From Candidatus Methylomirabilis oxygeniifera (GTDB taxonomy: Bacteria; Methylomirabilota; Methylomirabilia; Methylomirabilales; Methylomirabilaceae), in NCBI GenBank assembly GCA_000091165.1, contig FP565575.1, positions 2,310,001 through 2,342,000 of the forward strand: a stretch of 32,000 nucleotides of DNA, given 5' to 3'. Below are positions 1 to 32,000 of this stretch, piece by piece. The notes beneath the pieces were generated by a model. It ran no database searches. It was given only the letters and a program-made list of their open reading frames with translations, and was not told where the DNA came from. The position numbers and the translations under genes are program-made. Each line of letters opens with the position of its first letter. Positions within the stretch are counted from its first letter, which is position 1.

Positions 1-768
1 CCCGATGGGATTGACGAGATGCTGATCGCCGGCTTCCTGCGGAAACAGGCCGTCGAGCTAACCCAGTGCGAGACCGTCGACCTGGAGGTTCCGGCCAATG
101 CCGAGATCGTCCTGGAAGGATACGTCGAGCCCAATGAACTACGCCTGGAAGGGCCGTTTGGCGACCACACCGGCTTTTATTCCCTCCCTGACTATTACCC
201 CGTCTTTCACCTGACGGCCATCACCCATCGCCGGGACCCGATCTATCAAACCACCATCGTCGGCCGCCCACCCATGGAGGACTGCCACATGGGGACGGCC
301 GTGGAACGGATGTCCCGACCCCTCCTGAGAAAACAGTTGCCTGAGATCGTAGACTTCCACATGCCGTTCGCCGGGGTCTTCCACAACCTTGTCATCGTGA
401 GTCTCGACAAAGCCTACCCGGGCCACGCGCGCAAGATCATGCACGCGATCTGGGGCCTTGGCCAGGCGATGTTCTCGAAGGTGATCGTCGTCGTGGACAA
501 GGATGTGAACGTCCGTGATCCGGCCGAAGTGGTCTGGAAGGTCCTGAACCACATCGACCCGGAGCGTGACATCGAGTTTGTCATGGGGCCGGTCGAAACC
601 CTGGATCATGCCAGCCGGCTGCCGAAGTACGGCTCAAAGATGGGGATCGACGGAACGCGGAAGTGGAAGGAAGAGGGATTCACGCGCGAGTGGCCGGAGG
701 AACAGGTGATGGATCACGACACCAAGACCCTCGTGGACCGACGCTGGAAAGAGTACGGCCTGGGTTAA
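1..768 (+). CDS. UbiD-family (de)carboxylase, C-terminal part; 5' end lies outside the window
   Basis: Frame is open from base 1. Translation contains the UbiD-type LEGPFGDHTGFYS motif and a conserved C-terminal domain. Stop TAA at 766-768. Confidence 0.9.
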   Translation, partial: PDGIDEMLIAGFLRKQAVELTQCETVDLEVPANAEIVLEGYVEPNELRLEGPFGDHTGFYSLPDYYPVFHLTAITHRRDPIYQTTIVGRPPMEDCHMGTAVERMSRPLLRKQLPEIVDFHMPFAGVFHNLVIVSLDKAYPGHARKIMHAIWGLGQAMFSKVIVVVDKDVNVRDPAEVVWKVLNHIDPERDIEFVMGPVETLDHASRLPKYGSKMGIDGTRKWKEEGFTREWPEEQVMDHDTKTLVDRRWKEYGLG

Positions 769-774
769 AGAAAA

Positions 775-816
775 GCTGTCAGCGATCAGCCGTCAGCACG
801 CTGAACACTGAACACT
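775..816 (+). repeat. Heptanucleotide-periodic spacer: GCTGTCA GCGATCA GCCGTCA GCACGCT GAACACT GAACACT
   Basis: Read directly. Six consecutive 7-nt units lie between the ubiD stop and the redoxin RBS (GAGGAGG, 821-827). Confidence 0.8.
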
Positions 817-835
817 TGCTGAGGAGGTATCGGAT

Positions 836-1339
836 ATGAGTACTCTGTTGCGACGAATACGGTTCATTGTCTTTCTAATCGGTACACTACTCATCGCCCG
901 CGCAGTCCAGGCTGCGCCTGTTCCGGACTTTACGCTCCCGCTCCTGGATGGAAAGTCTGTCGCACTGAAGGACTTTCGCGGTAAGCCGGTTCTGATCAAC
1001 TTCTTCCACTCCAAATGACCCCACTGTCAACGGGAGGCTCCCGTTCTGGCAAAGATTTACCAGCAGTACAAGGGCAAAGGCCTCGTGATGCTGGGCGTGA
1101 ACGTCTTCCGAGATAACGAAGCCGATGCGCGAAGGTTTGTTGAGGAGTATAAGGTGCCGTACCCCGTTGGACACGACAGCACCGGCGAGATCGGCAGGCT
1201 GTATAAAATCGAAGGCACGCCGACCACCTTCCTGATTAATAAAGACGGCAGCTTATATGGACGCTCGGTCGGGGCCATGACAGAGGATGAGTTTCACACA
1301 TCTATTGATGCTCTGCTCAACCAGAAAGGAAAGCCGTAG
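836..1339 (+). CDS. TlpA/ResA-like periplasmic thiol:disulfide oxidoreductase (redoxin), putative selenoprotein with in-frame UGA at 1016-1018 (U-P-H-C in place of C-x-x-C)
   Basis: ORFs 836..1018 and 1085..1339 are in the same frame, with no stop other than TGA 1016-1018. The joined product reads ...PDFTLPLLDGKSVALKDFRGKPVLINFFHSK-U-PHCQREAPVLAKIYQQYKGKGLVMLGVNVF...YPVGHD...IEGTPTTFLINKDG, the classic TlpA layout, and the TGA falls on the first redox Cys. It has an N-terminal signal/anchor and a GAGGAGG RBS 8 nt upstream of ATG 836. Confidence 0.75.
1029..1045 (+). promoter_or_regulatory. SECIS-like hairpin downstream of UGA 1016-1018
   Basis: AACGGGA(1029-1035) GGC TCCCGTT(1039-1045) is a perfect 7-bp stem (or 6 bp with loop AGGCU). 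It starts 10 nt after the UGA, placing G/U-containing loop bases about 20-24 nt from the U of UGA, similar to the spacing in E. coli fdhF. Confidence 0.5.
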
Positions 1340-1363
1340 GTGATTCTGGTAAGGAGATATCAC

Positions 1364-1753
1364 ATGGGAAAGTCGATGGCGTCGATGATAACGGGGCTCG
1401 TGGTGGTGTTCGTCGCCGGGCTCTCTATCGGCTGGGCGCAGCAGGCCACGGTCACGCTCGTGTCGCCGAAGGATGGGGACACCATAGGTCCTCGTATGTT
1501 GATACAGTGGGAGTTCAAGCCGGCGGGAGATGTCAACCATATCCATCTCTACCTGGACGGGCTCAACCCGGGGCCACCGTTCGGGACCTCGATGGAACTC
1601 ACGGGCCTCCCGAACGGGCCGCACATCGTCAGGATCGTTGGGGCGAATACGCGCCACCAGGAGGTCGGACCTGAAGCCAGCGCGAAGGTGACGGTACATG
1701 GCGGAGCGCCGACCACGCCGCTACCGGCCCCCAGGCGGAGCCGCGCGTACTAG
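1364..1753 (+). CDS. Small secreted hypothetical protein (signal peptide; possibly DUF4399-like with HIHLYLDG and GPHIVRIVG motifs)
   Basis: AAGGAG RBS at 1351-1356, ATG at 1364. Hydrophobic N-terminus MGKSMASMITGLVVVFVAGLSIGWAQQ. The family assignment is from memory only. Confidence 0.65.
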   Translation: MGKSMASMITGLVVVFVAGLSIGWAQQATVTLVSPKDGDTIGPRMLIQWEFKPAGDVNHIHLYLDGLNPGPPFGTSMELTGLPNGPHIVRIVGANTRHQEVGPEASAKVTVHGGAPTTPLPAPRRSRAY

Positions 1754-1816
1754 TCGCGGGGCTCTGAGGGAAGCGGAGGACCGGCTGGCCGGTTCGGATC
1801 ATGGTCGCCCCGCGAC
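1753..1816. terminator. Perfect 10-bp inverted repeat (GTCGCGGGGC / GCCCCGCGAC) enclosing a nested ACCGG-CTGG-CCGGT hairpin, in a convergent intergenic region
   Basis: Arms at 1753-1762 and 1807-1816 were read directly. It lies between the plus-strand stop (1751-1753) and the parE stop (1849). There is no U-run, so terminator function is inferred. Confidence 0.4.
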
Positions 1817-1848
1817 CCTCCTGTCCCTGGCTAGCATCTCCGCGCGGT

Positions 1849-2163
1849 TCACTCGGCGCGCCCTCTCATCTGTTCTTCAGTCTCTCGCCGGAGGAGTCGG
1901 ATCGTCTCTTCATAGATGGTCCGACGGGGTCCGATCGCCACAAGGTCGATCGCTGCAGGCGTGATTCGGTAGATGACCCGAAGCCTCCCGACTCGCACAC
2001 TTCGCAGGCCCAGCAACTCTGCTTTCAGCGCCTTGCCGTGCTCCGGATCGAGCAGTATCGTCTCCAGAGCAGCCTTAACCTTCTTCTTGAGTTCCGGGTG
2101 GAGGTGTCTGAGCAAGGCGCGGACAGTATCAGGAGCCCGGAGTTTCCGAGACGGTGCGGCCAT
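1849..2163 (-). CDS. parE: Type II toxin, RelE/ParE family
   Basis: ...GKALKAELLGLRSVRVGRLRVIYRITPAAIDLVAIGPRRTIYEE is ParE-like. ATG 2163 sits directly after the antitoxin stop (2165-2167). The longer upstream ORF extension was rejected. Confidence 0.85.
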   Translation of the reverse strand: MAAPSRKLRAPDTVRALLRHLHPELKKKVKAALETILLDPEHGKALKAELLGLRSVRVGRLRVIYRITPAAIDLVAIGPRRTIYEETIRLLRRETEEQMRGRAE

Positions 2164-2164
2164 C

Positions 2165-2443
2165 TTATGCGCGGGTCGTACGCCGGGGCGTGAGCAACTC
2201 CTCGAGAGCGTACAGCCGCTTGGTCTTTGCAAGACCGCGGAGACCTCCTCGGATCTCCTCCATCAACTCAGTGTCCGTTCGGATCGCCACGGTCTCTTGC
2301 CAGCTCTCGGCCTCATCCGGGCTGATCAGCACAGCGGCCGGCTTGCCGTTCCGCGTGATGACGATCTGCTCGTCCCGCGAGTGAACCTCGTCGATGAGTC
2401 GGCTCAACTTCATTTTGACCTCGGATAGCGGGAGTGTCTTCAT
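2165..2443 (-). CDS. Type II antitoxin, Phd/YefM family
   Basis: MKTLPLSEVKMKLSRLIDEVHSRDEQIVITRNGKPAAVLISPDEAESWQET is a canonical Phd/YefM N-terminal domain. AGGAGGA RBS upstream. Confidence 0.9.
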   Translation of the reverse strand: MKTLPLSEVKMKLSRLIDEVHSRDEQIVITRNGKPAAVLISPDEAESWQETVAIRTDTELMEEIRGGLRGLAKTKRLYALEELLTPRRTTRA

Positions 2444-2483
2444 AGATTTGGTCCTCCTGTAGGTTGACCTTAATTCTGACTAG

Positions 2484-2513
2484 ATTGTTACGCGATGCTG
2501 GAGGCCTTGTCAA
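2484..2513 (-). promoter_or_regulatory. Candidate sigma70 promoter of phd-parE (TTGACA-N17-TAACAA)
   Basis: On the minus strand, TTGACA is at 2513-2508, followed by a 17-nt spacer and TAACAA(T) at 2490-2484, about 40 nt upstream of ATG 2443. Confidence 0.4.
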
Positions 2514-2567
2514 GATAAACACAGATGCCTGCGCGTTTCGGATAGTCGAAAGTAAGAGGTGAGAGGG

Positions 2568-3236
2568 TCAAGGCGTGCGAGATTTTGGCTGCTCCGCTCG
2601 GGCGATATGGTAGCTCAAGGTCTTGAGGAGGGCCGACAGGTCGACGTTCTGGACCTTCACCGAATCGGGGGCGGTCAGTTGAGCGGGGGCGAAATTCAAG
2701 ACCGCAATGACCCCGCCCTTCACGAGGGCGTCGAGGACAACCTGGGCGCCTGGGGCAGGAACGGCTAAGATCCCGATCTTAATCTTCCGCTTGCGGACAA
2801 CCGAGGCGATCGTCCCGGTATCCATCACCTGCAACCCGTCAATCCGTCGACCGATCTTGGCCGGGTCCCGATCAAATACGACAGAGATCTTAAATCCTTT
2901 CTCCTGGAATCCCCGATAGGCAATCAACGCAGAGCCCAGATTCCCCAACCCGACCAAGGCCACCTCCCACGCCCGCTTGAGGCCCAGAATCTCCTCCAGG
3001 CTATGCCGAAGGGGGGTCACGTAGTACCCCAGACCCCTGATGCCAAACTGGCCGAAGTAGGCCAGGTCCTTTCGCACTTGGGCGGAATTCAGGCCGAAAC
3101 GATCGGCCAGTTGCTTGGACGAGATGCTCATCGTCCCTTCATTCTCCAACTCTTCCACGCAACGCAGATAGATCGAAAGCCGGGTGACGGTCTTCTCGGG
3201 AATCTTGATCGCTTTCATGGATAGAGACCCTCTCAT
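2568..3236 (-). CDS. rex: Redox-sensing transcriptional repressor Rex
   Basis: KIPEKTVTRLSIYLRCVEELE...SSKQLADRFGLNSAQVRKDLAYFGQFGIRGLGYYV plus the Rossmann motif LVGLGNLG. ATG 3236 overlaps the nuoN1 stop (ATGA). An alternative ATG at 3218 has a GAGGG RBS 9 nt upstream. Confidence 0.92.
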   Translation of the reverse strand: MRGSLSMKAIKIPEKTVTRLSIYLRCVEELENEGTMSISSKQLADRFGLNSAQVRKDLAYFGQFGIRGLGYYVTPLRHSLEEILGLKRAWEVALVGLGNLGSALIAYRGFQEKGFKISVVFDRDPAKIGRRIDGLQVMDTGTIASVVRKRKIKIGILAVPAPGAQVVLDALVKGGVIAVLNFAPAQLTAPDSVKVQNVDLSALLKTLSYHIARAEQPKSRTP

Positions 3237-4735
3237 CCTGTAATGGCTGAGACCGACTGTCGTGCCAGATCGAGTAACCTCGACGGGAATAGGCCAAGGT
3301 GAAGGGTTCCCATCACAGACACCGCCACGGCCAGAACGGCCGCTGCGGATGCCTGGACAAGCGGTATCTGTCCTCGACTCTGATCGTGGGGCGGGGAGGT
3401 TGCCTCGCTCATATACATGATGACGATAACGCGGAGATAAAAGTAGACCGAGACCACGCTGTTCAGGACGCCGATCACTGCCAGGACCGGATAGTCGCCT
3501 TCAAGGGCGGCGCTGAAGATATACAGTTTACCCATGAAGCCGGCTGTCGGAGGGATCCCGGCCAGTGAGAACATGAAGACAGCCATGCAAGCGGCCAGGA
3601 CCGGACGCTGCCATCCGAGACCGGCGTAGTCGGTCAGCAACAGCCGCTCTCGCTCATGACCTTGCAACGCGATGATGACCGCGAAGACACCAAGGTTCAT
3701 CAGGGCGTAGGCAACCAGGTAGAAGAGGATGCCGGCAACTCCGGATGACCCACCGGCGACCAACGCAACCAACAGATACCCGGCATGCGCGATCGAGCTG
3801 TAGGCGAGCATCCGCTTGATGTTGCTTTGAACCAGGGCCACCAGATTACCTACGGTCATGGTGAGGACCGCCAGAACCCAGATCGCCACCAACCACTGCA
3901 CGTGAAGGGCAGGCAATGCCAGAAGAAATACTCGCAGGAAGGCGGCAAAGGCCGCCGCCTTGGTTCCGGCAATCATAAACGCTGTCACCGAGGTGGGCGC
4001 CCCCTCATATACGTCTGGGGCCCACATATGGAACGGGACAGAGGCGATCTTGAAGCCGAACCCAACCAGCAGCAACCCTCCCCCGATCAGGAACAGGGGC
4101 GCGGGGGGATGCCCATCAACCAGAAAGGCCGCAATCTGTCGAAGAACGGTCGTGCCGGTCGCCCCATAAATCAGGGCAATGCCATAGAGGAAAAAGCCGC
4201 TGGCAAAGGCCCCGAGCAGGAGGTACTTCAGCGCCGACTCGTTCGAGCGAAGCTCTGTCTTCCAGAACCCGGCAAGCGTGTACAGGGCGAGCGAGAAGGT
4301 TTCAAGCCCCAGAAAAATCACGATCAGGTCCCCCCCTGCAGCCATGAGCATCATCCCCAATACCGAGAAAAGCACCAGGCTGTAATACTCTCCCTGGTCG
4401 GCGGCTGCGGTGTCGAGATAGCCCATCGACAGCAGGACGGTCAATATGCCAATCGGGCCGAGCATGAGATAAAAGAAGAGTGAAAATCGGTCTAATACGA
4501 CCGCGTCATGAAGGCCGTAGCGAACCATTCCCTGATCCGGGTCGAGGACAGGTCCCCATGAACTGATCGATAGCAGGATCGACGCCGCGAGCGCGATCAG
4601 GCTCAGGATGGCGACGAGGTATTTCCGCCCTGGCGGGAGAAAGAGCTCTGCCACCAACGTCGTGAGACCTCCAAGGGCGACTGGTAAGAGCGGCGCAAAG
4701 GGAGCCCAGTCGATCTGAGGCAGCACAAGCTCCAT
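3233..4735 (-). CDS. nuoN: NADH-quinone oxidoreductase subunit N (cluster 1)
   Basis: About 500-aa polytopic antiporter-like protein with typical NuoN motifs (KRMLAYSSIAHAGY). ATG 4735 overlaps the nuoM1 stop by 1 nt (TGATG). Confidence 0.93.
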   Translation of the reverse strand: MELVLPQIDWAPFAPLLPVALGGLTTLVAELFLPPGRKYLVAILSLIALAASILLSISSWGPVLDPDQGMVRYGLHDAVVLDRFSLFFYLMLGPIGILTVLLSMGYLDTAAADQGEYYSLVLFSVLGMMLMAAGGDLIVIFLGLETFSLALYTLAGFWKTELRSNESALKYLLLGAFASGFFLYGIALIYGATGTTVLRQIAAFLVDGHPPAPLFLIGGGLLLVGFGFKIASVPFHMWAPDVYEGAPTSVTAFMIAGTKAAAFAAFLRVFLLALPALHVQWLVAIWVLAVLTMTVGNLVALVQSNIKRMLAYSSIAHAGYLLVALVAGGSSGVAGILFYLVAYALMNLGVFAVIIALQGHERERLLLTDYAGLGWQRPVLAACMAVFMFSLAGIPPTAGFMGKLYIFSAALEGDYPVLAVIGVLNSVVSVYFYLRVIVIMYMSEATSPPHDQSRGQIPLVQASAAAVLAVAVSVMGTLHLGLFPSRLLDLARQSVSAITG

Positions 4736-6354
4736 CAATTCGCGCTCCGCGTCTCAAAAACAGGGTATAGGGAGTCGGAGGTAGGGTATCGGATCACATA
4801 CGGGGAGACCTGTCCAACTCCGCCACCCTCCACCCTCCACCCGCCACCCTGCTTTTCGCACTCTGTGCTTCGCACTTCGCAGAGGAGCTGCGCAACCGAC
4901 GCATCCATCCTTCTAAGGAGAGGGTTCGGATTCAGACCGATCCATACAATGAGCAGGATGATCGGAATCAGCATCGCCATCTCGCGACCGCTGATATCAT
5001 CGAGTGTGAGATTCTCGGCCCGTCGGCTTTGCCCCCACATCACGCGTTGCCACATCCAGAGCATATAGACCGCCGCCAGAATGATACCAAGGGTCGCGAG
5101 TACCGCAAATCCTTTGTGGACGCGGAATGTCCCCGCCAGGATCAGGAACTCCCCCACAAACCCGTTCAGACCCGGCAGGCCAATAGAAGACATGGTCACA
5201 ACCAGGAAACAGAGCGCAAAGCGAGGGAGCACCCGCGAAAGTCCGCCGAACTCCTCTATCATTCTGGTATGGCGTCGCTCATAGATCATCCCAACCAGCA
5301 GGAAGAGGGCGCCGGTGGAGAGGCCATGGTTGACCATTTGGAGGATCGAGCCCTCCACGGACTGCACATTCATGGCGAAGATGCCCAGCATCACGAATCC
5401 CAGGTGACTCACGGAACTATAGGCCACCAGTCGCTTGAGATCATCCTGAACCATGGCAACCAGCGCGCCGTACAGGATGCCGATCACGGCCAGCGCAGAA
5501 ATCAATGGGGTAAACGCGATAGCCGCTTCCGGAAAGAGCGGAAGCGCGAATCGAAGGAATCCGTATGTTCCCATCTTCAAAAGAACCCCGGCCAACAGCA
5601 CGCTTCCCGCCGTCGGCGCCTCCACATGGGCGTCCGGTAACCATGTATGAAACGGAAACATCGGCACCTTGATGGCAAAGGCGAGCGCAAAGGCGGCGAA
5701 GAGCAGCAGTTGCGTCCCGTACGGGATCGGTCCGCCGATTAACTCCAGGAGGTCAAACGACAACCGACCCGTGCTTTCCCGATGCAGGAAGGCCAAGGCG
5801 ATCATCGCCAGCAGCATCAGGACGCTTCCCGCCATTGTATACAGAACGAACTTTACAGTGGCATAGACTCGCCGATGCCCGCCCCAGACCCCGATCAGGA
5901 AATACATCGGGATCAGCATCCCCTCCCAGAACACATAGAAGAGCACGAGATCCAGGGCAACGAATACGCCGATCATGCCGGTTTGAAGCAGCAGCACGCA
6001 GATCATGTATGCTTTCACCCGATTCGTAATCCCGGAGAAGGAGGCCAGGATCGCGATAGGCGTGAGAAAGGTCGTGAGGAGCAGCAGCGGCAGACTGATC
6101 CCATCCACGCCGAGAAAATAGCTGCTTCCGATCGAATCGATCCACGGCGCCCGCTCCACAAACTGCATGCCGGCCTCGGCCGGATCAAAGCGTACATACA
6201 CGATGAGAGAGAGTAGGAGGTTGAGGCCGGAGATGGCCACCGCGAGCCGCTTGATCAGCGCTTCTCGCATCCCATCGACACATGCGAGCAAAAGCGCGCC
6301 ACACAGCGGCAGGGCAATAAGTATTGAGAGGATCGGACCGCCCGCCTGACTCAT
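4735..6354 (-). CDS. nuoM: NADH-quinone oxidoreductase subunit M (cluster 1), with a non-conserved C-terminal tail encoded by heptamer repeats
   Basis: Motifs include FPFHTWLPDAHVEAPTAGSVLLAGVLLKMGTYG. The last ~48 codons (4738-4885) overlie the tandem heptamer arrays. Confidence 0.92.
   Translation of the reverse strand: MSQAGGPILSILIALPLCGALLLACVDGMREALIKRLAVAISGLNLLLSLIVYVRFDPAEAGMQFVERAPWIDSIGSSYFLGVDGISLPLLLLTTFLTPIAILASFSGITNRVKAYMICVLLLQTGMIGVFVALDLVLFYVFWEGMLIPMYFLIGVWGGHRRVYATVKFVLYTMAGSVLMLLAMIALAFLHRESTGRLSFDLLELIGGPIPYGTQLLLFAAFALAFAIKVPMFPFHTWLPDAHVEAPTAGSVLLAGVLLKMGTYGFLRFALPLFPEAAIAFTPLISALAVIGILYGALVAMVQDDLKRLVAYSSVSHLGFVMLGIFAMNVQSVEGSILQMVNHGLSTGALFLLVGMIYERRHTRMIEEFGGLSRVLPRFALCFLVVTMSSIGLPGLNGFVGEFLILAGTFRVHKGFAVLATLGIILAAVYMLWMWQRVMWGQSRRAENLTLDDISGREMAMLIPIILLIVWIGLNPNPLLRRMDASVAQLLCEVRSTECEKQGGGWRVEGGGVGQVSPYVIRYPTSDSLYPVFETRSAN
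4762..4882. repeat. About 17 consecutive heptamer units, including (CCACCCT)x4 at 4823-4850 and TTCGCAC-type x4 at 4855-4882
   Basis: Read directly: AGGGTAT AGGGAGT CGGAGGT AGGGTAT CGGATCA ... CCACCCT CCACCCT CCACCCG CCACCCT ... TTCGCAC TCTGTGC TTCGCAC TTCGCAG. Confidence 0.85.
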
Positions 6355-6369
6355 ATCATCCCCTGTGCC

Positions 6370-8262
6370 CTATCCGGAAAACGCCAGATACCCCAACAGG
6401 ACCACCGCACCCACAAGGATCGACAGGATATAGGTTGGAACATAGCCGGTCTGAAGTCGCCTCAGCAGGTGTCCGGCACGGGTTGCAAGCGCAGCAACGC
6501 CGTTGACCGACCCGTCGATCACACGCGCATCGAACGACTCCGATAGGGTGCGAGCGGAGACGACGGCCGGACGGATCACCGTCTTATCGTACAGTTCATC
6601 AACCCAATATTTGTGCAAGAGGGCACGATACAGCGCGGGATACCGCGCGGCACACGCCTCAGCTCTGGCAGGATCCCGAAGGTAGCACCAAAAAGCTATA
6701 GCGATCCCACCGACTGCCATCACAAGAGCCACGACCGCAAGTACGATCCCGGAGGCCGGCTCGGCTGAGGCCTCATGCGCCGACACGGGGAAGACCGAAC
6801 CCAGGAAGCGGTGCAGTACACCTGAGTCCGGCGGGACACCGACAAACCCGACGGTCGACGATCCGAGCGCCAACAACACAAGCGGCAGGCGCATGCTCCA
6901 CGGCGCCTCGTGCAGGTGGCTGAGGGTGTGGGAGTCGAGCCTCGACTGTCCCGCAAAGGCAAGGAAGTAGAGACGAAACATGTAGAACCCGGTGCCGGCC
7001 GCGGTCAACGCTCCAATGACCCAGAGCGGCCCGTGTCCCGAGGCGTAGACGGCGGACAGGATCTCATCCTTGCTCCAGAAGCCGGCGAATGGGGCAATCC
7101 CGGCGTTCGCCAGCGCACCGACAAGAAAGCTGCCTGCCGTGACACGCAGGGAGTGCCGCAGCCCGCCCATCTTCCGTATATCCTGCTCACCGGCCAACGC
7201 ATGAATCACCGATCCGGCCGACAGGAAGAGGAGGGCCTTAAAAAAGGCGTGGGTCATCAGGTGAAAGATCCCCGCAGCGTACGCCCCGACTCCCAAGCCT
7301 AAAAACATATAGCCGAGCTGGGAGATGGTCGAGTAGGCGATAATCCGCTTGATATCGGTCTGTACCAGGGCGATGCTCGCCGCATAGAGGGCCGTGAGGC
7401 CGCCGACCCAAGCGACGATCTCCAGGCTGACGGGCGCCAGTTGGAACAGGGGGGCGGAACGCGCGACCAAGTAGACGCCCGCCGTCACCATGGTCGCCGC
7501 ATGAATCAGCGCCGAGACGGGAGTGGGTCCCTCCATCGCATCAGGCAACCAGACATACAACGGGAGTTGGGCCGACTTGCCGGTTGCACCGATGAACAGG
7601 AGGAGGGTGAGAAGACATGCGGCCACAGAGCCGTACGCCAGTACGGTCGGCGCTTCCGTCAACACGGTCTGGAAGTCCAGCGAGCCGAACAGCAGGATCA
7701 TCCAGATCAGTCCCACAACCATGGCACCGTCGCCGATCCGGTTCACCAGGAAGGCCTTGGTACCGGCGGATGCCGCAGCCGGTCGCTCGAACCAGAAACC
7801 GATCAACAGGTACGAACAGAGACCTACACCCTCCCATCCCACAAAGAGCATGAGGTAGTTATCGGCCAGGACCAGGACCAGCATCTCAGCCAGAAAGAGA
7901 TTGAGCAGCGCGAAGAAACGGTGGTAGTCGCGGTCTTCCTCCATATAGCCAATCGAGTAGATGTGAATGAGTAGACCCACGCCACACACCACCAACGCCA
8001 TGATGGCAGAGAGGGGATCGAACAGAAACCCGAACGAGACCGAGAAATCACCGGAGGCGATCCAGGAGCCGAGGGAGGAGCGAAGCAGGCGCCCTTCCGA
8101 CGGCATCTGAAGGAGGCGGACAAAGGCCACTAGAGAAAGAAGCAGCGAAAGCGATACGGCGGTGCAGGCGACCACCGCCACCAGCCTTCGCGGCATACGC
8201 CGGCCCATCAGACCGACGACGAGACTTCCCGCCAGCGGGATGAGCGGAATCAGCCAAACCAT
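6370..8262 (-). CDS. nuoL: NADH-quinone oxidoreductase subunit L (cluster 1)
   Basis: 630 aa. Contains GWEGVGLCSYLLIGFW and SAQLPLYVWLPDAMEGPTPVSALIHAATMVTAGVY plus the C-terminal lateral-helix region. Confidence 0.95.
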   Translation of the reverse strand: MVWLIPLIPLAGSLVVGLMGRRMPRRLVAVVACTAVSLSLLLSLVAFVRLLQMPSEGRLLRSSLGSWIASGDFSVSFGFLFDPLSAIMALVVCGVGLLIHIYSIGYMEEDRDYHRFFALLNLFLAEMLVLVLADNYLMLFVGWEGVGLCSYLLIGFWFERPAAASAGTKAFLVNRIGDGAMVVGLIWMILLFGSLDFQTVLTEAPTVLAYGSVAACLLTLLLFIGATGKSAQLPLYVWLPDAMEGPTPVSALIHAATMVTAGVYLVARSAPLFQLAPVSLEIVAWVGGLTALYAASIALVQTDIKRIIAYSTISQLGYMFLGLGVGAYAAGIFHLMTHAFFKALLFLSAGSVIHALAGEQDIRKMGGLRHSLRVTAGSFLVGALANAGIAPFAGFWSKDEILSAVYASGHGPLWVIGALTAAGTGFYMFRLYFLAFAGQSRLDSHTLSHLHEAPWSMRLPLVLLALGSSTVGFVGVPPDSGVLHRFLGSVFPVSAHEASAEPASGIVLAVVALVMAVGGIAIAFWCYLRDPARAEACAARYPALYRALLHKYWVDELYDKTVIRPAVVSARTLSESFDARVIDGSVNGVAALATRAGHLLRRLQTGYVPTYILSILVGAVVLLGYLAFSG

Positions 8263-8268
8263 AGTTCA

Positions 8269-8322
8269 GGGTGTAGGGTGTAGGGTGTAGGGTAGTATGC
8301 TGAACACTTCACACTAAACACT
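8269..8322. repeat. (GGGTGTA)x3 plus a partial unit (8269-8294), followed by GAACACT TCACACT AAACACT (8302-8322), in the nuoK1-nuoL1 spacer
   Basis: Read directly. Four G3 tracts at 8269-8292 fit G3N4G3N4G3N4G3. Confidence 0.9.
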
Positions 8323-8327
8323 GGCCA

Positions 8328-8639
8328 CTATCCTTTCAGTAGATTAATCTCGTCCACATTCAGGGACTCTTTGTTTCTGTACAGCGCAATGATGATGGCC
8401 AGCCCTACTGCCACTTCGGCCGCCGCCACCGCCATCACAAACAACACAATGATCTGCCCATCCATCGAGTGGAGAAACCTCGAGAACGCCACAAAGGTAA
8501 GATTGACCGCGTTCAACATCAGCTCGATCGACATAAAGATCACCAGCGCGTTGCGCCGAATCAGTACCCCGGCGACCCCGATGACGAAGAGAGCGGCGCT
8601 CAAGATCAGGTACGCGCTCAGAGGAACAGTCGCGCTCAT
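8328..8639 (-). CDS. nuoK: NADH-quinone oxidoreductase subunit K (cluster 1)
   Basis: 103 aa. Contains [12 protein letters not shown] and [11 protein letters not shown]. Confidence 0.95.
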
Positions 8640-8647
8640 ATCGCCTC

Positions 8648-8782
8648 GATGGTATGGACGGCAGTGCGCGAAGCGTCGTCGATGGCAGGCGAAGCATGGA
8701 CAGCGTAGCTTGCCATCGCCGATTCGAGCCGTACAGGGACGTACGGCGAGATTAAGCAGAGCACGCTGCCGTCCATACCATC
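8648..8782. repeat. 135-nt structured inverted-repeat element: 17-bp perfect outer stem enclosing two internal hairpins
   Basis: Outer arms: GATGGTATGGACGGCAG (8648-8664) and CTGCCGTCCATACCATC (8766-8782). Inner stem 1: CGATGGCAGGC (8680-8690) with GCTTGCCATCG (8708-8718). Inner stem 2: CCGTAC (8729-8734) with GTACGG (8741-8746). It occupies the 173-nt nuoJ1-nuoK1 gap, where the paralogous nuoJ2-nuoK2 gap is only 3 nt. Confidence 0.8.
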
Positions 8783-8812
8783 AACCTCGCATCTCGCGTA
8801 TGATATGAATAG

Positions 8813-9319
8813 TTATCTCCTAGCCAAGACCATAGCGCCGATAATGGCGATAAGGAGGATGACGGAGGTAATCTCAAATGGGATGAGAAAATCGGTGAAT
8901 AAGAGGCGGCCGACGAGCTGAGCATTTCCGATGGCACCTACAACCTCGGATGTATAGGGACCCTGGGGTGCACGAGAATCATTGGAGCCGATGGGGATCG
9001 CCAACTCAAGCAGCAGGAGGGCGGCCGCACCAACACCAAGCAGGAACCTGGACCGATCTCGCTGCAGCCAAGCGGGCAGTTCATGCCCCAGATCGAGCAG
9101 CATCACCACAAACAGGAACAGGACCATGATCGCCCCGGCGTAGACGATCACCTGCACAACAGCGATGAATTGCGCCTGCAACAGCAGATAGATTCCTGAC
9201 AGCGCGAGGAACGTCCCAACCAGCGAGAGGGCGCAGTAGACCGGGTTTCGCAGGACGATGACCAGTGCTGCAGTGACAAGCGCCATTGCGGCCAGCGGCA
9301 CAAACACCAGCCATTCCAT
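8813..9319 (-). CDS. nuoJ: NADH-quinone oxidoreductase subunit J (cluster 1)
   Basis: Begins MEWLVFVPLAAMALVTAALVIVLRNPVY.... ATG 9319 is 2 nt after the nuoH1 stop (9322-9324). The longer ORF extension to 9517 overlaps nuoH1 and was rejected. Confidence 0.9.
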   Translation of the reverse strand: MEWLVFVPLAAMALVTAALVIVLRNPVYCALSLVGTFLALSGIYLLLQAQFIAVVQVIVYAGAIMVLFLFVVMLLDLGHELPAWLQRDRSRFLLGVGAAALLLLELAIPIGSNDSRAPQGPYTSEVVGAIGNAQLVGRLLFTDFLIPFEITSVILLIAIIGAMVLARR

Positions 9320-9321
9320 CC

Positions 9322-10308
9322 CTACCTCAACGCCACAAACACGGCCGTTATCATAATGTTGGCCAGCGCGACGGGCAGCAGTACCTTCCACCCGAATCGC
9401 ATCAGTTGGTCGTATCTGAAGCGAGGCAGCGTGCCCCGAAGCCAGATAAAGAGAAAAATCAGCAGATAGAGCTTGATGAGAAACCAGACGACCGGCGGCA
9501 ACCACGGCCCCCTCCACCCGCCCAGAAACAGCGTTGTCGTCATGGCCGACACGGTGATCATGTTGGCGTACTCGGCCATGAAATACATCGCGAACTTCAT
9601 CGAGCTGTACTCGACGTGGAAGCCGGCCACCAGTTCCGTCTCGGCCTCCGGCAGATCAAAGGGGGCGCGGTTGGTCTCGGCGACGGCACAGATCAGAAAG
9701 ATGAGGAACCCGATCGGCTGAAGGATGACAAACCACGTCCTGGCTTGAGCGCCTACAATCTCCACCAGGCTGAGTGACTGGGACAGCATCACCACGCCCA
9801 CCACCGACAGACCCAGGGAGAGCTCGTAACTGATCATCTGGGCTGAGGAGCGCAGCCCCCCGAGCAGCGCGTACTTGTTGTTTGAGGCCCACCCTCCCAG
9901 GACGATCCCATAGATCCCGAGCGAGGCCACACCGAATACATACAGCAGCCCGATATTGACGTCGGTGATCACTAAGTCGATGGTCTGCCCGAAGAGTCGG
10001 ACCTGGTCTCCGAAGGGAATCACTGCGAAGGAGATGAAGGCAGGGATCAGTGTAACCACGGGGGCCAGAACGTAGAGCGTTCGGTCTGCCGCATGGGGAA
10101 TGATCTCCTCCTTGAACAGGAGCTTGATCCCGTCGGCGATCGGCTGCAAGAGCCCATGTGGGCCGACCCGCATCGGTCCGAGCCGGACCTGGATGTCGCC
10201 GATAACCTTCCGCTCCACCCAGGTCAGATAGGTGACACTCAGCAACATTAACCCAAAGACTACGACGATCTTCGTCACCATGATGACAAAGAAGGCGCCC
10301 TCTGGCAT
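9322..10308 (-). CDS. nuoH: NADH-quinone oxidoreductase subunit H (cluster 1)
   Basis: 328 aa. Contains ERKVIGDIQVRLGPMRVGPHGLLQPIADGIKL, ETNRAPFDLPEAETELVAGFHVEYS and RFRYDQLM. Confidence 0.95.
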   Translation of the reverse strand: MPEGAFFVIMVTKIVVVFGLMLLSVTYLTWVERKVIGDIQVRLGPMRVGPHGLLQPIADGIKLLFKEEIIPHAADRTLYVLAPVVTLIPAFISFAVIPFGDQVRLFGQTIDLVITDVNIGLLYVFGVASLGIYGIVLGGWASNNKYALLGGLRSSAQMISYELSLGLSVVGVVMLSQSLSLVEIVGAQARTWFVILQPIGFLIFLICAVAETNRAPFDLPEAETELVAGFHVEYSSMKFAMYFMAEYANMITVSAMTTTLFLGGWRGPWLPPVVWFLIKLYLLIFLFIWLRGTLPRFRYDQLMRFGWKVLLPVALANIMITAVFVALR

Positions 10309-10384
10309 TGTGCTCCCCTGTCTGTCGCCCGCTCCCCACTTTATGTCTGCGGGGACAGGCTACGATGAGTGAGTGGGGCCTGGC

Positions 10385-11668
10385 TCAGACTCCCGCCCGG
10401 GCTCCGAACGGGCAGGCGTGCTCCACAATGTGCTGTTCGAATTCATCGCGAAAGTACTTCAAATAGCTTTCAATCGGCATGGCGGCGGCATCACTTAAGG
10501 GACAGATGGTCTTGCCCTTCATGTTGTCACAGATGTCCAAGAGCAGATCAAGATCCGCCTGCCGCCCGCGACCCTCTTCAATCCGTCTCAGCGTTTTGTG
10601 CAGCCATGCCGTCCCTTCCCGGCACTGCGTACACTGCCCACACGATTCGTGATGATAGAATCGAGAAACAATCTCACCTACCCGTACCATACAGGTAGTG
10701 TCATCCATCACGATGACGCCGCCGGAGCCGGCCATAGAACCTGCCGTCGCCAACGACTCAAAGTCCATTCTGGCGTCAAGGTGTCGCTCGGTCAGCACCG
10801 GCACCGAGGAGCCACCGGGAATCACCGCCTTCAGGCGTCGACCCTCGCGTATCCCGCCCGCATGTTCGAAGATCAGCTCCCGCATCGGAACATCGATCCG
10901 GCACTCGTAGATGCCTGGTCGGCGAACGTGACCGCTCACCCCGAAAATCCTGGTACCTGTACTCTTCGGGGTTCCGATGCCCGCGAACCACTCTGCCCCA
11001 CGCATCACGATATGCGGGATGTTGCAGAGCGTTTCCACATTGTTCACAACGGTGGGCTTGCGATAGAGCCCGGACGTGGCGGGAAACGGGGGTTTCAACC
11101 GCGGCAACCCCCTTTTGCCCTCCAACGATTCCAGCAGGGCGGTCTCCTCTCCGCAGATGTACGCGCCGGCGCCCCGGTGTACGTGGAGGTCCAGACTGAA
11201 GCGGCTCCCCAGAATATCCTTTCCAACCAGACCACGGGCGGCCGCATCGCTGACCGCCTGCTCCAGGATACGGGCGCCCGCAACAAGCTCGCCCCTAATG
11301 TAGATATAGGCGGCCCGACACCCGATGGCGAAACCGCCCAGCAGAATCCCTTCGAGGAGCTGGTGCGGGTCCCGCATAATCAGTTCTCGATCCTTGAACG
11401 TCCCCGGCTCGCTCTCATCGGCATTACAGACGAGATACTTGGGTAGATCAGAACCCTTAGGCACAAAGCCCCACTTGACACCGGTAGGAAAGCCTGCGCC
11501 TCCGCGCCCCCTGAGCCCGGATCGCTTGACCAACTCGATCAGGCTGGTGGGCGTATGCTCTTTGAGCACCTTCGCAATGGCCTGATAGCCCCCGGTGGCC
11601 TCGTACTCGTCGAGGGTTCCTCGATAACCCGGAATCTCAAACCGCTTCGTGAGGATCTTTTCGCTCAT
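10385..11668 (-). CDS. nuoF: NADH-quinone oxidoreductase subunit F (NADH/FMN-binding, N3 cluster)
   Basis: Contains GRGGAGFPTG, GAGAYICGEETALLESLEG and ESCGQCTQCREG. Confidence 0.96.
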   Translation of the reverse strand: MSEKILTKRFEIPGYRGTLDEYEATGGYQAIAKVLKEHTPTSLIELVKRSGLRGRGGAGFPTGVKWGFVPKGSDLPKYLVCNADESEPGTFKDRELIMRDPHQLLEGILLGGFAIGCRAAYIYIRGELVAGARILEQAVSDAAARGLVGKDILGSRFSLDLHVHRGAGAYICGEETALLESLEGKRGLPRLKPPFPATSGLYRKPTVVNNVETLCNIPHIVMRGAEWFAGIGTPKSTGTRIFGVSGHVRRPGIYECRIDVPMRELIFEHAGGIREGRRLKAVIPGGSSVPVLTERHLDARMDFESLATAGSMAGSGGVIVMDDTTCMVRVGEIVSRFYHHESCGQCTQCREGTAWLHKTLRRIEEGRGRQADLDLLLDICDNMKGKTICPLSDAAAMPIESYLKYFRDEFEQHIVEHACPFGARAGV

Positions 11669-11693
11669 GGGAGTTCAGCTATCAGCTTCTACC

Positions 11694-11724
11694 GAGTCTG
11701 TTGGGTCATTGAGTCTGTTGGGTC
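11694..11724. repeat. 14-nt direct repeat GAGTCTGTTGGGTC x2 (3-nt spacer) spanning the nuoE1 stop
   Basis: Copies at 11694-11707 and 11711-11724 were read directly. Heptamer-like units GAGTTCA GCTATCA GCTTCTA precede it at 11671-11691. Confidence 0.8.
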
Positions 11725-12221
11725 GACTCAATAGACTGAGCTGACTGCTGATTGCCGGCAGCCACCTGCTTTCGCAGCCGTGCAACCAGCGTCTCAACTT
11801 CACCGTGCGAAACCGGACCGTAGTAATCCGATCCCACTTGGATCGCCGGAGCACGTCCACAAGCCGCAAGGCACTCAACCCGCTTGATGGTAAACAGACC
11901 ATCCGGTGTCGTCTCTCCCGCGCTGACCCCCAGCACCTCTTCAAGGCGCCGAATCACCTGTTCGGCGCCTAAGAGCGCACAGCTCAGATTGTGGCAGACC
12001 CAGATCTCTCGCTGCCCACCAGGCTTCAGGCGAAACATGTCGTAGAACATGGCCACCTCCGCCACCTGGATCGGCGGCAGGTCAAGACGAGCGGCCAGCT
12101 CACGCATGGCATCCGCTGTCAGATACCCCCCCTCCTCCTGGCATAAGTGCATCAGCGGCAACAGGGCGGAACGGCGCTCAGGGTATCGCGATAGGATGCG
12201 CTGAATCGTTTCTTCGGTCAT
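11706..12221 (-). CDS. nuoE: NADH-quinone oxidoreductase subunit E (2Fe-2S, N1a)
   Basis: Contains RRSALLPLMHLCQEE, VCHNLSCALLG and VECLAACGRAPA. Confidence 0.95.
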   Translation of the reverse strand: MTEETIQRILSRYPERRSALLPLMHLCQEEGGYLTADAMRELAARLDLPPIQVAEVAMFYDMFRLKPGGQREIWVCHNLSCALLGAEQVIRRLEEVLGVSAGETTPDGLFTIKRVECLAACGRAPAIQVGSDYYGPVSHGEVETLVARLRKQVAAGNQQSAQSIESTQQTQ

Positions 12222-12237
12222 ATCACCTCAAAAGACG

Positions 12238-12315
12238 GGGTGTAGGTTTTAGGGGGTAGGGTACAATACGGGAACATTTGTCCGGTTCCCACACCCCACA
12301 CCCTCCACCCTGTCT
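12238..12315. repeat. G-rich heptamers (GGGTGTA GGTTTTA GGGGGTA GGGTACA), central hairpin GGGAAC-N9-GTTCCC (12270-12290), then C-rich heptamers (CCCACAC CCCACAC CCTCCAC) in inverted orientation
   Basis: Read directly in the 100-nt nuoD1-nuoE1 spacer. Confidence 0.85.
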
Positions 12316-12321
12316 TTTGTC

Positions 12322-13476
12322 TCACCGATCGACCTCTCCAAGCACAATGTCGATGCTGCCGATGATCGCCACCAGATCGGCTACCAGTCGCCCCTCCGCC
12401 ATCCGCGGCAACGATTGCAGGTTGACGAAGGAGGGTGTGCGAAAATGGACACGGTACGGCTTGTTGCTGCCGTCGCTCACCAGATAGACGCCGTACTCGC
12501 CACGCGGGGACTCGACGCTCTGATAGACCTCACCTGCCGGTACGGTAAATCCCGACGACCAGAGCAGGAAGTGGTGAATAAGCGCCTCCATGCTCTGTTT
12601 CACCATCGGCTTGGGAGGCGGGATCAGCTTCGGGTCGGCGATCACGACCGGCCCATCCGGAAGGCATTCCAGGGCCTGGTGAACGATGGCGACGCTCTGT
12701 TGCATCTCGAAAATACGACAGAGGTATCGATCATAGACATCGCCGTGAGTTCCTCTGGACATCTCGAAGTGAAATCGCTCATAGCCCGAATAGGGATTCG
12801 ACTTGCGAATGTCCCACGCAATCCCGCAGGCCCGCAGACTGGGACCGCTTAAGCCTAGGTCCACGGCGTCTTCCGGCTTGATCACACCGACCCCTCTGGT
12901 CCGCTCGAGCCAGATCGGATTCTGAGTCAGCAGGTCTTCGTACTCAGCCAGCCGATCGGGAAAGCTGGTGACAAATGCCTGGACCGTCTTCTCGAACCCC
13001 TCGGGGAGATCGGCGAACAGGCCGCCGACCCGAAAGTAGCTGGACATCATCCGGGCCCCGGATACCTGTTCATACATGTCTAAGATCGCCTCACGTTCCC
13101 GAAAGGCGTACAGGAAGACGCTCATCGCCCCGATGTCGATGGCATGTGTCGCAAGCCAGACCAAGTGGCTGGCAATCCTGGTCAGTTCCGTCAGCATCAC
13201 GCGGATGACCTGGGCTCGCGGCGAAGCCTCAACGCCAAGCAACTTCTCGACGGCCAACACATACGCCAGGTTATTGCTGAGTGGGGCCAGGTAATCCATC
13301 CGGTCCGTAATCGGGATCACCTGCTGGTATCGCTTACTTTCCGCAATCTTCTCCATCCCGGTGTGGAGGTAGCCGATATGCGGCGTACACCGAACGATGA
13401 TCTCTCCGTCCAGTTCCAGAACCAGACGCAGCACGCCGTGAGTGCTGGGGTGCTGGGGCCCCATGTTGATGGTCAT
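12322..13476 (-). CDS. nuoD: NADH-quinone oxidoreductase subunit D (cluster 1)
   Basis: Contains MTINMGPQHPSTHGVLRLVLELDG, HIGYLHTGMEK, DRMDY and C-terminal GEVDR. An alternative GTG start at 13494 overlaps the nuoC1 stop. The ORF extension to 13695 was rejected. Confidence 0.93.
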   Translation of the reverse strand: MTINMGPQHPSTHGVLRLVLELDGEIIVRCTPHIGYLHTGMEKIAESKRYQQVIPITDRMDYLAPLSNNLAYVLAVEKLLGVEASPRAQVIRVMLTELTRIASHLVWLATHAIDIGAMSVFLYAFREREAILDMYEQVSGARMMSSYFRVGGLFADLPEGFEKTVQAFVTSFPDRLAEYEDLLTQNPIWLERTRGVGVIKPEDAVDLGLSGPSLRACGIAWDIRKSNPYSGYERFHFEMSRGTHGDVYDRYLCRIFEMQQSVAIVHQALECLPDGPVVIADPKLIPPPKPMVKQSMEALIHHFLLWSSGFTVPAGEVYQSVESPRGEYGVYLVSDGSNKPYRVHFRTPSFVNLQSLPRMAEGRLVADLVAIIGSIDIVLGEVDR

Positions 13477-13486
13477 GGTGCGCCGC

Positions 13487-13993
13487 TCAGTCACCTGCCG
13501 CCCCCTCTTCCCACCATTTCGGCGAGGCCTGCCCCGGGTAGTCCTTCCGGAGCGGACAGCCCTCCCACCCCTCCGGCATAAGGATCCTCCGGAGATCGGG
13601 GTGCCCCTCAAAGCGAATGCCGAACATATCGAACACTTCACGTTCATGCCAATCGGCGACACCCCAGACGGTCGTGACGCTGGGCACCGCCTCACCTTCC
13701 TCGACGTGCACCTTGAGCCGGATCCGCTGTTTGTACTGAAGGGAATAGAGATGGTAGACCACCTCGAAACGCGGGTGGTCTCCGAATCGATCGACAGCGG
13801 TGAGATCAGAAAGGAAATCGTAGAGAAGGCCGGGATCCTCCTTCAGGTAGCGACAGAAGCGAATGAGGTCGCCAAGCCTGACAAGGAGGGTCGTTTCGTT
13901 ACGAAAGCTCCTGGTCGAGAAGGTCGCTTCAGGAAACCGTTCTCGCAGCCTCGAAACGGTGTGATTCTCCTCCGCCCCCTTTACGTGACCCAT
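13487..13993 (-). CDS. nuoC: NADH-quinone oxidoreductase subunit C (cluster 1)
   Basis: Contains [22 protein letters not shown] and [27 protein letters not shown] 13993 overlaps the nuoA1 end by 13 nt, so no nuoB lies between A and C. Confidence 0.9.
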
Positions 13994-14340
13994 TCCAGGC
14001 CCCCCTTCTTCCAGACATACAGGAGTCCGATCAGGAGGATGCCGAGGAAGAGAATCATTTCTATTAACCCGAACAGTTTGAGACTGTTCAGGATCACCGC
14101 CCATGGGTACAGGAATACGATCTCGATGTCGAAGATGATAAACAACATCGCGACCAGGTAAAACTTGACCGAAAACCGCTCTCGAGCGGAACCGACCGGA
14201 TCAATCCCGCACTCGTACGGGGTAAGCTTGGATCGAGTAGGCCGCCGCGGCCCGAGTACATGTGATAGAAGGAGGGTCACGAGGGCAAAACCGGCCGCCA
14301 ACAGGATCAGGATAAAGATCGGCAGATACGAAATCAGCAC
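13981..14340 (-). CDS. nuoA: NADH-quinone oxidoreductase subunit A (cluster 1)
   Basis: 119 aa. Contains [33 protein letters not shown] and [11 protein letters not shown] start with an AAGGAGAAGGA RBS. Confidence 0.93.
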
Positions 14341-14355
14341 CGCGTCCTTCTCCTT

Positions 14356-14390
14356 GGCGATCGGCTATCGCCCTCACGCCTACCCTCCGC
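14356..14390. repeat. Heptamer-periodic atpE-nuoA1 spacer (GGCGATC GGCTATC GCCCTCA CGCCTAC CCTCCGC), including the GGCGAT-CGGCT-ATCGCC hairpin
   Basis: Read directly. The hairpin at 14356-14372 sits just upstream (mRNA sense) of the nuoA1 RBS. Confidence 0.7.
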
Positions 14391-14770
14391 TATGCACCAG
14401 GTACCACGTACTTAATGAAGGGGTTCGCAAAGAAGATGATCAGAGCGACGAGCAAGACATAGATAGCCAGCGACTCGATGAGCGCGAGGCCGATGATCAT
14501 CGCCACCTGGATCTTCGGCGCTGCGGCCGGCTGCCGTCCCATCGCTTCCAGCGCGCTGACGATGGCTCGGCTCTGGCCGATAGCTGCCGCACCAGAGGCG
14601 ATCGCCATGGCAAATCCACCCGTAAGGACTGAGACGACAAAGAACATCGAACTACCCGATGTACCGGACGACTCAGCCGCAGCCCCTTCAGCGGCAAATG
14701 CCATCTGGGACCCAAATGTCAACATCACCGTGACCAACAGCAGCGCGAGCGCTCCTTGCGTACGACTCAT
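14390..14770 (-). CDS. atpE: F0F1 ATP synthase subunit c, with an N-terminal signal-peptide-like extension
   Basis: Core is GGFAMAIASGAAAIGQSRAIVSALEAMGRQPAAAPKIQVAMIIGLALIESLAIYVLLVALIIFFANPF. ATG 14770 is preceded by an AAGGAG RBS. The N-terminus MSRTQGALALLLVTVMLTFGSQMAFA-AE resembles a Sec signal. Confidence 0.92.
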   Translation of the reverse strand: MSRTQGALALLLVTVMLTFGSQMAFAAEGAAAESSGTSGSSMFFVVSVLTGGFAMAIASGAAAIGQSRAIVSALEAMGRQPAAAPKIQVAMIIGLALIESLAIYVLLVALIIFFANPFIKYVVPGA

Positions 14771-14808
14771 CGGTACAACTCCTTTCAAAATGAAGAATGA
14801 AGATAGGG

Positions 14809-15528
14809 TTAGTGGTGCTCCTCGTGTTCGACGTGAACGGCTCCGGCAATATAGACCATGGAAAGCATGACAAAGATGAAGGCCTGGACAAAACTGGTGA
14901 AGAGGCTCAGGGGCATCATGATACCCAGATAGATGATATACGGAATACCTAACCAGATCAGCGACAGCAGGATGGCGATAACGCTTTCTTCCCCAAAAAT
15001 GTTGCCGAACAACCGGATCGATAGAGAGATCGGCCGGGCGAGATGGCCGATCAGCTCAATGGGAAACATGATGGGCGCCAACCACAGGATCGGTCCGCAG
15101 AAATGACGGAGATAGGCCGCGATCCCCTGTTCCCGTATACCGAAATAGTTATAGGAGAGGAATATGGTGATGGCGAGAGCGGCCGTCGTGTTGAGATTGG
15201 CCGTCGGGGGCTTGAGACCGGGAAACGCGCCCAAAAGATTCCCGACGAGGATGAAGAGACCAGCCGTCCCGATCAAAGGGAGGTACCGTTTCCCGTTGTG
15301 TCCGATCATCTGCGTGAGCAGGTCCGTAAACGTCTCGACCACAACCTCCATGAAGTTCTGGACCGGCCCCGGCACCGCCTGGAGCTGCCGCGTCGCCAGA
15401 TACGACACAATAATCAGAATCGCCATGACCAGCCATGCCATCGCGATATGCTCCGGTATCCAGGCCCCAGGAATCCCGATCGCCCCAAGAAAATTTGGAA
15501 TCTGAAAGACTGTAGGGTGATGCTCCAT
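14809..15528 (-). CDS. atpB: F0F1 ATP synthase subunit a
   Basis: Contains the LSIRLFGNIFGEE stator-arginine motif. GGGAGG RBS 4 nt upstream of ATG 15528. Confidence 0.93.
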   Translation of the reverse strand: MEHHPTVFQIPNFLGAIGIPGAWIPEHIAMAWLVMAILIIVSYLATRQLQAVPGPVQNFMEVVVETFTDLLTQMIGHNGKRYLPLIGTAGLFILVGNLLGAFPGLKPPTANLNTTAALAITIFLSYNYFGIREQGIAAYLRHFCGPILWLAPIMFPIELIGHLARPISLSIRLFGNIFGEESVIAILLSLIWLGIPYIIYLGIMMPLSLFTSFVQAFIFVMLSMVYIAGAVHVEHEEHH

Positions 15529-15577
15529 CACGCCTCCCGATTGTTGTACGGGAAATCACATACAGACCGCAAGAAAA

Positions 15578-15793
15578 TCAACTCCCCCAATGCTTGAGAT
15601 CCTTCATGAGATTGGTAAAGCCGGCCGCAACCCCGAAGATGAAAAACAGAATCATGAGCCACGGCGACGTCCCCAGCCAGCGATCCAAGGCAATCCCGAT
15701 AGCGGCCCCGATCGCAATCGAAGCGGCGAACGTGATCCCCAGTGAACTCAGTCCTGCGAGCTGCCGCCACAGTCGAGTCTGATCGTCCTTCAT
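15578..15793 (-). CDS. atpZ: AtpZ/AtpI-family small membrane protein (ATPase_gene1 type)
   Basis: Two-TM protein: WRQLAGLSSLGITFAASIAIGAAIGIALDRWLGTSPWLMILFFIFGVAAGF. ATG at 15793, with an alternative GTG at 15820. Confidence 0.8.
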   Translation of the reverse strand: MKDDQTRLWRQLAGLSSLGITFAASIAIGAAIGIALDRWLGTSPWLMILFFIFGVAAGFTNLMKDLKHWGS

Positions 15794-15873
15794 GTTCCCG
15801 CCTATAAAACCCCCGCTCACCCGCCTTTATCAAAGGGGGGAAGGGGGCCTTCCCTCCTGCTGTGTTCGACCCT

Positions 15874-15902
15874 ACTCTAGCCATCCCCCTCCACACTGTC
15901 AA
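15874..15902 (-). promoter_or_regulatory. Candidate sigma70 promoter for atpZ-atpB-atpE (TTGACA-N17-TAGAGT)
   Basis: On the minus strand, TTGACA is at 15902-15897 and TAGAGT at 15879-15874. A GGGAAGG-CCC-CCTTCCC hairpin (15838-15854) follows in the 5' UTR. Confidence 0.45.
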
Positions 15903-15923
15903 GGTTCACCGACCTCCTGAATT

Positions 15924-17375
15924 CTACCAGAGCCCGGCGACCGAGGCCCTGGCTAACTCCAGAAACGGGCCGGGGTAGATGCCGATAGCGATGGTGGCGA
16001 CCAGGGTTACGAACAGCGCCAGCCGCAACGGTGCAGAAGAGCTCAGGGTCAGGCCCTGTGGCGGCAGGTCCCGCATATACATCGCCACCACCACCTTCAT
16101 GTAGTAGAAGAGCGAAATGGCTGAATTGATGACGGCAATGATCGCAAGCCAGACATACCCTCGTTCGATAGCGGCGCCGAACAGATAGAACTTCCCAACG
16201 AAGCCGGCGGTCGGCGGAACTCCCGCCAATGAAAGGAGGAAGATTAACATGACGGCGGCCGCCATCGGACTGCGCTGCGCCAGGCCGGTGAAGTCGTCAA
16301 TGCGCTCCCCTTTCACCTCTCCTACGCAGAGCAGGATGACCATGGCAAAGGCGCCCAGTGTCATCATGGCGTAGATCAGGGTATACAGCAACACGGCTGA
16401 GATCCCCAGCTCCCGTCCCGCCACCAACCCGATCAGCAGGTACCCGATGTGCGCGATCGAGCTGTAGGCGAGCATTCGCTTGACATTGCTCTGCGCGATT
16501 GCCACAACATTGCCGATGGTCATCGTGAGCAACGACAAGACATAAAAGAGAAGCGTCCAGCGATCCTGCAGGCCCGGAATGGCCACCAGAAAGACCCGCA
16601 TGAGAATGGCGAGACCAGCAACCTCTGAAGCGGCCGATAGAAGAGCCGCCACAGGGGTCGGAGCGCCCTCATACACATCAGGGATATACATGTGGAACGG
16701 GACCGCCGCGATCTTGAATCCGAATCCGGCGACCAGCATCACCATGCCCAGGATAAGCGCAGGATTCGAGGCGGTGTCCGCTGAGATCATTGAGGCGATC
16801 TCTCTCAGGCCGATAGTACCGGTCAGGCCATACAACATGACGATGCCGTACAGCATAATCGCAGAAGAAAATCCACCCATCAGCAGATACTTCAGGGCGG
16901 CTTCGCTGCTGCGTCGTTCCCGCTTCATAAAACCGGCCAGAATATATATAGAAATCGACATCATCTCCAGGCCGATATACAGGATCAGGAGATCGACGGC
17001 GCTAACCATCAGCATCATGCCGAGCGTGGCGAAGAGGATGAGAGGGTAGAACTCGCCCTTGTCGATCCGTTCGCTCTTCAGGTAGCCGATCGACATCAGC
17101 AGGATCAGCGCGGCAGAGACCAGAAATACGATCTTAAAGAAGAATGCGAACGGATCGCTGATATATTGCCCGCTGAAGGCGGACTGCGTCACCCCCCATT
17201 GGCGGATCAGGACGATGAAGGTGCCAAGGACGCCAACGATGCTCAGATATCCCAGCCAGTCTCGTCCGCCTTTAGGGGCGATAAAATCGAGCGCAAGGAT
17301 CCCCATAGCCACGAGGCTCAGGATCACCTCCGGCGAGGTTGTGGAGAGATCGGCCATGTTGAATACTTGAGTCAT
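15924..17375 (-). CDS. nuoN: NADH-quinone oxidoreductase subunit N (cluster 2)
   Basis: 483 aa. Contains KRMLAYSSIAHIGY. The start overlaps the nuoM2 stop (ATGA). Confidence 0.93.
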   Translation of the reverse strand: MTQVFNMADLSTTSPEVILSLVAMGILALDFIAPKGGRDWLGYLSIVGVLGTFIVLIRQWGVTQSAFSGQYISDPFAFFFKIVFLVSAALILLMSIGYLKSERIDKGEFYPLILFATLGMMLMVSAVDLLILYIGLEMMSISIYILAGFMKRERRSSEAALKYLLMGGFSSAIMLYGIVMLYGLTGTIGLREIASMISADTASNPALILGMVMLVAGFGFKIAAVPFHMYIPDVYEGAPTPVAALLSAASEVAGLAILMRVFLVAIPGLQDRWTLLFYVLSLLTMTIGNVVAIAQSNVKRMLAYSSIAHIGYLLIGLVAGRELGISAVLLYTLIYAMMTLGAFAMVILLCVGEVKGERIDDFTGLAQRSPMAAAVMLIFLLSLAGVPPTAGFVGKFYLFGAAIERGYVWLAIIAVINSAISLFYYMKVVVAMYMRDLPPQGLTLSSSAPLRLALFVTLVATIAIGIYPGPFLELARASVAGLW

Positions 17376-19036
17376 CGAGATCCTTCGACGTGGCTGGCCG
17401 CAGATCCCTTGACGGGGAGGACTGACCCCTCGTGACCGGGCTCAGGGGCGACTTCGACCTGGCCTGCGGCGGGCGGTGTCGACTCGCTCAGGTACGGTTC
17501 GGTAGTCGTGACCGTTTTATGCACCCGCGCCAGAACATAATTGACCGACGCCTCTGTCCGACTCAGAAAGGGAGAGGGGTAGAGACCGATCCAGAAACAC
17601 ATAATCACGATCGGCACAAGGGTCGTCAGCTCCCTGGCGCTCAGATCGGGAAGATTCGCATTCTTGGGGTTCTCCAGCGCCCCGAACATGGTCCGCTGAA
17701 AGAGCCACAGCATATAGGCCGCGCCGAGTACGATTCCGGTCACGGCAAAGGCAGCATAGACATAATTGACCTTGAACGCGCCGACCAGAATCAAAAACTC
17801 TCCGATGAAGCCGTTCAGTCCGGGGAGCCCCATCGAAGAAAACATGATGATCGCAAAGAGGGTCGAGTAGACCGGCATCTGCTTGGATAAGCCCCCAAAC
17901 TCCGAGATCTGCCTCGTATGTCGGCGATCATAGATCAGACCCACGATCAGGAAGAGCGCGCCGGTTGAAAGGCCGTGGTTGATCATCTGGATAATGGCGC
18001 CCTGAACTCCCTGGAAATTCAGGGCGAACATGCCCAACATCACAAACCCCATGTGGCTGACGGAGCTGTAGGCGATCAGTCGCTTCATGTCGGTCTGGAC
18101 CATACAGACCAACGCGCCGTAAATAATCGCGATGATCGACAGGGTCATAATCATCGGAACAAAGTGTTGGGTGGCCTCCGGAAGCATCGGCAGGTTGAAC
18201 CGGATGAAGCCGTATGTTCCCATCTTCAGAAGGACACCGGCCAGAATGACGCTGCCGGCCGTCGGGGCATCGGTGTGCGCGTCAGGCAGCCAGGTATGGA
18301 AGGGAAACATCGGAACCTTGATGGCGAAGCCCAAAAAGAAGGCCAGCCAGACCAGATCCTGAAACGACAACGGGATGCCCAGCAGCGTTACAACAGGAGT
18401 CGATGGATACGACACCTTCATCAACTCAAAAATATCAAACGTGTAGGTTCCCGTCTCGGCGCCGTGATAGAAGTAGACGGCAAGGATCCCCAGCAGCATG
18501 ATGACGCCGCCGAACAGCGTATACAGAAAGAACTTGATGGCCGAATACAGGCGGCGATCGCTTCCCCAGATACCGATCAGGAAATACATCGGGACCAGCA
18601 TCACTTCCCAAAAGATGTAGAAGAGAAAGAAGTCCATCGAGAAAAAGACCCCGAGCATTCCGGTCTCCAGCATCAGCATGAAGGCATAATACTCCTTCAA
18701 CCTCATGCTCACCGATTCCCATGAACAGACGACCGTAATAACGGAAAGGGACGTGGTCAACATGACCAGCCACAGGGTGATCCCGTCGAGACCGAAAAAG
18801 TAGGTTACACCAATCGAGGGAATCCAGGAGACCTTCTCCACAAACTGCATCTCCGCAGTCGTCGAGTCGAAGTAGGCCGGGATCCAGAGGGACACCAGGA
18901 GGTCGGCTACTGTGAAGGCCAGGGCGGTCCAGCGGATGCCGTTTTTCGACTCCTTCGGGAGCAGCGCGAGCACGACCATCCCGACGAGGGGCAGATACGT
19001 CATCAGAGATAAGATGGGAAACTCAAGAGCATTCAT
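17372..19036 (-). CDS. nuoM: NADH-quinone oxidoreductase subunit M (cluster 2)
   Basis: 554 aa. Contains FPFHTWLPDAHTDAPTAGSVILAGVLLKMGTYG. Has a ~45-aa non-conserved C-terminal tail. Confidence 0.93.
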   Translation of the reverse strand: MNALEFPILSLMTYLPLVGMVVLALLPKESKNGIRWTALAFTVADLLVSLWIPAYFDSTTAEMQFVEKVSWIPSIGVTYFFGLDGITLWLVMLTTSLSVITVVCSWESVSMRLKEYYAFMLMLETGMLGVFFSMDFFLFYIFWEVMLVPMYFLIGIWGSDRRLYSAIKFFLYTLFGGVIMLLGILAVYFYHGAETGTYTFDIFELMKVSYPSTPVVTLLGIPLSFQDLVWLAFFLGFAIKVPMFPFHTWLPDAHTDAPTAGSVILAGVLLKMGTYGFIRFNLPMLPEATQHFVPMIMTLSIIAIIYGALVCMVQTDMKRLIAYSSVSHMGFVMLGMFALNFQGVQGAIIQMINHGLSTGALFLIVGLIYDRRHTRQISEFGGLSKQMPVYSTLFAIIMFSSMGLPGLNGFIGEFLILVGAFKVNYVYAAFAVTGIVLGAAYMLWLFQRTMFGALENPKNANLPDLSARELTTLVPIVIMCFWIGLYPSPFLSRTEASVNYVLARVHKTVTTTEPYLSESTPPAAGQVEVAPEPGHEGSVLPVKGSAASHVEGSR

Positions 19037-19120
19037 ATGAACCGCAAACCTCCTGTCTCGGGTCCGACTATCGCCTCCAACACCCAGCCTTCAGCCACAA
19101 CGCTACGTTCCATTTCCTGT

Positions 19121-19148
19121 TGACTGCTGATAGCCGTCGGCCAATCGC
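19121..19148. repeat. Heptamers TGACTGC TGATAGC CGTCGGC CAATCGC (reverse-complement family of GCNNTCA at 775-795)
   Basis: Read directly, immediately downstream (mRNA sense) of the nuoL2 stop, within the 112-nt nuoL2-nuoM2 spacer. Confidence 0.75.
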
Positions 19149-21185
19149 TCATAAAAACAGATAGAACACCACCATGCCGACGATGCCAAGCGCCATGGCC
19201 AGAATGTAGTTCTGAATTGCTCCTGTCTGCAGCCTTCGCAGAGTGAAGCTTCCACCTTGAATCAGATCGGCGATAGCGTTGACCAGGCCATCAACAATCT
19301 TCATATCGTGCCAGGACGAGATCGCACTCAGCCGCATGGTCAGCCAGCTACTGCCGTTGACGGCGCCGTCCACCACCTTGGCGTCAACACCCCAGAGGAA
19401 GCCGCAGAAGCGCTTGCCAAAATGGATGAAGATCGCTTCGTATAGCTCATCGACCCAATACTTGTTCAGTAACAGATTGTAGAAACCGCGCAGCTTGTCC
19501 GCCAGCGCCGTGGGTATATCCGGCCGTTTGACGTAGAACAGATAGGCGAGGCCGATCCCAGCCAGCGCAACTGCCAGCGAGACCGCGGCCATAACAAGCT
19601 CGGATGCGCCCGCCGCATGCCCGGCGGCCGCCGCCACCACATGCTCGGTACCCCCTTCCATCGCATGCTCGGCGGCCTCGCCGACACCATGCCCGACAGC
19701 CGCCTCTGATCCGTGGGCGACCTCAAAGATCGGCGCGACGAATTTGTGATAGAGCCCGTGATCTGGAGGGAACCCTAACGCCGCGCCCGCAATTACCGAA
19801 AGGACGCCGAGCACCAGCAACGGATACGCCATGTTCGGCGGCGATTCGTGCAGGTGATGGGCGGTATGGTGGTCACCGCGAAAATGCCCGGTGAAAACCT
19901 GGAAGAACAGCCTGAACATATAGAAAGCCGTCAGGAAGGCGCCGATCAGCCCTAAAAGCCAGGGGATCGTGAGGCCACGCACAAAGGCATTGAATAGAAT
20001 CTCATCCTTGGACCAGAAACCCGCCAGAGGGAAGATCCCGGCGTTCGCCAGCGAGGCCAGCAGGAAGGTCCAGGTGGTAATCGGCATCGCCTTCCGCAGT
20101 CCGCCCATCTTTCTCATGTCCTGCTCGCCATGCAATGAGTGAATGACCGAGCCGCAGCCAAGAAACAGGAGCGCCTTGAAGAAGGCATGCGTCCCGAGGT
20201 GAAATACCGCGGATGGGTAGGCGCCGGCCCCGGCGCCCAGAAACATGTAGCCGAGCTGGGAGATCGTAGAGTAGGCCACAACCCGCTTGATGTCGTTCTG
20301 AACCAGTGCGATGGTGGCCGCGAAGACGGCCGTCAGCGCACCGACCCAGGCCACTACTTCGAGGCTGAACGGGGCCAGATTGAACAGGGCGTTCGACCGG
20401 GCCACCATATAGACGCCCGCCGTCACCATTGTGGCGGCATGGATCAATGCGGAGACCGGTGTGGGCCCTTCCATGGCGTCGGGAAGCCAGACATACAGCG
20501 GAAGCTGGGCCGACTTGCCCGTCGCGCCCACGAACAGCAGCAGCGTGATGGTCGTGTAGATCCCGGCGCCCAGCGTGGGATCGATCGCCGCAAATACTTC
20601 GGTATACTTCAGCGACCCGAAGGTGGTCCAGATAAAGAAGAGTCCGAGGATAAATCCGGCGTCGCCGATTCGGTTGACGACAAACGCCTTCTTGCCGGCG
20701 TCCCCTGCCGATTTTTTCTCATACCAGAAGCCGATCAGCAGATACGAGCAGAGCCCGACACCCTCCCACCCCAGGAACATCAGCAGGTAGTTGTTGGCCA
20801 GCACCAGCATCAGCATCGAGAACATGAACAGATTGAGGTAAGTAAAGAAGCGGGCATAGCCCCGATCACCGTGCATATAGCCGATCGAGTAAACATGGAT
20901 GAGGAACCCGACGAACGTAACCACCAGCATCATGACGGTGGAAAGCGGGTCGACCAGGAACCCGATCGGTACCTTGAGGTCGCCGACGTTCAGCCACGGA
21001 TAGACGTCCCAGTCGAGCGTCGCGCCACCCAGCGTCTGAAAGAACACGACAAACGCCACAAGGCACGACAGCCCCGCAGCCGGGACCGCGATCAGATGGG
21101 CCCGCTCCTTGATCCAGGCGCCGAACAGCCCATTGATCAGGACGCCGATCAGCGGCAGCAACGGTACAAGCGCAACCAGCTTCAT
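19149..21185 (-). CDS. nuoL: NADH-quinone oxidoreductase subunit L (cluster 2)
   Basis: 678 aa. Contains GWEGVGLCSYLLIGFWY and SAQLPLYVWLPDAMEGPTPVSALIHAATMVTAGVY. Confidence 0.95.
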   Translation of the reverse strand: MKLVALVPLLPLIGVLINGLFGAWIKERAHLIAVPAAGLSCLVAFVVFFQTLGGATLDWDVYPWLNVGDLKVPIGFLVDPLSTVMMLVVTFVGFLIHVYSIGYMHGDRGYARFFTYLNLFMFSMLMLVLANNYLLMFLGWEGVGLCSYLLIGFWYEKKSAGDAGKKAFVVNRIGDAGFILGLFFIWTTFGSLKYTEVFAAIDPTLGAGIYTTITLLLFVGATGKSAQLPLYVWLPDAMEGPTPVSALIHAATMVTAGVYMVARSNALFNLAPFSLEVVAWVGALTAVFAATIALVQNDIKRVVAYSTISQLGYMFLGAGAGAYPSAVFHLGTHAFFKALLFLGCGSVIHSLHGEQDMRKMGGLRKAMPITTWTFLLASLANAGIFPLAGFWSKDEILFNAFVRGLTIPWLLGLIGAFLTAFYMFRLFFQVFTGHFRGDHHTAHHLHESPPNMAYPLLVLGVLSVIAGAALGFPPDHGLYHKFVAPIFEVAHGSEAAVGHGVGEAAEHAMEGGTEHVVAAAAGHAAGASELVMAAVSLAVALAGIGLAYLFYVKRPDIPTALADKLRGFYNLLLNKYWVDELYEAIFIHFGKRFCGFLWGVDAKVVDGAVNGSSWLTMRLSAISSWHDMKIVDGLVNAIADLIQGGSFTLRRLQTGAIQNYILAMALGIVGMVVFYLFL

Positions 21186-21187
21186 GC

Positions 21188-21222
21188 GAGTGTTGAGTGT
21201 TGAGTGTTGAGTGTTGAGTGTC
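21188..21222. repeat. (GAGTGTT)x4 perfect plus one imperfect unit, in the nuoK2-nuoL2 spacer
   Basis: Read directly. The mRNA-sense complement (AACACTC)n contains no G. Confidence 0.92.
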
Positions 21223-21237
21223 TGAAACGGATCATAC

Positions 21238-21546
21238 TTACCATTTCATCAGATTGATTTCGTCGACGTTGATGGTCTGAAAGTTTCGGTACAGCCCGAG
21301 GACGATCGCCAGCCCCACCGCGGCCTCGGCTGCCGCCACAGTAATGACAAAGATAGCAAAGATCTGCCCCTGCATGAGCGCCTGGGGCAGATATCTGGAA
21401 AATGCCACAAAATTCAGATTGACCGCATTGAACATCAGCTCCAACGCCATCAGTATGCCGACGGCATTGCGACGGGTCAGGGCCCCAAACATCCCGATGC
21501 CAAACAATATCACGCTAAGAATCAGATAGTACGACAGCGGCACCAT
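21238..21546 (-). CDS. nuoK: NADH-quinone oxidoreductase subunit K (cluster 2)
   Basis: 102 aa. Contains [12 protein letters not shown] and [11 protein letters not shown]. Confidence 0.95.
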
Positions 21547-21549
21547 CCG

Positions 21550-22062
21550 TCAGTCCTTCCCCCGTTCGCGTCGAGCCAGAATAATTGCGCCCACCATGGC
21601 CGCCAGCAGAAGAAGCGATACCACCTCAAACGGCAGGACGTAGGTGGTCAGCAGGAGCTTCCCGATCGAGGCGGTGTTATCCGCCATCGTCAGGGGCGGC
21701 ACCATGGCGGGAAAGCCTTTCAGGTTGGCATAGGCCAGGAGCCCGACGATCGCGAGGACCACCACCGCGGAGATCCCCACCTGCTCGTTCATAATCTTGA
21801 CCCCGCCGGCCGAGATCCGACTGGTCAACATGATCGCGAACAGCAGGAGGATGGTAATCCCTCCCACGTACAGCAGCACCTGCGCGGCCGCCAGAAATTC
21901 GGCGTCAAGCAGGACAAACAGCGCGGCAACGCCGAAGAAGGCAAAGACCAATGCGATGGCGCAATGCACGATGTTTTTGGCCAGGACCACCAGCAGAGAG
22001 GCTCCCACCGTGAAGGCCGCCATCAGGAAAAATACAACGTGAGTCACAGTCACAAGCGCCAC
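21550..22062 (-). CDS. nuoJ: NADH-quinone oxidoreductase subunit J (cluster 2)
   Basis: Contains LAKNIVHCAIALVFAFFGVAALFVLLDAEFLAAAQVLLYVGGI. GTG start at 22062. An alternative GTG at 22053 is better spaced from the GGGGAG RBS. Confidence 0.88.
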   Translation of the reverse strand: MALVTVTHVVFFLMAAFTVGASLLVVLAKNIVHCAIALVFAFFGVAALFVLLDAEFLAAAQVLLYVGGITILLLFAIMLTSRISAGGVKIMNEQVGISAVVVLAIVGLLAYANLKGFPAMVPPLTMADNTASIGKLLLTTYVLPFEVVSLLLLAAMVGAIILARRERGKD

Positions 22063-22071
22063 TCCCCAGTA

Positions 22072-23080
22072 CTAAGAATCTTTTAACACCAGGATCAATC
22101 CGGTAATCCCCATATTCAGCAAGGCCAGCGGCAGTAGGAACTTCCATCCCAGATTCATGAGTTGATCGACCCGCAGTCTGGCTAACGTCCAGCGCAGCCA
22201 CATCATGACGAAAATAAATGAAATAGGTCTTCAGCAGGAACCAGAGCCACCCCGGCAGCAGCGGCCCGTGCCACCCGCCGAGAAACAGCGTGGTGGCGAT
22301 GGCAGAGACCACGAACATATTGGCGTACTCCGCCAGAAAGAATATGGCAAACCGCATCCCGCTGTACTCAACATGAAAACCGGCCACCAGCTCCGACTCG
22401 GCCTCCGGGATGTCAAACGGCGTCCGGTTGCATTCGGCGATCGCCGCCGTCAGATAGATCAGGAAGCCAAGCAGTTGCGGAACCACAAACCACATCCCCT
22501 CCTGCGCCTCTACAATCCGGGTCATGCTCATCGAGCCGACCGTCATGATGACCCCGATCACCGAGAGCACAAGAGGAACTTCGTAGCTGACCGCCTGAGC
22601 CGCTGAGCGGATGGCGCCCAGAACCGAATATTTATTATTGGAGCTCCAGCCGGCCATAATGATCCCCACGACCGTCAGAGAGGAGATCGAAATATAGAAG
22701 AGGACGCCGATGTTCAGGTCGCCCGCGATAAGGCCCGGACCGAACGGAATAATTACAAACGCGGCAAGCGAGGCCGCAAAGACCACCATCGGCGCCAGGG
22801 CAAATACCAGTCGGTCGGCTCCAGCCGGGATGATATCCTCCTTGAGGAGGAGCTTGAGTCCATCGGCGATACTCTGGGCCCAGCCGTGCCAGCCGCCGAC
22901 CCGCATCGGCCCAAAGCGGACCTGGATGTGGGCACTGATTTTCCGCTCCCACCAGACCATAAACATCACGGAGACGGCGGTGAAGATGAGAACAGCCGTG
23001 GCCACCGCCAGCATCACGATCAACTGGGCGACCGTAAGGGGTAGACCCCACTCACTTAAGATGTCGTAAACAGGCTCCAT
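22072..23080 (-). pseudogene. nuoH: NADH-quinone oxidoreductase subunit H (cluster 2), interrupted by a 1-nt frameshift at about 22210-22214
   Basis: Frame 0 gives a normal NuoH up to ...[11 protein letters not shown], then nonsense that overlaps nuoJ2 as far as 21905. Skipping one nt (TAT TTT C|GTC) restores [45 protein letters not shown]-stop (TAG 22072-22074). This aligns without gaps to the NuoH1 C-terminus ([24 protein letters not shown]). Confidence 0.85.
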
Positions 23081-23103
23081 CAATCTTCCGTAAGAGAAAA
23101 TAA

Positions 23104-23157
23104 GTTGTTAGTTTTACGTTTTTAGTTTCGTTACTCAGAACTCAACACTAAACACCG
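23104..23157. repeat. Heptamers GTTGTTA GTTTTAC GTTTTTA GTTTCGT (23104-23131) followed by an ACACTAAACAC motif shared with 8311-8321
   Basis: Read directly in the 87-nt nuoD2-nuoH2 spacer. The 11-mer ACACTAAACAC occurs at 23145-23155 and at 8311-8321. Confidence 0.8.
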
Positions 23158-23167
23158 GTAACTGTCT

Positions 23168-24301
23168 TTACCGGTCCACCTCGCCCAGCACGATGTCGAA
23201 ACTCCCCAGGATGGCCACAAGATCCGCAACGAGGTAGCCGGTACCCATTACGGGCAGCACGCTTAGGTTAACAAAGGTCGGAGAGCGAACCTTATACCGG
23301 TACGGCTTTTCAGAGCCGTCGGATACGATATAGAACCCCAGCTCACCCCTGGGCGTCTCCACCCTGCTGTAGATGTCTCCGACCGGCGGCTTCAGCTTCT
23401 TCGGCATCTTCGCGATGATCTCGCCGGACGGTAGCCCCTGGAGAGCTTGTTCGATGATCTTCACGCTCTCTTCCATCTCGATCCGTCTGACCATATAGCG
23501 GTCCCAGACGTCGCCGGAGGTCCCTACCGGGATATCAAACTCAAAACGATCGTAGATAGAGTATGGATCGTCTCGACGCAAGTCCCACTTGATCCCGGAG
23601 CCGCGGAGCACCGGCCCGCTGATGGCATAGTTGATGGCCGTCTTAGGGTCGAGTATGCCGAGACCTTGCACCCGTTTTTGGAAGATGATGTTGTCGGTCA
23701 TCACGGCATCGTACTCCGGCAGGCGCGGCTTGAACCATGCCAGGAACGCCTTACAGTCGGCCACGAAGGAATCCGGGAGGTCCAATGGCATCCCGCCGAT
23801 CCGGTAGAAGGCGTAGTTCAGTCGTTGACCGCAGACCGATTCGAACAGATCCAGGATCTTTTCACGCTCCCGGAAGCAGTACAAGAAGATCGTGAAGTTA
23901 CCCAGGTCGAGTCCGAAGGTCCCCAGCCAGATCAGGTGGCTGGCGATTCGCTGCAGCTCGCCCAGGATGACCCGCATATATTCGGCCCGTTCCGGTACGG
24001 CAATCCCCAGGTGCCGCTCCATCGTCAATACGAAGCCCCAGTTGTTATACATCGAGGCCAGATAGTCCAACCGGTCGGTGTACGGAATGATCTGTGTATA
24101 GATGCGGTTCTCACCGATCTTTTCATGGCAGCGATGCAGGTAGCCGATGTACGGGATGATCTCGGTGACCACCTCGCCGTCCAACTTCAACAGGAGGCGA
24201 AGCACGCCATGGGTGCTGGGGTGCTGCGGCCCCATGTTGACGTACATCTCCTCCATCGTTTCCTGGGTACGCTCAGCAATCTCCATCTCGTGCGGATTCA
24301 T
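23168..24301 (-). CDS. nuoD: NADH-quinone oxidoreductase subunit D (cluster 2, divergent paralogue)
   Basis: Contains MGPQHPSTHGVLRLLLKLDG, YIGYLHRCHEK, DRLDY and C-terminal GEVDR. Confidence 0.93.
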   Translation of the reverse strand: MNPHEMEIAERTQETMEEMYVNMGPQHPSTHGVLRLLLKLDGEVVTEIIPYIGYLHRCHEKIGENRIYTQIIPYTDRLDYLASMYNNWGFVLTMERHLGIAVPERAEYMRVILGELQRIASHLIWLGTFGLDLGNFTIFLYCFREREKILDLFESVCGQRLNYAFYRIGGMPLDLPDSFVADCKAFLAWFKPRLPEYDAVMTDNIIFQKRVQGLGILDPKTAINYAISGPVLRGSGIKWDLRRDDPYSIYDRFEFDIPVGTSGDVWDRYMVRRIEMEESVKIIEQALQGLPSGEIIAKMPKKLKPPVGDIYSRVETPRGELGFYIVSDGSEKPYRYKVRSPTFVNLSVLPVMGTGYLVADLVAILGSFDIVLGEVDR

Positions 24302-24326
24302 CTGCCTGCCTCAACAAAACTGATCA

Positions 24327-24791
24327 TTACACCGGCTCATACGGGACCAGCCGTTCGTCCTGATAGTCTTTGCGCAACGGATACCCGACCCAATCCTCAG
24401 AAAGCAGAATCCGCCGGAGGTCCGGATGACCATCAAAGCGGATCCCCATCATGTCGAACGCCTCCCGTTCATGCCAGTCTGCCGTGCCCCACAGCGACGC
24501 CACGCTCCGGATAATCGGATCCTCACGCGGAACCCGCGCCCTCACCAGGGCCTTTGTCGGTAGCGACAGGGAAGAGAGGTGATACACCACCTCAAGTTCG
24601 CCACTCGCAATCCTGTCCACAGCACTCAGGCAGTTCAGATAATCGAGCCCTATCCCTTTCAGCGTCATCAGGATTTCGTAATTCTTCTCCGGATGGATAT
24701 CGATTCGAGCCTCGACACCCTTCACCTCTGAGGCCTTGACGGCATCGCCGAACTGCGACTTGATGGTTTCGATAACCTCATCCGGCGTCAT
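24327..24791 (-). CDS. nuoC: NADH-quinone oxidoreductase subunit C (cluster 2)
   Basis: Contains LSAVDRIASGELEVVYHLSS and [27 protein letters not shown] 24791 overlaps the nuoA2 stop (ATGA), so no nuoB lies between A and C. Confidence 0.9.
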   Translation of the reverse strand: MTPDEVIETIKSQFGDAVKASEVKGVEARIDIHPEKNYEILMTLKGIGLDYLNCLSAVDRIASGELEVVYHLSSLSLPTKALVRARVPREDPIIRSVASLWGTADWHEREAFDMMGIRFDGHPDLRRILLSEDWVGYPLRKDYQDERLVPYEPV

Positions 24792-25150
24792 CAGACCCAC
24801 TCCAAGGCGCCCTTGCGCCAGGCATAGGCGAAACCCACCAGCAAAATGGCAATAAAGAGCATCATCTCTACAAACGCAAACATCCCCAGCTTCCGGAAGA
24901 CGACCGCCCAGGGCAGCAGATAGATCGTCTCCACCGCGAAGATGACGTAGACCAGCGCATACAGGTAGTACCGGACGTGAACGCGGATCCAGGAGGCACC
25001 GACCGGGTCTTCGCCGCATTCGTACGTCGTGTACTTTTCCGGCTCAGGGTTGGTGGGGCGCAGCAGCCGGGAGACGACGTCGACATTGACCACAACGAAA
25101 AGCAGACCGACGATCAGAAAAATACCTACGATTGCATAATCCGCTGCCAT
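24791..25150 (-). CDS. nuoA: NADH-quinone oxidoreductase subunit A (cluster 2)
   Basis: 119 aa. Contains YTTYECGEDP, YLYALVYVIFAVETIYLLPWA and WRKGALEW. Confidence 0.93.
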   Translation of the reverse strand: MAADYAIVGIFLIVGLLFVVVNVDVVSRLLRPTNPEPEKYTTYECGEDPVGASWIRVHVRYYLYALVYVIFAVETIYLLPWAVVFRKLGMFAFVEMMLFIAILLVGFAYAWRKGALEWV

Positions 25151-25252
25151 CTCACCACCTACATTCGATGTGTGCGTCCGACGTGGACGAGGCGGGTCTT
25201 ACGGCCTGGCCTCGTGCGGGGATCGCTGGGCCCGTGATCTATACACGGCGAC

Positions 25253-25277
25253 AAAAAAAATGCCCCGCACAGGGCAT
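25253..25277 (-). terminator. Rho-independent terminator (minus strand): ATGCCC-N6-GGGCAT followed by T8
   Basis: The plus strand shows A8 (25253-25260) then TGCCCCGCACAGGGCAT. On the minus strand this is a 6-bp GC-rich hairpin followed by UUUUUUUU. Confidence 0.75.
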
Positions 25278-25349
25278 CCTGAATGGTGTGCCGACTGTTC
25301 GCTGCAGGGCCTACCGGAATCTGACAATCAACCTCGTGAAATTTTTAGC

Positions 25350-25379
25350 ATACTAGCACAACCCCCTCCGCCCTGTCAA
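25350..25379 (-). promoter_or_regulatory. Candidate sigma70 promoter with extended -10 (TTGACA-N18-TGcTAGTAT), overlapped by a degenerate Rex-like operator
   Basis: On the minus strand, TTGACA is at 25379-25374 and TGC-TAGTAT at 25358-25350. ATGCTAAAAATTTCACGA (25351-25334) resembles the Rex consensus TTGTGAA-N4-TTCACAA, with one good half-site (TTCACGA). Confidence 0.45.
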
Positions 25380-25395
25380 GGAGAAAAGCGGATGT

Positions 25396-25803
25396 TTACC
25401 GCGTTGCGCTCGCGGGCTTCGGCGACCCTGACGTCTTGCTAAAGCCTCTGATATAGGTCACCAGCTCCTTCATCTCGCGATCGGTCAGCTTCAGCCCATA
25501 CGCAGGCATGCCTGTCTTACCACCCGCTTTAATCACCTGCACAAGGGCGTCATCGGACCGTGTTTGCATATAGGCCGAATCGGTCAAGTTGGGCGTCTTC
25601 ATCCAAAACACCATCTTTGCCTGCATCCCATCGCCTTTGCCGCTCACACCGTGGCATCTGACACACTTGGTTTCGTAATTCGACTGAGCGCTTGCCGGCT
25701 CTTGGCTCTCAGCGCCGAATGCGGGAGAAGTTCCCACGACAACCAACATCGATACTGCGAATAACCACTGCCAACGAAGCCGGGATAGAATCAAGGTCAG
25801 CAA
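25396..25803 (-). CDS. Class I mono-haem c-type cytochrome (secreted)
   Basis: Signal peptide, a single CVRCHG haem-binding motif, and a distal Met candidate in GGKTGMPAYG. Confidence 0.88.
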   Translation of the reverse strand: MLTLILSRLRWQWLFAVSMLVVVGTSPAFGAESQEPASAQSNYETKCVRCHGVSGKGDGMQAKMVFWMKTPNLTDSAYMQTRSDDALVQVIKAGGKTGMPAYGLKLTDREMKELVTYIRGFSKTSGSPKPASATR

Positions 25804-25842
25804 CTTAACAGCCCTCCATGCGTTCGAGTGAATGATTGAATG

Positions 25843-27162
25843 TTAGCGATAGCGAAGCGTAGCCAGAGCATCTCGTGCAGCCAGAAGGGTCGCGTCAATG
25901 TCATCGGCGGTATGCGCATCAGACAGAAAGGCCGCCTCAAACTGGGAGGGTGGAAGATAGATTCCCCGCTGCAGCATGGCCCAGAAGAAAGCGGCAAAGC
26001 GATCGGTATTCGCGGCGCGGGCCGTCTGGTAATCGATGACAGGCTGCTCGGCGAAGAAGGCGGTGCACATCGAGCCGACCCGTTGGCACTGAAGCGGCAC
26101 ACCCGCCTCAGCCGCCAACTCCTGCAGCCCGGCTTCCAGTTGCTTGCCCTTCGCCTCGAGTCGTTCGTAGAATCCGGGTTCGTCGAGGAGCCGAAGGGTT
26201 TCGATGCCGGCTCTCATGGCAAGGGGGTTGCCGGAGAGGGTCCCGGCCTGATAGACCGGACCCAGCGGAGCAACCTGCTCCATGATCGAGCGCGGACCGC
26301 CGTACGCGCCGACCGGCAGGCCGCCGCCGATGATCTTGCCGAGACAGGTCAGATCGGGTCGAATGCCGTAGAGGGCCTGGGCGCCGCCTTTGCCCAACCG
26401 GAATCCGGTCATCACCTCGTCGAAGATCAGCAGCGAGCCGTGAGCAGCGGTAACCTCTCGCAACGCCGCGAGAAATCCAGGCTTTGGCGGGACCACCCCC
26501 ATGTTGCCGACCACCGGCTCCACGATGACGCAGGCAATCTCACGACCCATCGCCTCGAAAGCCGATCGGACGGCGTCAACGTTATTGTATGGGAGCGTCA
26601 TCGTCAGGCGGGCGAGATCGGACGGAACGCCGAGGCTGTCCGGTACGCCAAAGGTCATGGCGCCGGAGCCCGCCTTCACCAAAAGGCTGTCGGCATGCCC
26701 GTGGTAGCACCCCTCGAACTTGACGATCCGGTCGCGCTTCGTAACGCCACGGGCCAGTCGAATGGCGCTCATGGTCGCCTCGGTCCCGGAGTTCACAAAC
26801 CGGACCAGCTCGATCGAGGGGATCGCCTCGACCACCATTCTCGCGAGTATCGTCTCCCAGGGAGTCGGCGCGCCGTAGCTGACGCCTTGAGCCGCAGCCT
26901 CCTGGATCGCCTTGACAACGGCAGGGTGGGCATGACCGACAATCATCGGTCCCCAGGAGCCGACATAGTCGATGTAGCTTTGACCGTCGACGTCGTAGAG
27001 GCAACAGCCGCGGGCGTGCTCGATCACCACCGGCTGCCCGCCTACCGCCTTAAATGCCCGCACGGGGCTATTCACGCCTCCCGGCAGCAGGCGTGTGGCC
27101 TCTTCAAAGAGCGCCTTCGAACGGAGGCCTGTCTGCGTGCGATCTATGGGCGGGGTGATCAC
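25843..27162 (-). CDS. hemL: Glutamate-1-semialdehyde 2,1-aminomutase
   Basis: Contains [41 protein letters not shown] and [20 protein letters not shown] start overlaps the hemB stop (GTGA). Confidence 0.96.
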
Positions 27163-28139
27163 GCTTTAGTCTCCAAGAGGCGCGCGGCCTCCTTCGCGGC
27201 ATAGGTCAGGATCAGGTCGGCGCCGGCCCGCTTGATCGACGTCAGCGTCTCCATCAACACCCGCTCTTCATCGATCCACCCGAGCCGTCCGGCCGCCTTC
27301 AACATGGCGTACTCGCCGCTTACATGGTAGGCTGCAACCGGCCCCCCAAACTCCTGCTTCACCCGCCAGAGGATATCTAGGTACGGAAGAGCCGGCTTCA
27401 CCATCACAATGTCCGCCCCCTCCTCCAGGTCGAGCCCCACCTCCCGCAACGCCTCATCGCTGTTCGCCGGATCCATCTGGTAGGTGCGGCGATCGCCGAA
27501 TTGGGGCGCTGAGGCAGCGGCATCGCGGAACGGACCATAGAAGGCGCTGGCATACTTGGCCGAGTAGGCCATAATCGGCGTATCCTCGAAGCCCTCCTCA
27601 TCCAGCGTCTCACGGATGGCCGATACCCGGCCGTCCATCATGTCCGAGGGCGCGACAATATCGGCGCCGGACTCGGCATGAGAGAGCGCTGTTCTGGCCA
27701 GCAGTTCCAAGGTAGGATCGTTTTTCACCTGACCACGCTCCACGACACCACAGTGACCGTGACTGGTGTACTCACAGAGACAGACGTCCGTCATCACCAA
27801 CAGGTCCGATACGGTATCCTTGATCGCCCGCACTGCCTGCTGGACGATCCCATCCTCAGCGTACGCCTCGGACCCTACGGCATCTTTTGCAGCCGGAATG
27901 CCGAACAGGATGATCCCGGGGATACCCATCGCCGCCGCCTCTTTCGCCTCCTTGGCCAGCTCATCCACCGACAGATGGAAACAGCCCGGCATCGAGGCGA
28001 TCTCCTGACGCACACCATGTCCGTGGACAACGAAGAACGGCTGGATCAGATCTTCACGATGCAGGTGAGTTTCCCGCACCAATCGGCGAAGGGTCTCATT
28101 CTGACGCAGGCGTCGTGGCCGAAATACCGGGTAGTACAT
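27159..28139 (-). CDS. hemB: Porphobilinogen synthase (delta-aminolevulinate dehydratase)
   Basis: Contains [59 protein letters not shown] and [20 protein letters not shown] upstream of ATG 28139. Confidence 0.96.
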
Positions 28140-28193
28140 CACTCCTCCTCGAAAGGGCGGCTCTTGCAACACGATCCCCTTCCTATGCCGGTC

Positions 28194-28222
28194 ATTCTAC
28201 CCGTCCCACCTATCCCGGTCAA
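28194..28222 (-). promoter_or_regulatory. Candidate sigma70 promoter for hemB-hemL-cytochrome c (TTGACC-N17-TAGAAT)
   Basis: On the minus strand, TTGACC is at 28222-28217 and TAGAAT at 28199-28194, about 55 nt upstream of the hemB ATG. Confidence 0.5.
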
Positions 28223-28228
28223 TTGCCT

Positions 28229-30526
28229 TCAGCGCCCCCGCAGGTATTTGGCGCCTCGCTCCGGTGGCGGCGGGGCCCCGCCGGTCAACAGATCAAAGAA
28301 GATCTCGACACTGTTTTCGCGGTCCTGAATCCTGTCGTTAGAAAATCGCTTGGTACGATTGAGGAAATGAATCCCTACCATCCAACAGCAGGTAGCGTAG
28401 GTCAGGACCACATTGTTCTCCAGGCTGGCATCCCGGCGGGGATCGTACCGACCGTAGTAGTTAACCGCAACATTCTTCATCGGCGTGAGCAGCAGCCGGC
28501 CGATAATGCCCGACGTCTTCCGATCGTGAAATGGAGTGTCGTCGAACTTTTCGCCCGCCGTGTCGCCGCCGCGGATGAAGGAGTGGGCCAGTTCTATCCG
28601 TCCGTACTCAGGGTAGGCAACTCGGACACCGGCCTCAATCCCATCAACGCGATTTCTTTCAGTATTGATGGCGGCAACCCCGTACAGGCCCAGGTTCTGT
28701 AAGGGAGAAGCGCGGAGGTCGGCCACCAGGTTGGAGAAGCGACGCTCCGGTACTCGCGTGAACCCATTGTCCGAAGGTTTGGCTTTTCCCTCATGGACCG
28801 CCTGGTCGATCCGTTCCGGTGTCAGCGCATTCAGAAAGAGGTCGGAGAAGTGTCGCGTCTGGGGATTCAGATTGACGCTCTGGCTCAACGACAGAGAGAG
28901 GATTTCATGGGTACGGGTAGCGCCGTCGGCCTCCTTAAGCTTCGTCAGTAGCCGGTTCGTCAGGGAGTAGGTCATTCGGTTCTGTGGACTGATATAATCG
29001 ACATGATCAAACTGCGGGTTCCTCCGTTGATTCCCGGCAGTAATATACCAGTAACTGAGGCGCGGCTCGAGCAGGTGCACCAGCCGATCGACCCGCGCTC
29101 CTGCCACATCGAAGTTGCGAAAGAATCGGGCGGTCAGCTCGTTTCGAGCCTCAAACAGCTCTCGACTTGTACCGCCCCCTCCACTGCCGGGGCGCTTGCT
29201 GTAGGCGGTCTCGCGGAAGCCGATCGACGGCGTCATGGTCGCCCAATTCATCATCCGCCACGGCAACAGCAGTTTCGGGAACAGATCGACTCGACCGCTG
29301 TCCGGCGTCTCTTTCCGCTGGAGATAGGTCCCGGAGAGTTGCCCCTCCGCCAGGAGAGGCAAACCAAACAGCCGTTGCGGAGAGGCAAAGAAGTTCAATT
29401 CAGGTACGCGGCTGAGGCGGCTGTCATTGGTCTCAGGATTCAGGGTGCGGCTATCATCGAACCGAAGTTCAAGGCCGTACTGCTGCCACATCTGCGTGAG
29501 AAACACTCGCGCGTCGGTGAAGCTTGCGGTTCTCGCTTCAGGCGGAGAATCGGAAAACGCACGACGAAATACGCGATCGCTCACGTAGTTGATATCGCTC
29601 TTCAGGCTGAGTCCCGGGTTGAACTGCTGATCGTGGCGGGCAGTGATGGTCGCCCGCACCTCCCTTCGTCTCTCGCTATCCCGATCCTTCATGATTCGGC
29701 CGTCTATGAAGCCGCTCGCCTCCGGCCCCAGGACATACCGATAGCTGGCCTGCGCCTCAGGACCCCGCTTGCCCCGGTACACGCCGGTTAAGGTGAGATC
29801 CTGAGACTCATCGATGGCCCAGAAGAACGGCTGCTTGTACGTGGGCCCTGACCGACCCCCGGCGCCGATGTTAGGAATCAGCCAGCCGGTACGCCGCGGC
29901 CCGACGGGGTAGAGAATGTACGGGGTGTACAGGGCCGGAAGACCACGAATCCAGAAGGACGCCGACTTTGCCTCAAGATATTCGTCTTGTTCGAGGAACG
30001 CCTCTGCCGCGTGGATCTCCCAATCGACGCCGCCAGGCTCAGGTTGACAGATGCGGCAGGTGGTAAATGTACCATCGACCAGCCGATACCTGCGATCCCC
30101 TTCCTTATGGACCTCGACGCCCTGAAAGACGGTCGCAGGGGGGATCGCGCCTTTGGCCTGATACATGACACCGGTATTGGTGCGATAGCGGTATTCCAGT
30201 CGATCGCCGTCCAGACGGCTTGCGCCGTCGATGAGTTGAACCCTTCCCCTAGCCCGGATGATCTCCTGAACCTCATCCACCTCGACCTCATCGGCATGGA
30301 GGATGCGGTTCTCCATCAGGATTCGGACGTCGCCTCGCGCGATGGCAACCTTGTCGCGCTCACGGCGCTCAATCTCATTCGCCTCGATCCGAACAGCCGA
30401 TTTGAGCTCATCGATTTTACCGAGAAGGCCCCGGGATTCCGCATCCTGCGCCAGGACTGCCGGCGTGAACCATGGCGAGGCAAGGAAGAAAAACGCCAAC
30501 AACACAGGCAAGAGGTAGCGTGGCAT
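28229..30526 (-). CDS. lptD: LPS-assembly outer-membrane protein LptD (OstA family)
   Basis: About 765 aa. Signal peptide MPRYLLPVLLAFFFLASPWFTPAVLA, an N-terminal OstA-like region (IEANEIE...ARGDVRI...ADEVEVD...ARGRVQL), and a large beta-barrel-like C-terminal part rich in aromatic/Gly alternation. Confidence 0.88.
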   Translation of the reverse strand: MPRYLLPVLLAFFFLASPWFTPAVLAQDAESRGLLGKIDELKSAVRIEANEIERRERDKVAIARGDVRILMENRILHADEVEVDEVQEIIRARGRVQLIDGASRLDGDRLEYRYRTNTGVMYQAKGAIPPATVFQGVEVHKEGDRRYRLVDGTFTTCRICQPEPGGVDWEIHAAEAFLEQDEYLEAKSASFWIRGLPALYTPYILYPVGPRRTGWLIPNIGAGGRSGPTYKQPFFWAIDESQDLTLTGVYRGKRGPEAQASYRYVLGPEASGFIDGRIMKDRDSERRREVRATITARHDQQFNPGLSLKSDINYVSDRVFRRAFSDSPPEARTASFTDARVFLTQMWQQYGLELRFDDSRTLNPETNDSRLSRVPELNFFASPQRLFGLPLLAEGQLSGTYLQRKETPDSGRVDLFPKLLLPWRMMNWATMTPSIGFRETAYSKRPGSGGGGTSRELFEARNELTARFFRNFDVAGARVDRLVHLLEPRLSYWYITAGNQRRNPQFDHVDYISPQNRMTYSLTNRLLTKLKEADGATRTHEILSLSLSQSVNLNPQTRHFSDLFLNALTPERIDQAVHEGKAKPSDNGFTRVPERRFSNLVADLRASPLQNLGLYGVAAINTERNRVDGIEAGVRVAYPEYGRIELAHSFIRGGDTAGEKFDDTPFHDRKTSGIIGRLLLTPMKNVAVNYYGRYDPRRDASLENNVVLTYATCCWMVGIHFLNRTKRFSNDRIQDRENSVEIFFDLLTGGAPPPPERGAKYLRGR

Positions 30527-30647
30527 CAACAAAGACCTCGTGAGGACGCTAACAGACCTTTGTAGAGGCAGGGCGTACCCTACCCGGAACGGGCGCGCGG
30601 CAAGCGGCGCCCCTATCGCGCATCACTGCAGTGCAAGGTGCCCCCGC

Positions 30648-30676
30648 CTTATATCAGAGAGCCCCACCTAAGGCAA
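30648..30676 (-). promoter_or_regulatory. Weak candidate promoter for lptD (TTGCCT-N17-TATAAG)
   Basis: On the minus strand, TTGCCT is at 30676-30671 and TATAAG at 30653-30648. Confidence 0.3.
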
Positions 30677-30693
30677 GAAGTTTTGTGCCGACG

Positions 30694-30999
30694 TCACCGC
30701 GCCCTGATAATCACCGCACTGATCCGGTCGATACCGACAAAGGCATCAAAGAAATCTCTTTTTGCAAGTTTCGAAAGATGAACCAGATGTTCGCCAACCA
30801 CAGACACCGTCCCTTCTATTTCTTCGCTGGACTCCAGCCGCAATACCACCCGTTTGCCGATAGCATCCGTGAGAAGAGCCCTCATGGTTGTCGTGGACTT
30901 CAAATCGTACCTGGCCTCTTCCGCCGCTACGATCGGGGCGGACATCACCATAAGTCCCGCCGCAAACATGACAGCGCGCACGATCCCTTGCACCTTCAT
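30694..30999 (-). CDS. Small secreted hypothetical protein (101 aa)
   Basis: GGAG RBS then ATG 30999. Signal peptide MKVQGIVRAVMFAAGLMVMSAPIVAA. No family recognised. Confidence 0.6.
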   Translation of the reverse strand: MKVQGIVRAVMFAAGLMVMSAPIVAAEEARYDLKSTTTMRALLTDAIGKRVVLRLESSEEIEGTVSVVGEHLVHLSKLAKRDFFDAFVGIDRISAVIIRAR

Positions 31000-31239
31000 G
31001 ACCTTTATCTCCTCGTGATAGGTTTGTGACAACCGCCGGATCCCCTCAGTTAAGAAGGTGAGTTATTGGGTAACGTGAACTCACCCCTGCAGCGTCTGCA
31101 GCAATGCGGTCGAAGCCGGAAATCGTTTCGAGCGGGCGCAGATCCTAGGGATAGATAGTACCGATAATGCCGTCAAGCACGTTGCAATCTACGCCCCCGC
31201 GCGGGGGTGACACAGGGGGGATTTGCGGCCGAAAGAGAC

Positions 31240-31677
31240 TCATGGGAGTGACCTCGGCCACACAGTCAGGCCAGTTGCCTGTGCGGCGTTCCAGAGTTGC
31301 CGGTCGTAGGTCGCCACCGTAACCGACTCGCCCAGCATATCCCGCCAGAACAAAGCCGACGCCAAGTGAGTCGCATCGTAGCCGCGTAGGCTATAATCCC
31401 AAGCAAGAGATGCGGCACGGGACACGAGAACCTCGGTCATCTGGAGGCGGATAAGGCTTTCCCACTCACCACTGAAGAACTGCAGCGCGGAAACTCCTTC
31501 CTCGCGCGTCAACAGCGCCATGCGGACGGCCTTGGCCATCGCTGCGGCCACTTCCGCCCGGCTGATGATCGCCGTGCCGACCACCGCGGCCTGATCAATG
31601 AGTTCTCCAACCTCGGCAGAATCCGCCTCTGCCACGTACCGCTTGACAAGCGCGCTAGCGTCGAGATAGGCAATCAC
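31240..31677 (-). CDS. vapC: Type II toxin VapC (PIN-domain ribonuclease)
   Basis: Begins MIAYLDASALVKRY. The acidic residues expected of a PIN domain are present (D6, E in RAEV, D in YDATHL, D in TYDRQL). It overlaps the upstream antitoxin by 4 nt. Confidence 0.88.
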   Translation of the reverse strand: MIAYLDASALVKRYVAEADSAEVGELIDQAAVVGTAIISRAEVAAAMAKAVRMALLTREEGVSALQFFSGEWESLIRLQMTEVLVSRAASLAWDYSLRGYDATHLASALFWRDMLGESVTVATYDRQLWNAAQATGLTVWPRSLP

Positions 31678-31961
31678 TCGCGGTCCTCAATCAGCAGATC
31701 GGCCACGGTGCGCTTTCCTCGGACCCGGGCCACGGGCGCCAAGGATGTCAGTTTGCGCTTATTCCAGAGCACGAGGCCCGACTGGGCCAGAGCTTCGATG
31801 CGGTCTTCAATCGGCAGAATTGTCGGTACGATCCGGCCTATCGGCGTCCCCCGATCGGCGATCTCTACCGACTCTCCGGCCTTGACCAGCCGCAGGTAGT
31901 GGCTCAGCCTGCTCTTGAGTTCGCGTATGCTGACTCTCGTGCACTTCGTCACTCCTTCCAC
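31674..31961 (-). CDS. Type II antitoxin (Phd/YefM-like, VapB partner)
   Basis: Contains VSIRELKSRLSHYLRLVKAGESVEIADRGTPIGRIVP. GTG start 31961 with a GGGGGTG RBS. A perfect TATAAT box on the minus strand lies at 31993-31988. Confidence 0.82.
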   Translation of the reverse strand: MEGVTKCTRVSIRELKSRLSHYLRLVKAGESVEIADRGTPIGRIVPTILPIEDRIEALAQSGLVLWNKRKLTSLAPVARVRGKRTVADLLIEDRE

Positions 31962-32000
31962 AACGTCACCCCCTTTATCGTGATCTCATTATATAACAGT

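Follow-up and report, generated by a model that had tools for sequence, protein, structure and literature searches.

A genome-wide scan confirms that the period-7 arrays found at gene junctions in the window (the whole stretch of 32,000 nucleotides of Candidatus Methylomirabilis oxygeniifera DNA that was analysed) belong to a real phenomenon that extends across the genome and lies far above chance, and the elements that they form are probably STRR-like heptanucleotide-repeat hairpins, small palindromic DNA elements, scattered and changing rapidly, that are specific to the Methylomirabilis order. The 2.75-Mb genome of this methane oxidiser contains 317 period-7 arrays versus 56–58 in two 5th-order Markov simulations, an excess of 5.5-fold, and triple-phased identical 5-mers number 693 at period 7 versus 4–64 at the other periods among 5–12. 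With 57% of the arrays in non-coding DNA (versus 12% of the genome), they are heptanucleotide repeats in the sense of Mrazek 2007, namely 7-nt repeats above composition expectation and mainly non-coding. The initial annotation had proposed, from this locus, a heptamer family widespread in spacers; this is borne out at the scale of the genome, where the excess is strong and not confined to the locus. The genome contains 124 canonical heptamer units. The units are degenerate (a 5-nt core plus NN) and fall into at least three superfamilies, the largest being TCAGCNN; the three main cores are TCAGC/GCTGA, AGGGT/ACCCT and AGTGT/ACACT.

Within the window Tandem Repeats Finder (TRF) calls period-7 arrays at 801–816, 4823–4850, 8268–8293, 12288–12303, 14789–14803, 21188–21221 and 23103–23128. 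The sites considered here are the following.

S1, 775–823, + strand: downstream of ubiD; left arm GCTGTCA GCGATCA GCCGTCA (TCAGCNN family), right side GCTGAACACTGAACACTTGCTGA, then SD GAGGAGG; TRF array at 801–816.
S2, 4755–4882, − strand: heptamer-repeat hairpin in frame within the nuoM 3' end, operon 1; on the + strand, AGGGTAT-type arm 4762–4789, loop 4790–4821, CCACCCT x4 arm 4822–4850, GCTTTT, and TTCGCAC-type units to 4882.
S3, 8268–8322, − strand: nuoK1–nuoL1 spacer; AGGGTGT x3.7 (8268–8293, 100%), short loop, GAACACT TCACACT AAACACT (8302–8322); on the mRNA strand the A/C-rich arm adjoins the nuoL1 ATG, without SD.
nuoE–nuoF spacer units, 11674–11689, − strand: TCAGCTA TCAGCTT, two TCAGCNN units.
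S4, 12230–12319, − strand: nuoD–nuoE spacer; CAAAAGAC, G-rich arm 12237–12262, loop, C-rich arm 12288–12311, GTCTTTTG; SD GAGGTGAT follows on the mRNA strand.
S5, 14356–14372, − strand: atpE–nuoA spacer; small palindrome, sense strand GGCGATAGCCGATCGCC.
S6, 14789–14803, − strand: atpB–atpE spacer; AATGAAG x2.
S7, 19085–19135, − strand: nuoL2–nuoM2 spacer; degenerate TCAGC arm 19085–19096, GCTGA arm 19123–19135.
S8, 21188–21221, − strand: solo array GAGTGTT x4.9 (100%; AACACTC on mRNA), ending 2 nt before the nuoL2 ATG, without SD.
S9, 23103–23158, − strand: nuoD2–nuoH2 spacer; decayed AGTTTNN/NNAAACT hairpin; weak TRF array 23103–23128 (73%).

The sequences of the nine sites originally listed read as stated, but three of the sites (14356–14390, 14789–14802 and 19121–19148) are weak. 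The first, described as a GGCGATC/GGCTATC heptamer array, is instead a small palindrome (S5) that is conserved in 10 of the 10 genus genomes compared and stands outside the array family. At the second the AATGAAG repeat is present, but as a single duplication of about 8 nt: the atpB–atpE spacer measures 38 nt in this genome, G010 and GCA_900465445.1, and 30–31 nt, without the duplication, in the other seven genus genomes compared. At the third, where four TGANNGC-type units had been reported, there are two degenerate ones; in the S7 orthologues of G010 and G019 the same arms lie on either side of a 100-nt insert. The 11-mer ACACTAAACAC is indeed common to 8311–8321 and 23145–23155. The two units in the nuoE–nuoF spacer did not figure in the original list, and relatives carry 2–3 GCTGANN units there. 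Orthologues of the S9 junction in G018, G007, G009 and G010 have clear AGTTTNN/NNAAACT-type arrays.

Most arrays are the two arms of imperfect hairpins. A reverse-complement partner array lies no more than 150 nt away for 67 of the 317, versus 1–4 in reverse-only and complement-only controls, and because the arrays are paired arms, units are seen in both orientations, as the initial annotation had observed; the pairing itself had been overlooked. The median fold z of array-bearing spacers is −2.29 (51% below −2), versus −0.16 (18%) for array-free spacers; S1 folds with a dG of −16 to −20 kcal/mol, S4 has z values of −4.3 (sense) and −5.3 (antisense), and the dG of S8 is −2.3. The arms keep a fixed order, the G/T-rich one lying 5': in the 5' arm AGGGT is counted 30 times versus ACCCT once, TCAGC 29 versus GCTGA 10, and AGTGT 9 versus ACACT 0 (p about 4e-6). 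A typical element occupies the space between two co-transcribed genes and comprises, after the stop codon, often an A-run, then 3–5 G/T-rich 7-nt units, an element-specific loop, 3–5 complementary A/C-rich units and often a T-run, before the SD and start codon. Units within one arm are homogenised and both arms change together, as at nuoK1–nuoL1, where G010 and G011 have TTTCGAG/GAAACCC and another species has TTCCGAG/GGAACCC. Loops are unique in most copies, with no internal sequence common to the elements, so that whole-element copy-and-paste is documented for few pairs only. One such pair is S2 and S4, paralogues that are the sole two genome copies with the loop GGACA..CCCGTAT.

Comparison of spacer classes (40–400 nt), as had been suggested at the outset, shows that arrays favour co-directional spacers, 13–16% of which bear them versus 3–5% of convergent or divergent ones (Fisher p 0.001–0.01), a 4–6 fold enrichment. 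This preference and the depletion from convergent spacers, which are unlike the behaviour of purely selfish palindromes such as REPs, count against the reading of the elements as dispersed DNA and hint at a role in polycistronic transcripts. They are among the arguments for regarding the hairpins as functional cis-elements under selection for stabilising upstream cistrons, for maintaining structure in long spacers against Rho or RNase loading, or for coupling stop to start, with a clade-specific protein reading the 7-nt cores; we take this alternative to be rather unlikely. The same alternative draws on the fact that the hairpin usually fills the whole spacer, from a few nt past the stop codon up to the SD or start codon, and on the nuoL junctions of both operons, where the A/C-rich arm adjoins the ATG without SD (the element-free orthologue in G007 has GGGAGG there). 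The compensatory change of both arms and the order-wide conservation of the cores point the same way, and PMC2670836 and PMC4679880 propose like roles for the STRR hairpins of cyanobacteria and for TAACTGA repeats, respectively. Nevertheless, the sense strand of array spacers has no stability advantage over the antisense strand (65 versus 59, p 0.37), in contrast to array-free spacers, in which the sense strand is more stable (p 2e-4); neither the heptamer units, genome-wide, nor the solo arrays (44 versus 52) show strand bias. The lack of a sense/antisense stability difference and of strand bias argues for an origin at the level of DNA rather than RNA. Further evidence against selected cis-elements is that orthologous junctions of close relatives may be empty or hold unrelated elements, and that elements do not sit at the same set of junctions in one nuo operon as in its paralogue.

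The layout of the elements also recalls intrinsic, possibly bidirectional, terminators or attenuators, in which a G+C-rich hairpin lies between an upstream A-run and a downstream T-run: S2, S4 and many AGGGT-type copies show AAAAG(A)C ... G(T)CTTTT, and the upstream flank of arrays is enriched in A (0.34–0.40 versus 0.21). Such an identity is very improbable, however, since the elements sit within operons of obligate complex I subunits and are depleted from the convergent spacers where terminators are expected, an A-run of at least 4 occurs at only 11% of arrays, only some copies are followed by a U-run, and solo arrays, S8 included, fail to fold. A consensus terminator scan gave 19 sites versus 12.6 expected, none of them a full element. 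On position, convergent depletion and the partial occurrence of the U-run, the elements fall outside the intrinsic terminator class.

Every genus genome carries heptamer arrays, as do five families of the order, and in 108 other genomes of the class their count is about 0. The 5-nt cores are conserved order-wide while the NN positions vary freely, and the dominant units are species-specific: triple-phased GTGCGNN is counted 178 times in G008 versus 2 in this genome, and triple-phased AGTTTNN 31–35 times in G011 and G018 versus 1. Such sharp differences in unit counts between species would fit proliferation. Across the genus the nuoD–E, J1–K1, K1–L1, M1–N1, D2–H2, K2–L2, L2–M2 and N2–orfX junctions hold differing heptamer families, other palindromic elements or nothing, and a further eight to nine junctions lack elements in every genus genome compared. 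In a relative that shares about 93% nucleotide identity and has identical NuoK proteins, four junctions bear non-homologous elements and the nuoD–nuoE junction is empty. The S4 site is empty (an ATGA overlap) in G006, G019 and GCA_900465445.1. S8 is missing from G010, the closest species, where the spacer is 13 nt, and the nuoL2 junction holds other families in other species. From one species to another, elements at orthologous complex I junctions are replaced, disappear or newly appear. The nuoM ORF (4735–6354) runs through S2 and is 102 nt (34 codons) longer than nuoM of G007 and G008, relative to which it retains the C-terminal RSAN-stop; the TGATG stop/start overlap with nuoN is kept in this genome, G007 and G011, and G008 differs (GVK-stop, TAATG). 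The S2 insert is also present in the relative at about 93% identity. An in-frame insert that leaves the C-terminus and the nuoN overlap intact would fit a tolerance filter acting on insertion.

A further alternative, that the elements are REP-like and moved by a RAYT (REP-associated tyrosine transposase), or are classical MITEs, draws on their small size, intergenic position, palindromic form and hundreds of copies, and on the three genes of the genome with the Pfam domain Y1_Tnp (IS200-like or REP-associated tyrosine transposases). This origin is largely refuted and retains scarcely any credibility: arrays flank none of the three Y1_Tnp genes, and the array-rich genomes G008 (178 GTGCGNN) and G009 lack Y1_Tnp at 94–99% completeness, which places the elements outside the REP/RAYT class. 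They have no conserved GTAG head and no shared internal sequence, and comparison of filled with empty sites reveals no recognisable target-site duplication. With mostly unique loops, and S2/S4 as a rare paralogous pair, they do not belong to the MITE class either. The unit number is the same in near-identical same-strain assemblies (S3, 9 assemblies, all with the identical element; S8, 3), although orthologous arrays differ between species of the genus, and this constancy speaks against contingency loci in which slippage toggles expression. That interpretation, or its variant in which the arrays are G3N4 G-quadruplex regulatory switches, is extremely improbable; (AGGGTGT)n does match G3N4G3N4G3N4G3, and G-rich heptamers of Xanthomonas and Nostoc form G4 in vitro (PMC4692102), but only one family is G3-rich, TCAGCNN, the largest, cannot form G4, the G-rich arms have C-rich partner arms, and the genes concerned are housekeeping respiratory genes and not surface or virulence genes.

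The gene content is non-cyanobacterial, as had been noted, the nearest outside relatives of NuoF belonging to Acidobacteriota and others at no more than 63%. STRR heptanucleotides are reportedly a feature of heterocystous cyanobacteria, described by Mazel et al. in 1990, and their units are said to be CCCCAGT (STRR1), TTGGTCA (STRR2) and CAACAGT (STRR3). The proposed likeness to STRR holds for architecture and fails for the published units: 7-bp tandem units, several families per genome, many dispersed copies, and hairpin copies mostly between co-transcribed genes are found here, whereas STRR1–3 have 0 tandem copies on either strand and the host is not a heterocyst-forming cyanobacterium. Nor do TAACTGA, GGGAATC or GGGGAYT occur in tandem in this DNA, and the window has 0 matches to Rfam families at gathering score. 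In PMC2670836, cyanobacterial STRRs are 7-bp repeats that lie between hupS and hupL and form hairpins; according to Vioque 1997 as cited in PMC2858038, they also occur inside an RNase P RNA gene. Tolerance within structured RNAs or genes is a further likeness; the elements here differ in phylum (NC10/Methylomirabilota), in units, in the 5-nt core plus NN, and in having inverted pairs with fixed polarity as the rule. The initial annotation was unaware of such heptamers as a general feature beyond heterocystous cyanobacteria, but PMC4679880 and PMC4692102 cite the survey of Mrazek 2007 as reporting that, in many bacteria, no class of long simple repeat is more abundant than heptanucleotides. The GGGAATC repeats of Xanthomonas and GGGGAYT repeats of Nostoc (PMC4692102), like those of that survey so far as it is cited there, share intergenic over-representation, some inverted pairs, extensive variation in length and sequence between close relatives and a proposed slippage origin; theirs is one dominant G-rich unit per genome, in contrast to at least three superfamilies here, the largest not G-rich, with repertoires that differ among species of one genus. 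The TAACTGA repeats of marine Beggiatoaceae, some cyanobacteria and Bacteroidetes (PMC4679880) comprise 2–6 tandem heptamers directly upstream of start codons of unrelated genes, often without a canonical ribosome-binding site (compare S3 and S8), but consist of a single exact unit, with 1 of 170 sets inverted, across phyla, whereas the present elements are degenerate, mostly inverted pairs, and restricted to one order. REP/BIME elements with RAYT are also short imperfect intergenic palindromes in hundreds of copies, intra-operon spacers included; those described here differ in their tandem-unit arms and convergent depletion and in lacking the GTAG head and the Y1 transposase link. Small hairpin families of organelle genomes, for example of sponge mitochondria (PMC2800124), likewise repeatedly invade intergenic regions, but in another genetic system, for which no 7-nt periodicity is reported.

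Under the preferred reading, that of STRR-like hairpins turning over as DNA, the elements would arise and spread at the DNA level by slippage in steps of 7 nt, by copying templated by the hairpin and, now and then, by duplication into new places (the S2/S4 paralogy counts toward the last), and would persist at positions that can accommodate an insert, whether between cistrons or, in frame, at the ends of genes. Once transcribed, they may form intercistronic stem-loops that are at most modulatory, through transcript stability, a structured spacer or the bringing together of stop and start codons, and would not be sequence-specific regulators of particular genes. Counting against this reading are the mostly unique loops and the lack of target-site duplications, of copy-number variation in near-identical assemblies and of a mobilising enzyme, none of these three having been found for these elements. 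So do the order-wide 5-nt cores with their variable NN and the constant order of the arms, which hint at some agent that recognises or produces the sequence. Because cores are conserved amid locus turnover, new units have multiplied in individual species, the 5' arm is the G/T-rich one and co-transcribed gaps are preferred, we also consider, as a distinctly unlikely idea, that the arrays are the footprint of an order-specific active machinery that works along nucleic acid in a 7-nt register, reading or writing it; candidates would be a protein binding or polymerising along TCAGCNN/AGGGTNN units, or a templated repeat-adding or repair activity.

In the Methylomirabilis order the elements form a clade-wide counterpart, with units of its own, to the STRR repeats of cyanobacteria. 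If a 7-nt-register machinery did exist, the hairpins would be a built-in control of operon expression (coupling, stabilisation, Rho-proofing) and not passengers.

Arrays of tandem 7-nt units are present at the places listed in the initial annotation and with the sequences written there, Tandem Repeats Finder recovering seven of its nine sites. Three of the nine are marginal as heptamer arrays: 14789-14802 is one ~8-nt duplication common to two close relatives (G010, another genome of the genus, and GCA_900465445.1), 19121-19148 comprises two degenerate units only, and 14356-14390 was rejected as an array, being a small palindrome. An extra short site, at 11674-11689, was absent from the list. 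The rejected site lies in the atpE-nuoA spacer (14341-14389), where the palindrome (GGCGATAGCCGATCGCC on the mRNA strand) is followed by AAGGAGAAGG; its conservation in 10 of the 10 genomes of the genus that were compared sets it apart from the heptamer elements and makes it a candidate for a genuine site of regulation or processing.

The source genome is one contig (C1) of 2,752,854 bp with a G+C content of 58.6%, the window being C1:2310001-2342000. Nearly all window genes lie on the minus strand, in the following layout according to in-house gene models, which are crude (nuo suffixes 1 and 2 denote the first and second complex I operons).

19-768, plus strand: ubiD, 3' part
14340 down to 3233, minus strand: complex I operon 1 (nuoA-C-D-E-F-H-J-K-L-M-N), then rex
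14390-15531, minus strand: ATP-synthase a and c subunit genes
~25000 down to 15924, minus strand: complex I operon 2, without NuoE/F (nuoB/D-H-J-K-L-M-N)

By the same rough gene calls the whole genome is strikingly co-directional, with ~1690 co-directional, ~180 divergent and ~180 convergent neighbour pairs. A PhdYeFM antitoxin (92 aa) and ParE toxin (104 aa) pair, found in the public gene calls of an identical record, lies 3' of rex at 1849-2443 on the minus strand; other genes take that position in the relative at ~93% nucleotide identity. All orthologues stop ~40-50 codons earlier than the nuoH2 call (22059-23083), which overlaps nuoJ2 by ~150 nt where they have a spacer of 6-9 nt. Either a difference in frame or stop codon or a call that is too long could account for this.

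The excess of period-7 arrays over chance holds genome-wide, with 317 arrays as against 56-58 in 5th-order Markov simulations; by the same comparison no comparable excess is seen at periods 8, 10 or 11. Identical 5-mers phased three times number 693 at period 7 and 4-64 at the other periods from 5 to 12 across the whole genome, the commonest cores being TCAGC/GCTGA (109), AGGGT/ACCCT (75) and AGTGT/ACACT (24). Non-coding DNA accounts for 57% of period-7 array length and 12% of the genome (rough in-house gene calls). Among spacers of 40-400 nt, arrays occur in 13-16% of co-directional ones but in only 3-5% of those between convergent or divergent genes. This preference is the first of four findings that sustain a reading in which the arrays have a cis-role in expression, or one with a dedicated machinery behind them.

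The arrays are frequently halves of a larger design that recurs from spacer to spacer, in which 3-5 units and the run of units complementary to them enclose a loop of 10-40 nt. Of the 317 arrays, 67 have a partner array within 150 nt that matches their reverse complement at 12 or more of 14 positions, compared with 1-4 in reverse-only and complement-only controls. Folding relative to shuffled sequences gives a median z of -2.29 for array spacers (51% below -2), versus -0.16 (18% below -2) for array-free spacers of equal length. In the window, the elements of nuoD-nuoE (12230-12319) and of the nuoM1 3' end (4755-4882) are long hairpins with AAAAG(A)C ... G(T)CTTTT flanks, the former having a z of -4.3 on the sense and -5.3 on the antisense strand; the nuoK1-nuoL1 element (8268-8322) is a weaker hairpin, and the array before nuoL2 (21188-21221) is a solo array, with one arm only and no fold. 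The order of the arms is fixed and identical on whichever strand it is read, the 5' arm being G/T-rich: among 5'-arm cores AGGGT outnumbers ACCCT by 30 to 1, TCAGC outnumbers GCTGA by 29 to 10, and AGTGT outnumbers ACACT by 9 to 0 (binomial p ~4e-6). It follows that on any transcript the G/T-rich arm adjoins the upstream stop codon and the A/C-rich arm the downstream start. Both this fixed polarity and the fact that nuoL starts lacking an SD adjoin A/C-rich arms again speak for function or for dedicated machinery. Two further regularities were tried and rejected: AG/CT occurs in 85% of units, modestly above CA/TG at 74%, so there is no universal 'AG' phase, and A-run/T-run flanks are too weakly enriched overall to be a general rule.

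Each of the 19 other species genomes of the genus carries three phased copies of TCAGCNN (NN being free positions beside the 5-nt core), as do five of the order's six other families; the reversed control gives ~0. Beyond the order, 108 genomes of the same class have essentially no run of four copies. This order-wide conservation of cores also counts for a functional or machinery-based explanation. The unit repertoires differ sharply among species of the one genus, the relatives compared being species representatives of which many are fragmented.

Unit repertoires in five genomes of the genus (triple-phased hits, both strands)
Genome; TCAGCNN; AGGGTNN; AGTTTNN; GTGCGNN
G000 (source genome); 109; 75; 1; 2
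G008; 91; 33; 0; 178
G011; 108; 72; 35; 2
G018; 116; 45; 31; 0
G007; 24; 3; 1; 2

Because so many sites in a genome carry one and the same unit, slippage acting locus by locus is insufficient, and in each lineage something spreads particular units or favours them. In G008, the genome with the GTGCGNN burst, the 174-nt nuoK2-nuoL2 spacer contains three successive GTGCGNN blocks and a CGCACCC arm, and the final codons of nuoM1 are themselves in GTGCGNN-like units.

Every intergenic junction of the syntenic 22-kb complex I region was extracted from 9-16 genus genomes. Some junctions are cold, being overlaps or 2-15 nt long in every species (nuoA-C, C-D, H1-J1, L1-M1, H2-J2, J2-K2 and M2-N2), and atpB-atpE and atpE-nuoA are conserved ordinary spacers. 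Others are hot, with an occupant that varies by species (nuoD-E, F-H1, J1-K1, K1-L1, M1-N1, D2-H2, K2-L2, L2-M2 and N2-orfX): heptamers of one family or another, a G/C-run hairpin (ccccccTTTATCAAAgggggg type) or a MITE-like element (GTCATTCC...GGAATGAC); the junction can also be empty. The two paralogous operons differ in part as to which junctions are hot, and this weighs against a function bound to particular subunits. Several species evidently have orthologous arrays at nuoK1-L1, since each begins directly after TAG, and the units there have changed en bloc, both arms together: TTTCGAG is paired with GAAACCC in G010 and G011 and TTCCGAG with GGAACCC in another species, one mismatch per unit being kept in both versions. 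The pattern is one of concerted evolution within arms and compensatory change between them.

Two of the hairpin types at these junctions are not built of heptamers and were seen in the window itself. In the nuoJ1-nuoK1 spacer (8640-8812) lies a palindromic element of ~150 nt that folds strongly (z ~-6), with a perfect 19-bp outer stem (GATGGTATGGACGGCAG...) and at least six more genome copies at 83-89% identity (e.g. at 1321275, 1488515, 516005 and 59572); in relatives the junction is occupied by other elements. A second dispersed family, with G and C runs around TTTATCAAA or TTTGATAAA (cccccc-TTTATCAAA-gggggg), is found at 15800-15870 (minus strand), overlapping the 5' part, as called, of a 124-aa ORF (no Pfam match) upstream of atpB, and in the spacers of relatives.

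The time scale of turnover was gauged from same-strain assemblies (flanks 100% or 99.98% identical) and then from GCA_900465445.1, at ~93% nucleotide identity, with no genomes of intermediate divergence between them. No slippage polymorphism is seen among the former, the nuoK1-nuoL1 array being identical in nine and the array before nuoL2 in three assemblies (consensus sequences, several contigs of which end inside arrays). The ~93% relative has NuoK1 and NuoK2 proteins identical to those of the window, unrelated elements at K1-L1, J1-K1, K2-L2 and D2-H2, and an empty nuoD-nuoE site (ATGA overlap); the nuoM1 element is in common, equal in length and conserved in its loop, with arms ~18% diverged.

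The nuoM1 element is read through by the ORF as an in-frame insert of 102 nt (34 codons). Without it, nuoM1 ends ...SEVRSAN* or a close variant (G007 and G008, the latter with ...SEVRGVK*) and its stop overlaps the nuoN1 ATG; with it, the window gene keeps the RSAN* end and the TGATG overlap. In G011 the same position holds an 18-codon in-frame G/C-run hairpin with a GGTGC direct repeat at its flanks. The insert may be read as the expected remnant of a tolerance filter, by which only stop-free inserts in multiples of three would survive where translational coupling is needed. Its loop, GGACA(N5-7)CCCGTAT, recurs in the whole genome only in the nuoD-nuoE element, and the two align across arms and loop; since the nuoD-nuoE site is empty in three relatives, that element would most simply be a duplicate of a nuoM1-like one 7.5 kb away. 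Pairs of paralogues like this one are rare. In loop-against-loop alignment only 7 of 76 loops score higher than the 99th percentile of shuffled ones, short loops giving little power, and comparison of filled with empty sites gave no convincing target-site duplications for heptamer elements. A classical MITE was rejected, as array spacers after array masking match other spacers in 27% of cases, versus 26% for array-free ones. Mobilisation by REP/RAYT (IS200-type; RAYT, REP-associated tyrosine transposase) was likewise rejected: the three Y1_Tnp genes of this genome are without flanking arrays, and Y1_Tnp is absent from the array-rich G008 and G009.

Both orientations of the units relative to transcription are equally frequent, solo arrays have no composition bias on the sense strand (44 vs 52), and array spacers are equally stable in sense and antisense (65 vs 59, p 0.37); in ordinary spacers the sense strand is the more stable (p 2e-4). 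Selection at the RNA level was rejected on this lack of folding asymmetry and of strand bias in units or solo arrays, which favours construction of the elements as palindromes in DNA over refinement on a single transcript strand. An Rfam search of the window returned no matches, and a simple terminator scan did not single the elements out. With the points in its favour taken together, a cis-role of the arrays in expression is considered unlikely, and a truly novel machinery working in a 7-nt register more unlikely still.

Cyanobacterial heptamer repeats have been known since 1990. Heptamers are the commonest long simple repeat class in many bacteria, according to the citations of Mrazek (2007) in PMC4679880 and PMC4692102. 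The cyanobacterial STRRs are hairpin-forming 7-bp repeats between co-transcribed genes, e.g. hupS/hupL, with a possible effect on transcript stability or translational coupling (PMC2670836), and the Methylomirabilis elements behave alike. Heptameric repeats described from Xanthomonas and Nostoc (PMC4692102) and from Beggiatoaceae (PMC4679880) are similar as well. The proposed STRR-like character stands as regards 7-nt repeats between co-transcribed genes, but unit sequence and host fit none of these named families: tandem copies of the published heptamers STRR1-3, TAACTGA, GGGAATC and GGGGAYT are all at zero in this genome. A search of the available literature turned up no paper that connects Methylomirabilis with repeats of this kind.

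The reading adopted is that of a heptamer-repeat hairpin family specific to the clade, whose members arise and turn over at the DNA level and persist where tolerated. For annotation, the elements lengthen or shift called ORFs (nuoM by 34 codons) and lead to over-called starts. Many public contigs of the species (L121, L122, L126 and L128-L133) end inside heptamer arrays, namely that before nuoL2 and that of nuoM1; the elements thus break short-read assemblies and leave called NuoM products truncated to 487-510 aa. With its 2-3 Mb genomes, dozens of species genomes, clear species-specific units, fixed arm polarity, and both filled and empty orthologous sites within essential operons, the Methylomirabilis order lends itself, as a compact system, to the questions of why the unit measures 7 nt, by what route arrays spread, and whether they act.

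Follow-up and report, generated by a model that had tools for sequence, protein, structure and literature searches.

Two nuo clusters of Candidatus Methylomirabilis oxyfera very likely belong to two complex I isozymes whose nuoB, nuoI and nuoG genes lie at a distant locus

Candidatus Methylomirabilis oxyfera (NC10) carries two tandem nuo clusters, and an emerging picture from their gene content is that of two ordinary complex I isozymes whose gene sets are split: it is the arrangement that is odd, and the Fe-S wire is not missing. We find it very likely that the 32,000-nt stretch of DNA analysed here (the window) holds most of both isozymes, and that nuoB, nuoI and nuoG reside elsewhere on the same chromosome, at a second locus.

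Results

Open reading frames of the window were assigned by Pfam, and every one in the two nuo clusters received an assignment. On the minus strand, cluster 2 (nuoA-C-D-H-J-K-L-M-N) is followed by atpI-like, atpB and atpE genes, then by cluster 1 (nuoA-C-D-E-F-H-J-K-L-M-N) and finally by rex, so that the gene orders originally predicted for both clusters are borne out:

25350..25379, minus: candidate sigma-70-like promoter upstream of nuoA2, TTGACA-18-TAGTAT (consensus match only)
24791..25150, minus: nuoA2, 119 aa (PF00507, E 4.8e-38)
24327..24791, minus: nuoC2, 154 aa (PF00329; gene call in L002)
23168..24301, minus: nuoD2, 377 aa, short type (PF00346; NCBIfam NF008974; alignment)
22072..23080, minus: nuoH2, frameshifted in the window assembly
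21550..22062, minus: nuoJ2 (PF00499)
21238..21546, minus: nuoK2 (PF00420)
19149..21185, minus: nuoL2, 678 aa (PF00361 and PF00662)
17372..19036, minus: nuoM2, 554 aa (PF00361; top tblastn match E. coli NuoM)
15924..17375, minus: nuoN2, 483 aa (PF00361; top tblastn match E. coli NuoN)
15874..15902, minus: candidate sigma-70-like promoter upstream of the atpI-like gene, TTGACA-17-TAGAGT (consensus match only)
15578..15793, minus: atpI-like, between the nuo clusters (Pfam set of the three atp genes: PF09527, PF00119, PF00137)
14809..15531, minus: atpB, F0 subunit a, between the nuo clusters (same Pfam set)
14390..14788, minus: atpE, F0 subunit c, between the nuo clusters (same Pfam set)
13981..14340, minus: nuoA1, 119 aa (PF00507)
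13487..13993, minus: nuoC1, 168 aa (PF00329; gene call in L002)
12322..13494, minus: nuoD1, 390 aa, canonical, CBE69771.1 (NCBIfam TIGR01962)
11706..12221, minus: nuoE (PF01257)
10385..11668, minus: nuoF, FMN/NADH site and N3 (PF01512 and PF10589)
9322..10308, minus: nuoH1, 328 aa (PF00146)
8813..9319, minus: nuoJ1 (PF00499)
8328..8639, minus: nuoK1 (PF00420)
6370..8262, minus: nuoL1 (Pfam)
4735..6354, minus: nuoM1 (Pfam)
3233..4738, minus: nuoN1 (Pfam)
2568..3236, minus: rex, redox-sensing repressor (PF06971 and PF02629)

Neither cluster contains nuoB, nuoI or nuoG, in agreement with the original prediction. With E. coli NuoB, NuoI and NuoG as queries, a six-frame tblastn search of the window reaches a best value of only E = 0.35, while each other E. 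coli Nuo subunit matches twice, and NuoE and NuoF once. The junctions are as tight as had been claimed. nuoA and nuoC overlap by 13 nt in cluster 1 and by 1 nt in cluster 2, leaving no space for nuoB in either; the nuoH1-nuoJ1 gap of 2 nt means that nuoI is absent from that junction, the nuoH2-nuoJ2 gap (9-18 nt, varying with the chosen start) has no space for it, and the 76-nt nuoF-nuoH1 gap holds no nuoG. Loss of these genes through misassembly, which the original prediction had allowed for, is ruled out by identical junctions in other assemblies and in related species. Subunits of cluster 1 are 32-66 % identical to their paralogues in cluster 2, confirming that the clusters are old duplicates.

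Both NuoD copies do keep the quinone-site His and Tyr (GPQHPSTHG and DRMDY/DRLDY). His19 and Tyr68 of NuoD1 are invariant alignment columns with equivalents in NuoD2, and their spacing of 49 residues is what the proposed equivalence to H38 and Y87 demands. NuoD1 passes TIGR01962 (595 bits, cut-off 459), and NuoD2 (CBE69783.1) passes the short-NuoD model NF008974 (535.3 bits, cut-off 522); a 25-residue segment of NuoD1 is missing from NuoD2 and from the NuoD copies of L093 and L095.

An extra T at 22216-22218 frameshifts nuoH2 in the window (CATTTATTTTCG, versus CATTATTTTCG in other assemblies), a feature overlooked in the original prediction. Four other assemblies of the same organism (L002-L005; one from ENA, the others built from three separate read sets) lack the T and encode an intact NuoH2 of 335 aa. 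Because it is missing from all four, the 1-nt insertion is probably a sequencing error, and we reject a nuoH2 pseudogene as the likely reading.

The genes missing from the window are encoded at a distant locus of the same genome, recovered from L089 (ENA Methylomirabilis_oxyfera_contig_34) and L090 (Logan assembly of SRR023516). Its order is nuoG, nuoB-a, nuoI-a, trxB, about 8 kb of further sequence, iscS, iscA, nuoB-b and nuoI-b; in the parts of the genome covered, only nuoG was found as a single copy, and nuoB-nuoI was found as two pairs. NuoI-a (CBE68673.1) and NuoB-a (P0199) lie on the same 2,752,854-bp record as NuoD1 and NuoD2. The products are NuoG (544 aa), NuoB-a (175 aa), NuoI-a (176 aa), NuoB-b (181 aa) and NuoI-b (153 aa). 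Motif searches find CCxxE, GAC and GCPP in both NuoB proteins, two CxxCxxCxxxCP motifs in each NuoI, and the N1b, N5, N4 and N7 cysteines in NuoG. The idea that the N6a/N6b/N2 part of the wire is absent was therefore wrong, all cluster ligands being present in the trans copies.

NuoG passes TIGR01973 (503 bits, cut-off 470), NuoB-a and NuoB-b both pass TIGR01957, and NuoI-b passes NF004537. NuoI-a falls just under the TIGR01971 cut-off (100.5 vs 113.05 bits) and reaches that of no other NuoI model; it has a Pro/Ala-rich C-terminal tail and is 55 % identical to the gene between nuoH and nuoJ of L093. The original M. oxyfera record lists it just as a putative 4Fe-4S ferredoxin. Read side by side, the two NuoB sequences show two extra residues beside the third N2 cysteine in NuoB-a. 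The copies are 63 % identical for NuoB and 37 % for NuoI. nuoG sits directly upstream of nuoB-a/nuoI-a across a 105-nt gap, an adjacency missing in more distant relatives (L101-L104). Genes for a 2-oxoacid:ferredoxin oxidoreductase lie upstream of nuoG on the opposite strand, an association that is only suggestive. In the vicinity of the trans genes (L089/L090) we found no other NuoD- or NuoH-like partner.

Sequence similarity suggests which pair goes with which cluster. Among 59 NuoD1-like operons, NuoB is nearer NuoB-b than NuoB-a in 48 (mean identity 68.9 % vs 61.1 %) and nearer NuoB-a in 11, and wherever nuoI was compared NuoI is nearer NuoI-b (47/47; 52.1 % vs 30.9 %). L093, in turn, carries an undivided A-B-C-D-H-I-J-K-L-M-N operon followed by atpI/atpB, as after cluster 2. 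All its subunits are nearer their cluster 2 counterparts (68 vs 50 % for D and 58 vs 32 % for J, to name two), its NuoI is nearer NuoI-a (55 vs 34 %) and its NuoB is nearer NuoB-a by a small margin (73 vs 68 %). We infer that NuoB-b/NuoI-b pair with cluster 1 and NuoB-a/NuoI-a with cluster 2, and that NuoG would serve the cluster 1 enzyme. Against this pairing, the neighbours of nuoG are nuoB-a/nuoI-a, which the pairing gives to the cluster lacking NuoE and NuoF.

The split layout is conserved across Methylomirabilota. Surveying relatives for clusters without B and I, as had been proposed, we found them in Methylomirabilis MAGs (L008-L010) and in L105, a 5.6-Mb contig with the same tandem layout and a NuoD2 that is 78 % identical. 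A stand-alone nuoB recurs in relatives, with nuoI beside it in L088, L101, L102, L107 and L108; it adjoins moaA in L101-L104, and nuoB also follows iscS/nifU/iscA-type genes in L088, L103/L104 and L107/L108. In Acidobacteria (Terriglobia, Solibacteraceae), whose NuoD is 62-66 % identical to NuoD1, nuoA-C-D-E-F-G-H-J-K-L-M operons lack nuoB and nuoI. The two genes are missing there at the same two junctions as in cluster 1, but nuoG is retained between nuoF and nuoH. Lookups aimed at the nuoB and nuoI of these Acidobacteria led to P0079 and P0101 in canonical operons and to P0017 standing alone with Methylomirabilis-like synteny, none of which placed the two genes. The Acidobacterial operons that lack nuoB and nuoI would be consistent with either convergence or an ancient origin.

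Around the clusters, the succession of a nuo operon and atp genes is also seen in L093 and L105. A 4-nt overlap joins rex to the nuoN1 stop, and co-transcription is probable. In the 49-nt atpE-nuoA1 gap we found no promoter-like site. We considered Rex as a link between the nuo clusters and the trans locus, but the operator search gave no support: TTGTGAANNNNTTCACAA, with up to 3 mismatches, has one 3-mismatch match each in the window and L089, both intragenic and at chance level. The upstream regions of both loci share only trivial 9-mers, and Rfam at gathering thresholds yields no matches in the window.

Discussion

We propose that the window and the trans locus together encode two enzymes. 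Nuo-1 would comprise cluster 1 (A1 C1 D1 E F H1 J1 K1 L1 M1 N1) with NuoB-b, NuoI-b and NuoG, and is predicted to be a canonical 14-subunit NADH:quinone oxidoreductase in which electrons would pass from FMN through N3, N1b, N4, N5, N6a and N6b to N2. The genome encodes every one of the 14 core subunits (NuoA-N), 11 in the window and the other three in L089, and the ligands for N2, N6a/N6b and N1b/N4/N5 as well as the FMN/N3 domains of NuoF are all present. Nuo-2 would comprise cluster 2 (A2 C2 D2 H2 J2 K2 L2 M2 N2) with NuoB-a and NuoI-a, a set of A B C D H I J K L M N without E/F/G of which nine are encoded in the window and two in trans. This predicted 11-subunit short-NuoD enzyme without an NADH-oxidising module would take electrons from, or pass them to, some partner. 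By analogy that partner may be ferredoxin, the usual proposal for such enzymes. No docking subunit was found. Of the two possibilities originally put forward, trans-encoded NuoB/G/I shared by both modules thus holds as to location but not as to sharing, since B and I exist as two pairs, by sequence one per cluster; different electron-input partners are plausible for cluster 2 only, which lacks NuoE/F and is of the short-NuoD 11-subunit type, and even this cluster would still use NuoB and NuoI.

A first alternative is that either pair, or just one, joins both membrane/Q modules, with the trans locus acting as a separately regulated Fe-S cartridge. B and I are indeed unlinked from both clusters and stand beside iscS-iscA and trxB, NuoB-a and NuoB-b are 63 % identical, the 11 exceptional NuoD1-like operons have a NuoB slightly nearer NuoB-a, and the position of nuoG points the same way. 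We nonetheless consider such exchange improbable: the two pairs match the two clusters in number, the NuoI copies are only 37 % identical and split cleanly by lineage, and there are clade-specific differences in both NuoD2 (the 25-residue deletion) and NuoB-a (the two residues at the third N2 cysteine).

A reading of one or both clusters as relics in decay, with respiration running through another complete nuo operon elsewhere, is highly improbable. The original prediction had named unexpressed relics as a possible refutation, and the frameshifted nuoH2 of the window could be read in that light, yet this reading is weakened by the confinement of the extra T to the window assembly. All the other open reading frames have their full length and score strongly in Pfam, the Q-site residues are retained, the tandem layout survives in a genome of twice the size whose NuoD2 is 78 % identical, and the matching B/I pairs persist with intact ligands. 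Least probable of all is a NuoB/NuoI-free enzyme, with Fe-S-free membrane/Q modules, another electron input and trans genes serving an unrelated complex: the gene order itself and the sub-threshold, ferredoxin-annotated NuoI-a would fit, but the trans genes have no other NuoD- or NuoH-like partner nearby, the closest homologues of NuoB-a/NuoI-a lie inside an 11-subunit nuo operon between A/C and H/J, and in complex I structures the NuoD Q site is formed at the NuoB interface, with electrons arriving from N2. The two B-I pairs in the same genome likewise speak against an Fe-S-free Mrp-like or novel module.

Our preferred reading, two isozymes with split gene sets, places each enzyme close to a known type. 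Like canonical complex I (NDH-1, nuoA-N; E. coli, Thermus thermophilus Nqo1-14), Nuo-1 has all 14 subunits when the trans genes are counted; NuoD1, NuoG, NuoB-b and NuoI-b pass curated models, and the Q-site His/Tyr and NuoF domains are kept. It differs in having nuoB, nuoI and nuoG outside the operon, a short NuoG (544 aa, where that of E. coli has 908 aa), a nuoB-b/nuoI-b pair placed behind iscS-iscA, and a rex gene that overlaps nuoN1 at the end of cluster 1. Nuo-2 has the subunit set, without NuoEFG, of the 11-subunit short-NuoD (~366 aa) NF008974/PRK12322 type, the nuoABCDHIJKLMN type of the Bacillus cereus group. L093 represents the undivided operon of the cluster 2 lineage; in Nuo-2, by contrast, nuoB and nuoI have moved out and NuoI-a is divergent.

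Complex I genes are scattered or duplicated in cyanobacterial ndh and in Aquifex aeolicus as well, and these systems, like Nitrospina gracilis, have them spread over several loci with paralogous sets. What sets Methylomirabilis apart is that both paralogous operons have lost precisely nuoB and nuoI, which persist as B-I pairs, in a split that is maintained across a phylum and paralleled in Acidobacteria. The only comparable scattered case that we found in the literature is NUO-2 of Nitrospina gracilis, in which nuoB2 and nuoF2 are isolated genes and the remainder forms nuoACHIJKLMN and nuoEGD clusters (PMC3578206). Our full-text searches turned up nothing specific on how the nuo genes are arranged in M. 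oxyfera, or on nuo operons without nuoB/nuoI.

A more speculative idea, to which we give a small chance, is that the loss of nuoB/nuoI from both operons and the placement of the B-I pairs beside Fe-S/redox genes reflect a selected regulatory or assembly design. If so, the Q-module Fe-S subunits would form a separately expressed cartridge coupled to the supply of iron or Fe-S, which could control when pre-made membrane/NuoCD modules become active or permit swapping between isozymes.

The requirement of complex I for NuoB and NuoI stands and is not overturned by the split layout. Pathway tools that consider operons only would score complex I as incomplete in Methylomirabilis and in similarly arranged Acidobacterial genomes. 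For M. oxyfera bioenergetics, the genes predict a 14-subunit enzyme linked to NADH alongside one of 11 subunits, encoded largely by tandem nuo clusters that flank F0 ATP synthase genes and are followed by rex. The conserved separation of nuoB/nuoI from nuoC/nuoD/nuoH offers a natural system in which to study Q-module assembly and regulation.

Two nuo clusters lack nuoB, nuoI and nuoG

The window holds two complex I (nuo) gene clusters, both unambiguous in Pfam searches, with Pfam-assigned atp genes between them and a rex gene at the end of the second:

25150 to 15924, minus strand: cluster 2, nuoA2-C2-D2-H2-J2-K2-L2-M2-N2
15793 to 14390, minus strand: atpI-like, atpB and atpE, between clusters 2 and 1
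14340 to 3233, minus strand: cluster 1, nuoA1-C1-D1-E-F-H1-J1-K1-L1-M1-N1
3236 to 2568, minus strand: rex, overlapping the nuoN1 stop

As the original prediction held from these gene orders, neither cluster carries nuoB, nuoI or nuoG: when thirteen E. coli Nuo proteins (E. coli NuoC and NuoD being fused) were used as tblastn queries, every other subunit was matched in the window, and NuoB, NuoI and NuoG were not found (best E = 0.35). The predicted junctions are also as described, with nuoA and nuoC overlapping by 13 nt (cluster 1) or 1 nt (cluster 2), and gaps of 2 nt between nuoH1 and nuoJ1, 9-18 nt between nuoH2 and nuoJ2 (predicted as about 10 nt) and 76 nt between nuoF and nuoH1. The paralogues, described as divergent, share 32-66 % identity, and both NuoD1 (CBE69771.1) and NuoD2 (CBE69783.1), found on one 2,752,854-bp M. 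oxyfera record, retain the quinone-site His and Tyr that had been noted.

One point overlooked earlier is that the nuoH2 reading frame is broken: its Pfam match is confined to positions 4-261 of the 298-position profile, and the remaining portion reads on in a different frame. The source is one additional T at 22216-22218, where the window has CATTTATTTTCG and four further M. oxyfera assemblies (one from ENA and the Logan assemblies of SRR023516, ERR13927233 and ERR15566676) have CATTATTTTCG and encode an intact, 335-aa NuoH2. Since these four assemblies lack the extra T and are otherwise identical to the window over the aligned stretch, the frameshift is probably a sequencing error in the deposited record; we set aside decay of the gene, as the extra base is confined to the window assembly.

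The lptD side of the locus (31240-31961, continuing at 619-3062 of another M. oxyfera assembly, L002) carries toxin-antitoxin genes, namely a PIN gene with PhdYeFM, a PIN gene with a MazE-like gene, and a Fic gene; in a further assembly (L003) a CRISPR cas2 gene lies just past them.

The missing subunits are encoded at a second locus

When NuoB from an Acidobacterial operon with a NuoD1-like NuoD was used as the query, the search returned NuoB proteins of NC10 bacteria, among them P0106 from a Methylomirabilis sp., whose locus holds two nuoB-nuoI pairs and a nuoG. CBE68673.1 of M. oxyfera belongs to the 90 %-identity cluster of a NuoI from that locus, and its own locus on M. oxyfera ENA contig_34 (L089), where it is nuoI-a, has the order nuoG, nuoB-a, nuoI-a, trxB, moeA and other genes, iscS, iscA, nuoB-b, nuoI-b, yjbQ and a VIT1-family gene:

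L089:7722-9356: nuoG, 544 aa
105 nt after nuoG: nuoB-a, 175 aa
11 nt after nuoB-a: nuoI-a, 176 aa
1 nt after nuoI-a: trxB
3' of iscS and iscA: nuoB-b, 181 aa
3' of nuoB-b, before yjbQ: nuoI-b, 153 aa

A Logan contig of SRR023516 (L090) carries the nuoG/nuoB-a/nuoI-a/trxB portion as well, and NuoB-a (P0199) is recorded also on the 2.75-Mb M. oxyfera record. Protein accession numbers at this locus differ from those of the window by about 1,100, and the two loci lie on different ENA contigs and are thus far apart. The suggestion that NuoB, NuoG and NuoI are encoded in trans is therefore borne out; the suggestion that both clusters share NuoB and NuoI is not, as there are two B-I pairs, one assigned to each cluster by sequence.

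The implied absence of the Fe-S wire is contradicted by motif searches, which find the ligands intact in the trans-encoded subunits: the N2 ligands CCxxE, GAC and GCPP in both NuoB-a and NuoB-b, two CxxCxxCxxxCP motifs in each of NuoI-a and NuoI-b, and the Cys/His patterns of N1b, N5, N4 and N7 in NuoG. Among curated NCBIfam models, NuoG exceeds the TIGR01973 cut-off (503 bits vs 470), NuoB-a, NuoB-b and NuoI-b pass, and NuoI-a falls slightly under the TIGR01971 cut-off (100.5 bits vs 113.05), which explains its label in the original record, 'putative 4Fe-4S ferredoxin'. NuoG is short at 544 aa; another Methylomirabilis species (L088:1-3249) has nuoG separated from nuoB-a by a hypothetical gene of 818 aa and a molybdopterin-domain fragment of 93 aa, which points to an insertion and to truncation of NuoG at its C-terminus.

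Each B-I pair probably belongs with one cluster

To assign the pairs we used other organisms' operons that still hold nuoB and nuoI in place. Among 59 operons whose NuoD is 59-66 % identical to NuoD1 and about 50 % to NuoD2, NuoB is nearer to B-b in 48 (mean 68.9 %, vs 61.1 % to B-a), and NuoI is nearer to I-b in all 47 with nuoI compared (52.1 % vs 30.9 % to I-a). The nearest non-NC10 homologue of NuoB-a with its context examined (P0275, 73 % identity) belongs to an undivided A-B-C-D-H-I-J-K-L-M-N operon (L093), followed, as is cluster 2, by atpI-like and atpB genes. All its compared subunits are nearer to cluster 2 than to cluster 1 (% identity: A 66/53, D 68/50, H 67/54, J 58/32, K 73/61, L 59/48, M 66/58, N 58/45), and its NuoI shares 55 % identity with I-a vs 34 % with I-b. 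A 25-residue segment of NuoD1, PPPKPMVKQSMEALIHHFLLWSSGF, is missing from NuoD2 (23168-24301), from the NuoD of L093 (11033-12178) and from that of a Planctomycetota operon (L095:2047-3273), and NuoD2 passes the short-NuoD model NF008974. Read directly from the sequences, NuoB-a has two extra residues beside the third N2 cysteine (GGPFYYDAYHVV vs GGIFNTYTIV in NuoB-b).

From this congruence of NuoB, NuoI and NuoD similarities with undivided operons, together with the NuoD2 deletion and the NF008974 match, the best-supported composition is one in which cluster 1 with B-b, I-b and G would form a 14-subunit, NADH-linked enzyme (Nuo-1), and cluster 2 with B-a and I-a would form an 11-subunit enzyme without the N module (Nuo-2). 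Mildly against this pairing, nuoG adjoins nuoB-a/nuoI-a in L089. In more distant Methylomirabilales, moaA lies after the a-type nuoB, either immediately (L103/L104) or with nuoI in between (L101/L102), and no nuoG was seen near that nuoB in these four loci.

Promoters and putative co-transcription

Scanning for consensus matches revealed strong sigma-70-like sites ahead of nuoA2 (25350-25379) and of the atpI-like gene (15874-15902). None was found in the 49 nt separating atpE from nuoA1, which suggests that cluster 1 may be transcribed together with atpI-atpB-atpE and rex as a single unit. Rex (2568-3236) is probably co-transcribed with the Nuo-1 genes, as it overlaps the end of nuoN1 (3233-4738) by 4 nt; searches of the window and L089 for a canonical Rex operator, allowing up to 3 mismatches, found none close to a promoter. 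The two promoter-like regions are alike beyond their hexamers (CCTTGACAG..GGAGGGGG..GCTAG.(A/G)T). The 245-nt leader that separates nuoA2 from its promoter-like site (25379-25350) contains a hairpin resembling a terminator, with the sequence AGGATGCCCTGTGCGGGGCAT and then T8 (25257-25280, minus strand). This hairpin may act as an attenuator or leader element; alternatively, it may simply terminate the upstream cytochrome c gene, the neighbouring promoter match being spurious. A search of Rfam returned no matches, including for this hairpin.

At the second locus, promoter-like sequences precede nuoG and iscS. With gaps of 28-59 nt placing nuoB-b/nuoI-b 3' of iscS and iscA, one promoter-like site upstream of iscS common to all four (L089:16772-19430), and trxB 1 nt after nuoI-a (L089:9462-11462), the Fe-S subunits seem to share transcripts with housekeeping genes for Fe-S and thiol-redox functions.

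The arrangement recurs in other genomes

The survey of relatives that the original prediction called for found the same layout, lacking nuoB and nuoI, in three other Methylomirabilis or Methylomirabilota genomes (L008-L010). The tandem of nuo-2, atpI/B/E and then nuoA-nuoC recurs on a 5.6-Mb contig that encodes a NuoD with 78 % identity to NuoD2. Related contigs keep a stand-alone nuoB, with nuoI beside it in L088, L101, L102, L107 and L108, and with moaA (L101-L104) or iscS/nifU/iscA-type genes (L088, L103/L104, L107/L108) as neighbours. Many Acidobacterial loci (L012, L022, L024, L038, L053, L062, L066, L070, L078, L079, L080) and one labelled Acidimicrobiia (L056) carry A-C-D-E-F-G-H-J-K-L-M operons in which nuoB and nuoI are missing from the same pair of junctions and nuoG is retained. 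Operons without nuoB and nuoI are thus a recurring arrangement, and the relatives rule out a peculiarity of one assembly as its source. Two further Acidobacterial operons (L011, L027) read I-A-B-C-D-E-H-J-K-L-M-N, with nuoI upstream of nuoA, nuoB in place, nuoE present, and nuoF and nuoG absent.

Discussion

The system is respiratory complex I twice, a canonical 14-subunit enzyme and an 11-subunit, short-NuoD enzyme. Scattered or duplicated nuo or ndh genes have precedent, for example in NUO-2 of Nitrospina gracilis (PMC3578206). M. oxyfera differs in that exactly nuoB and nuoI are gone from both paralogous operons, and in that, in this organism and its phylum, B-I pairs persist beside Fe-S and redox housekeeping genes; our literature search found no paper describing removal of nuoB and nuoI from both operons with retained B-I pairs. 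The finding corrects the apparent paradox of a complex I without NuoB and NuoI; no new type of enzyme emerges from it.
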